A model generated the notes under the pieces. The model saw nothing but the letters and a program-made list of their open reading frames with translations. It searched no databases and was not told the DNA's origin. A stretch of DNA of 64,000 bases from Candidatus Atabeyarchaeum deiterrae (GTDB lineage Archaea > Asgardarchaeota > Atabeyarchaeia > Atabeyarchaeales > Atabeyarchaeaceae), in the NCBI GenBank assembly GCA_037310415.1, contig CP147780.1, forward strand, positions 1,984,001 to 2,048,000, read 5' to 3'. A program made the translations under genes and the position numbers. This document shows positions 1-64,000 of this stretch, in pieces (position 1 is the first letter of the stretch; the number at the start of each line of letters is the position of its first letter).

Positions 1-446
1 AATCTCCGTTGACTCCACATGAATCGTGCCAACCAAGCGGGATCTTATTTTAAGTTCTATATCAGGCATCCCCAGCCACCCTAACCATTCCTCTAAGCAA
101 CGTATGCGCAAACAATGCAGAATGCACCTCCAGCGCACAGATTGCTTTTCTGACCATAATGTGCCCTCTCCAAGCTATCAAGTCGCTTAGAAACAGTGTT
201 CCTTTTTCTAGGTGGTATTGCTATTTAATCCTATCTGTATGCAATAGCAGATACGAACTCATGCAGTGCTGCCTCTTATGAAGCAACATACACATGGCGG
301 GTTAGGAGCGCTTCTTTTGTTGCGTCATGTGATTCCCGTAAAGTAAAACATGTTCTTCGGAAGCAAGTCAAAAAGTTTTGACTAAGATCCCATCCACTCG
401 CTAGCTTAAATACAATCGGTAGATAGTAATCAGCTTGTGAAAAACG

Positions 447-941
447 TTGGCTCAAGAAACAAAAACCAGACCAGCGACGGAGGGCTTGGAAGAATCTGTC
501 TTCAAGACGCTTAGCAGCCAGAAGAGACGTGACATTATACGTCTGCTGGGAGAAAAGACTGAGGCAACTTTCACCGAGATTAAGCACTCAACTGGAGAAG
601 ATAGCCCTTCCCTCTCTTACCACTTAGGTACACTTGACAAACTCATCATGCAAAACAAGGGAATGTACAGGTTGTCAGAGTTAGGGCAGGAAGCTCACAA
701 GCTGATGGACAAAATAGTCTCGTCGGCAACAAGCACGTCCCTGATCGGGTCTGCAAGGAAGACGGTCGCTACAATGATAATTGCTAACGCCATTCTTTGG
801 GCTGCTGCACTATTCACCGTTTCAGCATTTGAAGGTAGGATCAGTAGTATGACGCTCTACAGTTTCTCGGCGCTTTGGTTCGTCAGCAACATTGCACTCT
901 ACTCATTATCAAAAAGGCTCGAATGGGGCGGTGCAAGCTAG
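447..941 (+). CDS. ArsR-like winged-HTH regulator with two C-terminal transmembrane helices
   Basis: N-terminal FKTLSSQKRRDIIRLL...LSYHL...YRLSELG is an ArsR/wHTH pattern; two hydrophobic segments at the C-terminus. Confidence 0.7.
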   Translation: MAQETKTRPATEGLEESVFKTLSSQKRRDIIRLLGEKTEATFTEIKHSTGEDSPSLSYHLGTLDKLIMQNKGMYRLSELGQEAHKLMDKIVSSATSTSLIGSARKTVATMIIANAILWAAALFTVSAFEGRISSMTLYSFSALWFVSNIALYSLSKRLEWGGAS

Positions 942-1046
942 CCTACAATCAATGCGCACCGAAGGATATCGTAGAACTCCAACAGGGTCTTTCCTTGGCA
1001 TCTAGAGGCGTTCACCTTGAATCAAGATTACTGTGTTTTGTCAATT

Positions 1047-1967
1047 CTACGTGATCTTTATCACGACTTTGCCTCGCGCTTTTCCTTGTTGCTGATAGTC
1101 GAGCGCCTCTCGCGCCTGCTCCAAAGGGAATGTTCTGTAGACATGCACTTTGACAGCGCCTTTCTCAACGAGTTCAGTTAGCTTGCTCAATCTTTCGTTG
1201 TTGGCTTGGGTGAATTGTCCTATCGCCTTTACTTCATAGCGTTTCATCAGTTCTGAATTGGGCTGCTCTAACATAGAAACGATTATGCCGCCTTTCTTGA
1301 GCACCTTGTAAGACCTTGTGTATGTATCGCCACCCACAGTGTCATATACTGCGTCGTAGTCGTGTATTAGATCCTCGAAGGACTGTTTCTTGTAGTCCAT
1401 GATTTCGTCTGCCCCCAGCTTTTTGACGTACTTCTTGTCTTTGTCACTCGCTGTCGTCGCCACATGTGCTCCAAGGTGTTTGGCGAGTTGGATCGCCATT
1501 GTTCCGATGCCACCCGCGCCACCGTGGATAAGAATTTGCTTGCCCTTGGTGATGCCTATGTGCTCGGTCAAGGCTTGAAGAGCACTTACGCCTGTAAGGG
1601 GCAATGCCGCTGCTTCAATATGATGGATATTCTTCGGTTTGCGCGCTGTCACTTTCGCATCTGCAGAAATGAACTCGGCAAATGAACCAGTGCCACGTCC
1701 ATATACTTCGTCGTCTTTTTTGAAGGCTGTGACGCCTGCTCCTACTTCCTCCACAACTCCCGAGAAATCTCCTCCCAAAGTCGCTGGAAACTGCAGAGGT
1801 GACATCTTCGCCATGAATCCTTGACGGATCTTCCAGTCAACGGGATTAACTCCAGCTGCACACACTTCGACTAGCAATCTGCCTGCAGATGCAGTTGGCT
1901 TTGGCGCACTCCTGTTAATTTCCACAACTTCGCTGCCACCATACTTACTAATTTGCGCGGCTTTCAA
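1047..1967 (-). CDS. NADPH:quinone oxidoreductase-like protein (zinc-independent MDR family)
   Basis: AAGVNPVDWK, GGDFSGVV, ILIHGGAGGIG Rossmann motif, GKARGKVVI C-terminus. Confidence 0.9.
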   Translation of the reverse strand: MKAAQISKYGGSEVVEINRSAPKPTASAGRLLVEVCAAGVNPVDWKIRQGFMAKMSPLQFPATLGGDFSGVVEEVGAGVTAFKKDDEVYGRGTGSFAEFISADAKVTARKPKNIHHIEAAALPLTGVSALQALTEHIGITKGKQILIHGGAGGIGTMAIQLAKHLGAHVATTASDKDKKYVKKLGADEIMDYKKQSFEDLIHDYDAVYDTVGGDTYTRSYKVLKKGGIIVSMLEQPNSELMKRYEVKAIGQFTQANNERLSKLTELVEKGAVKVHVYRTFPLEQAREALDYQQQGKARGKVVIKIT

Positions 1968-2369
1968 GCCTGTAACCTCCTCGCTCTTCAGAAGTGAGCA
2001 TCTTAGTCTTAAATAACTTGCCGCCCCGGTTTCGATCTAATCATACTTCCTCTGTAGCCTTATGGCTTACCAAGACACAGCGAGAGCCCACCACTTTGCC
2101 TGGCTAATCTCTTCTTATCCTTTTCAGACATGAACTTCATTTTCATGCGTCACTCCCTCGAATTCATCCGTCAACCTCCCTTCACTCATGTATCTGTCGC
2201 TCATCCGTATAAGTGTGTTCAAGGCTCAAGATCCTGTTACCACGTTTCAACTTAGTTCTTTCGGTAAATTGCCATATCATGAAGTGGTTCCAATAAGATT
2301 ATTACCAGCATCGGGACAGATCCCGCTTCCAGAGAGCAGACTAGGTAAAGGAGGAGATGAGATCCCAAA

Positions 2370-3185
2370 ATGCCTTATGCAGCACTAAAAGATGGAAGCA
2401 GAATGTGGTATATTGAGAAGGGCAAAGGAATGCCCATCGTTTTCACTCATGGTTGGCTTGGAAGCTCCTGGCTGTACGAGAAACAAGTCGATTATTTTGG
2501 ACAGTTCTACCATGCTATGGCGTTCGACCACCTTGGACACGGGAAGAGCGATAAACCCGACAGCGCGTCCTACAAGCTCCCTGACCTCGCGGCTTACCTC
2601 GACTACGCCGTGAACCAGACACTCAAAGATGAGAGGTTTATCTTAGTGGGACACAGCATGGGTGGAATGATAGCCCAGATATACGCCACCAACCCCAAGT
2701 TCGCCAAACGACTCAAGGGACTCGTGCTAATGTCCACCGCGCCGAAGCTCAAGAACCCTGGCTTGGACGAATATGTCAAGAACCTCAAAAACGGTAAGAT
2801 GAAACTCACAGACAGATCGCTTATCGAAACAGTGTTGGTAGCCCTTTGCTTCCAGACCAAATACGCGAAAACACACAAGGACATTGTAAAGGAATTCGTT
2901 GACCTAACAATGCGGAACAAGGAGCAAGTCGGGCTCGCAACCATGTACAGCATCGTGGACGACTACAACGTGGAAAACCAGCTAGGAAAGATCACTGTCC
3001 CAACCCTGATAGTAACAGGGGACAAAGACGTCTTCATTCCCCCAGACGCTTCCAAACTGTTGCACGAGAAGATCAAAGGATCTGAACTCAAGGTGCTGAC
3101 GCCCGACATTGGTCACATGGTAGAATTCGAGGCAACTGAACAGTTGCACAAAACCCTGATGGATTTCCTAAAGAAGCTGAGCTAG
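2370..3185 (+). CDS. alpha/beta hydrolase
   Basis: HGWLG, GHGKS, GHSMGG nucleophile elbow, GDKD acid, GHMV histidine. Confidence 0.9.
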   Translation: MPYAALKDGSRMWYIEKGKGMPIVFTHGWLGSSWLYEKQVDYFGQFYHAMAFDHLGHGKSDKPDSASYKLPDLAAYLDYAVNQTLKDERFILVGHSMGGMIAQIYATNPKFAKRLKGLVLMSTAPKLKNPGLDEYVKNLKNGKMKLTDRSLIETVLVALCFQTKYAKTHKDIVKEFVDLTMRNKEQVGLATMYSIVDDYNVENQLGKITVPTLIVTGDKDVFIPPDASKLLHEKIKGSELKVLTPDIGHMVEFEATEQLHKTLMDFLKKLS

Positions 3186-3233
3186 CCGAGGCACACCCAA
3201 TCCGTGGGAAACGAATAGAAGGGGAACGCACAT

Positions 3234-4109
3234 TTGAGAGTGCTCGTCACCGGTGTGTGTGGATATATAGGGAGTAACTTGGTTGCGCGGTTGCTGAAAA
3301 AGAGATACCAGGTGCGTGGGCTCGACCTCTCTACAGACGTAAATAGAAAAGTCGCAGAAAACCTCCAACCGGAGGAGCTCCTATGGGGAGACGTGACCGA
3401 TGCAAACATGGTTAAGAAGGCAGTCGATGACGATGTCGAAGCCGTTGTTCACCTCGCCTACATACTTCCTCCCTCTTCGGAAACTAAGCCCGAACTAGCT
3501 CAGAAAGTCAACATCAATGGGACCCGAAACGTGGTGAAAGCCGTCCAAGCAAGTGGCAAGAAGCCCAAGCTCATTTTCACGTCTTCAACCGCTGTCTTCG
3601 GCATGACAGCTGACGAAAAGCCTCCAATCAGGCCCGACCACCCTGTGAAGGCAACAAACAACTACTCTCGTTACAAAATTCAATGCGAACAAATGATCAA
3701 GGAATCCAATGTAAGGTACACCATTCTGAGACTTGCGGCCGTCCTACCATTAGAGCCCAGCCCGGAAAGCATATCGATCAGCAACTCGATGCCCCCAAGC
3801 GGTAGAATGGAGTTTCTACACTATCAAGACGCGTGCACAGCGATCTTAAACTGTCTCGCGGAGAAAAAGACTGACAACCGAGTCTACACGATTGGGGGCG
3901 GAAAGAAGAACCAAATGCTTATCAAAGACATGATGACGAGAATGTCTGCCGCGTTGGGCATGCCAGAACCTGATTGGAGTCAATTTGGCAAGAAACCATA
4001 CTACTTGGACTGGTACGACACAACCGAATCACAGAGGATACTCAAATACCAGAAAAGAACATTCGACGGATTCATCGAAGAATTCAAGAAGAAACTAGGA
4101 GTATCCTAG
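3234..4109 (+). CDS. NAD-dependent epimerase/dehydratase (extended SDR)
   Basis: TGVCGYIG, HLAY, TSSTAVFG, YSRYK (YxxxK). Confidence 0.85.
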   Translation: MRVLVTGVCGYIGSNLVARLLKKRYQVRGLDLSTDVNRKVAENLQPEELLWGDVTDANMVKKAVDDDVEAVVHLAYILPPSSETKPELAQKVNINGTRNVVKAVQASGKKPKLIFTSSTAVFGMTADEKPPIRPDHPVKATNNYSRYKIQCEQMIKESNVRYTILRLAAVLPLEPSPESISISNSMPPSGRMEFLHYQDACTAILNCLAEKKTDNRVYTIGGGKKNQMLIKDMMTRMSAALGMPEPDWSQFGKKPYYLDWYDTTESQRILKYQKRTFDGFIEEFKKKLGVS

Positions 4110-4159
4110 GGCCCAACCATATTACTATTCCATGTCCCCGCTGTCTGTCCGACTGCAGG

Positions 4160-4864
4160 CTAGGAAGTCGTGAAGTATCTGATTATGCAGCGCGGTTTGT
4201 ATGACTCCAGCAAGTCGTAATCATATTCGAAGCCTGTTGCCACTTTGAAGAACTGGCACAGCGATGAACCCAAGTCACACTGAGTCCGTCCATTTGGTCT
4301 TCTCAGCAGCCCTTCTTCGAAAGCTTGCTTGCATCCATCCAAGTAGAAGCAGCTAGGTATGATGAAGTCCACTCCTTCATATTCATTCTTTCTGTAGCCG
4401 AATTCGCTGGGGCTGAGCTTCATCATAACCGACGCTTTGCGAAGATCTGACACAATCCTGTCAAAGTCTATGACCTTCCTACCCGTGTCTTGAGTCTTAG
4501 CGAAGTTTCTTTGCCAACCCATGTCTCCAACTCGGCTTAGAGCCCCCTTGCCTTGCAGGTCGCTTTCCACCTTGTGCTGGGCGTACATTACGGCGCAATA
4601 AGGAGTTGGATACTTGTCCATCTTCGAAAGTAAGTATTTTGCCATCTGATCTGAGGTTTTGACCTCTTCTGTCGGCCTTTCTCCAATCCTATGAGCTATG
4701 AACTCGACTGCGCTCGACACAACTCTTGTGGTGAAAACGGTGCCAAACACTTTTTCTTGCGCTTTTATCCCGTCTGTTTGCGCCTGTACCAAAGCCTTTG
4801 CGTCGGGCAACTTGTAGGGCGCTTTCTCGAACATTCTGAAGCCAGAACTCTCATCGCTCAGCAA
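4160..4864 (-). CDS. hypothetical protein, possibly with a V4R-like cysteine-containing ligand-binding fold
   Basis: 234-aa ORF; C-terminal C-x5-C...C...C spacing recalls V4R-like domains (weak). Confidence 0.5.
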   Translation of the reverse strand: MLSDESSGFRMFEKAPYKLPDAKALVQAQTDGIKAQEKVFGTVFTTRVVSSAVEFIAHRIGERPTEEVKTSDQMAKYLLSKMDKYPTPYCAVMYAQHKVESDLQGKGALSRVGDMGWQRNFAKTQDTGRKVIDFDRIVSDLRKASVMMKLSPSEFGYRKNEYEGVDFIIPSCFYLDGCKQAFEEGLLRRPNGRTQCDLGSSLCQFFKVATGFEYDYDLLESYKPRCIIRYFTTS

Positions 4865-5287
4865 TCTGTCTCACCTATTCCCCTACCAAGACCTGGCGTC
4901 ATCGCCTGCAGCACATCGCATCGACTTTCGGCATGCCTCGCCAGCTGGCAGCTTCTTTGTCTCACGTGGGTGACATTTCTCTAGCCGAGCGCAGCTTTAT
5001 GAAGCATACTGATCATCTGCGAGCATCGCAAAAAGAAGGTCCCACCGAGCAGGACGCAAGACAAGAGGGAAGGTGCTGGCGCAAACTCTTTGACGGTGAT
5101 TCGAAGGATTCCGCGAAATCCAATCTGGGAAAGCCTTTCAGGCGGTCTCTTCTCCACGTACATCACTCTCAAGTGGGGCCGATTTTCTGGGAGCGAGTCG
5201 TACAGAAGTTGCGAAACCGATTGACAGATACCCGCACCGCTAAAGGTTTATTAGCAAGATTCACTACCTTCTCAACGCAATAGCTAA

Positions 5288-6109
5288 ATGAGGTGGTATG
5301 TCTTGGCTCAAGGAGGACCTAAGGAAGCGCTAGCTGGTACTCCAGGGTTGTTTCAGTTGGTAGTGTTTGTCTTGGACGGTTCGGCAAGCATGACCTGGGA
5401 AGGAACCTCAGGTAAGAGAAAAGCCGATGAAGTTTACGATGCAATAGACGCAACGATAAAGTTTTTCAAGACTCAGAAAGACCCCAACCTGAAAGCAGCC
5501 GCACGTTCCATTCTTGTGCAGATGATTGCATTTTCCTCAGATCAACAGGTCAAAGTAATCCTTGACGACTTCACCGCGATAGGTGACGTTGATGTCGACG
5601 ACATAAAACCCCCCTCAGACTACTGGTCTCCACCTGATGGCACCTGCATTCATGGCGCCCTCAGCAGGGCTCAGGAAGAGACGACCAAGTTTGTCCAAGC
5701 CAAAGGTCTCGACATAAGCAGGCTACAGAGACCGACGATTCTATTGCTGACCGACGGATGTGAGAACTTCGACCAAAACAGGCTCCTTGAGATAGCGGAG
5801 GAAATCAAGGCCAAGAAATGGTACCTCGCTGTCGTACAGTACGGAAAGGTTGGCGCAACTGGCCCAGACCCAAATGAAGCTCAAGTGTGCCCTGAGGTCT
5901 TGAAGTCGATCGCAACTTCCATCGAAGGACCTGACTACGATAGAGTGAAGAAGAAGATGGACAAATACTTCAAGAGCACAGAGGAAGATGTCTCAAAGGT
6001 ATTCCTTCACAAAAAACTGTACACCGAGGCCTTGGATGAAAAAGCAGCCAGAATTTTCTTCATCGGTGGCACCACAATATCGTACCTGTCGGGCAGCAAA
6101 GTCGCATAG
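5288..6109 (+). CDS. vWA domain protein (TerY-like), copy 1
   Basis: VFVLDGSASM MIDAS (DxSxS), GT, RPTILLLTDG. Confidence 0.85.
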   Translation: MRWYVLAQGGPKEALAGTPGLFQLVVFVLDGSASMTWEGTSGKRKADEVYDAIDATIKFFKTQKDPNLKAAARSILVQMIAFSSDQQVKVILDDFTAIGDVDVDDIKPPSDYWSPPDGTCIHGALSRAQEETTKFVQAKGLDISRLQRPTILLLTDGCENFDQNRLLEIAEEIKAKKWYLAVVQYGKVGATGPDPNEAQVCPEVLKSIATSIEGPDYDRVKKKMDKYFKSTEEDVSKVFLHKKLYTEALDEKAARIFFIGGTTISYLSGSKVA

Positions 6110-6144
6110 ACGGTGTCCTCTTCTGATTCGTCGGGGGAATAGCA

Positions 6145-7539
6145 TTGAAACGTGAGGATGTCTCGTACAACACAGTCTCCACGAAGGAAGTTGGCAACAA
6201 TCTGGTCTTGCTGTACTGTTCTATCTTAAACGATGCCCACGGTGACGACTACGGTGACGTGTTTTCTTCCGATTTTGTGTCAGGCGTCGCCATTGCCGAC
6301 GGCGTTACGGGAACTGAACAAGGCAGCATTGCCTCGCGCATTGCAGTTGAGGAATCATTAAGTCTCATAAAGTCTCTGGATACTATGAGAAAGCAGGACG
6401 TAAATAGAAACATACAAGCTGCGTTCTCTGTAATGGTCAAACGTCTGCCGGAGCTTATCAAGAAGAAAATGGGCTCAAAGATAACTAGTTCAGGTACTAC
6501 ATTGGCTGTTGCGATCACGGACTTGACGAGGCTCTACGTGTTTAACATCGGTGACTCCGACATATTCCTATACCCGTTTGTCAAGGACTACTCAAGCATA
6601 GCCTCACCCGACTACATGAAACTGTCTGCTGGCTTCTCAGGTGGACCAGTTCTACTGCATTCGGTCTCAGATAGTGGGCTTGAAGGCCGCGTTGATCATG
6701 TTGAGTTAGCAGTGCCGATGGATGGCTTTGCGCTCCTGCTTGGTACGGACGGGGCAGACCTCAAGAACAAGGTTGCGAGCCTGTTTGAGAACCTAAGTGC
6801 AGTTTTCAATCAATATCAAAGAAGTCACGGGTCAGGAAAGGAAATGATGTCTGAGGCGATTCATGGGGTACTCACTTCGTACTTGAAGAAGGAGAAGGCG
6901 AAGGACGATGACGGAACAGTCGCCGTCATGACGCTTCTGCCAAAGAGAAGTGAGGACTACTTTAGGGGGTACGTGTCCGTCGCCCGTAGCACGAAACAAT
7001 CGGCCAAGCTTGAACTGCAAGGCAGTAGCGTGCCCGTTGAGGTTCGAGACCTATTTCAGGAACTGACAATCGACACAGTCCCGGACCCAGCCTTTGAGGG
7101 TCATCTGGAGATACGAATTCTTGACAAGATACCGGGACTGAAAGGAATCAGAATGTACAAGTCGTTCGACATTTCAACAAGGGGAAATGGAAGTTACAAA
7201 CTAAAGAACCTGAAAATTGTCTTCAAAGTCGAACAAGAATGGCTAACCAAAATCAACGTCGACACCTCACATGTGAAAGTATTCGGAATTGATGGAGGTT
7301 CCAAACAAGTCGGAGCAACAATGGTCGGCCAGAAAGGCAAGTACTACTTATACTCGGCGGACTTGAAGAACAAGGGAAAACACGCGATAGGGGTCTCCGA
7401 AAGTGACATGAAGGAGACTAAGCCCAAGGAAGAGCCTAGCCAAACGGCTGAAACGAAAAAGCCCCAAGAATCTCCCAACAAGAACGTTGGAAAGAGTAGA
7501 GACCCAAGAGGTTCGTCACAGGAAAAAGGATCATTATAG
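6145..7539 (+). CDS. PP2C-family phosphatase fused to a PGF-pre-PGF-like domain
   Basis: IADGV, GTTL, NIGDS, GTDG, DDGT PP2C motifs; C-terminal IVFKVEQEWL...YYLYSA resembles PGF-pre-PGF. Confidence 0.8.
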   Translation: MKREDVSYNTVSTKEVGNNLVLLYCSILNDAHGDDYGDVFSSDFVSGVAIADGVTGTEQGSIASRIAVEESLSLIKSLDTMRKQDVNRNIQAAFSVMVKRLPELIKKKMGSKITSSGTTLAVAITDLTRLYVFNIGDSDIFLYPFVKDYSSIASPDYMKLSAGFSGGPVLLHSVSDSGLEGRVDHVELAVPMDGFALLLGTDGADLKNKVASLFENLSAVFNQYQRSHGSGKEMMSEAIHGVLTSYLKKEKAKDDDGTVAVMTLLPKRSEDYFRGYVSVARSTKQSAKLELQGSSVPVEVRDLFQELTIDTVPDPAFEGHLEIRILDKIPGLKGIRMYKSFDISTRGNGSYKLKNLKIVFKVEQEWLTKINVDTSHVKVFGIDGGSKQVGATMVGQKGKYYLYSADLKNKGKHAIGVSESDMKETKPKEEPSQTAETKKPQESPNKNVGKSRDPRGSSQEKGSL

Positions 7540-7629
7540 ACAGAAGAAACTGACTAGAGGATCGTGAAATAGACGCCACACCTGGTCGTAAGTGGACTAG
7601 TACATGATTGGGCTTTCGATGTTGAGCCC

Positions 7630-8598
7630 TTGAACGTTGTCTCTGCAAATGACATGTACGTGGCGTTGGATAAGAAACATATCATCAAGATAGTGGACAC
7701 GGAATACATAACTCACTTCAGAGGGATATCCAACTACTTCAACCCAAGGCTCACAAGGATCAAGAATAACGTCATAACCATTGCTCAATCCAAAGGTTTT
7801 GATGTGGACTGCTTTCGGGGGGCAGTGAATTCGTGGGAGAAAGCGTTTCCCATAGATTATGGTCCTGCCCGACTAGATGGCGCGAGAAAAGATGCTGGAA
7901 TAGTCAGCAACTTCCTCTCTGGTCATACCCTAAGCAGGTCACTCGCAGCAGGCCTGAAGCTTGGCAAAGATGAAGTAAAGAACATCATCAGGAAGCTCCT
8001 CTACGAAGTAGCGATTATTCACATGAATGATATCGTACACATGGATCTTACGCCTGGAAACATTATTCTCGCCGAAAACAAACGCGACATATACATAATA
8101 GATTGGGACATAGCGCAGATAAGTGACTCCGATATAACTCAAATGATGATCTCATTTCCCGCCGAAACAATGATTCCCCTACCACCCGGCTTCGACCCTG
8201 GGAAAACTCGGAGAGCGCCAAACACGTTCTTCGACATCTGGTATCTTCCTGTGGACATACTAGCAATAATAGCCACATTCGATCGAGATATGAACAAGCT
8301 CTTCGGCGGCGAAATTCCGTCTCCAATGTTCTTTGTTGATTTTCCAACACCAGAAAAACTGCTCGAACTCAGACAATTGCTACAGAATGACAAAAAATCA
8401 AGGAAAAGATGGCCCCCAGACTATGACAAGTTGAAGGGCTATAGATTCTTCCGAAAAGAGGTCAAACGAGACCATCTAGATCATTTCAATGAGTATGTTA
8501 GTAGGTATCTCGACCCTGAGCTATTCCACCACGTTTATCTGGATGCCGCTGATGGTAAGAAGCATCCTACTGCTGATGGTCTTAACAGATTTATCTGA
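7630..8598 (+). CDS. Ser/Thr protein kinase-like protein, copy 1
   Basis: IIK lysine, HMDLTPGNII catalytic loop, IIDWD (DFG equivalent), DIWY. Confidence 0.8.
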   Translation: MNVVSANDMYVALDKKHIIKIVDTEYITHFRGISNYFNPRLTRIKNNVITIAQSKGFDVDCFRGAVNSWEKAFPIDYGPARLDGARKDAGIVSNFLSGHTLSRSLAAGLKLGKDEVKNIIRKLLYEVAIIHMNDIVHMDLTPGNIILAENKRDIYIIDWDIAQISDSDITQMMISFPAETMIPLPPGFDPGKTRRAPNTFFDIWYLPVDILAIIATFDRDMNKLFGGEIPSPMFFVDFPTPEKLLELRQLLQNDKKSRKRWPPDYDKLKGYRFFRKEVKRDHLDHFNEYVSRYLDPELFHHVYLDAADGKKHPTADGLNRFI

Positions 8599-8687
8599 AA
8601 GGAATCGTCAATTCGAAATTCGAACTCATGTGATCAATGTTGACTCAAACCATGTTTCCAACACACAAAAGGTAGGAGTGTGATTTA

Positions 8688-9545
8688 TTGCCCGAAGAGG
8701 TCAAAAACGTCCCATCAGAAGTTAAGAATGTCTCGACAGAAGAGAGAAACGTATCTGCTGTGCCGCCACCAACTCGATCATTGGTTCAATTGGTTGTCTT
8801 TGTTCTGGACGGATCAAAAAGCATGGACTGGAGCATTAACAACAAATCAAAATCCAATATGGTCAAGGAAACACTGAGAAGCATTGTGCGCTATTTCAAG
8901 GACGAAGAACACTGGAAAAAAGAGACCGATACACGCGGCCCTGGAGAAAACATTTTCGTTCAAGTCATAGCATTCGACACGGAAGTTGTAAAGTACTTCG
9001 ATGACTTCGTGAGAATGATCGAGTTACCTGAAGATGCAGTACTATCGCCAACAGAGAAGATTAGGAAGACACTGAAGCGAACCAACAAAGGAACCACTAT
9101 CTCAGTCGGATTGCGCTCAGCCTGGGACTCAATTGGAGACTTCATCAGGAAACGGGAACTCGACATAAACAGAATCTACAGGCCAACAATCATTCTATTG
9201 AGTGACGGATGCACGAACAAAAGCGACCGACAACCACTGCTGGAACTATCCGAAGAATTACTGAAGTTGTACCAGATCTTCGTGATCGAGTTTGGCGAAT
9301 CGGGGCAACAGCCAGAGACTGCCGACTTCCATCGCCAGTCCTGCCCAGAGATATTGGCGAAAGTAGCGAGTCCCTTGGATCCAGGATTGCTTCAGAAGAT
9401 CAAGAGAGTCGGTCAGAGAGTTGACTCAGTGGTAAAAGTAGAGGAGCTCTTCCAAGGCAACAGAGGATACATAAGAACCCTGAATGAAAAGCATCTGCGC
9501 GTTATCTTCATAACCATGACGACACTCGCGATGGTGAAGAAGTAG
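8688..9545 (+). CDS. vWA domain protein (TerY-like), copy 2
   Basis: VFVLDGSKSM, KGTTIS, RPTIILLSDG. Confidence 0.85.
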   Translation: MPEEVKNVPSEVKNVSTEERNVSAVPPPTRSLVQLVVFVLDGSKSMDWSINNKSKSNMVKETLRSIVRYFKDEEHWKKETDTRGPGENIFVQVIAFDTEVVKYFDDFVRMIELPEDAVLSPTEKIRKTLKRTNKGTTISVGLRSAWDSIGDFIRKRELDINRIYRPTIILLSDGCTNKSDRQPLLELSEELLKLYQIFVIEFGESGQQPETADFHRQSCPEILAKVASPLDPGLLQKIKRVGQRVDSVVKVEELFQGNRGYIRTLNEKHLRVIFITMTTLAMVKK

Positions 9546-9636
9546 AGGACAAGAAGGTGCCTCACGAAAGTCGACGAGAGAGATGTCTCGCAAAGCAAAT
9601 ACACTGAAACTATTTGATAAATGATCCTGACCCACC

Positions 9637-10701
9637 GTGATAGTGATAGACATGACTCGATTGCTAGTGCAGGGGATACAAGAGCAAAGATCCTTTGACG
9701 TTAAGCCACTATCCGTGGACTCGACTTACCCTATCTATGTCACAAATGATGAGAAATACGTAATAAAAATAGTTGATGCTAGTCCCATCGACCATTTTGC
9801 CAAGTTGTTCCACTATTTCCATGAGCGGTTTGAAGACGTCAAGAAACATATGACGATAGATGCTCGGAAAAAAGGCTATCCAGTGAACACGATTGACTGC
9901 CTCGGATATGCACTAACATCCATGTGGAGAGCATTCCCTTTTGACTTTGGAAAAGCATCACTCGGCAGTGACAAGAAAGTCGGTTGGGGAATAATCAGCA
10001 ACTACCTTGACGGCATTCAGTTGAACAAAGGTCTAGAGCTTGATCTCAGCCTCGATGTTGAGGATGTGAAGCGCACCATCAGGAGATTACTTTGCGAAGT
10101 CGCCGTAATTCATGCCATCGGAATTGTCCACATGGACATCACGCCACCAAACATCATTCTAAACGCTAATCAAAGAGAGGCCTATATTGTCGACTGGGAT
10201 TTGGCACAGATAAGCGGGTCTGAACTCTTAACGGTGACCGTCGCTTATCCATATGAACAATCCATCCCGCTCCCACCAGGATTCGACCCAAGATTTGCCG
10301 ATGCTACACCTCACACCTTCTTTGACGTATGGTATCTTCCCGTCGACATACTAAACATCATAGCAATCTTCGACCAAGACATGAGACAACTGTTCGGCGG
10401 AAATAGACCATATCCCATGTTTTTCATCAAGTTTCCAACGATAGACAAACTCCGAGGGTTGAAAGCCCATCTCAAGAAAAAGAAGTCTAGAGAAACATGG
10501 CCCCCAGACTATGACGCCGTGAAGGACTACGAGTACTACGATGAGAATGTCACAAAAGAACATCTAGATCGGTTCCGAGAAACACTCAGCAAGTACGTAG
10601 ACCCAGCGCTATTCTACGGAGTCTACTTAGATGCCCTCGACGATCGAAAGCGTCTCAGCGCAATCGACCTCCTAAACCTTCTAGCGGACAATCCGCGCTA
10701 G
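9637..10701 (+). CDS. Ser/Thr protein kinase-like protein, copy 2
   Basis: VIK, HMDITPPNII, IVDWD; shares IPLPPGFDP and FFDxWYLPVDIL with copy 1. Confidence 0.8.
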   Translation: MIVIDMTRLLVQGIQEQRSFDVKPLSVDSTYPIYVTNDEKYVIKIVDASPIDHFAKLFHYFHERFEDVKKHMTIDARKKGYPVNTIDCLGYALTSMWRAFPFDFGKASLGSDKKVGWGIISNYLDGIQLNKGLELDLSLDVEDVKRTIRRLLCEVAVIHAIGIVHMDITPPNIILNANQREAYIVDWDLAQISGSELLTVTVAYPYEQSIPLPPGFDPRFADATPHTFFDVWYLPVDILNIIAIFDQDMRQLFGGNRPYPMFFIKFPTIDKLRGLKAHLKKKKSRETWPPDYDAVKDYEYYDENVTKEHLDRFRETLSKYVDPALFYGVYLDALDDRKRLSAIDLLNLLADNPR

Positions 10702-10808
10702 CCAACTCGGTTGAATTTCCCAGAAGTAAGACTAATACCACACTTCCACTTATTCAGCTGCTATCGCAACCTAGGCGAGCTCCACCCGCATGCAAAAGGC
10801 GAAACACC

Positions 10809-11597
10809 TTGCTACAACCAATCAGACCCAAACTTGCTATTATCCAGCCAGTTGTTTTCGTTCTAGACGGGTCAGTAAGCATGGACTGGCATGTGGGCGC
10901 AAAGAGCAAGTCCAACTTGGTGAGAGACACACTGAGGTTTATCGTCAACTACTTCAAGAGTGGAGAACGAAGCAAAAGGGAAGGCGACTTCTCGGGAGAT
11001 TACATATACATCCAAATAATCGCATTTGACGTCCAACCAGTGAAGTATTTTGATGATTTTGTCAGAATATCTGACTTGAATGAAGATGAAATACCGTCCC
11101 CTACTGACAAGATAAGGAGTACGTTGAAACGATCCAATAAGGGGACACTCATCTCACTGGGATTGCAGTCAGCCAGAGAATCAATAGAATCCTTCATCAT
11201 CAAGAATGAACTCGATTTGAGGCAGATCTACAAGACGGCGATAATCTTGCTGAGCGATGGTTGCACAAACAAGGAAGACGTCAAGCGGTTGGAAGATATT
11301 TCGAAGGAGATTAACGCACTGTACAACGTTTTTGTTATCGAATTCGGCGAACCCACTTTCATAGCAGGCTCAAGTAGATTCCATCGTCACTCATGCCCAG
11401 AAACTCTGCAAAAAGTGGCTAGTCAAGTCAACTCTGAGCTTCGTCGAAAATACCGTAATGTCGCGCGACGGTTCGAGTTGGCAGTAAATGTGGACGAGTT
11501 TTTCATAAACGACAGACTATACATCAGGACCCTAGATGAAAAGCATCTGCCAGTGATCTTCATTACCATGTCGACCATCAAGAAAGTCATAAGTTGA
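10809..11597 (+). CDS. vWA domain protein (TerY-like), copy 3
   Basis: VFVLDGSVSM, IILLSDG; clearly paralogous to copy 2. Confidence 0.85.
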   Translation: MLQPIRPKLAIIQPVVFVLDGSVSMDWHVGAKSKSNLVRDTLRFIVNYFKSGERSKREGDFSGDYIYIQIIAFDVQPVKYFDDFVRISDLNEDEIPSPTDKIRSTLKRSNKGTLISLGLQSARESIESFIIKNELDLRQIYKTAIILLSDGCTNKEDVKRLEDISKEINALYNVFVIEFGEPTFIAGSSRFHRHSCPETLQKVASQVNSELRRKYRNVARRFELAVNVDEFFINDRLYIRTLDEKHLPVIFITMSTIKKVIS

Positions 11598-11970
11598 CGG
11601 GCGAAAGAGCGCACATGGTGGGTTGGGGAAGGCGAGTGGCAAGTAATGACGGGTATCAGCAAACGTTCCATAGAGAAAGCTAAACTCGACATCAACTACC
11701 TCAAGAGGCAAGCAACCAAGGACAAGGTCAACTCAAAACTTGGGAGACTGCTGGGTTCCATCGAGGAACCACACGCGAAACGGAGACCTTTCCACGAACC
11801 GCAAACCTGAGTGAGAAAAGGCTTCAAACTGGAAGACAGATACTTGCGACCTCTTTGCTGTCAACGATTAACCTCCGACTCCTAACCCAAAAACAACAAT
11901 GGTCGGAGGGCACTCACACAGGTGGCCAGCGGTTTCGACTCTCCGTCGATCATACTCTCCTAGGAGACAA

Positions 11971-12297
11971 TCACTTGAGTCCCCCAAGAAGCGTATCAAA
12001 CATCTGTTGAGTTCTTGTGGCTTTAATGCAGCAATACTCATCTCTTGAACCCGCTTGAACTGCTACCGGACAGCTTCTGCAGACGCATCCCTTCTCGTTT
12101 TTGATTTTCGTGCTTCTTACGTTAATTGCGCAAAAGTTCTCCCGATCCTCACCCGTTCCCTTGTACGTGGGACATCTAGGACAGTCGCACGTCACACCAT
12201 TTTGCCCGGGCGGATTCCATGGCTTTGCCTGAATAATCTTTTTCTTATCTTTTTCAGACATGGGCTTCATGTTCCCGCGTTCCTCCGCCGAATTCAT
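11971..12297 (-). CDS. small Cys-rich protein, DUF2769-like
   Basis: CDCPRCPTY...FC...GCVCRSCPV...YCC pattern; true start may be a downstream Met. Confidence 0.7.
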   Translation of the reverse strand: MNSAEERGNMKPMSEKDKKKIIQAKPWNPPGQNGVTCDCPRCPTYKGTGEDRENFCAINVRSTKIKNEKGCVCRSCPVAVQAGSRDEYCCIKATRTQQMFDTLLGGLK

Positions 12298-12714
12298 CAG
12301 TAATCACATCCAAGAAGCAGACTGATCCCTTATCGCGCCTCAAATTCTATCACTATCCCTTCTTCTTCATCAAAGCGGTCTTTCCCTTGATATCGTATTT
12401 ATAGGTTTCCGTACGACGCATTCCCAAGAGAAGAGAAATGAGAGTAGCCTGTCGAATCTCATCGTGTTCCGATTTTCTTGAACGATGCTTTGCTCACCCT
12501 TTCCGTCGATGATTGCTTCTGTGAGAATTTGGGCGAACAATCGATGGGCCCTGTTCCAAACTCGTTGACTTCACAGTCCTTTTGCCTGCGAACGCTCCTA
12601 GAAACTTTATTATGCGAGCACAACACAAACCTGCACACACTGTCTTTCAATACTAAAATGTGGATTACACCTGGAAAGGAGTTGGAACGCTTGAGAATAA
12701 AACGCATAGTCGAT

Positions 12715-13395
12715 ATGACCAAGATTATAGACACGAAGGACCCCAACTGGCAGAAAGATGAACAATGGGGAGCCCAAGAACGAGACAAGCTGATCAAAGT
12801 CGACCCCTATATATACGTCCCAGACCGCTGCCTCGTAGAAGACATAACCATGTGGAGCCACCTGGGAACTCACATCGAGTCACCCTACCACCAGTACCTG
12901 CTGAAGGGTGGCAAGTCCATCGGTGAACTACCCGTCGACACGTTCGCAGGTGAGGGCATCGTCATCAACATGAGCTACATTGGCATGGAGGAAGACATGG
13001 ACAAGGTAAGGGAAAGGGCAGAAAGGATGGGAGTCACCGGAAAACTCATAACGGAAGACGACATGAAGCCCCTGGACAAGAAGATAAAGAAAGGCGACAT
13101 AGTTTTCTTCTACACTGACTGGGAGATACCCGACATTCCCCTCATCGGAAGCGGTGCAGCCCACTGGCTCGTGGACAAAGGCGTCAAGTGCGTCGGAGTC
13201 TCAGAACAGGGCATAATAATGTCATTCGGAGGACACTCGACACTTCTCGAGAATGGAATTCCGATGGTCGAAGACTACATCAACTGTGATCAAGTTGTGG
13301 ACAAGCGACTATTCCTCGTCTGCGCCCCCCTGAGGATCATTGGGCTCGGCGCCACGCCATGCAGGGCCTTTGCAATCGAGTTCGAAGAGAAGTAA
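12715..13395 (+). CDS. cyclase family metal-dependent hydrolase (kynurenine formamidase-like)
   Basis: SHLGTHIESP (HxGTHxD/E), GDIVFFYT, PLRIIG.GATPCRA; start set at ATG 12715. Confidence 0.85.
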   Translation: MTKIIDTKDPNWQKDEQWGAQERDKLIKVDPYIYVPDRCLVEDITMWSHLGTHIESPYHQYLLKGGKSIGELPVDTFAGEGIVINMSYIGMEEDMDKVRERAERMGVTGKLITEDDMKPLDKKIKKGDIVFFYTDWEIPDIPLIGSGAAHWLVDKGVKCVGVSEQGIIMSFGGHSTLLENGIPMVEDYINCDQVVDKRLFLVCAPLRIIGLGATPCRAFAIEFEEK

Positions 13396-13771
13396 AGACA
13401 TTCACAGATTCGCGACTTGCCAAATGGATCGAAGTTGCCTCTCCTGATAGCCTGAGTATAGGTCAAATGTGAAAAGAGCGCGCTCGGCGTCAACACAAGA
13501 TTGGCGCGCGCCCACAAGCGGAGGCAACGATGCCGGAGTTAGGTCTCATGATCAGCGGTGGACGCCGAGGAGATGAGCCTCGGGCTAGAGGGCGTAGAGT
13601 TAACCCTCCACCACCACAAGCATTAGGTTGGTGACGACAAACTAGGAAGCGCTGACAATCATGTTAACGAAGTCAGTGATGTTGACAAAGCAAATGTTTC
13701 CTAGGAACTCTACACAAAGATAATAATGAAGACAGATCAATAGTCTTGTCGTGTGGAGGAGATACTGACCG

Positions 13772-13957
13772 TTGAGGCGAACTCGAGTGTCGCGCTCGAA
13801 ATCGGCGCACAACAAGGAACAGGAGTTGCTGCAGGAGGCCATAATGCTCCGCGCAATAGGTCCAGCCGAGTCTCTGAGGATCGTATCTGAGTTGACCGAC
13901 TTTGCAATCAAGATGAACAAGGTGACTGAAAATAGTGCAGAAGAAAAGAACCATTGA
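13772..13957 (+). CDS. small partner/antitoxin of the downstream nucleotidyltransferase
   Basis: 61-aa ORF overlapping the next gene; LRAIGPAESLRIVSEL pattern. Confidence 0.5.
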   Translation: MRRTRVSRSKSAHNKEQELLQEAIMLRAIGPAESLRIVSELTDFAIKMNKVTENSAEEKNH

Positions 13958-14525
13958 AGACTTGGTGAAGGAACTTGCAGTGACTCTAAGCCAGCTCGGA
14001 ATGGATTACGCGATTGTCGGTGGAATCGCAGCGACCAGTTGGGGAAATGTGAGGACAACACTGGACATCGACGTCGTCATGAATATCAAAGTTGAAGATG
14101 CACCAGGTCTAGCTAGTGCACTAAGGGAACGGGGCTTCTCACTTACAGAGAACGACATTATAATGGCTCTCAAAGAGAAGTCACACTTCACCGCGCATGA
14201 CGAAAAGTCACTTCTCCGTATCGACGCAAAGGGAGCATATGGGCAGAGAGAGCTTGAAACCTTACGCACCAAGAGGAAGATCCTCATCGAAGAGACTGAG
14301 ATCTACCTGGCATCTCCTGAAGATATGATCGCCAACAAACTTCTCTCGGGAAGCGAACAGGACATACGGGACGCTGAAGGCATGTACGCTAGGCAATTCC
14401 AGCACATTGACATGAATGGTCTGAGGAGCGCTGCAAGGAAGTTAGGCGTGTCGGCGCAGCTGAACAAGATGGAGAACAGAATCAGAAAAAGGATAAACGA
14501 TCTGTCCTCCAAGCGCCGAGCATGA
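13935..14525 (+). CDS. nucleotidyltransferase (AbiEii/DUF6036-like)
   Basis: YAIVGGIA, RTTLDID, SPEDMIANKL, QDIRD. Confidence 0.8.
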   Translation: MQKKRTIEDLVKELAVTLSQLGMDYAIVGGIAATSWGNVRTTLDIDVVMNIKVEDAPGLASALRERGFSLTENDIIMALKEKSHFTAHDEKSLLRIDAKGAYGQRELETLRTKRKILIEETEIYLASPEDMIANKLLSGSEQDIRDAEGMYARQFQHIDMNGLRSAARKLGVSAQLNKMENRIRKRINDLSSKRRA

Positions 14526-15019
14526 CAAGAAGCGAAACTTACATGCACGGAAGACGTAACCCCTAACAGCGAAGGAACTTGTTAACACGAGACAAGCATT
14601 ATACGTTGATGAGGATCAGTGAAAAACAAAGGGCTTCTGTCAACAAGACTCAACTCATGAGAGAGACCCTCACCCGATATATGGAAAGCTCAACTGCCCG
14701 TATGAACTTCTTGCGGCGCGCACAGAAGGAAGTGCCGGTACATGACACGATGATCTAGGCAATTACTTCCTGAAGCCGCAAGACAGGCAACCCAGGAAGA
14801 GACACCTGTCACCGTAACAGGTGAAGTACTAAGGACCATTAGACTCCTCAACTTCACGTCGGCTGTCGGCACCTAGCGAGATCGATTCTCGGTATCGATC
14901 ACAATCGGTAAATAAAAAGATCACAATACGGTGAAGCATCAATAGCTGAAAAGTGATGAGAAACATGAGAAAAAGCGAATCTCTTAGGATTTCCTCGCTA
15001 CTACAACACAACTGCACCG

Positions 15020-15409
15020 ATGTACAGAAATGTCGCGATATCCTCAGACGCATCAGGGATCGTCTGCGGCAATTATGCAACTCCTGATAGCACGAGCACT
15101 GTCCTGTTCTTTTCTAAAACTCTGGGATTCGTCGGGAACTGCACTGTCGGCCGAGGAATAGGCGGGTCACCGGGTGACAGTGGTCTCAGCGTGGGAATCT
15201 CTGGCAATGGCACCATCTCAGCCTATGGCGGAGCAGGGGCCAAGATCTTCGTGTTTCGATACAACATTCTCCAAGCACCTTCGACACCTGACAGTTCATG
15301 GGTCATCATCGTCATCGTGGCGATAGTCGGGATAGGCGCAGTTTTGGCGATAGTCGCTGCAGTTTTGATGATGAAGAGAGGCGGCAAGGGCACGAGTCGC
15401 AGAAAGTGA
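15020..15409 (+). pseudogene. probable 5'-truncated fragment of a membrane-anchored beta-repeat surface protein
   Basis: VAISSD/VGISGNG repeats plus C-terminal TM and basic tail, but no signal peptide. Confidence 0.45.
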
Positions 15410-15633
15410 GTGAAGAACTGAGCAGACACAGGTCACACCTTACCTGAGAAACTTGACAAACACCCTTCCTTCTTTTTCTTGGACGCCGAAGAGCCTCCGA
15501 GCGATATCTGACATTAATAGAGCATCTCATACATACCACCAAAACATCTTCGGAATCGGTTTTCCCGCTTGAACGAAGACCTTAAGTGCATCAGAACCAT
15601 CTTGGCTCGTAGAATTATCTGAAGGTAAGAAAT

Positions 15634-15987
15634 ATGGGAAATGCTATAGTTCATTTTGAAATACCTGTAACTGACCTGGAAAAGGCAAAGACCTTCTATT
15701 CTAAGTTGTTCGGATGGAAAGTTGATCTAATGCCAGAAGCCAACTACGCTCTTTTCGACACGGGCACACCGCCCAACGGAGGCTTCAACAAGGTCGCCAA
15801 AATAGGAACCGGCGGATGCATGATGTACATTCACGCTGACGACATCGAAAAGAAACTCAAAGAGATTGAGAAAGCCGGTGGCAAGACTGTAATGAAAAAG
15901 ACGGAGATTCCACAGTTTGGCTGGAATGCATCATTCAAAGATATCTTCGGCAACGTCTTAGGCCTATTCACACCAACTATGAAATAG
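15634..15987 (+). CDS. VOC (glyoxalase/bleomycin resistance) family protein
   Basis: VHFEIPVTDLEKAKTFYSKLFGW...FKDIFGNVLGL. Confidence 0.9.
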   Translation: MGNAIVHFEIPVTDLEKAKTFYSKLFGWKVDLMPEANYALFDTGTPPNGGFNKVAKIGTGGCMMYIHADDIEKKLKEIEKAGGKTVMKKTEIPQFGWNASFKDIFGNVLGLFTPTMK

Positions 15988-16173
15988 AGCCCTCACAAAA
16001 CCAACTATGAGAAAAAGTCAGAGATCTGCCCTTCCAGTCGCGGCAGCGATCGTGCAACCTTCTGGCAGAGTGTTTGGTATACATCTACAACGCTGACGTA
16101 TACATTTATTGGAAGAGTCAGCCCCTTCTTGCTGATCTCATAAGCAGGAACAGAGGAAGGAACTTCTCCAACC

Positions 16174-16725
16174 CTATCTCCTGATCTTTCTTATCAGCTT
16201 CATCATCTCTCTCATGTAAGCTGGGAGATCCATAGGATACCGAGAAGTGACCAAATTGCCATCCACTACGACTTCAGCGTCCACGTACTCCGCCCCCGCT
16301 TTCTTGATCTCGTCTGGTACACCATCTCCCCAGAAGCCTGTTGCCTTTCTGCCCTTGAGTAAGCCCGCAGAGATGAGTGTGTATGGTCCGTGGCAGATTG
16401 CGCAGACTGGCTTGTGCTTGGCAAAGAAAGCCTTAGCTATTGCTTGGGCTTTGGGACTCTTTCGAACTGTTGTTGGCGCTCCAACGGGTGAGCCTCCAGG
16501 GAGTAAGAGAATATCGTAGTCGTCTGGGTTGATGTCGTCAAACGTCATGTTCACATTCAGACGATAGCCGTTTTCGCCCTCGATTTCTCCCTTGGTGGGC
16601 GCTGCGATGTCCACGCCTACTCCTTCTTCAATCAAGCGGAAATATGGGAAGAAAAGCTCCATGTCCTCGAACTTGTCTGCAGTTAGGATAACTGCTCTAA
16701 TCTCTTTGCTGCTTTCTTTCGGCAT
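16174..16725 (-). CDS. pfpI: PfpI/DJ-1 family type 1 glutamine amidotransferase-like protein
   Basis: FEDMEL, LPGG, AICHGP nucleophile, VVDGNLVTSR. Confidence 0.85.
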   Translation of the reverse strand: MPKESSKEIRAVILTADKFEDMELFFPYFRLIEEGVGVDIAAPTKGEIEGENGYRLNVNMTFDDINPDDYDILLLPGGSPVGAPTTVRKSPKAQAIAKAFFAKHKPVCAICHGPYTLISAGLLKGRKATGFWGDGVPDEIKKAGAEYVDAEVVVDGNLVTSRYPMDLPAYMREMMKLIRKIRR

Positions 16726-16988
16726 GGTTTATCATACTCGCTTGAATGCTAATATGAGAACGGACTGTCCGCTAAAGTAAGTCCCTGCGTTTTGACCTAT
16801 TATAACTATTGTATGTCACTTCGGCTACCCTCAGGAAGCGGACCTAGTTTCTCTCCGCCAAATAGTACCTACTAACAATTGACAAACCCAGAAAAGGGGA
16901 AATTGCAGAAAATAGGTGCACCATTCTCCTCCTGCTCTGCAATAAGGGAAAGTCAAGAAGCTCAGCCTTTTTGGTCGACAATTGTTTA

Positions 16989-17987
16989 TCAGAGAATCCT
17001 CTTGGCAATGCGAAGAGCAAGAAGAGTGATCCACCTCGAGGGTCTCTCCTTTTGCCCGAAGTCGAAATTGGACCACATCTTGATAATTGATTCCGGTGTG
17101 AACCTTCCCTGTTCGTCTTGTTTTCTCAGGAGCAGGTCTAGCATCTCCGATTCTTTAAGCCTCTTTCTTGCGTAGTCGAATTGCGATAGCACATCCATGA
17201 ACTTGAGGATCTTGTAGTCAGTGAACGGGTACTTCAATTTCTCCCAGTCCTTCTCGATCCCGCTATCATGACCCGCATACTTCACCTTCCCCCTATTCGT
17301 CCAGCATTGAAAGAGAAAGTCAACGCTTTTCTTTGCCATTTCACTGTTTCTCAGGTTTGGGTTTTGAGCCAGCGCTCCAAGTGCGAATATAGTGGCGAAA
17401 GCACAGCTTGGTTCACCCTCTCTAGGTGCTCCGACTTGCCCCGTATCTTTGCACCAGTATCCTCCGTCGATTCGCTGTCTCCTTATGAGGTAGTCATAAG
17501 CGTTCTTCAGCCTGAGGTCTTCGAGCAGGCCCAGTTTTGCCAAAGCTTCGACGATAATAGCTGAATGGCAATCACCTGGCTTTGATGGCGGATCCCAACC
17601 GAAGCCCCCCGAATCGAGCTGCGTTGAAAACACGTACTCGCAGGCTTTCGCGATTCGCTCGTCTCCTACTGTGAAGCCAAAGTCCGCTAGCACCGGAAGC
17701 AGCCAAAACGTAGTGTCCTTTCTTGGCCACCATGTGTGAATGTCTTTCGGTTTCCCCCAATAGCCGTCTTTGTTCATTTTGCGGAATATCAACCTTACAT
17801 GCGGGTGGTCGGACACGGCCGCCAGAGCGGCTGCAACTGTTCTGTCGTCGTCGCTTTTGCCGATTACGTCCTTCAACACACGGTATGCTACCCACGGTTC
17901 TCCAGTTAGTAGCCACTCCTCGAGGTCAACTTCCGCTGTTCTCTTTGTGCCTGATCCCGCCAATCTTTCCAAAGCTCCAACTTGCAC
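16989..17987 (-). CDS. prenyltransferase/squalene-cyclase-repeat (alpha/alpha barrel) hypothetical protein
   Basis: QLDSGGF, QRIDGGY, QDEQGRF QW-like repeats; SRWITL C-terminus. Confidence 0.65.
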   Translation of the reverse strand: MQVGALERLAGSGTKRTAEVDLEEWLLTGEPWVAYRVLKDVIGKSDDDRTVAAALAAVSDHPHVRLIFRKMNKDGYWGKPKDIHTWWPRKDTTFWLLPVLADFGFTVGDERIAKACEYVFSTQLDSGGFGWDPPSKPGDCHSAIIVEALAKLGLLEDLRLKNAYDYLIRRQRIDGGYWCKDTGQVGAPREGEPSCAFATIFALGALAQNPNLRNSEMAKKSVDFLFQCWTNRGKVKYAGHDSGIEKDWEKLKYPFTDYKILKFMDVLSQFDYARKRLKESEMLDLLLRKQDEQGRFTPESIIKMWSNFDFGQKERPSRWITLLALRIAKRIL

Positions 17988-18249
17988 ACATTATGGATAT
18001 TAGGTTCTTGAACATTGCGTTAATTCATTCGCCCATGCCTGCTGTGTACCCTATCAGCAAGGGAGTTCGCGACAACGAGCAACTGTCGCCAAGCTAGACT
18101 AAGAAGGCAAAACGCCAAGTAGATGTCAACGCTATGATAGGAACATGAGAAATGAAAAGCTCTATATAATGCAATATCCTATCCAGAGGTTGAGCGGGAA
18201 ACGCGAAGGCTTTTCGAGAGTCAAACACCGCTCCCCCGGGGTGAGGAAG

Positions 18250-18534
18250 ATGAAGAGGGAAGAAGTTTATAAGAAAATCGCGCAAGAACTCAGGAATCTC
18301 GGCGCAACAAAAATAGCAGTATTCGGCTCCTATGCGAGAGGCGAAGAAAAACCGAACAGCGACATAGACGTTCTTGTCGAATTCTCAAATAGGAAAAGTC
18401 TCCTAGAACTTGTGAGGATAGAGAGAGAACTATCTGAGACTCTCGGAATAAAAGTGGATCTATTGACGGAGAAGTCGATCAGCCCGTACCTCATCGATTC
18501 GATAAAGGAGGAGATGGAGGTAATCTACAGTTGA
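18250..18534 (+). CDS. MNT nucleotidyltransferase antitoxin
   Basis: VFGSYARGE...SDIDVLVEF, KVDL. Confidence 0.9.
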   Translation: MKREEVYKKIAQELRNLGATKIAVFGSYARGEEKPNSDIDVLVEFSNRKSLLELVRIERELSETLGIKVDLLTEKSISPYLIDSIKEEMEVIYS

Positions 18535-18887
18535 AGAAAGACGACACATTCTACCTGAGACACATACTCGACGCCATATCTAGAATCGAAGAATACTCTC
18601 ATAGAATTGTGTATAAGGACTTCAAAGACAACCACCTCGTCCAAGACGGGATTATCAGACAGATCGAGATAATTGGCGAAGCCACAAAGAAACTCTCCAA
18701 ACAAACAAGAGAGAAAAGCCCTGCAATACCTTGGAATGATATGGCAGGGATGAGGGACAAGCTGATACACGACTATTTCGGTGTAGACACCGACGCCGTC
18801 TGGGACACCGTTGAGAAAGACATCCCATCGCTCAAGAGCAAGTTGAAGAACATCATCGAAACGAAGGGAAAACAAAAGCCCCCGTGA
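18531..18887 (+). CDS. HEPN (DUF86) toxin
   Basis: IEIIGEA, GMRDKLIHDYFG (Rx4H). Confidence 0.9.
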   Translation: MKKDDTFYLRHILDAISRIEEYSHRIVYKDFKDNHLVQDGIIRQIEIIGEATKKLSKQTREKSPAIPWNDMAGMRDKLIHDYFGVDTDAVWDTVEKDIPSLKSKLKNIIETKGKQKPP

Positions 18888-19241
18888 AACTTACAGCAAT
18901 AGATCACTGGCGCGAGCGAGTTGCCTGACTTCGACCCTCGCTTTCCGACTTTTCTGAGAGATTTTCGAGTTTTCTGATGAACCAGCGCTCAAATCAAACA
19001 GTAAAGCATACTCGGCGACACCAATAAAAGACCTCTCCGACAAGTTCAACGAAAACACACCCACTAGTATTATAGATAAACTCAGAAGAATGGTACGAGC
19101 GAAGGCAACATGATAGCAAACAAGAACTTACACCTCTTTCTCAGTCTCAGCATAAGAAACGATGTCGAATTCAACAAATCCGAGTATGCTTGTGAGAAGA
19201 GTAAGCACATTGTCGAAGAAGACCGCGGGAGTTGAAACCCC

Positions 19242-20138
19242 TTGATGGATCAAATTGCAGACAACGTGTTCCTGATCCGAGGAAGGAATAATGGCAGATT
19301 CCCATTCTCACATTCCGTCGTTGTCACCTGCAAGGATGGCGGTGCCGTGCTTATAGACACAGGGTGCGGGATAGATCTCCTGAACGAGATCAAAGCACGA
19401 TTCGATGTCCAATATGTAGTCAACTCACATACTCACCCGGACCACTCAGCCGGAAACTGGGTGCTCGGCGAAAGCAAGGTCAAAGCTATCTACGTTCCAG
19501 AGGAAGGATTCGAAACAAGCGGCAACATTAAGGTACTGTCCGAAAGGTTTGCGGAGCCAGGTCCGTTGGCAGAGTTTTGGACAAAGTTTGTTGTGAACAC
19601 GATGGGTATGAAAGACTGCAGACCTACTGATAGCTTCAGTGACCGTAGGCCGCTTGAGCTTGGGGGAACAACTCTTGTACCCGTTCACACTCCGGGACAC
19701 ACAGTGGATCATTACTGTATCTATGAACCGGAGAAAAGGATCCTGTTCTCGTTTGACTTTGATCTAACGCCCTTTGGCCCCTGGTACGGTCACCGAGAAT
19801 CTAGTATACCTCAGTTCAAGAAGTCGATCGAGAAACTCAAGAAAATCGACGCAAGGATATTGGTCTCAAGCCATGCAGAACCAGTCAGAACCAACATTAG
19901 AGCGCAGCTGGACGAATTCTCCGCCAAGTTCAACGAACGAGAAGAGAAGATAATAAGTCTGGCTAGAGGCGACGGTAAAACTATCAGCCAACTTGTGGAC
20001 GCATCTCCGATATACGGAAAGTACCCGTACGCCGAACCACTCTTACGTTACTGGGAGGAGAACATGATCAGAAAACATTTGGAGGATCTGGTTCATCAGG
20101 GCAGAGTGACGCAGAAAGATGACATAATCATCAGTTGA
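19242..20138 (+). CDS. MBL-fold metallo-hydrolase with C-terminal wHTH
   Basis: IDTG, SHTHPDHS, TPGHT, SSH. Confidence 0.85.
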   Translation: MMDQIADNVFLIRGRNNGRFPFSHSVVVTCKDGGAVLIDTGCGIDLLNEIKARFDVQYVVNSHTHPDHSAGNWVLGESKVKAIYVPEEGFETSGNIKVLSERFAEPGPLAEFWTKFVVNTMGMKDCRPTDSFSDRRPLELGGTTLVPVHTPGHTVDHYCIYEPEKRILFSFDFDLTPFGPWYGHRESSIPQFKKSIEKLKKIDARILVSSHAEPVRTNIRAQLDEFSAKFNEREEKIISLARGDGKTISQLVDASPIYGKYPYAEPLLRYWEENMIRKHLEDLVHQGRVTQKDDIIIS

Positions 20139-20316
20139 CTCGACAATGCCGCCTTGAACGTATGGCGATCAGTGTCTCCACTGGGGTAGACTATTTCACC
20201 AGCGTTCTCAGCATTTCTTCCGAGATACCCAGCCCCAGCTGAAAGAGCCTTCGGGCAATCAAGATAAGCCAGATCTGCGCAAGCGGTTCCATTACTCCAC
20301 TCCTCTGCGCTGAACA

Positions 20317-20706
20317 TCATTTCTCACTCACTGTCTCATATTCTATGGCATTTCCCTCTCGGTTGTAGACTGCTATCCGCTCCTCTGAATTGTATGGATA
20401 AGCCGCAATGACCATTATTATACCATAGAAGTTGTTTAGGTCTCCGACCGACGGTTGAAGAACTCCAGAAGGGTGGGAATGCGCCGTTCCCACAATGGAT
20501 AAATCAATTGGAAGCATTCGCGGAGAGAAGTTCGAGAAACTATGCCCATGAATGGCGAGGGGAGGTACAACAATCTCATTTACATAGATCTTGGTCTTAT
20601 CCGTCGACCCCCTCAGGAGGAGAATCCCCTCCCTAGGATGCTGGATCTTTGCGTAGGCCAGAATGCCACCAATGACCGAGCGGCTGATCACAAGATGCTT
20701 CGCCAT
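20317..20706 (-). CDS. JAMM/MPN+ metalloprotease
   Basis: PREG glutamate plus HSHPSGVLQPSVGD (HxH-x7-S-x2-D). Confidence 0.85.
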   Translation of the reverse strand: MAKHLVISRSVIGGILAYAKIQHPREGILLLRGSTDKTKIYVNEIVVPPLAIHGHSFSNFSPRMLPIDLSIVGTAHSHPSGVLQPSVGDLNNFYGIIMVIAAYPYNSEERIAVYNREGNAIEYETVSEK

Positions 20707-20847
20707 TTACACCACGCAACCAACAGACCCAAGACACTCAAATACAGATCTCTTGCCTCAACTTCCCTCATAAGACGTGCTTGGTTCTTCCAGAATTCTC
20801 CGCAGCATGTCGTCGTCGGTAAGCAAGTGATCGGAGCCTAAGGAGAA

Positions 20848-21267
20848 TTATCGCAAGTACTTTCTCACAAATTCGGTTGGGCTCAATGACTGGATCTCGC
20901 TCCCTTTCCTAAGCATGTCGTCTTTTGTCACAAAGCATTCTGCGCCGACAATTTCTGCTGAGGCGAGGATAATTGCATCAGGAAGCTTCATCTTCTGATC
21001 AGCGCGCAACCTAGCAGCTCTATCGGCAACTTGAAGATCTACCAGCGAGACTTGCCAGCTTTGAGTAACATGTGTGAGGAAGTCTTCTGCTTCTTTTTCT
21101 TCCTTGTTCTTGTAGAATCCCACTAGAGTCTCGGCAATGACAATCGATGAGACTACTCCTTCTATTTCTTTGTCATCGACCGCGTCGAGTATCTTTTCGC
21201 ATTGATGTGCGTCAGCTTCAGTATTCTTTACAGCGATGAATACACTTGTATCGATGCAGACCTTCAT
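20848..21267 (-). CDS. vapC: VapC PIN-domain toxin
   Basis: IDTSVFI, AE, DAIILASA, VTKD. Confidence 0.9.
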   Translation of the reverse strand: MKVCIDTSVFIAVKNTEADAHQCEKILDAVDDKEIEGVVSSIVIAETLVGFYKNKEEKEAEDFLTHVTQSWQVSLVDLQVADRAARLRADQKMKLPDAIILASAEIVGAECFVTKDDMLRKGSEIQSLSPTEFVRKYLR

Positions 21268-21488
21268 TCCCAGTCATCTCTGAGTCTTCTCTGGAACTCG
21301 ACGCTTGGCTCCACTGGTTTACCAGCCTTAAGAATGTCCTTCATTTTTCGCCCTATGATTCTCTCAACGACCAATTTGCCGGCAACCATCTTGAAAACTA
21401 TTGTATCCCCAGGTCTTATCTTGAGCTTATCCCTTATTTCCTTAGGTATTACAACCTGGCCTTTTTCACTGACCTTAGCCGCTATCAT
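21264..21488 (-). CDS. AbrB/MazE-type antitoxin
   Basis: KVSEKGQVVIPKEIRDKLKIRPGD; overlaps vapC. Confidence 0.9.
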   Translation of the reverse strand: MIAAKVSEKGQVVIPKEIRDKLKIRPGDTIVFKMVAGKLVVERIIGRKMKDILKAGKPVEPSVEFQRRLRDDWE

Positions 21489-21722
21489 ACATTATGGTTG
21501 GATTTTCTTACATATAAGTCTTACCAACAGAACCTTGCCTGATACTTGAAGATGAAACAGTAGAATTAGGTAGACTCCCAAGCTCCATGACTAGCATCCA
21601 TGAGAATAATTTGGAGAACGCGATTGTAAGTGTACAGCTCTCAAGAGATAGGATAAGAAGAATAGCACGCTCTCAACCACTAGATGTTGTTGCCGAACTT
21701 AAGAACTCAAGGCGGGTGGCGC

Positions 21723-21762
21723 CGCAATTCTTCCGCCCTTTGAAAAGGGCGGTCTCCTTGCG
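21723..21762. mobile_element. solo IS200/IS605-type subterminal hairpin
   Basis: CGCAA...CCGCCCTTT-GA-AAAGGGCGG...TTGCG nested inverted repeat resembling IS605-family ends; no transposase next to it. Confidence 0.5.
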
Positions 21763-21807
21763 ACGGTTTCTATGAAAATGATGTGGGAGACTTGGGGACG
21801 AAAGCTG

Positions 21808-24009
21808 CTACGAGGATACCTCAACCCAGATCGGCCCCGCATACGCGGTTCGACCATTATCTCCAACTACGCGCAATAGGTAAAAGTCTGCGCCAGAAGT
21901 GCTCAGCGTGTTTGGATCTATTGGGTTGTCGCTGTAACTGTTTATGTAGTACTTTCCGTCCACCTGAATACAGTTCCCAACGCCATAAGATGTGCCCGTG
22001 ATAGGAGTAGCATCGATTAACGTTACGTTTGCCACAGGTGTACTCACTGGGATTCGGGCTAGGAGGTTGCCGTTCTTGAAGATCTCGATGTTTGCCCGCC
22101 AGTCGGGCACCCAATTAGTCGTTACTGATGCTGCTTGGGGGCGCTTGTTCGCCGCGGGTGCTCCATCCTGCGCAATTATCACGTTTATCTGTCTTGCAGT
22201 TGAGGCGTTAGCCACCTTCAGTGTGGAGCCATCACCCACGCGCGTCCCATTAATCGTGAAACTGATAAAAGGTCGCCCATAGTCGGAGGATGCATAGATC
22301 CTCTGATTCTCCAAACCAGCAAATACTGAACCTCGCGTAAGGTTCAAGGCGTACACCGCCGTTATCCCGCTAGGATACGGCATGCCGCCGCGAATATTCC
22401 AAGTCGTCCAAGGCCTCTGGTGACCTATATAGGCATTCGTGTGGCTCAGCGAGTGCCCTGGATGGCCATCGTGGTTATCACCTGAAGCGTACACCGTCAT
22501 CCTATACCCCATCTTGAAGGCATCTATGACGCAGCTCCCCGGAGTGTACGCGGGCGGCGGATCGACGCAACCCCTATAATTAAAGGGATCACGCTGCTCA
22601 AACAGACACTCACCATGAACAGATGTGACTTCCACGATCTTGACGTACTTCGCATTAACGTAAGTCCAGTCCTGTATGTAATCTTCCTCCGTCGTATGAT
22701 GGGGAAGCGCCAGTGCGCGACAACCAGTTGAATTCGTGAAGGCGTCGAGAGCGTTCCAAAGTTGCTGAGGCTCAGGAATCACCATGTAAGAGAGAACAGG
22801 ATCCTTGATGAGCTTATCTCCACTGAAAATACACGTATAGTGCCCCGTACTAGTCTGAGTCCATTCGATTCCCTGCAACGCAACGAAGCTACCAGGATCA
22901 TACGCCAAGTTCGTCGCCCGCTCCGAGTGATCCATAGCTCCAAGCAGAGCCCCAAATCCAAGATTCATAACTTCGCCATGATCCGTCAGCGCACAATAGT
23001 CCAAGCAGGCAACGTATCTTGCATAGTAGTAGTTGTGTTCCGGTGATCCACTTCCATCGGAAAGCTCCGAGTGGCTGTGGATATCGCCCCAATAGATCAT
23101 GGGATCCTCAGCTGAAAAGTTGCCGATAATAATAGGGTTACTCCAATAGGTGTTCTGCGTAATAGAGTCATTAACTAGAAGATAGTGGATGCCTGGAGTA
23201 TCTATCCTCGCAGTGAAAACATGGAGCCCGTTATCTCTTCCATCACGAATCTCATACGCCATGTCGCTACCAAAATCCTGCCCAGAAAAGGTGTAGGCGC
23301 TCGGCAAGCCTGCGTTGACCGAAGAGAGCAGCTCGAATGTCGTAAGATTATACGACCTCACTGAGAACTGAACCGTCCCCTTGTAGACCGCACTCAGACG
23401 TTCATATGAATCCCATGTCTCAACTGCCACACTAAAATCTGAGCCTACGTTCACTGTTGTGGGCGCATGAACCCATAGCAACCGAGGGTTATTGTCAAAG
23501 GCTACTCCGAGGTTCACACTTACACCGCCCCAGAAAATCGCCGGAACAATGACGATTGCAAGCGCAAGTGACACCTTCGCATACTTTGGCATCCGTTTGG
23601 CAAATGTATCATATCTCACCAGCCGCCTTGGCCTACGAGTTCTCTTTCTACCCCAGATTCTCCATATGGCGAATACAACAGTGTATGCAATCATGGTGCC
23701 AGGTCCAATGATGATCGCGAAATACGAGGTCGAATAACTTGGACCCCCAAATACGCTGAGGGTATTAAGATAAGACATGGTATTCAAGATGAAGGTACTA
23801 ACGCCCGACGCCCAGGCCAAGACAAGCCCATGGATCCTCCACGCGGAACCCCTGAACAAAACAAAGTAAAGGATACCTATTAACAACCCAATGAAGCTGA
23901 AGAAGAAAGAAGCCGTCAAATAAACTCCAAACACGAAAACAACGAAGCGGAGTACCCTCAGCGCGGTTCTCACAAAATGATAACCGTCTTCTGGCGAGTG
24001 CGCTACCAA
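21808..24009 (-). CDS. membrane protein with DUF3604/PHP-like metal-dependent hydrolase domain
   Basis: N-terminal TM helices; WGDIHSHSELSDG, LTDH, GIEWT, PHH, SGDNHDGHPG. Confidence 0.8.
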   Translation of the reverse strand: MVAHSPEDGYHFVRTALRVLRFVVFVFGVYLTASFFFSFIGLLIGILYFVLFRGSAWRIHGLVLAWASGVSTFILNTMSYLNTLSVFGGPSYSTSYFAIIIGPGTMIAYTVVFAIWRIWGRKRTRRPRRLVRYDTFAKRMPKYAKVSLALAIVIVPAIFWGGVSVNLGVAFDNNPRLLWVHAPTTVNVGSDFSVAVETWDSYERLSAVYKGTVQFSVRSYNLTTFELLSSVNAGLPSAYTFSGQDFGSDMAYEIRDGRDNGLHVFTARIDTPGIHYLLVNDSITQNTYWSNPIIIGNFSAEDPMIYWGDIHSHSELSDGSGSPEHNYYYARYVACLDYCALTDHGEVMNLGFGALLGAMDHSERATNLAYDPGSFVALQGIEWTQTSTGHYTCIFSGDKLIKDPVLSYMVIPEPQQLWNALDAFTNSTGCRALALPHHTTEEDYIQDWTYVNAKYVKIVEVTSVHGECLFEQRDPFNYRGCVDPPPAYTPGSCVIDAFKMGYRMTVYASGDNHDGHPGHSLSHTNAYIGHQRPWTTWNIRGGMPYPSGITAVYALNLTRGSVFAGLENQRIYASSDYGRPFISFTINGTRVGDGSTLKVANASTARQINVIIAQDGAPAANKRPQAASVTTNWVPDWRANIEIFKNGNLLARIPVSTPVANVTLIDATPITGTSYGVGNCIQVDGKYYINSYSDNPIDPNTLSTSGADFYLLRVVGDNGRTAYAGPIWVEVSS

Positions 24010-24324
24010 CGATTGCAGACTCCAGTTCCACCAGATCCCATAGCTAGGCGTGAGCTCTCTTGGCGCTTCCTATTAATCCTTTCGCTGTGAACTTATGAAG
24101 AGATCAGGTATCTCGGTGAATTCTACATACCTTCTACCCAAGAGGCAAGAGCATGTCCTGCAATCGCGCAGGAAATCAAGGACTTTGCTATCAAGGAGCT
24201 GGGGGTCAAGGAGGAGGATCACCAGTGATTCCCTGCGACCATTAAACTGGGTGGATACCAACCAGAATCGAAAGCCCTACTGCGGGCTCCTACGTAAGAG
24301 AATACGACAGCCAAGTTTTCCTAT

Positions 24325-24678
24325 CTAGAATCGATTGCCCAGACCGTTTAAGATACCCTCGATTGGCAGTTTGAGAGCGGGTATATCCTCGTTTGCCGCC
24401 TTCCACAAGATCTCCAAATCGATACCGAAATACTCATGAATCAGCTTATCTCTCATGCCTGCCATCTTCCTCCACGGAACCTCGCGATGCTTGTCTCTTA
24501 TCGCCCTAGGTACCCTCTTGGAGGCCTCCCCTATTACCTCAATGCTTCTGACCACAGCGTTCACTGTTTTCCTGTCATCCCTGAAATGATCGTAGCTGAG
24601 ACCTCTGATGAAAACCTCTACCTCATTGATCGCGTCAAGAATATCCTTCAGGTAATCCCGAAAGTCACGCGTCCTCAT
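24325..24678 (-). CDS. HEPN (DUF86) toxin
   Basis: IEVIGEA, GMRDKLIHEYFG. Confidence 0.9.
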   Translation of the reverse strand: MRTRDFRDYLKDILDAINEVEVFIRGLSYDHFRDDRKTVNAVVRSIEVIGEASKRVPRAIRDKHREVPWRKMAGMRDKLIHEYFGIDLEILWKAANEDIPALKLPIEGILNGLGNRF

Positions 24679-24992
24679 ACATAAACGACTTCTTTTCTTA
24701 TGTATTCGCCAATAAATGGCTTAAGAGCCTTCTTTGAAACGAGGTCAACCTTTCTCCCCAGCAGGCTCGAGAGGTACTCCTCCAAATCCATGAATTCAAA
24801 GAGACCTATCGGCTCCTCGAACTCTACCAATATGTCGATGTCGCTCCCCTTCTTGTGCTCTCCCCTCACAAAGGAGCCAAAAACTCCTATCTGCTTCACC
24901 TTGAACTTTACCCTCAGTTCTTCTCTATGCGCCCTCAGCGCCACCTTGATTTTCTCAACATTCATCATGGTGTATCGACAATATGACAACAA
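24675..24992 (-). CDS. MNT nucleotidyltransferase antitoxin
   Basis: VFGSFVRGE...SDIDILVEF; true start probably a downstream Met. Confidence 0.9.
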   Translation of the reverse strand: MLSYCRYTMMNVEKIKVALRAHREELRVKFKVKQIGVFGSFVRGEHKKGSDIDILVEFEEPIGLFEFMDLEEYLSSLLGRKVDLVSKKALKPFIGEYIRKEVVYV

Positions 24993-25315
24993 ATTTAAGT
25001 CTTTTCTAGGGGAGACACTTGGAAGGCATCAGGGACATGCTCACCCAGCCGACCACCATTTCTGTTGAGGCCCCTGCATTGTCCAAAAAGCATCAGGTAA
25101 GACTGTGGTCTTACATTTCATGCGACTATGAAGTCAGAACATGACCCAAACAAGCACAAGCGAGATAGAAGCCACATTGTGAAGGTCGACAGAGACGCAT
25201 TACTGTGGGAGCCCAAAGAGTTCAAACTACCGCCTTTCTCACTCTACCGCAATTTGGGCAACATAGGCAATTCCACTGAACAACGAGAGGCATCGTGCTG
25301 CGCTGCGACTTCTGC

Positions 25316-25555
25316 TCAGGTTCTTCCCCCGAATTTCCTTGCTTCTCTCAGTACGGTTCTCAAGTCCAGAGCCTTGCCCTTATTCCTAAGCTCCTTCGTA
25401 GCATCACCAATCTTTGGGGTTATAGCTTCAAGATAGAGAAGATATTCATCTCTACTGAGCTCACTTCTTAGGATATCCAGAGCCTTTCTCATGACAGCTT
25501 CCGCCGACATGGCGCTATTCACCTTCGAACCCCCTTCAAGGGGTTGGTAGCTCAC
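25316..25555 (-). CDS. small hypothetical protein, third gene of the TA-like operon
   Basis: Adjoins the DUF2283 gene; likely start is ATG 25510. Confidence 0.5.
   Translation of the reverse strand: MSYQPLEGGSKVNSAMSAEAVMRKALDILRSELSRDEYLLYLEAITPKIGDATKELRNKGKALDLRTVLREARKFGGRT
25531..25555 (+). mobile_element. solo IS605-type right end
   Basis: 25532-25553 CCCTTCAAGGGGTTGGTAGCTC is identical to the reverse complement of 60979-61000 (end of the tnpB remnant) and is followed by AC, giving a TCAC terminus. Confidence 0.65.
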
Positions 25556-25764
25556 CCTTGTGAATGTGACTTGAGCGTTCTGGATTTGAAACCTGTTATC
25601 GTTATACCAACCACTTCGTGATCTGAGATTCGGTATACGACTCCATCTCCGACCTCAATGCTGTCCTTGGCTTCCCTGGGCTTTCCGAAGCTCATGTACA
25701 GCACATCAGCCTCCTCATCATAGTCCAAGTCAACCTTCTCAAGACTCACTGCGGCTTTCTCCAC
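25552..25764 (-). CDS. DUF2283 domain protein (putative antitoxin)
   Basis: YDEEADVLYMSF...VVGITI. Confidence 0.85.
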   Translation of the reverse strand: MEKAAVSLEKVDLDYDEEADVLYMSFGKPREAKDSIEVGDGVVYRISDHEVVGITITGFKSRTLKSHSQG

Positions 25765-26039
25765 ATCACTTCACCTTTGACTTTCCCAATATTAGAAGTA
25801 AAGTAGGCAGTTATAATAATCCTTTCGTTGCCACGTTCATCATAAACAACTACAAGATACTTCCGCCCAATATGAAGATCTGAATAGAACCTCAGCGCCT
25901 TGAACTCGCCCCTAGATCCCCTTACGATCAGGTCAGGTTTCTCAACAGCTTCAAGTATCCTATTCGCGTAGGGGGCGACCTCTGGATGTCTCAAAACAAT
26001 ATGCTCAAGGACTCTCTTGTTAAGCTTGCTCCTCGTCAC
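25746..26039 (-). CDS. RelE/BrnT-like (DUF4258-like) putative RNase toxin
   Basis: HIVLRHPEV...PDLIV...YLVVVY...IITAY, directly upstream of DUF2283. Confidence 0.7.
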   Translation of the reverse strand: MTRSKLNKRVLEHIVLRHPEVAPYANRILEAVEKPDLIVRGSRGEFKALRFYSDLHIGRKYLVVVYDERGNERIIITAYFTSNIGKVKGEVMWRKPQ

Positions 26040-26195
26040 TCAGCAATCCACCGCTTCGCTTTACATCTGCCAAGAATCTTCTATCAAAGAGATTTAAACT
26101 TGCCTGGGAGTCAAATCCTCTGCAAAGTGCACGGAGCTTTGATTCTTCCTCCCCACCTCATATCTTACTCATCAATGAACAAATAACATGGTTGA

Positions 26196-26714
26196 GTTTA
26201 TGGAGAAATAGAAGACTCGCTGAAATCAACGTATGGAGACAAGTGGAAGCAAGCACTACTCCTACACATGCTTATTGGAGTAGGACGAATCATCGCGGAA
26301 AAAATCGAATGGATAGAATGTACATTCGGACGGACAGACACTGACGATGACAATCACAAAGAGCAACAGAAAGCGGAACCCGACTCGATCAATCTACTGG
26401 AGCAGAACCCACTGGGATATGTATGAACAAAAAACAGCAGGATCGCCGACATACTGAGGTTCAACCTCTACTGGATCCCTAAGCTGAGCTTCGGACATGA
26501 CACCTATCAGAACTTTTCAAATGTAGGCGACCTAGTCAAGTCGATGGGCGCTCACGCCCTCCAGACGCTTCAGGAAAAGAAGGGCAATTTCCCCCGTTTC
26601 GCCGAAGCCTTGATGAAGCAGGCATGGCGGAAGACAAAAGACACAATAAAGCGGGGAATACAGATAGTTGTCAGATGGCTCTACTTAATATCAGGATCTT
26701 ACAGCCACAGATAG
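26196..26714 (+). pseudogene. ~170-codon frame interrupted by a single TGA (26424-26426), unknown family
   Basis: Translated by hand: one frame stays open on both sides of a single stop; no start codon at its 5' end. Confidence 0.35.
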
Positions 26715-27014
26715 ACTGCTAGCGGCACAGAACCGATGGATCTGCACGAAGCCGTTCTACGTGGGCCTCCCGATAGATTTAGGACTGGAATACTGACTCA
26801 ACATAAGTACCAGCGAAATGGATACCAGCAGGTGCGCGTTGTTGAGAGAACTCATGTCTGCAACCCTCGGCGCCTTCAGTTAACCATGATGTGTGGCTAC
26901 TCAGGCTCTTCTGAGCGGGCACAGTACGCGGCGAGAACACGAAAGACTGGCCAGAGATGTTCGCAAAGATTAAATACGAGAAGCTAGAGACACAATGCCA
27001 CAAATCAGGCATAC

Positions 27015-30000
27015 TTGGGAGAGAGGAACGAGGGAGATCAATTGCAGCAAAAGAGAGTACTATACACCCTATTTGTGGCAATTACGATACTCGTTGGAAT
27101 AGCTTCCCCATTCGGGAATAGCGCATTCATAACGCCTGCGTCAGCGCAGGACGAAACAGGGAACATAGTCATTCATGTCGTTGACTCGGTTAACAACCCT
27201 ATCAGCGCCGCAAGCGTCGTCTCCATCGCAGAGCCAACTGGTCAATCTCCTTTGAGTAGATTGACTGACCAAAACGGAATCGCCGAGTTTCTAGGTGTAA
27301 CGCCTGGCGACTACAGGTTCGAGATCTTCAAGGATGGCTACTACTACTCATATGAACCTCTGAGAGTTGAAGCTCTACAAACGACCTATAAGACAGTTGG
27401 ACTTGACATGTTCACTGGCTATGGCCCGCATGCGAGCGAAATCGTCTTCAACGAATACCCTGATTCCTATGCACAATATCAAGCAATGAAGGACGGTTTG
27501 GTAGACACAATGACCTGGCAAATACCATCCGACCTCATACCTGACGCGATACAGCGACAGACTGACGGGCAATTCAAACTATCAATGCAACCAAGCCCGA
27601 CTATCGTTCAAATCGCGATAAACTGCCTCCCGGCAAGATATCCACTGAACCAAGTCGGCTTCAGAAAGGCCCTCGCTCACCTGGTCGACAAAGACTCAAT
27701 CGTCGCGACAGGTTTGGGCGGATACGGCTATGTACTCAACAACCTTGTCCCCTCAGCTTACTTGGGAGTCTGGTCAAACCCTAGCGTAAGGACGTATGCT
27801 TACAGCTTGTCGGAGGCAAACAGGACACTATACGACTATGGCTTCTACTACACAGCTCAAGCTAACAGCTTCCCGCTTACGGGAGGGGTCTGGAAAGACA
27901 AAAACGGGGTTGACATTCGTTCAATAGAACTGCTCAGCCGAATAGACATTCTGGCTAGGAAGTTCGCTGCTGAACAACTGGGGCAGGCATTGGACGAGCT
28001 AGACATCTCTCACACCCTGCGATTGCTAACCCGGGACGATTTCAGGCATGTTGCATACGAGGCACCTTGGGACGACACTGATCTTGTCTTCGGCGGCTGG
28101 GGGACATCGCCTGATCCAACGTACCTTTGGAGCTTCTTCAACAGTAGATCTGACCCCTATTACAACTACGTATTTTGGAACAACTCCACCTACGATTACT
28201 GGTCAGACCTCATGATGAAATCCAGTAATTACACCGAAGTTCTAACAGCTTGCTACAAATGTCAGGAGTTGCTTGCAGACGGTGTGCCGTACATTCCACT
28301 ATACAATCAGCTATCAGTTGGTGCGGGTTCAGTCGACTGGGATGGGTGGATCGACGCCATTAACCCTTGCAGTGACGTCGGCATAGCGAACTTCTACAGT
28401 TTCATCGAAGTTCACCCAATTGGGGCGACCGTCGGAGGATCACTGAGAATTGGGTTGCATGCGCCGTTAACTTCTCTCAACTATTTCGGACTGCACACTT
28501 ATAGCACGGACTTCTATGTATTTGATCTCATATACGAACCCCTTACGCGTCCTGACCCTTACACTTCAGTCTGGCAACCGTGGATGGCTGAGAGCTACAA
28601 GATAGAGACCTTTGACTTGAATCCAAGCGAACAGGGCTTGAAGATAACTTTCGTACTGAGGGACAACTTGAAGTGGCACGATGGCGAAAAGGTAAACTCG
28701 ACCGACGTCAAGACCACATTCGAATTGTTCAACTCGACTGGGTGGATCAACACCCTTCATAACGTCACCACCCCCGACGACAGGACCGCCATCGTATACC
28801 TGAAGACGGCATCATTCTTTGCTTTTAGTTCGATAGCTTGGCTGCCCATTCTTCCGAATCACATCTGGTCAGACTACGCGGCAGATCCTAACATCTGGAA
28901 CTTGGACGTTGAGCAACTCGGCATGCTGGTCGGTTCGGGTCCATACGTGTTCGAGGAGCATTCTACTGGCAACTATGTGAGGCTGAAAGCCTTTGCCGAC
29001 TACGTCAGGCCGCCAGTGTCATGGTCTGAGCCCATGTACACCCCCATTGGATCTGGCATCGAGGTCAGTGACCCAGTGACAAACATCGCGGTGACCTTTG
29101 ATCAAGTTACTGAGAGTGGAACAACTCTAGTTACTACTAGCGAGATGGGCCCAGGACCGCCGCTAGAATTCCAGGTCACTAGCACTTACTACCACATCAT
29201 GACAGACGCGAGTTACACTGATGCGATTACGATAGCAATCCCCTACAATGAAAGCAGAATCCAAGGCGACGAAGAGAGCCTAAGACTGATGCACTGGGAC
29301 CAAAGCATGGCAACGTGGGTTGATGTGACGAGCGGAAGAGACACTACTAACAACATAATCTATGGAACCGTCACAAGTCTCTCAATATTCGCCTTGATGG
29401 CTGACGTCGTGCCACCAACTACTGAATTGACCATCGGGACGCACTACTCTGACCCCTCAGGAAGAACTTACGTCACATCAAGCACAGACTTGACACTTGT
29501 GGCTGGCGATCAAGGCTCAGGCGTGCGAAACACATACTACCGCATAAACAGTGGTGATTGGATACCGTATGCAGGTGCCTTCCATTTGGTCGGTTCAGAT
29601 GGGACTTACACAATAAGCTACTACAGCACTGACGTTGCGGGCAACAACGAGACAGCGAAATCCACAACCCTGACACTGACAAGCATTAACGTTGACTCGT
29701 ACATATCAAAAGGAGACTCTAACCGGATAAGCTATTTCGACGTTGTCTTCTCTAAGGACAAGTCATCGGGTTACAGGCTCGTTTCGACCAACCCAGGGGA
29801 ATTCTTCTACAACTTTGAAGTCACCAACAACTGGCCCATCCCAGCTCGAACGATGGCAATCAACCTAGCTATACCGAGTGCATTCGCGATGAAAGGCGCA
29901 AACCCAATACAGGTATACCTTAACGGCAACGACATAACCGGCTACTGCACAATCACGGGCACCACGATAACAATCGCAAACGTTCCTGCTGGCGGCACGG

Positions 30001-30413
30001 TTCATGTAAGGGTTCACTTGGACTACGCCTTGAAAGGAACCATCTATCCGTCTCTTGACAGTTTCGCGATGAGGGGCTACGCCTTCCATACAAGCGTCAC
30101 TGGATCAGGCGACCTCATAGGAACACACGCTTCTACAACTGACCTAATTGCTCACCAGAAGAAGACCACAGCGATAGCTGGCTTCGTAACTGATGCCAAT
30201 GGCAATGGTGTCCAAGGCTTGACAGTGCAATTGTTTGATTCGATTGGGAACTTAATACAGACGACAGTCACAGATGAAAACGGATTCTACTACTTCATAG
30301 ACATTCAGGCTGGAAGCTACACCGTCAAGGTCACAGATAGTGGTGCAACATATATTCAGAGTGTCATCGCAATAGACCGTGAATTAATGGGATTAGATTT
30401 CGGGATTCAATAG
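27015..30413 (+). CDS. family 5 (OppA/DppA-like) solute-binding protein with additional beta-sandwich domains
   Basis: Signal peptide; FRKALAHLVDK, WHDGEKV..DVKTT, GSGPY; carboxypeptidase-regulatory-like ends; YYSTDVAGNNE repeat. Confidence 0.8.
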   Translation: MGERNEGDQLQQKRVLYTLFVAITILVGIASPFGNSAFITPASAQDETGNIVIHVVDSVNNPISAASVVSIAEPTGQSPLSRLTDQNGIAEFLGVTPGDYRFEIFKDGYYYSYEPLRVEALQTTYKTVGLDMFTGYGPHASEIVFNEYPDSYAQYQAMKDGLVDTMTWQIPSDLIPDAIQRQTDGQFKLSMQPSPTIVQIAINCLPARYPLNQVGFRKALAHLVDKDSIVATGLGGYGYVLNNLVPSAYLGVWSNPSVRTYAYSLSEANRTLYDYGFYYTAQANSFPLTGGVWKDKNGVDIRSIELLSRIDILARKFAAEQLGQALDELDISHTLRLLTRDDFRHVAYEAPWDDTDLVFGGWGTSPDPTYLWSFFNSRSDPYYNYVFWNNSTYDYWSDLMMKSSNYTEVLTACYKCQELLADGVPYIPLYNQLSVGAGSVDWDGWIDAINPCSDVGIANFYSFIEVHPIGATVGGSLRIGLHAPLTSLNYFGLHTYSTDFYVFDLIYEPLTRPDPYTSVWQPWMAESYKIETFDLNPSEQGLKITFVLRDNLKWHDGEKVNSTDVKTTFELFNSTGWINTLHNVTTPDDRTAIVYLKTASFFAFSSIAWLPILPNHIWSDYAADPNIWNLDVEQLGMLVGSGPYVFEEHSTGNYVRLKAFADYVRPPVSWSEPMYTPIGSGIEVSDPVTNIAVTFDQVTESGTTLVTTSEMGPGPPLEFQVTSTYYHIMTDASYTDAITIAIPYNESRIQGDEESLRLMHWDQSMATWVDVTSGRDTTNNIIYGTVTSLSIFALMADVVPPTTELTIGTHYSDPSGRTYVTSSTDLTLVAGDQGSGVRNTYYRINSGDWIPYAGAFHLVGSDGTYTISYYSTDVAGNNETAKSTTLTLTSINVDSYISKGDSNRISYFDVVFSKDKSSGYRLVSTNPGEFFYNFEVTNNWPIPARTMAINLAIPSAFAMKGANPIQVYLNGNDITGYCTITGTTITIANVPAGGTVHVRVHLDYALKGTIYPSLDSFAMRGYAFHTSVTGSGDLIGTHASTTDLIAHQKKTTAIAGFVTDANGNGVQGLTVQLFDSIGNLIQTTVTDENGFYYFIDIQAGSYTVKVTDSGATYIQSVIAIDRELMGLDFGIQ

Positions 30414-30432
30414 GCTAAGGTTTCTGCACAAT

Positions 30433-30448
30433 CCCCCCTCTTTTTTTC
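30433..30448 (+). terminator. pyrimidine/T-tract terminator
   Basis: CCCCCCTCTTTTTTTT about 20 bp after the solute-binding protein stop codon. Confidence 0.55.
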
Positions 30449-30531
30449 AAGGCAGAACCGAGTCTTTTTCTCAGATGATACTTGTCACCATGGGGGTTTT
30501 GCTCGCTCATCGTCGTCGAGGCCCGCGCAAA

Positions 30532-30559
30532 CGTGCACATAACTCGGCTTATGTGCAGT
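30532..30559. other. dif-like site 1 (attL of the provirus)
   Basis: CGTGCACATAA-CTCGGC-TTATGTGCAGT: 11-6-11 with a 9-bp perfect inverted repeat. Confidence 0.85.
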
Positions 30560-30726
30560 TCCAAAGAGTGACTCTTTGGTGTCGACTTATGGCTGTTTTG
30601 TAGCAACGTTATGTTGCAATTAGATGTAGACGTGGGGGCTATATAAAGTCATACGTTTTACATGATTTTTGAGAGTGAGCTCACCTTACGGGGTGGGCTA
30701 CCTGACAAACAAGGGAGTGTGTCTGA

Positions 30727-31635
30727 ATGGACAAAAGACTAGCTTTGCTTCTGGTTGCGTTGGTTTCCTTCGGGGTTGTTGTGACCGGAATGGGAGTTCT
30801 TACCCCTGCTCAGGCTCTTGACCCGACTTTTAGTTGCACGGCTACGCCTAACAAGGCCATGTATGTATACGGTGAATCTGCCACGGTCGCCATAACGTTA
30901 ACGTATAACTACGTGGCGGCTGCCAAATACCTGAACATAAGGCCATACTTGAATGACGTTGTCCAGTCTACCTCTTGGGGACAGTTCAAGGTCGTGGCGG
31001 GGAGTGCTGGATATACGAACAGCTCTACTAAGACAATGCCGGTGAATGCTACTAAGTTCTTTGGCACTCGAACGTATGTGTTGAAGTTCATAGAAAACAC
31101 GACGAACTTCGTAATAGCTTCGGTGAGCTTCGTGATAACGGTGTCGAGCGCGGGCTATACTTTGAGTGTTGGCATGGTGTACACGGATAGCGACGGTGAC
31201 AAGGTGCTGGATGCGAATGAACCAATCCAGTATACTGCATACCTCACTTACTCGTATCTCAACGTCTCAAAATCCGTTGCGTGGGCGATAAGTATCGATG
31301 GTGGCGCATACCTCACTTTCGACAACGACACGATCGTAGGGAGTAACACAATCAACAGTCTGTATTCCAACACGTTCTCGGTAGACGGGAAGCATGCGGT
31401 AGACTTCAAGGTATATGACAGTCTCGGCGTTTCCTTAGCGACTCAGCACCTAGACGTTGTGGTCGGTGGTGTTGCTGCAGGTAGCTGGATAGACTACCTT
31501 GTGGAGAATCCGCTGTTAATCGTTGCTATTGTTGGCGTTGTTCTGGTTGTGCTTGTTGCTGCTATTGCATTGCGTAGGCCTAAGGGTAGCTCTTCACGGC
31601 GGTTCGGGCGGTGGCGACGTAAGTATAGAGGGTAG
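30727..31635 (+). CDS. viral type I membrane protein (putative major envelope/spike protein)
   Basis: Signal peptide, beta-rich ectodomain, C-terminal TM, Arg-rich tail RRPKGSSSRRFGRWRRKYRG. Confidence 0.7.
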   Translation: MDKRLALLLVALVSFGVVVTGMGVLTPAQALDPTFSCTATPNKAMYVYGESATVAITLTYNYVAAAKYLNIRPYLNDVVQSTSWGQFKVVAGSAGYTNSSTKTMPVNATKFFGTRTYVLKFIENTTNFVIASVSFVITVSSAGYTLSVGMVYTDSDGDKVLDANEPIQYTAYLTYSYLNVSKSVAWAISIDGGAYLTFDNDTIVGSNTINSLYSNTFSVDGKHAVDFKVYDSLGVSLATQHLDVVVGGVAAGSWIDYLVENPLLIVAIVGVVLVVLVAAIALRRPKGSSSRRFGRWRRKYRG

Positions 31636-31656
31636 GCGTTGGGAACAGGGCTAACT

Positions 31657-31673
31657 TCTCCCTCATTTTTTCT
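31657..31673 (+). terminator. internal T-tract terminator after the first viral gene
   Basis: CTCCCTCATTTTTTCT between genes 1 and 2. Confidence 0.4.
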
Positions 31674-31692
31674 AATAGGAGCTGGTGAAACT

Positions 31693-32823
31693 ATGGGGCG
31701 CGGTGTAATCGTCGTTGTGTTCATACTTGTCTTGGCTGCTGGTGGTATGTTCGTAAGCAACTACAAGGGTGAAGCTACGGCTACGGTGTCTGCAAGTGGT
31801 AGTGTTGTGAATGGCAATGAGGAACTTGGTTTCACGTTGTCCGGAGATCAAACGTGGCTCGCTTGTTGGGCTTTCGGTGCAAAGTGGCTCGTGAACGGTC
31901 AAGAGCGTCTTACTGCTGGATACTCGTATTCGTTGGATGTCAGCGGTCAGAACTTGGTTCAGGGTAGTGTTGTTGAGACGGTGACATTCAAAGCTGCTAA
32001 GAGTGGCGTTGAAAGTACTAGGTGGGCTTCGACTGGCCGGGGTGATCCTGGGCGGTATATGGATGCAAAAGTTGACCAAGTGTCTGACATTGCGACGGCG
32101 TTATCTTTCAGCGCGACGAATGGAACGGTGAGCTTAGTAGTATTTCAGGTGCGCGTTGATGTGTCTGCGCGTGGAAAAACTTCGGGTTCCACGTTGACGG
32201 CTTCAAGTGGCTGGTTGACTTTCACCGGTAATCAAGTGTCATACATGGCGTATACTACGAAACTCGGTGCACTCTATTATCCTTCAAGTGTATCAGCGGT
32301 CTATCCTTCAGGTGGTGGTAGTGGAACTCTCGCAAATGTGCAAAGCGACGACGGGACTTACTACTCTGTAGCTCTCGGCGATGTTGACACGTATACAATT
32401 GTGCAGATGGGTTACACGGGGCTTCCAACTCCTTCAACTCAATATCCATACTTCCGCGTCGAGATTGAAGTCAAGGCAAACTTACATAGTATCAATGGTG
32501 TGCAGTTGCGAGTGATGAGTGGTGAAACGATCTTAGCGAGTTGGGATCATGGTTCCATAGGTGTCGGTGGTACGTGGATAGGAACTTTCGGGGATAATGC
32601 GTATTCTGGGAGCTATGTAAGCGGTGGTGCTATGACTCTGCGGGTGTATGCAGGGAGTCAGCAGTTTGCCGGTAACGCGGCTTACGACTACATGAGAATC
32701 AGAATCATAGAAGCGGTGTCTTGGCTTGATACTTTGATGAGCTCTGCGTCCGCGAAGGTGCTCGTAATGCTTGCTATCGTTGCGTTGGTCGTCCTGTTGT
32801 TTGTAAGGAGGCGTAAGGCGTGA
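31693..32823 (+). CDS. viral membrane-anchored protein (putative receptor-binding/spike)
   Basis: N-terminal hydrophobic segment, Ser/Gly/Thr-rich beta ectodomain, C-terminal TM plus RRRK; start set at ATG 31693. Confidence 0.7.
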   Translation: MGRGVIVVVFILVLAAGGMFVSNYKGEATATVSASGSVVNGNEELGFTLSGDQTWLACWAFGAKWLVNGQERLTAGYSYSLDVSGQNLVQGSVVETVTFKAAKSGVESTRWASTGRGDPGRYMDAKVDQVSDIATALSFSATNGTVSLVVFQVRVDVSARGKTSGSTLTASSGWLTFTGNQVSYMAYTTKLGALYYPSSVSAVYPSGGGSGTLANVQSDDGTYYSVALGDVDTYTIVQMGYTGLPTPSTQYPYFRVEIEVKANLHSINGVQLRVMSGETILASWDHGSIGVGGTWIGTFGDNAYSGSYVSGGAMTLRVYAGSQQFAGNAAYDYMRIRIIEAVSWLDTLMSSASAKVLVMLAIVALVVLLFVRRRKA

Positions 32824-33104
32824 AGCGAATAGACTTGTATCTGCTGGTCATGTGGCTGCTCATGAATCTCGCTGTCTACGTTCTCTGGTTTTACGTTCCC
32901 TATTCTCCTGCTGATCCTGGGGGTTCGGGTGGCTCGTCGGGAGGTTCATCAGGTGGCTCGTCGGGTGGATCTTCGGGTGGTGGCAGCGGGGGATTCTTCG
33001 GCTTCAAATATGTCTCTTGGTCTGGTCTGCTTGGGTTTGGCGTTGGATTGTCTCTTGTTGCGTTCATAGTGGGGGTGTTCGTATGGGCATTGATGCGGCG
33101 TTAA
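32820..33104 (+). CDS. two-TM viral protein with a Gly/Ser linker
   Basis: TM-PGGSGGSSGGSSGGSSGGGSGG-TM; GTGA overlap with the previous gene. Confidence 0.7.
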   Translation: MKRIDLYLLVMWLLMNLAVYVLWFYVPYSPADPGGSGGSSGGSSGGSSGGSSGGGSGGFFGFKYVSWSGLLGFGVGLSLVAFIVGVFVWALMRR

Positions 33105-33292
33105 TCATGGCAGTCATGGGTATAGTCGGTGGACTGAGCTTGATCTTCAAGTGGCGGCTTGTCATGCGGGTAATAAAGTGGGTCGTAATCTTGTTCGTTG
33201 CTGGCTTCGTTGTCTCGATGGTTCCACAAGTTCACGATGCACTTGTCAACTTCTATACGGGAATCTTCGGCGGGTTACTGGGAGGCGTATAA
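33083..33292 (+). CDS. small two-helix hydrophobic viral protein (coat-protein candidate)
   Basis: 69 aa from ATG 33083; two hydrophobic helices separated by KWRLVMRVIKW. Confidence 0.6.
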   Translation: MGIDAALIMAVMGIVGGLSLIFKWRLVMRVIKWVVILFVAGFVVSMVPQVHDALVNFYTGIFGGLLGGV

Positions 33293-33295
33293 CTA

Positions 33296-34030
33296 TTGGA
33301 CTACATTCAAGTTGTGTTGCTGGTCAACATAGCTTTCATTGCAGTCGTGTTCCTTGGACGAAAAGTTATTCATCGAAAAAGCAAAGGCGGGACTTCCAGG
33401 GAGCTTCCTGGGACTTCCAAGGTGAAGCGTTCGTTGAAGCGTGCAATATCTAAGAACTTAGGCGTCTTGTTTCTCTGCGTTATCTTGGGCTTCGTTGTCT
33501 TGATAGCCATTCCTCCATCGACATCTGCGGATAAACCACATGACTACGTTGGTGGGAGTCCGATCTATCCTTACGCATGCGTAGGTGGCTCTGCTTCTGG
33601 TGTTCATCCTAACACGGCGGCGGCTGTCGGAAGTCTGTCTTACGTTCAAGAGATAGATGGGCAAGGTTTCAGTATTCGCAGTATCGGCTATGGTCATGTG
33701 CGGTTCAAGTTCAACGTGACGGGAGTCTCCGTTACGGATGACACGTATATTCTTGTGCGCTTGAAGCTGACTCAGAGAGATCAGGGGTCTTACATTGTAA
33801 CTTGGAGTGATTGGAGTGGTGTTGACTTGTCTATTAGTGGTGCTGTGTATTGGCATGGTAGCCCGGACGGTGTGTATACGACTGTGAAAATCTCGGCATT
33901 CAGTCAATTCGTTGCAAACAATGAAGTGATACTCGACTTCGAGGGACTCAACGTTTGGGGTGGTATACTACTTGGCTTAGTTGGGTTATACTGGACTGTT
34001 TCATTCGATCAGATCGTGTTGATGGGGTGA
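33296..34030 (+). CDS. viral membrane protein with beta-rich domain
   Basis: Two N-terminal hydrophobic segments flanking a basic loop, followed by a beta-rich region. Confidence 0.65.
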   Translation: MDYIQVVLLVNIAFIAVVFLGRKVIHRKSKGGTSRELPGTSKVKRSLKRAISKNLGVLFLCVILGFVVLIAIPPSTSADKPHDYVGGSPIYPYACVGGSASGVHPNTAAAVGSLSYVQEIDGQGFSIRSIGYGHVRFKFNVTGVSVTDDTYILVRLKLTQRDQGSYIVTWSDWSGVDLSISGAVYWHGSPDGVYTTVKISAFSQFVANNEVILDFEGLNVWGGILLGLVGLYWTVSFDQIVLMG

Positions 34031-34034
34031 TCTT

Positions 34035-34493
34035 GTGGTAGTATGGCTAATCATTGCTCTGCTGGCTGGTCTGGGTGCGATGTTCGCTATACCGTCGTTC
34101 CTGGGACAGATAGGGGGCGGAATAGGAACGGGTATTATTGTGATAGCTCAGGGCATCGTTTACGTCATGACGCTTGCGATGATTCCAATCATGGTTCTCG
34201 GGCCAATCTACATAATGAGTCGGAGTAAGAAAATAAAACAGAGTTACTATGTCATCGGTGTCATCTACGGGCTTATCTTGCTCTTTGCTGCGACGACATT
34301 CGGATTCTTGACTACTGCAATAAATGGACTCAGCCGGATAACGGGGTCTTGGTGGGACACTTCGGTAAACGCGGTGTTCGTTGTTCTTCTGATGGTATTC
34401 GAGGGTATCGCTTTGTGCTTGATGGACTTTGAGATCATAAACTACGTGAGACGACAACGCTTTAGGCGACGACAGCACTCTTGGAGGTTCTAA
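34035..34493 (+). CDS. viral polytopic membrane protein
   Basis: About four TM segments, basic tail RRQRFRRRQH. Confidence 0.65.
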   Translation: MVVWLIIALLAGLGAMFAIPSFLGQIGGGIGTGIIVIAQGIVYVMTLAMIPIMVLGPIYIMSRSKKIKQSYYVIGVIYGLILLFAATTFGFLTTAINGLSRITGSWWDTSVNAVFVVLLMVFEGIALCLMDFEIINYVRRQRFRRRQHSWRF

Positions 34494-34497
34494 CATC

Positions 34498-35046
34498 GTG
34501 GTGCGCAAGGGTGACCTGTTCTATCCTCTTTTTTCCGTGATTGCCGTATCCTGCGGGGCATACGTGATGTTGCAGGGTAGTTCATCTGCTGCTGCTGTCA
34601 TGGTGTTGTTCATCGTCTGTGCAGTGACTATGCCTTTCATGCGCCGATTTGTCAAAGATAGGCGTGTAGGTTGCGCTGGTCGCTATGATAACTGGTATCT
34701 GGCTCTTACTGCGGTTCCGATTGCTTTGAGGTTTGGCATGTTTGGCTTGACGTTAAGTTGGGCCGAAGACTTTACAGGGTTCACGATGCTTATTGTCGTC
34801 GCTTGGAGTGAGGAAACTTTTAGGGCTGGCGTTGCTGGTGCACTTATGAAAGCAGGCTTAGGGCTCGGCACGAGTATAGTTGTTGCTAACGGTCCTTGGC
34901 TGGTGTTGCACTTTGCGTTACGGGCATTCGTTCTATCATACGCTTGGTGGCTGCTGGTCGCCGGGGCATGCCTTAGCGCGATCCTGTGGAAGTGTGGAGT
35001 AGGAAAAGCGGTGTTGGGACACATCGTAGTAAACTTGACTGCATAA
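34498..35046 (+). CDS. CPBP (Abi/CAAX) intramembrane metalloprotease
   Basis: EETFR (EExxR), WLVLH, GHIVVN (HxxxN) motifs in a polytopic protein. Confidence 0.75.
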   Translation: MVRKGDLFYPLFSVIAVSCGAYVMLQGSSSAAAVMVLFIVCAVTMPFMRRFVKDRRVGCAGRYDNWYLALTAVPIALRFGMFGLTLSWAEDFTGFTMLIVVAWSEETFRAGVAGALMKAGLGLGTSIVVANGPWLVLHFALRAFVLSYAWWLLVAGACLSAILWKCGVGKAVLGHIVVNLTA

Positions 35047-35056
35047 GTGGGCCACT

Positions 35057-35092
35057 CGTGTATACATACGGGTGGTCCTGAAATGTATACAC
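35057..35092 (+). promoter_or_regulatory. bipartite TGTATACA operator-like site
   Basis: CGTGTATACATA-N11-GAAATGTATACAC upstream of gene 35118; the same architecture recurs inverted at 37384-37419. Confidence 0.65.
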
Positions 35093-35117
35093 ACACGTCA
35101 GAGAGGTAAGAGGAAAC

Positions 35118-35771
35118 ATGAAATTCTATCAGGGAGTGTCGGTTATTGGAATTGTGGCCGGACTAATCGGGCTGATTGGCTTCGTAGCTCTGCCTTCGGC
35201 GGTTGATGCTGTTGTGATAGTGATGGCCGGCTTGATTGGAATAGATGTCGGGCTGGCCGTGATGTATCACTTCCTGCCAAAACATGAGGCTTGGAAGATC
35301 AGTATCGACTTGGAGAAAAAACTCGTAAGTCCTGAATTATGTTTGGTTAAAGAGCAGGCGATAGACGATAGGACCAGGGTGTTTCGGGCGAAGGACGGGA
35401 CGCCTGTGTATGTTCTCGACAAGAGTGGTGCGTTGACTAATGTGCATAGAGTCGGTGAACTGGAATACTTAGCTGACGTTGGGGTGATGGGGGACATCAT
35501 CAAGTCAAACGAGAAACTTGTCGTTCGTTCGATGTCCTTGGAAAAATACGCTGGAGTCTATGCTCGGTTGTGTGCCTCGAGGGTTGCCGACTTCGTAGTT
35601 AGCAACTTGAGGCCTGCGGAGAGTTCCGACAATATTCGCGGTATGCTAAAAGGGTTTGAAGGAAAACTAACAGAGGTGTTCGAGGGTGTCCGACGAGAGC
35701 TTGGAGAGGGAGAATCAGATACAGCGAAGGGTGGTAAACAAAATACTTCCCAGAAAGTTTCTAAGTCCTGA
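35118..35771 (+). CDS. viral two-TM protein with soluble C-terminal domain
   Basis: Two N-terminal TM helices, charged helical C-terminus, GAGG-type RBS. Confidence 0.65.
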   Translation: MKFYQGVSVIGIVAGLIGLIGFVALPSAVDAVVIVMAGLIGIDVGLAVMYHFLPKHEAWKISIDLEKKLVSPELCLVKEQAIDDRTRVFRAKDGTPVYVLDKSGALTNVHRVGELEYLADVGVMGDIIKSNEKLVVRSMSLEKYAGVYARLCASRVADFVVSNLRPAESSDNIRGMLKGFEGKLTEVFEGVRRELGEGESDTAKGGKQNTSQKVSKS

Positions 35772-35772
35772 G

Positions 35773-35964
35773 ATGCCGTTGATCGATGACTTGATTGATG
35801 GCGCGAAGGAGGAAACTAAAGCGGTGGTATATGAGGCTGTAGGCTTCAACTTCATGATCCGTAATCCTGGTGATGCCTGGAGGGCTATATCGTGTCTTGG
35901 TTCAGAACAGAGGCGGACTTGGTCGCAACAGTTAGAGAGCTTAAGGAAACGCGCCAAACAGTAA
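35773..35964 (+). CDS. small viral protein, or frameshifted N-terminus of the ATPase
   Basis: ATG 2 bp after the previous stop; overlaps the ATPase frame. Confidence 0.45.
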   Translation: MPLIDDLIDGAKEETKAVVYEAVGFNFMIRNPGDAWRAISCLGSEQRRTWSQQLESLRKRAKQ

Positions 35965-36461
35965 ACTGCTCTGTTACTGGTCCAAGGGGCTTCTATAAGA
36001 CTCTTGCGTTGCAGACTATATACTACCATGTTAAAGACAAATTCTCTGCTTGTATGTGTTACACTTTGCTGGATCTTCCTCAAGAGCCTGTGGACGTTCT
36101 CTTGTTGGACGATTTCTCTAGTAAGTTCTATAAGAGGCGGTTCGGGACCGTTCCTAACATTGAGTTCATGACTGCACTTAATGAAGTGCGTGAGCTGACG
36201 GCCATGATTGTAACAACTTGCCCGGATCACGGAGACCTGGACTTGGATATGCGGGGTTTCTTCCAGGATAACAGCATGCTGTTTGTTGGTTGCTTCGAGC
36301 TTGATGATTCGATATACATATTAAGTCCGGCGCCAATAGAGTTCTATGAATCTGAGAAGAAGCGTGAGGTTGAAGCAAAGAGGCGGTTGTGGCGTGAGCG
36401 CGTTGAGAGAATTAAAGCGGTTGCAGTCGCAAAAGACCGAGGCTTTAGTGAAAGAACCTGA
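35892..36461 (+). CDS. viral P-loop ATPase (Zot/pI-like morphogenesis ATPase candidate)
   Basis: Walker A variant GPRGFYKT, Walker B VLLLDD, then R..TAMIVTT.P....LD..MR. Confidence 0.7.
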   Translation: MSWFRTEADLVATVRELKETRQTVNCSVTGPRGFYKTLALQTIYYHVKDKFSACMCYTLLDLPQEPVDVLLLDDFSSKFYKRRFGTVPNIEFMTALNEVRELTAMIVTTCPDHGDLDLDMRGFFQDNSMLFVGCFELDDSIYILSPAPIEFYESEKKREVEAKRRLWRERVERIKAVAVAKDRGFSERT

Positions 36462-36981
36462 TTGTTACAACTTGGGCTTGTATGATGGTGACAAGACTGT
36501 ATGCTACTGCATCTGCGTCTGGCGGTTCGCCTGCTATACTAAGTCATTTGGTCAAACTCAATTCACTAAGAAGCAGGAGCAAGCCGTCGACGGAGCCATG
36601 AAGTAGATTGGTTTCACAAATTGATGGTTTCCACAAGTGGCTACTTTTGGGTGCAAAGAGTAGGGGCAAATAGGTTCAATATGGTATCTTGTAGCGTGTT
36701 TTAGGTCTGGGATCCCTGGACCCTGGACGTCTGCAGCTGTGCAGGGTGGCCATATATATCTGCTGTGTTTCGTTGGAATCCGTAGTATTCTAATATCGCT
36801 TGTAGACAAGTGTTTGAAAATCGTTTGTTTATGCGGTTCTCTACGTTTCTGACGTCGAAGGGCTGACTGTTTAGTGTGGTTTCCTGTGAGGGTGCTAAAA
36901 TCACGTCCGATGTCAAATAAGTCGTTTTCGTGATAAAAAATAGGAGTTAGTGATTTTGAGTAGTGTCTGATAGGGGTTCAT

Positions 36982-37272
36982 CTAAGTAGTCCTTGGCTTC
37001 TTCGTAACGTCTAAGTTTGGTAGGATCATAGTGTGGTCCCTGCATGCGCAGAAGATTCCGACGTTATTCCAGGTCGCTTTTTGCTTATTCCGGAATATCC
37101 GGGACTTCTCTGGGTATTCGTAGGTGACTGTCCTGGTGTATGCTGTTCGTCTTGTTGCTGGGCTTGGAGGGTATCCGTGTGCCTTGATACATTCCTTGCA
37201 TGCTTGCGGTAAGTCCTTGAGTCTTGGGTCTTTCTCATCTTTGATGTAAATGTATTTGCTTTCATTTGTCAA
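36982..37272 (-). CDS. viral Cys-rich (zinc-binding) protein
   Basis: CKEC...CAC..H; followed by a T-tract on the minus strand. Confidence 0.55.
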   Translation of the reverse strand: MTNESKYIYIKDEKDPRLKDLPQACKECIKAHGYPPSPATRRTAYTRTVTYEYPEKSRIFRNKQKATWNNVGIFCACRDHTMILPNLDVTKKPRTT

Positions 37273-37300
37273 GCTTGACAGCCTTCTTGTGAGCTGGTTA

Positions 37301-37469
37301 TGTATACATGGCGACGTCTGCGCATATAGCCTTTTCTCCGTCTCTTGAGACTAGTCGTGGTGTATACATTATTGGATCTCGGAGTGTATACATTTCGGGT
37401 CCTGCTTTATGTATACACGCACGGCCATGGCGTTAGACTTAACTCTCCGATGGACTAGTAGTGTATACA
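37301..37469. repeat. cluster of five TGTATACA palindromes in a divergent intergenic region
   Basis: Copies start at 37301, 37361, 37385, 37410 and 37462. Confidence 0.8.
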
Positions 37470-37502
37470 TTTACGGTCCGAAAGTATAGGAGGTGGATCT
37501 TT

Positions 37503-37643
37503 GTGAGTTTGGAAAAACAAGTAGAGCAGCTCAGCAGGAGGCTACGGTGGCTGACGGCTGTCCTTGTTGTTGACACGGCCGGTATCGTTATCCTGCTCTT
37601 TATGATGGCCAACACACTTGCTTGGCTCATGAAGTTGGTATAA
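37503..37643 (+). CDS. small single-TM viral protein
   Basis: GTG start after AGGAGGTG RBS; 46 aa with a C-terminal hydrophobic helix. Confidence 0.55.
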   Translation: MSLEKQVEQLSRRLRWLTAVLVVDTAGIVILLFMMANTLAWLMKLV

Positions 37644-37677
37644 AACGTGTGTGCTGACTTGCATAGTATCCTTTATT

Positions 37678-37819
37678 GCGGTCGGCGGTATCCTATGACG
37701 GATTTCGTGGAAATTGGGGGACCACCCGCTGCGCGGCGGGTGGTGGAGTCGTCCAATTTTCACTTTGTCCGCCGACCGCCGTATCAGAGGGGGTCTTATG
37801 ACCCCCGCCGTGAGGCGGG
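37678..37819. other. hairpin-rich non-coding region (putative replication origin or packaging signal)
   Basis: Nested inverted repeats GCGGTCGGCGG/CCGCCGACCGC and ACCACCCGC/GCGGGTGGT, plus GGGGGTC-TTAT-GACCCCC and CCCGCC-GTGA-GGCGGG, next to the end of rep. Confidence 0.6.
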
Positions 37820-37898
37820 ATTAATAGATCGTCACTATGAATGACTGTAAAATGGTTACATCTAGCACCTTGCTTTCTTGTGGAAAAAAAGGAGGGTG

Positions 37899-38906
37899 TT
37901 ATGTGGGTTCTTCTTCGGTTGGCTCTTGTAAAATGAGTCTTGAAATCTCTTGTAGGTAGTAAGTTGGTGCGTATTTGCCTTTGTGGACTTTCTTAAGGAG
38001 TTTGCGTCGAACGAGACTTCTTGTCAGGTTTTGGAGACTTTTCGTCGCTTTCCATGATGTAGCTTCTAATAAGCCCTTGAGAACGGCCTGATCGAGTTTC
38101 AAAAATGCTGCCCATGCTGCGAGGCGTTCGTCAAAGCGTAAACTGTGCGTTGCCATGGTGGGGAACCACGGAATATTGAATCGTTCTAGGACACGGTTAG
38201 CTATTGCTATCGTCGTCCTTATATCGTCTATGTCGTTAGAAAGGTCGCTTGCGTCTCGTCCATTGAGTGTTATCTCTTGCCTTAAGATGGATGGGTTCTT
38301 TTGGTAGAATTTGATTTGGGATTTCCCTTGTCCCCATGCGTTAAGGTAGAATGTGCCTGTCTCGTTGTGAAACTTCATGAAAGATCTTGCGGTAGCCATG
38401 AATAGGAGAGGCTGGTAGACGTCGCAAACAGTCGCGTTGATTTTCTCGCCGACTACTTCGAGCTGGTGTATGTTGACTATTGTATGTGGTGGTTTCTCCT
38501 TGAACACCTTTTCATAAGCTTTCTCATAGTGGGTCTGTGCTACTGCTATTGTCCGTTTCAGGAGTTCGTGAAATTCAAGGGGGGTAAACTGTGTGTTGAC
38601 AGGGCAAACATTATCGTCGAAACTGGCGTCCGGTGGCATCAAGCTATGTTCCTCCATAAAGAGGCGCATGAGGTTGGCCCATACATACATAGTCCTGCTT
38701 TGTAGGCCGAGGACCTCCTTTAGCGTGTTGTGGTCGTTGTCATTTGTCCAGCCCCATTCTAAGCCCCACTCGTTACCAGGTTTAATCCTGACGGCTCTGT
38801 GCTTGTAGAGGTTGTACGCTTCTCGGTCGAACTCGAACTTGCCGTGTTCTTCGACACTTATAGAGAAATAGACCTTGTCATAGCCAAATCTGACGTCTGC
38901 GCTCAT
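37899..38906 (-). CDS. putative rolling-circle replication initiator (Rep_trans/gpII-like) with C-terminal wHTH
   Basis: GYDKVYFS, IHQLEV, GTFYL...IKFYQK...LRQEITL (Y-x-K...R-x-E); ATG 38906 overlaps the HNH stop (ATGA). Confidence 0.65.
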   Translation of the reverse strand: MSADVRFGYDKVYFSISVEEHGKFEFDREAYNLYKHRAVRIKPGNEWGLEWGWTNDNDHNTLKEVLGLQSRTMYVWANLMRLFMEEHSLMPPDASFDDNVCPVNTQFTPLEFHELLKRTIAVAQTHYEKAYEKVFKEKPPHTIVNIHQLEVVGEKINATVCDVYQPLLFMATARSFMKFHNETGTFYLNAWGQGKSQIKFYQKNPSILRQEITLNGRDASDLSNDIDDIRTTIAIANRVLERFNIPWFPTMATHSLRFDERLAAWAAFLKLDQAVLKGLLEATSWKATKSLQNLTRSLVRRKLLKKVHKGKYAPTYYLQEISRLILQEPTEEEPT

Positions 38907-39184
38907 GATATGTTGTGTGCCTCCTTGTGGTGTTTGATGCATAGGAGTTTGTAGCTGTCGGGGTTGTTCCGGATATCGTAATAGCGTTCCTTTCTACCTC
39001 TACCTGCTCGGTGGTTGTGCTTGGGGATACCGAGGACATTCGTCTCTGCGATATGGTGAAACTCGAGCTGTCGTTTCGATGTGCAACGCTGGAAGTTGTC
39101 GAGGATCTTCTCGCACCGTCCGCCTCTTGCCATCCGTAGCTCCTTCATCTTGCCCTTAATCCACTCGTTGGTCTTGTTTGTCAT
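38903..39184 (-). CDS. HNH endonuclease-like protein
   Basis: GGRCE...C...LEFHH...LLCIKHHKEAH. Confidence 0.7.
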   Translation of the reverse strand: MTNKTNEWIKGKMKELRMARGGRCEKILDNFQRCTSKRQLEFHHIAETNVLGIPKHNHRAGRGRKERYYDIRNNPDSYKLLCIKHHKEAHNIS

Positions 39185-39305
39185 CGTAATTCTGCTCCCA
39201 TGGGTTGTTTGTCGGTAGTCTTGGACGAGGTCGTTTTCGCTTGGGGAAAGGTGTTCCCCAGACCTGTCTCCAGAGTGCATCTATTTCGTCTTCCTTGTTC
39301 GTCAT
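39156..39305 (-). CDS. small viral hypothetical protein
   Basis: 49 aa from ATG 39305, GGAGGG RBS, ATGA coupling. Confidence 0.45.
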   Translation of the reverse strand: MTNKEDEIDALWRQVWGTPFPKRKRPRPRLPTNNPWEQNYDDKQDQRVD

Positions 39306-39478
39306 AGTTTCCCTCCCTCTAGGGGGATACCTCTGATTCTCCTGGGTGCGAACTCGTAGCAATGTGGGATCTCTGATATGTTGACGCCTGGGGGTCCGTC
39401 TCTGGTGCAAATAAAGAGGGTTACGCCGGCAAAGCGTCTCTCGAAGGATTCGCAGTGTCGGCAAAATTCTTCTCTCAT
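39302..39478 (-). CDS. small Cys-rich viral protein (not in the ORF track)
   Basis: Translated by hand: MREEFCRHCESF...C...C, 58 aa, ATGA overlaps at both ends. Confidence 0.6.
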   Translation of the reverse strand: MREEFCRHCESFERRFAGVTLFICTRDGPPGVNISEIPHCYEFAPRRIRGIPLEGGKL

Positions 39479-39684
39479 CGCGGTATCACCTTGAGCATGG
39501 CGATGAGCTTCGGTAGTTTTCTAAGGGCTTCTCTGTCTACTGGTATGTATTCGAGCTGTGCGGCTAGGTGAGAAAATAGGGATCTCCAGTTGTCGAAAGT
39601 CTTTTTGCAGACGCATTGTATTAAGAGGTACGGCTTAGTGCTTGGTTTGGCGTTTGATCTTCTCTTGCTCTCTGTTGTATTCAT
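39475..39684 (-). CDS. viral C2H2-like zinc-finger protein
   Basis: QCVCKKTFDNWRSLFSH; start uncertain. Confidence 0.5.
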   Translation of the reverse strand: MNTTESKRRSNAKPSTKPYLLIQCVCKKTFDNWRSLFSHLAAQLEYIPVDREALRKLPKLIAMLKVIPR

Positions 39685-39795
39685 CTCTTGTATCACAGAT
39701 GTCGGTATATGGACTTGCGCAGTAGGCTGAACCATCGAGTCTACACACCCCCGTTGCCTGTCGGTACCACTCACATAGGTCGTCTTTGGCTTTGG

Positions 39796-40143
39796 TTAGA
39801 AGTCGGCTGCCTTGTCTAGTTGCTTGCGTGACTGGTCCCTCCTTTCCTGCTCGAACTTGACATGTGCGCGTATGAAGTCCTTGTTTTGGATGCCTGTTTT
39901 GATGAGTAGGGCGAACTGGCTGTATGACATGGTTAGTTTGCCTTTACCTGCGCCGAGGAAGATGTTGCCGGAAGACTTTGGGTTGTAGACGTATTTGCCT
40001 GTGTGTTCGTCTTTGGTGGTTCCAGGGTTCATTCCTAAGAAGAGTCCGTCGAGGTTGGCCGTTATTCGTTGAGACAAGTCTATTTCCTTGTTCTCAACTT
40101 TCGTGCCGTTCTTAGCGTTCGGATCAGTACTATTACTGCTCAT
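39796..40143 (-). CDS. viral protein, possible PC4-like ssDNA-binding protein
   Basis: First gene of the replication operon with GGAGG RBS; GKGKLTMSYSQFALL resembles the PC4 beta-alpha junction. Confidence 0.5.
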   Translation of the reverse strand: MSSNSTDPNAKNGTKVENKEIDLSQRITANLDGLFLGMNPGTTKDEHTGKYVYNPKSSGNIFLGAGKGKLTMSYSQFALLIKTGIQNKDFIRAHVKFEQERRDQSRKQLDKAADF

Positions 40144-40165
40144 GCTTTGTATAGACCTCCGTCTA

Positions 40166-40193
40166 TTTGCATATAAGTCGGCTTATGTGAATG
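40166..40193. other. dif-like site 2 (attR of the provirus)
   Basis: TTTGCATATAA-GTCGGC-TTATGTGAATG; spacer differs from site 1 by one base. Confidence 0.85.
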
Positions 40194-40347
40194 ATGCGAG
40201 ATGACAGTTTCGCGGCTGCTATCAGCTATGAACGGAGTTAGCTCCGCGGACTGACATCACAAAACACATGTCAAAAAGATCACTAGTTCCGTTTCGAGGC
40301 ATTCTTCGTCGAGGATGAAAACTTGACGTTCGATACTCCTTACGAGT

Positions 40348-41406
40348 TCAGGATCTCTTCGTCAGCACTGCCACGTAACCATGCTTTGGATTTCGCTTTT
40401 TTTCAACAATAAATGACCATTCTCTCTGCTTTGAATATAGCTTCGCATCTTCCAACGCCTTGGACACAAGCCTTGCAAGCACAACGTTGTTGCCCCTGGC
40501 AAGTACATAGATCGCTTCGATGCCATCCTTCGAACACTGAGAAGCCTGTTTAATGTAACGCGTCGCATCAAAACCAGTCGACATGCGTGCTACCGGCATG
40601 AGGTTCAAGCTAATCACCCTGCCCTTGAGCTTGAGTTGAACCTCCTCCTCTTTTTCTCTTTCTTCGAAGGTTTTAAGCAATAACACAAGATCACTCGTCT
40701 CTTTTTCTGAATGAATGTCGGACCGTGCAGGAGATAACTTTGCATCCAACTTCGATAGCTCCTGAAGTAGAACTCTTGTGAAGTGCCCTTGTTCGTCCAT
40801 TTTATCCATCGCGGGAACATAGTCTCTGATGAGCTGAGCTTTCTGTGCCTCAGGTTCCATGAACTCCTCGCTAAGGCAATCCAAAGCGTCAATATTCTCA
40901 TCGAGCATGAGCATTTTTCTTACTACCTCGAACGTTACAGACTTCATGACCGTCCTGTCTATAAACCTTCGCGATCGCTGCAGCAAATCCTCCCTAACAT
41001 AGAATAATGCCGCCCTCGCAATGTTTCTTGATTCATTGTCACTGGGCTCTAGACAGACTATGATTTTCCCGTCCTTCAGAAATGAGTCTCTGTCTATTGG
41101 TTTTGCCCACTTGATCTTCAGTCCATGTGGAAGGAGAAGAACTCCTTCCTTGTTGATCTTTCTGGAGGCGGAGCCTATTGTGCTCTCCAGGCGTGTTTGC
41201 ACTGCTTTTTTCTCAAACCAGAAATTGACGCCTCGAAGCAACTTATAGACAGAAGCCATAAGATTTCTATCGGGATCAGCAATGACAATGACAAGAATCG
41301 CTGAAATGAAAGCCGGAAGCAGACCAATAGTGCCAAGATACCAGACGAAAAACGCGAAACAAGCTACGATAATGACCGCTGCTATGATCGCTTTCCTAAC
41401 AGCCAT
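40348..41406 (-). CDS. membrane-anchored hypothetical protein, possible C-terminal Alba-like domain
   Basis: Two N-terminal TMs from ATG 41406; C-terminal RYIKQA...GIEAIYVLARGNNVVLA. Confidence 0.6.
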   Translation of the reverse strand: MAVRKAIIAAVIIVACFAFFVWYLGTIGLLPAFISAILVIVIADPDRNLMASVYKLLRGVNFWFEKKAVQTRLESTIGSASRKINKEGVLLLPHGLKIKWAKPIDRDSFLKDGKIIVCLEPSDNESRNIARAALFYVREDLLQRSRRFIDRTVMKSVTFEVVRKMLMLDENIDALDCLSEEFMEPEAQKAQLIRDYVPAMDKMDEQGHFTRVLLQELSKLDAKLSPARSDIHSEKETSDLVLLLKTFEEREKEEEVQLKLKGRVISLNLMPVARMSTGFDATRYIKQASQCSKDGIEAIYVLARGNNVVLARLVSKALEDAKLYSKQREWSFIVEKKRNPKHGYVAVLTKRS

Positions 41407-41641
41407 GTATAGACTCTCCCATAGTGAGCCTTTCCATTTCGAAGATGCACTCAGCCTCAGTACAGCACACGAGGATATCACTTGGAGAAGGAATAATGAA
41501 ACCAATGTTGACCACAGAGACTTTGCAGCCACAAACTGAACACCTCAGCTTGCCTTTTCTCAGCTTGCCGAACAGTCCTAATTCTCTTAGCAAGCCCTCC
41601 AGTCTTTTTCTATGAACTGCAAGTATCTCAGCTTTGTCCAT
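41396..41641 (-). CDS. small zinc-binding protein
   Basis: CSVCG...CC....C; overlaps the next gene; start set at ATG 41641. Confidence 0.6.
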   Translation of the reverse strand: MDKAEILAVHRKRLEGLLRELGLFGKLRKGKLRCSVCGCKVSVVNIGFIIPSPSDILVCCTEAECIFEMERLTMGESIHGC

Positions 41642-42105
41642 ATCCCCTACCCCGTCATTTAGGCTGAGATTAGGCAATAAAAACCTTGCCATCAGGCTGC
41701 GATCCCCGCAAACCGTACGATAGGGATATGCAACTGAACCAGTACCATACACCACTCGCTTATCCGCGTCGTGGCAGTCGTCATGCACTCGTCACCAGAA
41801 GAAGACATGATTCTGGTTTTGATGAAATGATACTTCGCTCCAAGGAAGGATCTTTGCTGGTTCCAGAGGCGATGTCGCTTTTATGGGCTAGACGCAGCGA
41901 CGAGAAGAAAGCTTAAAACTGAGTTGAGGGGTTGTTAAATGAAGTCGGAGCCACCTCGAAATCGCGCTCCGAGCACAGAAGGTAGATTTGAACAAAAACT
42001 GTGGAAAGTGGCATCGACAGCAGCAGGGTACTTTGAATTGCGGGAATAGTCCCACAGATCTTGCCAGACTCTCTCCAGAGGATCTGACTGAGTATCAGTT
42101 CCTCT

Positions 42106-43086
42106 CTAGGACATTCTTTCTGTTATCATGTCCGATAGCCTCTTAACGTCCTTGGGGATTTTCTTGATATTCCTGACGATGAGTCGCTTGACAAACCAGT
42201 TGGGCGCAGGTAGTCCTTTAGACATGAAAAGTAAGGCGATCAGCCTCTTTGGATCCGTTTCCTTCGTCGAATCGTAAAATGCGCGAACCTCTCCTTCGCT
42301 CACCACAAGTGTTCGAGCTAAGGCCTTCGGATCAGCCAGGTAACCATCGATGTTTCTTCTTGACCACACAAAGATCTCCTCGTCTCTTGCACCAGCATTC
42401 TTCAGTTCCGTTATCCTGCTCTCTCTATCAGTGTCAGGATCGGCGACGAAAACCAATGGAAAAGAAGCTTCGAGCGCTCTGAGTTGCCGTATGCACGCTT
42501 TCAATTCATTTATTCCGTTCGCTCCCCAAATGAGAAGGTTGCCCATGTCCAAGCCAGTTTTTGCTAGAAATTCCTTCAAAACCCAGAAATCTTCTTTACC
42601 TTCCACTATGATCCTGCACTTCTGAGCTACGAGTACCTCTTCCCATTCTGTCTCTTCATCGGAAGGTTCGTAAAGCTTGCCAATCTGTTTCGCCACATGC
42701 TTTAATCCGTTGATAAAGTAAGGTCTGCAATTGTCCATTTCCTCAGCCTCTATATAACACCAGCTGCATGCGTACTCATTAAGCAGGAACTTCGTGTGCA
42801 TGTCTTGGTCACAGTTACTACACTTGCCATAGTACTCACATATGAAAAATGTCTCAGTTCCCATTTCTCTTTCGTCTTCTTCGACAACCTCCGCTCCATC
42901 AAGGGAGAGTATGAGGCTAGGTTGATTACAGTTAATGCACCGAACCGATGCAAGCACACCTTTGACCTCATCCTCAATTGGGCCATCATATCCGTATCCA
43001 ACTCCCACACCAGACTTTGAGTTAAGTCTTAATGCCGCCCCCTTGAGTATCAAATAAACAACGTCTTTCTCTGCCTTTTTCATCAT
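42106..43086 (-). CDS. TOPRIM-domain (OLD/DUF4435-like) nuclease with N-terminal zinc-binding domain
   Basis: CINC...CSNC; IIVEGKED and VADPD TOPRIM motifs. Confidence 0.7.
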   Translation of the reverse strand: MMKKAEKDVVYLILKGAALRLNSKSGVGVGYGYDGPIEDEVKGVLASVRCINCNQPSLILSLDGAEVVEEDEREMGTETFFICEYYGKCSNCDQDMHTKFLLNEYACSWCYIEAEEMDNCRPYFINGLKHVAKQIGKLYEPSDEETEWEEVLVAQKCRIIVEGKEDFWVLKEFLAKTGLDMGNLLIWGANGINELKACIRQLRALEASFPLVFVADPDTDRESRITELKNAGARDEEIFVWSRRNIDGYLADPKALARTLVVSEGEVRAFYDSTKETDPKRLIALLFMSKGLPAPNWFVKRLIVRNIKKIPKDVKRLSDMITERMS

Positions 43087-43149
43087 ACCTCACTTCCGAC
43101 ATACGCCATACGTCTTGCCATGCTCGTTACTACTGACAATCTCAAGCTC

Positions 43150-44436
43150 CTACTTCGCTGCTGATGAAAACATCTTAGGTAGAGATTTCTGCTCGATGAT
43201 AGTTCTGATCTCATCCACAAACCTTCTGCATTCGGTCAGAAGATCACCACTCGTTTTCCTAGTCAAGTCTATGACCCTGCAAGCAAGTATGACATCGTGT
43301 TTAAGAGACTTCTCGTAGCTGATTTGCATTTCGCTCATAGGATAAACAAGAACACCGATCGGAACCTTCTTCACCGGCATCATACAATAAGTAAAAATCT
43401 GTCTAGCATCTTGGGTGCTGGGATCAGCTTGTTCTTCATCATCATCTTGCAAGCGTTTATATTTCGCATCAAGAACTAGAACATCTATCCCATCTTTTGA
43501 TATCTTTACGTCGGGCTCTTGGATCATATCTCCTTCAAGATCAAGAGCGTACGGCGGATTACCTTCTTTGGCCGCCCTAACGCCGTAGTCTCGCAGGTTC
43601 TCCCTCAAGCAACAAAACACAAAGTCCTGAAACAATTGATCCATGTTAATGAGAAACGAAGAATAGGGAATCTCACCGATCTCCTCAAGATTGAGGGTGA
43701 CGTTGTCGATTATTAGCCGGCTTAGATTCACAATCGGCCTATAGTGTTCGTTTAGCCTATTGTATTGCACGTGAGGGAAATCCTTGCTATCGATTACTAC
43801 GAAGGACGCGGACTCAAAGAAATAAAAGATTTCCTTTGCCTTGTTTCTAAGCTCACTGTTTTGAAGAGGCATCCGCGATATGTAGCTGAGTGCGTATTTG
43901 ATTATCCGGTTCTCGACCGTGTCAGATGTGAAGTCTGAGAAGGAGCAGAAAATCCTGTGTCTCAAGACTGAATTTCTTCTAATGTCCTCTTGAATTAACA
44001 CTCTGCCCGAGACATGATTGAGATTCTCATCATTTTCAACATACGCTTTGGAAATGCCCCTCCTTGCAAGATGTCCGACATCTTCGAGGAATCTCTCAAT
44101 TATCAACTCGAAGATCTCTTGCTCTCTCATGTACTCCGATTCGTTCTTCCCGAAATCGGGTATGCCGTTAGTGTACAAAAGCATAAAAAAGAAGCTCAGA
44201 TTGGGAACCTTTGGCCTAATGATAATGCGATGATGAGGGAGAGCGATATTCCCAACGTATTGTCTTGCTTTCAATAAACACTTGCCTTCTGGAGTCACGT
44301 AGGCTTCTATTTTGTTCTTAAATCGGTTGGCGAGAATCTCGAATTCATCTTTGCTTAACTCAACGATCTCGGGTGGTCCTCGCTCTTTCAATTCCACGAC
44401 GAATGGTGCCTTTTCCACAGCAGTTGTTCGGAGCAT
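43150..44436 (-). CDS. mcrC: McrC-family restriction nuclease subunit
   Basis: IRPKV, DTVENRIIK, LINMDQLFQDFV, PD...LDAKYK, QIFTY. Confidence 0.9.
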   Translation of the reverse strand: MLRTTAVEKAPFVVELKERGPPEIVELSKDEFEILANRFKNKIEAYVTPEGKCLLKARQYVGNIALPHHRIIIRPKVPNLSFFFMLLYTNGIPDFGKNESEYMREQEIFELIIERFLEDVGHLARRGISKAYVENDENLNHVSGRVLIQEDIRRNSVLRHRIFCSFSDFTSDTVENRIIKYALSYISRMPLQNSELRNKAKEIFYFFESASFVVIDSKDFPHVQYNRLNEHYRPIVNLSRLIIDNVTLNLEEIGEIPYSSFLINMDQLFQDFVFCCLRENLRDYGVRAAKEGNPPYALDLEGDMIQEPDVKISKDGIDVLVLDAKYKRLQDDDEEQADPSTQDARQIFTYCMMPVKKVPIGVLVYPMSEMQISYEKSLKHDVILACRVIDLTRKTSGDLLTECRRFVDEIRTIIEQKSLPKMFSSAAK

Positions 44437-44442
44437 ATTCTA

Positions 44443-46650
44443 CTAACCAGCGTTCGGCTCCTTGGCGATTGCATGAATGGCAGTGAGCACTTCATCAAAG
44501 ATCTTCTGAAAGCTATTGACAGTATCCTCGGCGTCAAAGTAATACTCTTCGAGCAAGGGCTTTATGTTGTGCGTCCACGTGTCTTGGAGTTTCCTTTTGT
44601 CAAGCTTCTCCAGCATGAAATAGCTGTGGCCGATTTGGAAGTGCTTTCCTAGTTTGGGATCTCCCTTAATCTTCTGGTTCAGCTTCTCGAAGAGATCCAC
44701 TACTATATTCTTATCAATGAGTGAGGGGTTCTTTTCAAGCCACGCTGACAATACCTGTCGGTCAGGCATGAATTCCTTGAAAGCAAACCTTCTGCGCAGG
44801 GCATAATCAACCAAAGCGATAGAGCGGTCAGCACTGTTCATTGTTCCGATGACATAAAGATTGCTAGGCAGAAAGAAATACTCATGAGAATAGGGCAATA
44901 ACACTCTGTTCCTTTCTCCACGATATTCGAGGCAATATATTAGCTCCCCGAAGATCTTCGCAAGATTTCCCCTGTTTATTTCATCTATAACGATTACGAA
45001 TTTTCGATTTGGATTTCTTATCGCCTCGCTGCAAACACTCTTCAATATCCCGTCACAGACCTCGTAAGAGATCTGTTTTTCGGAAGTGATACTTGGTCTG
45101 ATTCCCTCCACGAAGTCCTCATAACAGTAACTCGGATGAAACTGAACCAGTTCTGTTCTTCCTCCATCTCGTGCAAAATACCGTGCAAACTCGGTTGCAA
45201 CAAGGGTTTTACCAGTGCCGGGCGGACCGTAGAGAATAAGTTGCTTCTTCTCCTCGAGTAGGCGCTCAATTTGAACAAGGAAATCCTTCGACAGCATGGT
45301 TTCGTCTGAAAGCTGCTCAAGGGTAGTTGTGGCCGCCGCCCCAGCCTCAGTAGCTTGGGTTGACTCTCCAACAATCAACGAATACACTGGATAGAGTTGG
45401 CTGAATGTCTTGGTCACCAACTCTGTGATTCCTGGACCCGCAGAAATAGCGTCATCCTTGCTGAGAAACCTCCCTATGTGTATGTGAGTGTCTGTATCGG
45501 CTAAGTGATTAATGAAGTTGTCCATATCCTGGGGAAGTAGCGCTGACGGATCTGCCTTGAGGGTGTATCCTCCATGCAGCTCAATCGTGTCTTCAACAAG
45601 ATGTGCCACCAACTTCTGGAAGGCATCTCTATTGTTTTGTATGTTTTCTTTTACGATTTTCATTCTTGCCTCTGAAGCCTTTCCATCTATCCATATGTCG
45701 ATGCTCAGCTTATGTGAATTCACAACATTGATGCCGACCTGAAATTGAACCCCTTGTTGTGCTCTCTCGAATTTTGGATGCGCTAACCCTAGCCACATGT
45801 GATGTCTATATGGAGGATTCTTTTCGCCTCGCTTAGGCTGCTGATTGGGTCTTGCGGAGTATGCCTTGAAGTTGTCAAACTTGCTGTCCAGCTTGGACTT
45901 TATGACATTTAAGAGTATTTTGAACCTTTCACTGAGATAAACCGCATCATCTTTCTTTCCGGTGCAAGAATCAAAGTCTTTTTCTTCGAAGGCAAAATCG
46001 GCAGTCTTAGTCTTGACTGGAACTTCTGTCCTTGGCAGAAATCCTTCTCTTCCAGTGAGATTTTCAAACTCATCAATGAACCATATGAAGTGATCAACGC
46101 GATCTAGATCTGGGAAGCCATAGGCTTTCTTAATAACATTTTCAAACTCGGTGTACTTCTTGACCTGATCGCCAAAAGACTCTGAATCAAACTGGAGTTG
46201 TACTCCAAGCCGTTCACTGAGATTGTGTGTCCTCTTGTTGACAAGAGCGACACCTGCGTCAGGTATGATGGCACATACAAGCTCAGACAATCTGCTGCGA
46301 CCCAATCCCTTCAAGCGATACTTCGGATCTGAACAAGTTGCATCGATTCGGGTGAACAGGTCTCCCTCGCCAAAGAACAGAAACTTGAAGGTGCCGCGAA
46401 TTCTTGAGATATCGTTTTCCTTCGTGAGTTCTTCGCCAAACCTTGTACCTACCCCCCATAGTCTTGCGAACACGTTGTTCACGTCTTCTTTAGACAATGT
46501 GCTGACTGTCTTCTGATTAACGATATCTCTGAACCATTCTTTACGCTTGTTTCTTTCCTCAATATCTTGGGAAAGCTTTGGCCAATTCTTGAATTCAGAG
46601 AAATAGAGATCAAGAGCCTTTCTTTGTTGCTCATTAAGCTCCATAGACAT
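44443..46650 (-). CDS. mcrB: McrB-family AAA+ GTPase
   Basis: GPPGTGKT, QFHPSY.YEDFVEG, IDEINRGN, GTMNSADRS, ALRRRF. Confidence 0.92.
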   Translation of the reverse strand: MSMELNEQQRKALDLYFSEFKNWPKLSQDIEERNKRKEWFRDIVNQKTVSTLSKEDVNNVFARLWGVGTRFGEELTKENDISRIRGTFKFLFFGEGDLFTRIDATCSDPKYRLKGLGRSRLSELVCAIIPDAGVALVNKRTHNLSERLGVQLQFDSESFGDQVKKYTEFENVIKKAYGFPDLDRVDHFIWFIDEFENLTGREGFLPRTEVPVKTKTADFAFEEKDFDSCTGKKDDAVYLSERFKILLNVIKSKLDSKFDNFKAYSARPNQQPKRGEKNPPYRHHMWLGLAHPKFERAQQGVQFQVGINVVNSHKLSIDIWIDGKASEARMKIVKENIQNNRDAFQKLVAHLVEDTIELHGGYTLKADPSALLPQDMDNFINHLADTDTHIHIGRFLSKDDAISAGPGITELVTKTFSQLYPVYSLIVGESTQATEAGAAATTTLEQLSDETMLSKDFLVQIERLLEEKKQLILYGPPGTGKTLVATEFARYFARDGGRTELVQFHPSYCYEDFVEGIRPSITSEKQISYEVCDGILKSVCSEAIRNPNRKFVIVIDEINRGNLAKIFGELIYCLEYRGERNRVLLPYSHEYFFLPSNLYVIGTMNSADRSIALVDYALRRRFAFKEFMPDRQVLSAWLEKNPSLIDKNIVVDLFEKLNQKIKGDPKLGKHFQIGHSYFMLEKLDKRKLQDTWTHNIKPLLEEYYFDAEDTVNSFQKIFDEVLTAIHAIAKEPNAG

Positions 46651-46737
46651 TCAACCTCACAGTAACCAACAAGACGATCGGTGGCGGCATTAGGAAGAAG
46701 CAATGAAGGATCGGGTCACACTTTGGATAATACTCGG

Positions 46738-47343
46738 CTATTTTTCTCCTGCCACGATTTTCCCTATTTGCCTGCTTATCTCATGCAACTCAACACGCTT
46801 CTTGCGAAGGTCTTCTCTGAGCGTGTTTATTATTTTTAGTCTTCTCTCCTGCTCATCAACCGGCGGTATCGGAACAATGACGTTTTTCAGGTCAGACACT
46901 CTAGCATAGCGAATGGCAGAGCCCGTTGCGAGCGAGGCAAACTGATCCTGAACTACCTCTGTCGCCAGAGCACTGCAAAGATAATCAGGATTTGCGACCG
47001 TCTCATCAACTCTCAGTACAATCAAATTCGGTCCGGCAATTGCCTCTTCAAATTCTCTTGTCACTAATGCCACCTTACCCACAGTGCCAGTAATCGAGAG
47101 AAGTACATCGCCATTTCTCAGAATAGCCTCGTTCGTCCTGAGGAATCCAGGATGCACGTACTTCAGCTTGAAACCTGTAATTATGCCATCATTCAGATCT
47201 GAGACGCGTACGTAGGGCGAGGAACCCTCAACGCGCTTGTCTGAAACTTGCTTAGGTGGAACGGAAATTCCTCTAATAAACTCCTTGACTATCTCATCAA
47301 GCCTCTTACCCTCAAGAGTCTTCGCTGCTTTGGAGCCAGACAC
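46738..47343 (-). CDS. hsdS: single-TRD (half-size) type I specificity subunit
   Basis: PYVRVSDL, GDVLLSITGTVGKVA, PDYL, PIPPVDEQ; only one TRD plus helix. Confidence 0.75.
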   Translation of the reverse strand: MSGSKAAKTLEGKRLDEIVKEFIRGISVPPKQVSDKRVEGSSPYVRVSDLNDGIITGFKLKYVHPGFLRTNEAILRNGDVLLSITGTVGKVALVTREFEEAIAGPNLIVLRVDETVANPDYLCSALATEVVQDQFASLATGSAIRYARVSDLKNVIVPIPPVDEQERRLKIINTLREDLRKKRVELHEISRQIGKIVAGEK

Positions 47344-47928
47344 CGGAACCCCTCCATGTCTTTTTTGTGTCTGCTTAACGCGTTGACGAAAAGCAGGCTA
47401 AGAATGATCACACCATAACTAGTTTCCACGGAGAATATACCTCTTATGGAAGGATTGCGAGCTTCTCAACCCTCTTTCTTATCTCCCGTCCAGAGGAGTA
47501 CAGGAAGAGGACTAGTGTCTATTCATCCTATGTCTACATCTCATATTGCCAAGCAAGCCTTTCCGTCCGCGTTGCGGATTTCCCACGCATAGAGTTGGAA
47601 TGAACTCCTATCTTGATTAAGCTTAAATGAATCATCATCTCATAAGATAACAGGCGAATAAGATCGCAGCTTGAAGACAAGCTACTCTGCATATCCGAAG
47701 GAGGCTGTAGGGAGGCCCAAGTGCGCATCCTCGAGATCGGTGCCAAGCGCTTAGCTATTTGAATTTGGGAACCTTGCCAGAATGCTCTGAACTGCCTTGA
47801 GGTCGTAAGCGAATGAGCTGCTCACGATTCCCTTCGCGAGCAAGAAGCTGTGGTAGTTGGTGGCGAAGGCCTTGCGGAATCGTCCAAATGTGAGAATGCG
47901 ACAGTCGGAATCTGAAATTCCGGCTGGA

Positions 47929-50739
47929 ATGAACATTTCTGAATGGAAGACGAGGAGGGAGAAGATCGATCTTCTTCTGAAACGTTCTGGCTGGGATCCA
48001 AAGGATAATAGCAGAGTAATCGAAGAAGTAGACACCAAACAATCAGACTTCAACACAAGAAACTACAAGACTAGATCCCAGACTACCAGAACTAGGGAGG
48101 CGAAAGCCTATGCCGATTATCTTCTCCTTGATTCAATAGGATCCCCGTTGGCCATAGTGGAGGCTAAGAAGTCTTCAAAGGATCCAATACTAGGGCAGAG
48201 ACAAGCAGAGGGCTATGCAGACGATATCAAATCTGGCTCAGGGAAAACCACGTTCATTTTCTTGGCGAACGGTTACGAGGTCTGGTTTTGGAACAGACCA
48301 TATGAGAACCCAAGAATGGTGAGCGGCTTTCACGATAGAGCGTCTTTGGAAAGAATACGGTTCCAAGATCTTACGAAGAAAGACTTTCAGGAAGTTCCAA
48401 TCAAGCCAGAGATAATCGACCGACCCTATCAGATCGAATCAGTAAAACGTGTGCTTGAAGGGATCGAAAGAGGAAAAAGGAAATTCCTTATCGTCCAAGC
48501 GACCGGCACAGGAAAGACCCGTGTTGCGATGGGACTGATTGATGTTTTATTAAGAGCAAACCGTGCTGAAAGAATTCTCTTTCTGGCTGACAGGAAAGCA
48601 CTTCGTGACCAAGCCTACGGCGATCTTGGATTCAAAGCATTTTTCCCAAATGAGTTGAAGACCAAAGTCTTTTCTGCAACAGTGACCAAGGACCCTCGGC
48701 TGTACGCCTCTACGATTCAGACTTTCATGGAGTGCTACCAAGAATTCTCCCCTGGGGACTTTGATGTGATCATCTCGGACGAGGCACATAGATCAATTTA
48801 CAATAAATGGAAGGATGTCTTCACATATTTCGATGCGATCGACGTAGGGCTGACTGCCACACCATCGGAGCTCATCGAGCGGGATACGTTTAGGTTCTTC
48901 GATTGTGAAGACGGAACTCCGACATATCTGTACACTTTCGAGCAAGCCGTGCAGGACGGCTTTCTCGTCGATTTTCGAGTCTACATAGCGCAAACTCACT
49001 TTCAAATAGAGGGAATCAAACCAGAGGATGTGCCAACCGAAGTGAAGCGCAGGCTAATCGAAGACCAAGGAGTGAGCGAAGAGGAACTTGACTTCGAAGG
49101 AACAGACATCGAGAAAAAGGTTGTTATTATCGGCACTAATGAAGCGATTGTCAAAGAGTTCATGGATAATTGCCTGATGGATGAGACTGGTACAATTCCA
49201 GCAAAATCGATCATATTCGCAGTGTCGAAGAGACATGCGAAAAGACTTTGGGAGGCGTTCGAGAAGCTCTACCCACAGTACCGAGGGAGACTCGCACGCA
49301 TTATTGTGTCAGAGGACAGCCGAGCGCAGGAACTAATCAAAGAGTTCAGGAATGACGACTGGCCTCGCGTCGCGATCTCCGTTGACATGTTGGACACTGG
49401 GATAGATGTGCCTGAGATATGTAATCTCGCCTTTGCAAAGCCGGTCTTCTCAAAGATCAAGTTCTGGCAGATGATAGGAAGGGGAACCCGGAACGATGCC
49501 ACCTGCAAAGATGAACATAGGCACTGGTTGCCGAGCCGGAGGAAAGACTATTTCCTCATCTTTGATTTTTGGAATAACTTTGATTGGTTCAACATGCATC
49601 CAGAGGGCAAGGAAGCAAATCCAAGCGAGGCCATTCCATCAAAGATCTTCCTTGCCAGATTGCTGCAATACAACCTTCTCCTTGGCAATAAGGATGAGCG
49701 GACAAAACTACTGAGAGCGAAACTGGTTAATGATGTCAAAGCCCTTCCGCAAGAATCCATTTCTATCAAGGAACATATGCAGGATGTTGAAAAAGCATTA
49801 TCATCACATTTCTGGGATACTGTGGGGCTAGACGCTTTCACGTTCCTCAAAACAAAGATTGCCCCACTGATGAAATACCAAGAAGATATAAACATGAATG
49901 AAGCAGCCTTCACACTGAAAACTGAACAGGTGAGCCTGGCGATTCTAAGGAACGATGAACCAGAGATCGAACGACTACGAGACGATATCGGCGAGTACCT
50001 CAACTGTTTGCCCACAACGATTCGAGAGGTAAAAGAGAAGCAGGATCTAATTGACAAGGCTCTGCAGAAGTCATTCTGGCAAAACATCACTTTTGAAGAT
50101 GTACAAATGCTTTGGAGTGAAATCCTCCCGTTGATGAAATACAAACAGCCCGAACCCAGGCCCATGATCACCCTAGACATTGATGACATGATCCAGCGTA
50201 GGAGCCTGATCGAGTACGGTCCGAAGCCATCACAAGAATATGTCAATACGTACGTACAAAAGGTGGAGAAGAGAATCAAGAGCCTTGCCGAGCAGCACCC
50301 GACTATTCAGAAGATTAAGCGAGATGAGGTAATCACAGAAGATGACCTCAGGTATTTGGAGGGAACATTGAACGGTCCAGAGCTGTATATCACCGAGGAG
50401 GTGCTCCAAAGAGCGTATCAACAGCACAGGGGAACATTGGTCCAATTCATCAAGAAAGTCTTGGGCTCATATGAGTTTCCTGACCCGAAGAAGAGAATCG
50501 AAGACGCATTCAAAACTTTCATGATAGAGAAGAATTACCTAAATGCAGATCAAGTCAATTATCTGAGGACCATCCAGACAGTATTCATGAAGAAGCATCA
50601 CATTGATTATAGGGACGTGTTAGAACCACCATTTACAAACTTTGGCGTCAACTCTCCAATCCCGAGTGACGACCTGACAGAAGTGATAGGCTTATGCCAC
50701 AGCCTGGAGTCAGAGGTGTTTGCAGATGCTAGCTCCTGA
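47929..50739 (+). CDS. hsdR: type I restriction enzyme subunit R
   Basis: ADY..IVEAKK nuclease, ATGTGKT, DEAHRS, GLTATP, MLDTGID, QMIGRGTR. Confidence 0.95.
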   Translation: MNISEWKTRREKIDLLLKRSGWDPKDNSRVIEEVDTKQSDFNTRNYKTRSQTTRTREAKAYADYLLLDSIGSPLAIVEAKKSSKDPILGQRQAEGYADDIKSGSGKTTFIFLANGYEVWFWNRPYENPRMVSGFHDRASLERIRFQDLTKKDFQEVPIKPEIIDRPYQIESVKRVLEGIERGKRKFLIVQATGTGKTRVAMGLIDVLLRANRAERILFLADRKALRDQAYGDLGFKAFFPNELKTKVFSATVTKDPRLYASTIQTFMECYQEFSPGDFDVIISDEAHRSIYNKWKDVFTYFDAIDVGLTATPSELIERDTFRFFDCEDGTPTYLYTFEQAVQDGFLVDFRVYIAQTHFQIEGIKPEDVPTEVKRRLIEDQGVSEEELDFEGTDIEKKVVIIGTNEAIVKEFMDNCLMDETGTIPAKSIIFAVSKRHAKRLWEAFEKLYPQYRGRLARIIVSEDSRAQELIKEFRNDDWPRVAISVDMLDTGIDVPEICNLAFAKPVFSKIKFWQMIGRGTRNDATCKDEHRHWLPSRRKDYFLIFDFWNNFDWFNMHPEGKEANPSEAIPSKIFLARLLQYNLLLGNKDERTKLLRAKLVNDVKALPQESISIKEHMQDVEKALSSHFWDTVGLDAFTFLKTKIAPLMKYQEDINMNEAAFTLKTEQVSLAILRNDEPEIERLRDDIGEYLNCLPTTIREVKEKQDLIDKALQKSFWQNITFEDVQMLWSEILPLMKYKQPEPRPMITLDIDDMIQRRSLIEYGPKPSQEYVNTYVQKVEKRIKSLAEQHPTIQKIKRDEVITEDDLRYLEGTLNGPELYITEEVLQRAYQQHRGTLVQFIKKVLGSYEFPDPKKRIEDAFKTFMIEKNYLNADQVNYLRTIQTVFMKKHHIDYRDVLEPPFTNFGVNSPIPSDDLTEVIGLCHSLESEVFADASS

Positions 50740-52210
50740 ACTGAAGTCACAGATCAACAAACTCTGGGACCGATTCTGGGCAGGCGGAATTGCCAACCCA
50801 CTCACAGCAATAGAACAAATGTCATACTTGATTTTCATGAAGAGACTTGAAGATCTGGACAACGCTGAAGAGAAAAGGGCCATTGCTCGAAGTGAAAAGC
50901 ATACTTCAGTATTCAAGGGTCACGAAGACTGCAGGTGGTCGCACTGGAAGCATTTCAACGCGGAAGCTATGCTGAAGCATGTCCAGGAAATCGTCTTCCC
51001 ATTCATCAAGAGCCTTACCAATGGAGATGATGTTCTCTTCTCGCAATACATGAAAGATGCGGTTTTCGTCATTCCAAAAGCATCCTTGTTGCAGGAAGCC
51101 GTCGCAATCATAGATGATCTGAAGATTACAGAACGTAACAGGGACACTCAAGGAGACATCTATGAGTATCTTCTTAGCGAGTTGAAGACCGCAGGGAAGA
51201 ATGGACAATTCAGAACTCCAAGACACATTATTCGGATGATGGTTGAGCTGGTAGACCCAGACATAGGTCAAACCATTTGTGACCCAGCCTGCGGAACGGC
51301 TGGATTCCTAATAAACGCATACGAGCACATATTGAAGAAGTACACGAGTGAAGACATACTCAAGATGGACGAGGAGGGAGTGGCTCATAATCTTATTGGC
51401 GACAAGATAGTTGAGAAGAGCCACTGGAACCTCCTGAAGAGGGAGACTTTCTATGGATTTGATTTCGACGCCACAATGGTGCGCATAGGGCTCATGAACA
51501 TGATACTTCACGGAATCGAGAGACCAAACATTCGATATGCCGACACGCTCTCAAAGAAATTTGTACAGAAAGCGCAGTACGATATAGTCTTTGCTAATCC
51601 ACCATTCGCTGGCAGCATAGATAAAAATGATATCAACGATGCATTCAGACTTGACACGACGAAGACGGAACTCCTGTTTTTTGAATTATTCCTTAATCTG
51701 CTTCAGGTGGGAGGGCGGGCTGCAATCATCGTTCCGAATGGCGTTTTGTTTGGCTCGTCAAGCGCGCACATCAGAGCCCGAAAGATATTGTTAGAAAACT
51801 GTGAGCTTGAAGCAGTTATCTCTATGCCTTCAGGAGTTTTCCAACCTTATGCTGGCGTCGTCACGGCAGTGTTGGTTTTCGTAAAAGGAGGTAAGACCGA
51901 CAAAGCTTGGTTCTACGAAATGCGTAAAGATGGGTACAGTTTGGACCAGAAGCGAGAGTTCATAGACGGCAAGGGTGACATCCCGGACATTATTCGAAAA
52001 TTCAAAAAGCGAGAAGAATCAAGCCAAAGTATGTCAGTACCATTTGAGAAGATTGAGCAGAATGGTTACAACCTATCGATTTCGAGATATAAGAAGATTG
52101 AAGGAGAGAAGGTCGAGTATGATGACCCCTCTCAATTGATCGACAATGTGTTGGAAATCGAGCATGAAATAGCGAGTGAACTTTCTGCTCTGAAAGAGAT
52201 GATAAAATGA
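50720..52210 (+). CDS. hsdM: type I N6-adenine methyltransferase subunit M
   Basis: GQFRTPRHI, DPACGTAGF, ANPPF. Confidence 0.95.
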   Translation: MQMLAPELKSQINKLWDRFWAGGIANPLTAIEQMSYLIFMKRLEDLDNAEEKRAIARSEKHTSVFKGHEDCRWSHWKHFNAEAMLKHVQEIVFPFIKSLTNGDDVLFSQYMKDAVFVIPKASLLQEAVAIIDDLKITERNRDTQGDIYEYLLSELKTAGKNGQFRTPRHIIRMMVELVDPDIGQTICDPACGTAGFLINAYEHILKKYTSEDILKMDEEGVAHNLIGDKIVEKSHWNLLKRETFYGFDFDATMVRIGLMNMILHGIERPNIRYADTLSKKFVQKAQYDIVFANPPFAGSIDKNDINDAFRLDTTKTELLFFELFLNLLQVGGRAAIIVPNGVLFGSSSAHIRARKILLENCELEAVISMPSGVFQPYAGVVTAVLVFVKGGKTDKAWFYEMRKDGYSLDQKREFIDGKGDIPDIIRKFKKREESSQSMSVPFEKIEQNGYNLSISRYKKIEGEKVEYDDPSQLIDNVLEIEHEIASELSALKEMIK

Positions 52211-53403
52211 GCACACAAGGCGCCTGGAGCGAGTATGCGCTTGAAGATCTGATAGTGGACATTCAGCCAGGCTTTGCTCGAAGACCTTCGTCTGAACCTG
52301 CGAATGTTCCGCAACTTAGAACAAACAACATAAGCCCAGAAGGCAGATTGGATCTGACGAAGTTCAAGTTTGTACCCGCATCAAAGGACGAAATCAAGAA
52401 GTATTCGCTTGTGAAAGGCGATATTCTGTTCAATAATACCAATAGCGATATTTGGGTTGGAAAAACAGCATTTGTCGACCGAGACCTCGAAGCATTGTTC
52501 AGCAATCATCTCACTCGTCTGAGAGTGGACACCTCCAAGGTTAACCCTCACTTCCTGGCAATGCATCTTCAGAAGCTCCAGAAAGATGGATTTTTCAGGT
52601 CAATTTCTACTCGCTGGGTAAACCAAACTGCAGTAAACACGAATGCACTGCTAGAGTTGACAGTAAAGATTCCTTCGTTGGACCATCAGAGAAGAATCGT
52701 TGCGATCTTGGACCGAGCTGACACTCTGAAACGAAAACGTGAACAAGCAAATCACATGACTGACGAGTTCCTCAAAGCTGTTTTCTTGAAGATGTTTGGA
52801 CGCGGGTCACCAGAGAACAGAATTGCCGATGTTGCTGAGTTTGTCTCAAGTGGCGCGACTCCGCTAGGAGGAGAGAAAACATATCTGCCAGAAGGAATCA
52901 CATTCATCCGAAGTCAAAACGTCCTTATGAATAAGCTCCAGCTTAAAGATGCTGCACATATTTCGGAAGACGTTCATAAGGAAATGAGGAGAACCTGGGT
53001 CAAGAACGGGGATGTACTTCTGAATATTACAGGTGCGTCACTAGGTAGGGTTGCTGTCTATGCAGGGGAAGATGACAAAGCCAATGTCAATCAACACGTT
53101 TGTGTAATCAGATTGAACAGATCTAAAGCTGTTCCAGAATATGTCTCTCACTACCTCTCAATGCATGATGCACAGAATGAGATTTGGACGATCCAGGCGG
53201 GGGCGTCAAGGCAGGCTTTGAATTTCGAGCAGGTGAAATCCCTGAAGATATACCTTGCGCCTATCCATGAGCAGAGGACGTTTGCCTCTATTGTCGACAA
53301 GATCAACTCCCTCAAGGAAAGACAACATCAGTCTACCCAAGAGATAGATGAATTGTTCAGTTCTCTAATGCACAAAGCATTCAGAGGCGAGTTGAATGCC
53401 TGA
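52207..53403 (+). CDS. hsdS: type I specificity subunit S
   Basis: Two TRDs with conserved PSLDHQRRIV and APIHEQRTF...AFRGEL helices. Confidence 0.93.
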   Translation: MSTQGAWSEYALEDLIVDIQPGFARRPSSEPANVPQLRTNNISPEGRLDLTKFKFVPASKDEIKKYSLVKGDILFNNTNSDIWVGKTAFVDRDLEALFSNHLTRLRVDTSKVNPHFLAMHLQKLQKDGFFRSISTRWVNQTAVNTNALLELTVKIPSLDHQRRIVAILDRADTLKRKREQANHMTDEFLKAVFLKMFGRGSPENRIADVAEFVSSGATPLGGEKTYLPEGITFIRSQNVLMNKLQLKDAAHISEDVHKEMRRTWVKNGDVLLNITGASLGRVAVYAGEDDKANVNQHVCVIRLNRSKAVPEYVSHYLSMHDAQNEIWTIQAGASRQALNFEQVKSLKIYLAPIHEQRTFASIVDKINSLKERQHQSTQEIDELFSSLMHKAFRGELNA

Positions 53404-54226
53404 CATATATTTCTTGATTCGCCCTCACTGGCAGAGGCTCAACAGAGAAATATGGAACTCACTTGAGAAATCAAAATCTGCGCCTCAAGATATGTACGTC
53501 GAATTGTTACGCTTGGTCTTCCAGCAATTTCATGTCAACCCGAATGTCTCAGCACCACAAATGGCGACTCTGAACGACCCAGATCTAGCTAGATCCGTAT
53601 TCAGAAAGTTCCCTATTCCTCCGGATGAATCTTCATGCATTGAGTTTCTGGAGGGCTTCTACGTCGTATTGAAGGCTTTCGGTCGCAACATATCTGAGAA
53701 GTACCGGTTGAAATTGTCACAATTCCTTGAAGAACACAACTTTCGATATCGGCTTGCCGCTGAATGCAAGATCGAGCTGACGTTGCAAGGATTACTGATG
53801 AGTCAGTTTTCCCATTTGTGCAAGTCTATAGCTAGTAGAAGTGAAAGAATCGAGTGTTTGCGAGAATTGCAGACAAGCCTGACACGTTTGCTGGACACAG
53901 ACGGTGAGAAAACTTGCATCAGGATCGCTAGCAACTTGCTGGAGGGACTGGCAATCGATAGGTCCGGACATAGGGCACGGACACTCGGTCCCGCATTGGA
54001 TAACTGTCCCGATCTCTTTCCGCACAATTCATTGAAAGATTGTGTTAAGAATCTCTATGAGTTTTTTTCTGACTACCCAAATATCAGACATTCAGGAACG
54101 CCGGCCAACAGACTGAGAGACTTGAACAAAGATGATGCACTTCTTATGATCGCTTTGAGCTTGGGTCTCTCATCATTTATGTCGAGCAGCAACGCTACAC
54201 AGCAGATTCTTGGTGGAAATCTATGA
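53396..54226 (+). CDS. hypothetical protein with possible HEPN/Abi-like C-terminus
   Basis: Overlaps hsdS; helical; LYEFFSDYPNIRHSG. Confidence 0.55.
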   Translation: MPDIYFLIRPHWQRLNREIWNSLEKSKSAPQDMYVELLRLVFQQFHVNPNVSAPQMATLNDPDLARSVFRKFPIPPDESSCIEFLEGFYVVLKAFGRNISEKYRLKLSQFLEEHNFRYRLAAECKIELTLQGLLMSQFSHLCKSIASRSERIECLRELQTSLTRLLDTDGEKTCIRIASNLLEGLAIDRSGHRARTLGPALDNCPDLFPHNSLKDCVKNLYEFFSDYPNIRHSGTPANRLRDLNKDDALLMIALSLGLSSFMSSSNATQQILGGNL

Positions 54227-54725
54227 TTAGCCATCCCTGCAACATCGAGGCAGGAATTGGCGACCGAACTCTAGCAAGGCAGGAAGAGCCCTCATCTTCC
54301 TATCTCTATTGGACTCGCTTGGCGCCTTCATCAATGACGAACATGACCTGCATCATGGCACGCTTTCCAGACGTATTGGACTTGCAAACCTGCCAAATAG
54401 GGCGAACCTCTTGAACCTGCAAAGAGGATGTCCCCACTACTATATCTGTACTTCCTCCTTGGGGGAAACTCCATGAGAATATGTTAACAAACATCCCCAG
54501 TAACATCAGGGGAAACCTCCTCCTCACCGAGATCATGCCGATTGGAGAGCTCCGTGAATCGTCCGAGAAGCATCCCAGCCCCTCGCCAGGTCTCTCATTC
54601 ATGCATATTTACATAGCCTCCTGTCTATTTTAATGGTTTCCTGTTAGATTTAATGTGACTCTGATGCGTTCCTATTTATGAAATCACAATGCCAGGAAAA
54701 GGATCACACACATTACCTCCAACAC

Positions 54726-55640
54726 TCATGCCTCTATGCCTCCATCGCCTTCCAACTGTTTGCTTAGAAGTTTCAGTCGGATCAATTCCTCCTCAGTTTC
54801 TCTCATGTCCACATCTTCGTATATCGCAGTTGTCTCCCTGTTCTTATGGTGTAGCAGATTCTGCAAGTCAACAGTTCTGAGTCCTCTGCGTCTCAGCTCA
54901 ACGGCAAAGGTATGCCTCAACTTGTGCGGAGACAACTTCTTGTTTATCTTCGCTCTCTTTGCTGCGTTTTCCACAAGGTACTGTAATCCCCGCCTCGACA
55001 GATCGATTAGTAGATCATTTTGGTCCAAGTTCTCGTCGGCAATATGCCGCTTCACAAGTCTTGGCATATCTTCGCTGACCAATGCAGGAACTATTATGTA
55101 TTGTCTTACGGCTCCTCGCTTGAGCCTGACCCGAACGCGGACTCCTTCGAGATCGATGTCTCTGACCCTCACACCGAGGAGTTCGCCCATCCTCATCCCG
55201 GTCGATACTAAGAGGTTCAAAACAAGCTTGTCCCTCGGAGTCTTTGCTGCTTTTAGTAGTCTGTCCTTTTCCGCTTCAGTAAGATATACTGGGTTCCTGG
55301 GTGGTCTTGACATTCTACCTGCCCTGGGCATGGGGTTTCCAACCATTCTGTCCGTGTCCATCATATACTGGAAGAAGGATGATAAACAAGCTCTCACGGC
55401 TATTATCGACGACCTTTTGTATGCATTCTTATGTGGCCTATCCTGGCTGGGTCTACTGAGAAACTCCAGGAATGCTGCGACGTCTTGCTTTCCGATCTGC
55501 TTGATGTCTTTGTCTGTTCCAAGAAAGCGCCGGAACATCCTCAGGGTATACTCATACTGTCTTGGCGTATGATCAGATGTATCGCTAAGCCTCAGTTGGG
55601 ATAGAAATGCTTGTATTTCCTTCTCCATGGGACCATTCAC
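54726..55640 (-). CDS. xerA: tyrosine recombinase, XerA-like
   Basis: TGMRMGE, PHKLRHTFA, LLHH, TTAIY; N-terminal SAM-like domain; dif-like site directly upstream. Confidence 0.8.
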   Translation of the reverse strand: MNGPMEKEIQAFLSQLRLSDTSDHTPRQYEYTLRMFRRFLGTDKDIKQIGKQDVAAFLEFLSRPSQDRPHKNAYKRSSIIAVRACLSSFFQYMMDTDRMVGNPMPRAGRMSRPPRNPVYLTEAEKDRLLKAAKTPRDKLVLNLLVSTGMRMGELLGVRVRDIDLEGVRVRVRLKRGAVRQYIIVPALVSEDMPRLVKRHIADENLDQNDLLIDLSRRGLQYLVENAAKRAKINKKLSPHKLRHTFAVELRRRGLRTVDLQNLLHHKNRETTAIYEDVDMRETEEELIRLKLLSKQLEGDGGIEA

Positions 55641-55651
55641 CTAGTGATATG

Positions 55652-55679
55652 ATTGCACATAAGATGTATTATGTGCAGT
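55652..55679. other. dif-like site 3, upstream of xerA
   Basis: ATTGCACATAA-GATGTA-TTATGTGCAGT; right arm identical to that of site 1. Confidence 0.85.
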
Positions 55680-55855
55680 ACCTATAAAAAGTCCCCTATT
55701 TTGAGCATTTTCCCCCCTCCCCAAACGGCAAAAAGCAGCACACAGCGAATGTAAAAGCTATAAGAATCCATAGAACCTAGCATTCCAGGTAAATAACGGG
55801 GCCTTGACGGATCCAGCCAAACCATGGATAATTCTCGCGAATGCCTCATTCTCAC

Positions 55856-56242
55856 TCAGATCAGTGAGAGTTCAAGGGCGGGCAAGGCTTCTTTGATTTT
55901 CTTGAAGTCTTCATCCGCCGTTATCAGTCTCAGGTTGTTGACTACACAAGAGGAGGCAATCATTGTGTCAAAATCATTGACCTTCTTTCCACTTTTCATA
56001 AGATCCGCGGCAACCTTGGCCGCAAGGTGAAAATGCTCTTCCACACGCACTATGTTGAGTGATTCTAGGATCCTATCTACGAACTCTTTCTCCTTTTTTC
56101 CGTAGTAGTTGGCTCCTATCAGAAGCTCATAAATGGTGATTGTAGTGGTGTACAACTGATCGTCTTCACCCAGGGTGGTTTCCAGCAACTTCGGTTCACT
56201 CTTAAGCTTCAGAATGGCGGATGTGTCTAGACAGGATCTCAA
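55856..56242 (-). CDS. vapC: VapC PIN-domain toxin
   Basis: LDTSAI, YELL, FDTMIAS, ITADEDF. Confidence 0.9.
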   Translation of the reverse strand: MRSCLDTSAILKLKSEPKLLETTLGEDDQLYTTTITIYELLIGANYYGKKEKEFVDRILESLNIVRVEEHFHLAAKVAADLMKSGKKVNDFDTMIASSCVVNNLRLITADEDFKKIKEALPALELSLI

Positions 56243-56508
56243 TCCATTTCAACCCTCGCTGTGCTTCTCTTTCTTACCTCTTTGCTTATCTCGATAGCCG
56301 AATCGAGAAATCCCTTGCTTACGTCACCGGCGGCTATTGCAGCCCGGAAGTCTCGGACATTGCTCTTCTTCAAGGCCCTCAGTCCCAGTTTTAGAACATC
56401 ATTCAGGGTGTTCCTTCTATACTTCCCGTAGAGTTTCCGATGCTTCTTGAGGATATAATCTGTCAGCTCCTTCCAGATCTCTTCATCCACGTCTACCGTG
56501 ACTCTCAT
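56239..56508 (-). CDS. RHH-type antitoxin
   Basis: MRVTVDVDEEIWKEL; overlaps vapC. Confidence 0.7.
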   Translation of the reverse strand: MRVTVDVDEEIWKELTDYILKKHRKLYGKYRRNTLNDVLKLGLRALKKSNVRDFRAAIAAGDVSKGFLDSAIEISKEVRKRSTARVEMD

Positions 56509-56989
56509 GTAAGAAAATGTGCAACTGCACACTTATAAACTCTGCTCACTCAGTCCTGTAGGGAGGAATATTCAAGCTATCACTCGTTCGTGCGCAACGA
56601 CTGTCTTCATATGCAGGCGACGTGTTCCTTGCCCAGGGATATTGGAGGCATTCCATTCTATCTTCTGTATTACATTGCCCCTGCTTAGTGGCATTTCCAT
56701 TTACCGCATTGTGATACTATTTTTGTTAACTCTTGGTTGGTTTGCATAGAATAAGAGGCTTCTTTAAAGTATAGACAGTTGCTTATCTTAACTGGAGTCT
56801 GGTGCGGGGGAAGGCACATTGTGTTTCTGGGTCTTCGGGAAGAATTCCTAATTATCCGTTTCCTTCGAACTTTAGACTTATATATTCGGGTGGACTCCAC
56901 ACTTGCATGGAGAGGGGCAGACAGAACCGAGAAGTGCCCGCTCTGTTCTGGAATCGAGTTAATGGATACCGATTTGGAGGGGTTTTGAA

Positions 56990-57190
56990 ATGTTGAAACA
57001 AGATACTGAAGATATTTATCGGAGGCTGCACAAGCACCTAGACCAGTTTCCGATCGGTTACCCTTCTACAGCTTCAGGCGTGGAAATACGCCTTCTTAAA
57101 TACTTTATCAAAAGGATTAAGAAAATCCGTCCCAATCGGCGCCCAATGCTCTATGTTTCCCTTTGCCCTCTGAGGGTCATCCATCACTAG
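56990..57190 (+). pseudogene. probable N-terminal remnant of a 4Fe-4S binding protein
   Basis: IYRRLHKHLDQFPIGYPSTASGVEIRLLK resembles the N-terminus of larger ferredoxin-domain proteins; the frame ends early. Confidence 0.5.
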
Positions 57191-57252
57191 AAACAGATCT
57201 TCACCTTTGTCTAGGTATGGCTCGGGCAAGGTTCGTGCCCGCTTGAAGGTTT

Positions 57253-57675
57253 CTAGCGTTCGTCCAACTTGCAGAATGCTGGGAAGTACCATTTCTCTAG
57301 GTCTCCTGGTTCTATGACTCTCTTTGCTATGCCCGTGTGCTCCAGTCTCTCGAGCGCGGTGTCAACTACCTCCTTTGGCAACTTGACTTTCTTGATCAGT
57401 TCTGCGGCTGTGGTTACCCCAGTTGAAGAGACGGAGCTTAGTATCTTGCCCAAGTCTTTTGAGAGCTCTATCGGTTTAACCTCAATGATCTTAATCCCTG
57501 ATGAGAGTTGCTTTGCCCCTCCGATTAGTCCTTTCTCGCAGAGGATGTTGACCGCTTCCTCGATCGAGTCGACCAGTGTTTTTGCCACCCCTTCTCTCTT
57601 CTTCACCTCAAGGCAGAGGTCGGCGAAAGATACTAGTCCACCCTTGTTGCTGGACATCTCGTCCGCTATCTTCAA
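57253..57675 (-). pseudogene. ESCRT-II Vps22/Vps36 (EAP30)-like tandem winged-helix protein, apparently 5'-truncated
   Basis: KLGELVLKIA...GGLVSFADL...PIELSKD...GVTTAAEL...ALERLEHTG...WYFPA; in-frame TAG just upstream. Confidence 0.7.
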
Positions 57676-58205
57676 TACCAGCTCGCCTAGCTTCTAACTC
57701 CAGACGATTTGTCTGGTGTCGTTTGTACTATCGCTTTGTTTATACTGCGAATCTGCCAAACCAACAATCCTAACGATACCAGATAAAGATCAACGCTGAG
57801 ACGAAGACAGTGGAACATTCAGTCTACGCGCTGAGTCTGTCAATCACATCAAGACAATTAAGTTCGCAACACCTGAAGAGACCGATACGCCTGCATCATT
57901 TACGTTAGTGATGAGGTGGCATAGCAAAGGAACAGGAGATGCAAAAGAGGAGACGAACTGGGCACATTTTCTTGTTATTCCAAAGAATTGGAAACTGCGA
58001 CCCGGAATGCAAATTGTGCCCTAGCTGATTGTGGAAAAAGTCCTAAATCGCTGAGGCTATCGATCTGCCCGCGGGATGCCAATATCAAGCGTTCTTTGAC
58101 CTTCTCTAACGCTTGCCCATAAAATCTATGCTCTTTTTCGCCTTCTAGATATGGCAATATGCTGGAGGGAGAAAGGATGGTTGAAGGGTTCTGAGTTACG
58201 TAGTC

Positions 58206-59528
58206 TTACGTGGTCATACGTAGACATTTTTCGTAGCTCTGGGGACTCATGAGCCTTGCCTCCCTCCCGAGTTCATCGGGAAGCGCATCAGCCTCGTCCC
58301 CTGTCTGGGTGAACCCACTCCACCCCGCCATCAACTCGGTGAAGAGGTTCGGGGATGGAGGAAGCCCCTCCATCTGAAGATACAGGTTAACCGCTGCATT
58401 AAGCTGCCTGTCCACACTCAGCCCACAGAAACGGCACTCGACGAGTCGCGCCCCATTCGGAGCTTTGTTCACGCCTCCACACCTGGAGCACCTCCTCGTC
58501 GTGTTATACGGGTTGAGGAAGCGGATAGGCTTCCCAGTCTTGTAGGCTAGGAACGCCTGGAACATCTTCCAATCCGATTTGGAGAGCCTGCGGTTATGGC
58601 TCCTACCCCAAGTATACATCTTCTCCTTATCCAAGTCCTCGAAGAAGTGCTGAACCGCCGGGAACCGGGCTAGCTTCGAGGTTTCCTTCTGAATAAGGTC
58701 TTTCACCCTATTTCTCTCCCTCGCAGAGTACCTGCCGAGTTTGAACCCCACGCTGGGCTTCTTCGAGGCTACCTGCTGCATGTGTTTCCTCTTGAGCTCG
58801 TAGACTCGGTGAGCATGGTAAACCTGGGATAGGTCCACCCGGACCCATCCGAGCCTCGGGTTGAAAGCGTCGAGAGACGCCTCGTTGGAGTCCCACGCAA
58901 GCCTCTGAACAGGCGGGGCTATCATCTCACCTGGCTGCTCCCCTCGCCTTCTGAACGTGACGGTGAGGGAGTCATCTTTGAGAATAAGTTCCCCCATCAC
59001 CATTCCCTTTGCCCTGCGCTGGAACCATGCCTTGCTCACGTCGAACTCGACGTACTCCTGGTTTGGCTTGACGCTTACTCTAATTATGCCCTTCCTGTAT
59101 GTGTACAGGGTTTCCTTGACTCGGATGAAGCGGCGCCTCACCACAGGCTTCTCAGCGCGGCGATAACCCTTCACGTAGTTTCTCCGCCACGAATTCATGA
59201 CAGAGTACGCCTGCTTGATGGCTGAGTCGACGTAGTGCTTCGAGTATTCCCAGCCCTTCATGAGTATGCCTCGCAGCTCGTGGTGCTTGAAGGTGCCTTC
59301 TCCCAAGATGAAGGGGATTCTCCTCGTGGCGTCTCTTCGGTTTCCGACTCCTTTCCATGGTCCCTTGTTGGACTCCTCCCTCCAGGTGGTTCGGCTCCAC
59401 ACCTCGTCTATTGCCTCTTGTAGGAGGCTCCTGTAGTCCCCGATGAAGCTCCTGAGCAGCTGATTCTCGCCTTCGCCGTGCTTAGCAGTGTAAGCTCTGG
59501 TCTGCTCCAAGGTTCCTGGCGCCTCCAA
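58206..59528 (-). mobile_element. tnpB: stand-alone IS200/IS605-family TnpB with RuvC-III DRQ variant
   Basis: AWDSNE (RuvC-I), FFEDL (RuvC-II), CSRCG...CRFCG, DRQLNAAVNL; no tnpA adjacent. Confidence 0.85.
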
Positions 59529-59622
59529 ACGCTCAAAGCCAAGCCCATTTAGCTCCGTAACCTTGTATACCTATGATTATTTAAAGTGAAACTGTTCATT
59601 AAGGCGTCACCGGCACCAAGTT

Positions 59623-60933
59623 CTATTCTTTAGTCGCGATCTCCCATTCAACAGGTGTTATTTTCCTGAGGCATTGTTGGACTAACTGGTCGACGCCCAG
59701 ATGTTTCTCGAGTTCCTCCACCACTTGAATGTCCCCTCGGATTTGCGGGTGATCCGGCACACCCCAGCACGGTAATAAGGTGATGGAGGCCGCGGGCGCG
59801 GTGCCGATCTGGCGTGCGAGCGCTACGACCTCCTCCTTGTCGAATCCAAACAAGGGGCGGTGCACTGGGATGGTAACCACGCTATTCAGGACCATGAGGT
59901 TTTGGGCGGTCTGACTGGCCTGCTCCCCGAGGATCTCCCCTGTCACGATCCCCTTCGCCCTGTACATGTGCGCAACCTGTTCCGCGACGCGATACATCAT
60001 GCGCTTGCATAACAGACACGTCACGCCCGCCCGCGCCCCTTGGGACTTGAGGGCGGTCAGGACCTTGCCATAGGGCATCACGAAAACGAGCGGTTTCGCA
60101 GATTGGCCGCGCATGTATTCCACTAGGACTGCTACTTCCTTCAAGGCATTTGAGCGCACGGATCCTTCGGGCTCCCCGCCGCTGGCCTCCTCCTGGGCCG
60201 GGTTCATTATGACGAAGATGAGGGGCGCGCCGCGGCGCATCGCCATCCACGCGGCGACCGGGGAGTCGAAGCCCCCGCTGACGAGGGCAACCAATGGATC
60301 TTCCAGTCCCAATGGGAATCCCCCGGGCGCTTTAATCCGTTCCGCGGAGATAAAGGCCGCGTTCTCGAACACCTCGATCTCGAGCTGTTTCTCCCGCTGG
60401 CACGCCCACGGCCCCATGGTCCAGCGCTCTTCCGCCCGAAAGCGTTTCTTTGAAAGGTCCTTTTTCCCCTTGGCAGGGTCGTTTTCTTCTTGGGAAAATT
60501 TGTCGCACAAGGCGAGAATCTCTCCCTTCCACTGCTTTTCATCAACGGGGGAGGAATCGATGGCCCGAATGGCGATTTTTTTCGTGCGGGGGTATAACCC
60601 GTGGGCAAGCATGAGCTTGGCTGGTACGGTGCGCGTGGAGGTCTTGTCGCTCAGCGGCGTGTGGAAGCACGGAGAGATGGTAGAAATTCCAAAGGTCCGC
60701 CCGACGACGGAGACGATGGCGGGCACGTCCGCTTCGACCAGTTGCCGGGGCACGAGGTAATAGCGGCCGGGGCGCATGATAATTTGGAGGCGTTTGAGCA
60801 TGTCCCCGTTCCCGGTCGCCGTGAAGGCGTTCTGGATGTTCCGCCGGAGCAATGACTCGAGTAGATCCTGCGTTTGGGGGGACTTGATCCCAAATTCACC
60901 GGTGAACCGAACGAGCACGCTATTGTAGATCAT
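59623..60933 (-). CDS. thiI: tRNA 4-thiouridine synthase ThiI-like protein
   Basis: VRFTGEFGIKS, GGFPLG, SGGFDSPVA PP-loop, CLLCKRMMYR, GEILGEQASQT, HRPLFGFDK. Confidence 0.88.
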   Translation of the reverse strand: MIYNSVLVRFTGEFGIKSPQTQDLLESLLRRNIQNAFTATGNGDMLKRLQIIMRPGRYYLVPRQLVEADVPAIVSVVGRTFGISTISPCFHTPLSDKTSTRTVPAKLMLAHGLYPRTKKIAIRAIDSSPVDEKQWKGEILALCDKFSQEENDPAKGKKDLSKKRFRAEERWTMGPWACQREKQLEIEVFENAAFISAERIKAPGGFPLGLEDPLVALVSGGFDSPVAAWMAMRRGAPLIFVIMNPAQEEASGGEPEGSVRSNALKEVAVLVEYMRGQSAKPLVFVMPYGKVLTALKSQGARAGVTCLLCKRMMYRVAEQVAHMYRAKGIVTGEILGEQASQTAQNLMVLNSVVTIPVHRPLFGFDKEEVVALARQIGTAPAASITLLPCWGVPDHPQIRGDIQVVEELEKHLGVDQLVQQCLRKITPVEWEIATKE

Positions 60934-60978
60934 AATGCCTATCCCTTAGGAGAATGAATCCTTTAAGTCCTTTGTGGC

Positions 60979-61455
60979 GAGCTACCAACCCCTTGAAGGG
61001 TGTTGGCTTCCGAGCTTGCAAGCTACTATTTCTCTTGCATGTTCATCCCCGGTTTCTTGGGCTGGCTCATCTGCAGCCCTTCGACCCGCGGCTTTAGCCA
61101 AACAAGGCAGGCCGATGTTCAACGCAGCGTTGTAATCAGCGTTGAAAGTCATGCCACAATCAAGGCAGAAGAGAGTTGACTGATTCATGCGAAGAGTGTG
61201 TCTTGAGCGACATTTCCAACACGTCCTGGACGTCCACCGCTCATCAACAACAGCCGTCCTCAGTCCTCTCTCCGCTCTCTCCTCAACGATGAACCGTATG
61301 ATGCGCGTATAGCTCCAACGCGTCAGCACTCTCCTTAGCCTCTTCTTGCCCTTACCTTTGAAGTTCCTGTACTTGACGCCCTTCGGGTAGCCAACAACGA
61401 GCAGACTTTCCTTGGACATGTCCGCCAGCGCCAATACTGACTTGTCAGCGCGCAT
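60979..61455 (-). pseudogene. tnpB: C-terminal TnpB remnant with IS605-type right end
   Basis: VVGYP...VDERWTSRTCWKC...CLDC..NADYNAALNI; ends in GGAAGCCAACACCCTTCAAGGGGTTGGTAGCTC. Confidence 0.8.
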
Positions 61456-61503
61456 ATGCTTAAATACTGGAGTGAGCCATACTCGGCTGCAATTTGAGAT
61501 AAA

Positions 61504-62172
61504 ATGTGGGGACAGTTTTCTGTGAGAAGAAGCCTAGTTTATTCGCTTGTAGCGCTCTCGATACTCGTGGTTCTTGTTGCATCCACTACTCCTGCTGTCG
61601 CAGTGGACTACACAAAGGTTGGCGTCAAAGTAGGGGACACCGCAACGTACAGGACAGCCATGTCTGGCTCGACTATCAACAAAACGTTCTATCTAATATA
61701 CGGGATTATTGGAACCGCCTTTTACATCAACTACACATATTTCCTCCCGAATGGCACAGTATCTAGCCAGGGTCAACTTGTCGGGGACACTGTGACTGGG
61801 GGCATGTTGAATGTCTTGGTGACAAGAAACTTGACGGTCAACGACCAGATCTATTCTGGCTCACCGATAAGGATTAATGACTCGAGCGTAATGACCTTCG
61901 GTGGCGTGTCTAGAATCGTCAACCACGCGAGGATTTCCGGTGGATCGTATGAATTCTGGTGGGACAAGGACACAGGTCTCATCGTCAAAATAAACTTCTA
62001 TTCCTCTGGTTGGCTTAACATGACCATGATTTCAACGACAGCTTGGTTTCCTGTGCCTCCTCCGGGTCCAATCGACAATCCATTGATGTTGCCGCTTCTG
62101 GTTATGGGCGCTCTTGTGGTTGTGCTTCTTGTAGCGATAGTTGTTGTGGCTAGACACAAGAAGCAGAGATGA
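61504..62172 (+). CDS. secreted, C-terminally anchored surface protein (paralogue 1)
   Basis: Signal peptide, DYTKVGVKVGDTATY, WDKDTGL, C-terminal TM plus basic tail. Confidence 0.7.
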   Translation: MWGQFSVRRSLVYSLVALSILVVLVASTTPAVAVDYTKVGVKVGDTATYRTAMSGSTINKTFYLIYGIIGTAFYINYTYFLPNGTVSSQGQLVGDTVTGGMLNVLVTRNLTVNDQIYSGSPIRINDSSVMTFGGVSRIVNHARISGGSYEFWWDKDTGLIVKINFYSSGWLNMTMISTTAWFPVPPPGPIDNPLMLPLLVMGALVVVLLVAIVVVARHKKQR

Positions 62173-62564
62173 AGCGGGTGCGCGATAATGCGCGCTCCAG
62201 GGGTTCCTTCATCGAGGCAAATCAAGCGTATCGGGAAAAAGGGACTTGGCTCTCCACTCATCGGCTTCCAGCCTAGCAGTAGACCCAAGTCGATCGATTA
62301 TCACAAGGGAACGTGTTATCGACAAGGTGTTTCCCACTGGAAATTATGTTGTCATTGCTTAGCTAGAAGAATGCCTTTAATAGCGCAACTATGACACCTC
62401 ATAGCAAGCTAACAACAATCCAAAAAAGAGCCCTGCCGAACTCGGACCCTCCAGGCAGAACGTGGATTTCACGGCCCAGCTGGCGAAAAACCAAATCGCT
62501 TTATATGGGTGCTTCTATATAATCCTCATCAAAAGACAACTAGGAAGGAGATGCGTCGATTACC

Positions 62565-63185
62565 ATGTCTCGGATGAGTAAAACCACTTTCATGTTTGCA
62601 GTAATCGCCCTCGTATTATTCTCTTCGTCAATCATAGTCACGTCGCAGGCTGCTGACTACACCAAGATCGGTGTGAGGGCAGGAGACAGAGCAGACTATT
62701 CCGTGGATCGCTCCGGCCCCGACCGGCTGCGGATAGAAGTAACAGAAGTTACAGGAGTCTTCGTTAATATCACATACACAGATTACTGGTCCAACGGCAC
62801 GGTGGTAGACGTTTCCACTGCACGCGGGGACGTTTCAAGTGGCGACCTGGCGGAGCTTCTGGTATGCAGAGGTCTGCAAGCAGGTGACCAACTATACCAA
62901 GGAGCAACTGGACTATACTTCAACAACACCTTAAGCATGGAGATCGCTGGAGCAACAAGAACCGTGAACGAGATCATTCTCTCAGGCGACCAACACATAT
63001 ACTACGATCAGCAGACTGGAATCTTTGCTAGATTGGTTCACCCGGGAACCGCGAACTACACCATGATCTCGACGAACATGTGGTGGCCAGTTGATCCAAT
63101 GGTGCTGATTCTCATTGGCGGTGGAGTGGCAGCGGTAGCAGTCGTCGCGGTGGCGGCTATAGTCATTAGGCGGCGCGGAAAGTAG
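62565..63185 (+). CDS. secreted, C-terminally anchored surface protein (paralogue 2)
   Basis: Signal peptide, DYTKIGVRAGDRADY, YDQQTGI, C-terminal TM plus RRRGK. Confidence 0.7.
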   Translation: MSRMSKTTFMFAVIALVLFSSSIIVTSQAADYTKIGVRAGDRADYSVDRSGPDRLRIEVTEVTGVFVNITYTDYWSNGTVVDVSTARGDVSSGDLAELLVCRGLQAGDQLYQGATGLYFNNTLSMEIAGATRTVNEIILSGDQHIYYDQQTGIFARLVHPGTANYTMISTNMWWPVDPMVLILIGGGVAAVAVVAVAAIVIRRRGK

Positions 63186-63789
63186 CACCTAAGAAGCAGA
63201 GTAGACAGGGAGGCCTGGAACAACGATACCGTAGTCTCACCTATCCTCCCCTTTTCTTTTACTCTTTCTTGAGAGGGAAAGCAAGTCGGGTTCTTGCCTA
63301 AAGTGAGAGGTTGGGTCGGAATCCTCAACTCTAGCGTCCTTTGGTTGTTTCAGCTACTTGTGCCAGGGGAGTGGCAAACGTGGGCAGGTAGATGGAGAGG
63401 TTAGGCGTCTGAAGGACAGTATTGCCGACTCTCACCAGCACGAAGATTCAAGAGGTTTGAGTGAAGCTATGGGAACAGGCCAAGCGGTTTCCCCATGGCT
63501 TGTTTGCTCGCGCGGTCTTAACGGGGGGTCGCTTGAAGATTCCTAGAATTGGAGATATCTATCCGCGTTTAACTGAGTCGATTGCTTGTCTCGGGGCATC
63601 GCACGGGGAAAGTCCACGTTGTCTCTCGCCAAGCTGTTGGACAATGGAATCTTTAATAGAGTGAAAAGGCTAGTAATTGTTCGAGTCTGGCGTGAAGCGG
63701 CGCCAGAGAGGGAAATAGGACCCACCAGTCCTGACGACCAAATCCACCGCTTGATTGCGCCCTCTCAAACCCCATGAGGCTGACCGAAG

Positions 63790-64000
63790 ATGACAAGCAG
63801 AAAATCGGAGTCCAATAGGATTGTGAAGACGCTACGGGGTCTCAAACAACACATACGAGTTGAGTACAAGGCTGAGATCACCGGTATTTTCGGTTCGTAC
63901 TCTAGAGGGCAGCAGAGAGCGAACAGCGACGTTGACATCCTTGTAAGATTTCTTGAAGGAGCGACACTTTTTGATTTGGTTGGCCTCGGTGACTTCCTGG
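63790..64000 (+). CDS. MNT nucleotidyltransferase (runs off the window)
   Basis: Translated by hand: MTSRK...IFGSYSRGQQRANSDVDILVRF. Confidence 0.8.
   Translation, partial: MTSRKSESNRIVKTLRGLKQHIRVEYKAEITGIFGSYSRGQQRANSDVDILVRFLEGATLFDLVGLGDFL

Follow-up and report, generated by a model that had tools for sequence, protein, structure and literature searches.

Two classes of dif-like sites, an integrase-less insert and a defence island at the xerA locus of an Asgard archaeon

Features of the xerA locus

The window analysed here is the whole stretch of 64,000 nucleotides of the Candidatus Atabeyarchaeum deiterrae chromosome. It harbors xerA, a 9.6-kb insert, a set of defence genes and three sites of a 9-6-9 architecture (Table 1). 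Here, a pattern scan with TGCAYATAA-N6-TTATGTG located the sites at positions 30534-30555, 40168-40189 and 55654-55675, which bears out the motif that the original prediction had described, with exact starts at 30534, 40168 and 55654. Shuffled sequences give a chance expectation of 0.05 matches per window, and six strand-matches were reached in none of 100 shuffles. In the whole closed genome (2,756,679 bp, 2.76 Mb) these three are the only exact matches.

The arms (TGCAYATAA / TTATGTGMA) are common to all sites. As predicted, the right arms of site 1 and site 3 are identical over 11 nt (TTATGTGCAGT), and the centre of site 3 matches neither of the other two centres in either orientation. Site 3 is also the sole perfect palindrome among the sites of this genome. 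The sites had been described as one tandem array. Here, the three sites are real, but they fall into two classes with unrelated 6-bp centres, class I with sites 1 and 2, which would represent one duplicated dif, and class II with site 3. A search of the island for additional half sites or degenerate copies gave chance-level matches inside coding regions only, and no attC-like repeats were found beyond site 3. No tRNA or Rfam family was found in the window, which leaves no tRNA-type att site.

Table 1. Coordinates of the sites and genes at the xerA locus (window positions).
Feature	Position	Strand	Description
HepT/MNT toxin-antitoxin pair	24325..24992	-	PF01934 E 3e-29, PF01909 E 2e-19
Site 1	30534..30557		class I, dif-type; TGCACATAA-CTCGGC-TTATGTGCA; left junction, host left arm + element right arm
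Integrated element	30558..40167		site-to-site period 9,634 bp; membrane-protein module on + strand, replication module on - strand
Predicted membrane/secreted proteins	30727..35771	+	302, 394, 94, 91, 244, 152, 182, 217 aa
Viral-type P-loop NTPase	35892..36461	+	189 aa
Rolling-circle replication initiator (Rep), predicted Rep_trans fold	37899..38942	-	335-347 aa
Site 2	40168..40191		class I; TGCATATAA-GTCGGC-TTATGTGAA; right junction, element left arm + host right arm
394-aa protein	40348..41532	-	352 aa in public gene calls; no Pfam, NCBIfam or PADLOC family
DUF3226 / OLD-type TOPRIM-like protein	42106..43086	-	sub-threshold Pfam; PADLOC HEC-01B E 1.8e-7
McrC	43150-44436	-	type IV restriction; PF10117 E 1.4e-55
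McrB-like AAA_5 GTPase	44443-46650	-	type IV restriction; PF07728
Inverted half hsdS	46738-47343	-	type I R-M
hsdR	47857-50739		type I R-M
hsdM	50720-52210		type I R-M
hsdS	52207-53403		type I R-M
PDC-S32 candidate defence protein	53396..54226	+	276 aa; PADLOC E 8e-10
xerA	54726..55628	-	only Xer-like tyrosine recombinase of the genome
Site 3	55654..55677		class II; TGCACATAA-GATGTA-TTATGTGCA (TACATC as read on the xerA strand); 25 nt between the site and the xerA ATG
TATA-like box	55681..55690	-	TTTTTATAGG, read from the sequence; 3 nt upstream of the site 3 distal arm
VapC toxin	55856-56242	-	NCBIfam VapC E 1e-13; outer side of site 3
Small ORF upstream of VapC	56239-56532	-	outer side of site 3

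A query with XerA finds no second Xer-like gene, and the two other tyrosine recombinases of the genome that were found in a Phage_integrase search are non-Xer and far away. This makes xerA the single Xer-like gene among three. Among the NCBIfam models, recomb_XerA_Arch fits best (183.5 bits, below the cut-off of 220), and the best PDB matches are the XerA proteins of P. abyssi and T. acidophilum (4a8e, 5hxy). A candidate catalytic set (R146, K170, H235, R238, H261, Y270) is invariant in five XerA sequences of Atabeyarchaeia, and XerA would be the enzyme that acts at the sites. The true start is probably the ATG at 55628, since relatives align from residue 4-5. The TATA-like box is conserved at copy A of the two xerA genes of the relative L044 and is a candidate xerA promoter. 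The identity of XerA among three genomes is 67, 77 and 68% vs about 80% for a flanking gene, a comparison which is uninformative.

Between site 2 and site 3, the original prediction had expected defence-like or unknown genes apart from xerA. This gene list stands, including a 98-aa protein without assigned family next to xerA, except for the label HEPN-like, for which no island gene gave confirmation.

The 9.6-kb insert and the class I site

The insert contains no recombinase, integrase or transposase domain between 30.5 and 40.2 kb, and all three PF00589 (Phage_integrase) matches of the genome lie outside of it. Its GC skew is about +0.2 vs negative flanks. The proteins encoded on the forward strand at 30727..35771 display signal or transmembrane stretches and match no Pfam or PHROG family; they are candidates for a virion or envelope module. 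For the P-loop NTPase, an atlas feature score of 0.95 and TM values of 0.68-0.75 to viral clusters were obtained, some of these with PF05707 (Zot), and PHROG 5484 is matched weakly. A Zot/pI-like function is a lead only.

The replication protein is predicted to be a rolling-circle initiator of the Rep_trans fold. Here, the AF2 model built on 13 homologues reached a pLDDT of 85; the model of the single sequence, with a pLDDT of 38.6, was not usable. Foldseek against the PDB placed the Rep_trans initiators 4cij and 4cwc first (E 6e-8), followed by TBP folds, and the atlas neighbours are Phage_CRI/Rep_trans. A profile search against PDB sequences returned nothing, and Pfam gave a weak Phage_CRI match in one of the 13 members. 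Within the family, Y-Q-K followed by R-x-E is invariant in all 13; we take Y-Q-K to be the catalytic Tyr-x-Lys motif of Rep_trans proteins. Remote homologues number 18. Four of them were inspected and are located on contigs of just 3.7-6.8 kb; terminal repeats suggest that two of these contigs may be circles. A virus- or plasmid-like element is indicated.

No paralogues of this element are present in the remainder of the genome, IMG/VR gave no matches for the two proteins tried (Rep and NTPase), no Rep homologue was present in 400 Asgard genomes, and a word-seeded search of 5.8 billion proteins returned the element itself only.

In public contigs the element is seen in its integrated state. 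Site 1 is bridged by contigs of three runs from two studies (X1, X2, X4) and site 2 by contigs of X1 and X2. For window positions 29001-49000, the contigs of four public runs, in which rare variants are dropped, contained neither an excised circle nor an empty site nor a joint. Exact-protein look-ups of the Rep and of the TOPRIM-like protein of the island gave no other context in the eight contigs carrying each. In run X2, the depth rises up to 32x over 35.6-40.4 kb, and a branch is present at about 40400, not at site 2.

The class I centre is conserved in the relatives G001, G002 and L044, and the C/GTCGGC centre together with its arms is kept in all four lineages, with or without a mobile element. 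The right arm of site 2 (TTATGTGAA) equals the right arm of the single dif of G001, whereas site 1 carries the TTATGTGCA arm of the element. This is the distribution of arms expected for a crossover. As judged from the duplication of the site alone, sites 1 and 2 would be one dif that was duplicated by the insertion. Devoid of an integrase and placed at dif with a hybrid-armed dif-like site on either side, the insert resembles the IMEX of bacteria, which make use of the Xer recombinase of their host. The CGGC-containing centre presumably resembles the dif of Thermococcales, a likeness which was not used as evidence.

The setting supports a chromosomal xerA/dif locus that acts as a landing pad, one of the two readings put forward originally. 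Next to the sole Xer-like gene and the dif with the same centre in relatives, the locus is syntenic with that of a closed relative, and 30-40 kb from a conserved DUF3604 gene to xerA are unrelated between both genomes. To the left of dif, the HepT/MNT pair is located in variable DNA. An expected coincidence of dif with the GC-skew terminus did not hold, since neither GC skew nor k-mer polarity switches at dif (2.014 Mb). The cumulative GC skew is lowest near 0 and peaks near 1.215 Mb, and the k-mer polarity switches at about 0.03-0.05, 0.23, 0.74, 1.22-1.24, 2.14 and 2.26-2.32 Mb, the closest being about 120-300 kb off. So far, skew was the sole basis for discussing the replication mode of Atabeyarchaeia (PMC11291895).

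The class II site and the interval between sites 2 and 3

A class II site is present upstream of all seven Atabeyarchaeia xerA copies examined (six loci), with a gap to the ATG of 24-25 nt in five copies and of 37 and 57 nt in the remaining ones. As read on the xerA strand, the centre of this class is either TACATC or TACAGT. The xer genes of more distant Asgard archaea were found to have no consistent dif-like palindrome beside them. A comparison of the seven sequences revealed that the halves of site 3 assort independently. Over the distal 60 nt, the study genome groups with G001 and with copy A of L044 (63-73% identity vs 22-42% to the rest). Over the centre and the proximal arm, it groups with G002, L044-B, L045 and L046 (88-100% vs 59-71%). 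The VapC stretch on the outer side (55856..56532) is absent from G001.

It is improbable that site 3 is solely an operator or promoter palindrome of XerA which never recombines, the mosaic then being ordinary divergence or homologous exchange. The constant position in five of the seven copies, the location between the TATA-like box and a purine-rich ribosome-binding stretch, and one degenerate arm in G001, G002, L045 and L046, which is more in line with a site of binding than of crossover, would all agree with a regulatory role. However, the homology to L045 (87.5% on nucleotide level) and L046 (82%) begins 4 nt inside site 3, thus it stops within the site in close relatives instead of decaying gradually, and the switch between left and right type falls within the 6-bp centre. 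Furthermore, L044 contains two tandem xerA genes that are 74.6% identical. Toxin-antitoxin genes lie between both copies, a class II site accompanies each copy, and these two sites bracket a module with the divergent second xerA.

The degenerate arm in G001 and G002 implies that the class II site may not be competent for recombination everywhere. The same degeneration in four relatives, as well as the C/GTCGGC centre and arms that are maintained in four lineages regardless of a mobile element, speaks against site 3 being the true dimer-resolution site of an xerS/difSL-type module with the C/GTCGGC sites as secondary attachment sites for mobile elements. Modules of xerA and dif do exist in some archaea (PMC5357621), and site 3 is the only perfect palindrome of the genome; still, we give this alternative a poor chance.

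The prediction had also offered that the 15.5-kb island is a self-integrating Xer element whose att site the virus used later on. In this case, the segment with xerA would have entered an ancestral dif, and its left att site would have served the virus. The segment is bracketed by dif-like sites with identical arms, xerA lies at its edge beside one site like an int gene next to attP, defence genes are its sole cargo and a gain of xerA-bearing modules is seen in a relative. Nevertheless, this origin is very unlikely. The centres GTCGGC and GATGTA share nothing in either orientation, hence a single crossover did not create both ends. With xerA as the only Xer-like gene found, the host would be left without a resolvase of its own. 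Site 3 and about 60 bp of its outer flank are ancestral, as they are shared with G001 and L044; the breaks in homology at site 3 run outward and not into the island, the upstream DNA of L045 and L046 having no match in the study genome; and the public contigs examined contain no joints. G001 and L044 both retain the order site 3 - xerA - restriction/defence cargo - dif in the same relative orientation with unrelated cargo, and neither of the two lacks the segment. What survives of the idea are the xerA and toxin-antitoxin modules between two site-3-type sites in a relative. That the mismatch of the centres would block excision of the island is a reasonable hypothesis.

Finally, it is hardly credible that xerA encodes a shufflon recombinase for phase variation of the neighbouring type I R-M system rather than a chromosome resolvase: the study genome and G001 both have such a system with an extra inverted hsdS fragment near xerA, but the hsdS copies lack a long inverted repeat (the best has 29 nt at 76%), the type I system is absent at the L044 locus and the dif-like sites lie outside of the hsdS genes.

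A proposed chromosomal Xer locus with two site classes and its known counterparts

The explanation that we favor, with a probability somewhat better than even, is a chromosomal XerA locus with a single XerA, a class I dif split by an integrase-less replicon and a class II site at xerA. It builds on sites that are unique in the genome, on the mosaic seen among relatives, on the genes present and on the predicted Rep fold. Here, one XerA would serve two 9-6-9 classes that share the binding arms and differ in their centres. Since the 6-bp centres are unrelated, both classes probably do not recombine with each other. A 9.6-kb integrase-less circular replicon would have recombined with the conserved dif through the host XerA to yield two copies of dif, sites 1 and 2, whose arms are swapped, as filamentous phages and other bacterial IMEX do. 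The class II site would be an old one that always lies between a TATA-like box and the start codon of xerA, a position that would suit autoregulation, and may have been a crossover point in the evolution of the family, including the modules with a second xerA and toxin-antitoxin genes. Since dif and the private site upstream of xerA differ in their centre, the intervening defence genes would not be a mobile island. The 15.5 kb appear to be not mobilisable by XerA, but a fast-evolving defence island between two insertion hot spots.

More speculatively, a single archaeal Xer might run two classes that do not cross-recombine, dif for dimer resolution and the capture of integrase-less replicons, and the promoter site for xerA autoregulation and the mobilisation of xerA/toxin-antitoxin cassettes, with the resolvase gene itself residing in a mobile module. 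This extended version is possible, and we regard it as rather doubtful.

If true, this would be the first IMEX-type element in Archaea, in an Asgard host, and a mechanism by which integrase-less Asgard viruses or plasmids become resident. It would also explain why a defence island forms at the place of xerA and dif, and the class I site would be the likely dif of Atabeyarchaeia. Furthermore, one recombinase could maintain two independent site classes, which bears on the evolution and movement of Xer systems and on the direction of the reaction in archaea without FtsK.

Elements that exploit Xer are well-known in bacteria. The IMEX of Vibrio (CTX-phi, TLC-phi, VGJ-phi) and the gonococcal genetic island integrate at dif via the XerCD of the host. 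For archaea, no such element was found described in the literature consulted; a 2021 review of archaeal tyrosine recombinases is silent on them, and integrated elements are listed in both papers on these genomes, with no mention of Xer or dif. Like the IMEX, the 9.6-kb element lacks an integrase and lies between two dif-like sites with swapped arms, its rolling-circle initiator is related in predicted fold to inovirus gpII and Rep_trans, it has small membrane proteins and the Zot-like NTPase lead, and its region accumulates foreign DNA. It differs from the IMEX in its host, an Asgard archaeon that lacks FtsK and has one homodimeric XerA. Here, the site arms are close to palindromes, the proteins of the element are orphans on sequence level, and no extrachromosomal form, excision or virion was observed.

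The XerA/dif systems of Pyrococcus abyssi and Thermoplasma acidophilum (Cortez et al., 2010, PMC2958812) share with this locus a single chromosomal Xer-like gene and an inverted-repeat site with a 6-bp centre. Here, however, dif lies only 15-24 kb from xerA instead of far off and away from a skew switch, a second site class is linked to xerA, and XerA scores below the NCBIfam cut-off. A recombination-type site directly upstream of the recombinase gene is also known from XerS/difSL, XerH/difH and archaeal xerA/dif modules (PMC5357621). In contrast to these modules, the Atabeyarchaeia possess the linked site on top of a separate conserved dif, from which it differs in its centre.

One recombinase with identical arms and differing centres is found as well in heterospecific lox/FRT sites (lox2272, lox511) and in the pdif modules of Acinetobacter. 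As in these, the centres define the classes, which here presumably do not cross-react, and modules are bracketed by sites. The lox/FRT variants are engineered and the pdif modules are plasmid-borne, whereas the two classes at the xerA locus are natural, chromosomal and conserved across genera.

Dif-like sites and the xerA gene

The pattern TGCAYATAA-N6-TTATGTG matches at three positions of the window (see table), compared to 0.05 matches expected from shuffled sequence, and these are the sole exact matches in the closed genome of 2,756,679 bp. This confirms the dif-like sites of the original prediction. Its description of them as a tandem array of three has to be replaced, since the arms represent a single binding specificity and the centres are of two unrelated kinds. 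Here, a duplicated dif (sites 1 and 2, class I) is accompanied by a separate, xerA-linked class of site (site 3, class II). In the two papers on these genomes, four integrated elements have been reported for Candidatus Atabeyarchaeum deiterrae (G000), and neither Xer nor dif is mentioned.

The xerA gene is the only Xer-like gene found in the genome with the query used; a Phage_integrase family search of the genome revealed two further members of the tyrosine recombinase family, one at 0.50 Mb and the other at 1.01 Mb. Archaeal XerA is the top NCBIfam model for the xerA product, with a score below the model cut-off, and the closest solved structures are the XerA proteins of P. abyssi and T. acidophilum. 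The candidate catalytic residues Arg, Lys, His, Arg, His and Tyr do not vary across five Atabeyarchaeia XerA sequences. On the basis of sequence, the action of XerA on class I or class II sites is considered putative.

The dif is located at 2.014 Mb and does not coincide with a compositional switch: the cumulative GC skew has its maximum at approximately 1.215 Mb, and k-mer polarity switches most strongly at 0.03–0.05, 0.23, 0.74, 1.22–1.24, 2.14 and 2.26–2.32 Mb. Published dif sites of Thermococcales are likewise not antipodal to the origin (PMC5357621), so that the missing switch weakens the dif assignment without refuting it.

Outside the window, two dif-like sites enclose 4.07 kb of small wHTH/HTH ORFs, a block that adjoins a WD40-Roc-TIR gene. 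The second of these sites has 2 mismatches to the reconstructed empty dif, and the block is possibly another Xer-dependent element located at a pseudo-dif.

Sites, genes and cargo of the xerA/dif locus and related stretches (window positions unless stated)
Feature	Position	Strand	Sequence or content
Site 1 (class I)	30534		TGCACATAA-CTCGGC-TTATGTGCA
Site 2 (class I)	40168		TGCATATAA-GTCGGC-TTATGTGAA
Site 3 (class II)	55654		TGCACATAA-GATGTA-TTATGTGCA
xerA	54726-55628	-	Xer-like recombinase
Element Cys/His-rich protein	38903-39280		125 aa
Half-size hsdS	46738-47343		inverted
Operon hsdS	52207-53403		complete type I R-M operon
EAP30/Vps36-like ORF	57253-57675		ESCRT-II-type, small
TnpB gene	58206-59528		GC-rich
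G000 cargo			McrBC, type I R-M system; 15.5 kb
G001 cargo			another type I R-M system (~30% identity), R-M fragments, TnpB, glycyl-radical enzyme; 23.6 kb
L044 cargo			HNH endonuclease, N6/N4 methylase; ~4 kb after second xerA
L044 locus	L044:9920-19257 (contig Ga0315309_1000177)		HEPN/MNT, PIN and TumE toxin-antitoxin pairs between xerA copies; then HNH endonuclease and methylase; then dif-like GTCGGC site
G001 4-kb segment	L030:8393-12419 (G001 1988393-1992419)		HerA-type ATPase, Vgb_lyase-like propeller
G001 159-aa ORF	L031:14382-14861		
Toxin-antitoxin cargo, LC30	L005:1019-3344		
Toxin-antitoxin cargo, L044	L044:11217-13081		
wHTH/HTH block	genome 1809639-1813727 (L036:3639-7727)		between TTCGCATAG-GCACAC-TTATGTGCG and TTCACATAA-GCCGGG-TTGTGTGCA

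A variable region at the chromosomal xerA/dif locus

Among closed genomes, the nearest relative is G001 with 2,808,651 bp, in line with the 2.81 Mb published for Atabeyarchaeia-1 (PMC11291895). Protein-level synteny between the two genomes has a DUF3604 gene (87% identity) as its left anchor and, as its right anchor, xerA and the genes from window 61.4 kb on. The content between the DUF3604 gene and xerA, 30.7 kb long in G000 and 40.5 kb in G001, is unrelated. Three lineages (G000, G001 and the metagenome contig L044) share one arrangement, in which site 3 is followed by xerA, restriction cargo and dif with unchanged relative orientation; the cargo differs in each. Together, this supports the proposal that the chromosomal xerA/dif locus serves as a landing pad.

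The DNA left of dif is variable as well. In G000, HepT/MNT and a surface protein are present there, and in G001 the intact dif and a degenerate dif-like site enclose the 4-kb segment. The variable region is therefore centred on the sites and not bounded by sites 2 and 3. The alternative that the 15.5-kb island is a self-integrating element is not supported.

Within the island, a half-size hsdS gene lies inverted upstream of the complete type I R-M operon, and G001 also carries an extra hsdS fragment beside its own type I system. Long inverted repeats between the hsdS copies of the window were not found, which gives no evidence of phase variation. The variable DNA outside site 3 includes a small EAP30/Vps36-like ORF and, on the same outer side, a TnpB gene; the GC content rises to 55–57% at 58–61 kb.

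The class II site upstream of xerA

All seven Atabeyarchaeia xerA copies collected (G000, G001, G002/LC30, two of L044, L045 and L046) have a site with the same arms and the centre TACATC or TACAGT (xerA strand) 5' of the start codon, with a gap of 24–25 nt to the ATG in five of them. A TTTTTATAGG box is located 3–4 nt upstream of the distal arm in G000 and L044 copy A. Due to this position, a bound recombinase would cover the likely transcription start, and we infer that the class II site regulates xerA.

Among the relatives, the halves of the class II site assort independently. The distal arm and 60 nt outward place G000 with G001 and L044 copy A (63–73% identity vs. 22–42% to the others), and the end of the centre together with the proximal arm places it with G002, L044 copy B, L045 and L046 (88–100% vs. 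59–71%). Furthermore, the homology of G000 to its closest relatives, L045 (87.5% at the nucleotide level) and L046 (82%), starts 4 nt inside site 3, and the DNA upstream of the site in both has no match anywhere in G000. L044 harbors two full-length tandem xerA genes, each with its own class II site and separated by three toxin-antitoxin pairs; with an identity of only 74.6%, the two genes are as divergent as xerA genes from different genomes. Finally, the perfect palindrome of site 3 in G000 is the combination that would be expected of a crossover between two class II sites. These observations are read as evidence that recombination at class II sites probably took place as the family evolved. 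The DNA exchanged in this way would lie outside site 3, where G000 has vapBC, and not in the 15.5-kb island.

The toxin-antitoxin cargo beside xerA in LC30 and L044 shares 93% nucleotide identity in a different order, while the adjacent xerA genes are just 70–75% identical, which suggests a recent exchange of cargo.

The element between sites 1 and 2 and its known counterparts

The 9,634 bp between sites 1 and 2 have a strongly positive GC skew, in contrast to the negative flanks. Neither paralogues elsewhere in the genome nor a recombinase domain within the element were found. Its + strand encodes a series of membrane or secreted proteins, and a 189-aa viral-type P-loop NTPase is present, for which a Zot-like protein is the lead.

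The leftward module includes a 347-aa protein, which on the strength of its modeled fold is a predicted Rep_trans rolling-circle initiator. An exhaustive HMMER search yielded 18 remote homologues, and an AF2 model built from 13 of these reached a pLDDT of 85. Foldseek placed the Rep_trans initiators 4cij and 4cwc on top, followed by TBP folds, in agreement with the Atlas neighbours of the protein. All four homologues looked up reside on contigs of 3.7–6.8 kb crowded with orphan ORFs; terminal repeats on two of these suggest circles.

The right arm of site 2 (TTATGTGAA) is that of the single dif in G001, and site 1 has kept the host left arm and gained TTATGTGCA. Judged from these arms, the arrangement would fit a crossover between the host dif and an attP of the element. 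No sign of excision was seen, as contigs from four public runs, the stretch being contained in wetland and freshwater-sediment metagenomes, bridge the integrated junctions only. Exact-protein look-ups returned an identical context in every sample.

In one of these runs (X2), the contig depth is ~32x over window 35649-40402, which takes in the replication module, site 2 and 210 bp beyond it, vs. 10–14x on either side, and the graph branches at ~40400 and not at site 2. This segment may be shared with another strain or element of higher abundance. Over 118 aa, the Cys/His-rich protein of the element is 28% identical to an ORF of 159 aa directly adjoining xerA in G001; it could be an accessory factor of the Xer reaction or a chance match.

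The element has the same anatomy as the bacterial integrative mobile elements exploiting host Xer (IMEX). Among known systems, the xerA/dif locus comes closest to IMEX elements at dif and to modules in which a single recombinase gene is paired with its site. In contrast to both, this locus combines a single archaeal XerA, an Asgard host and a second class of site.
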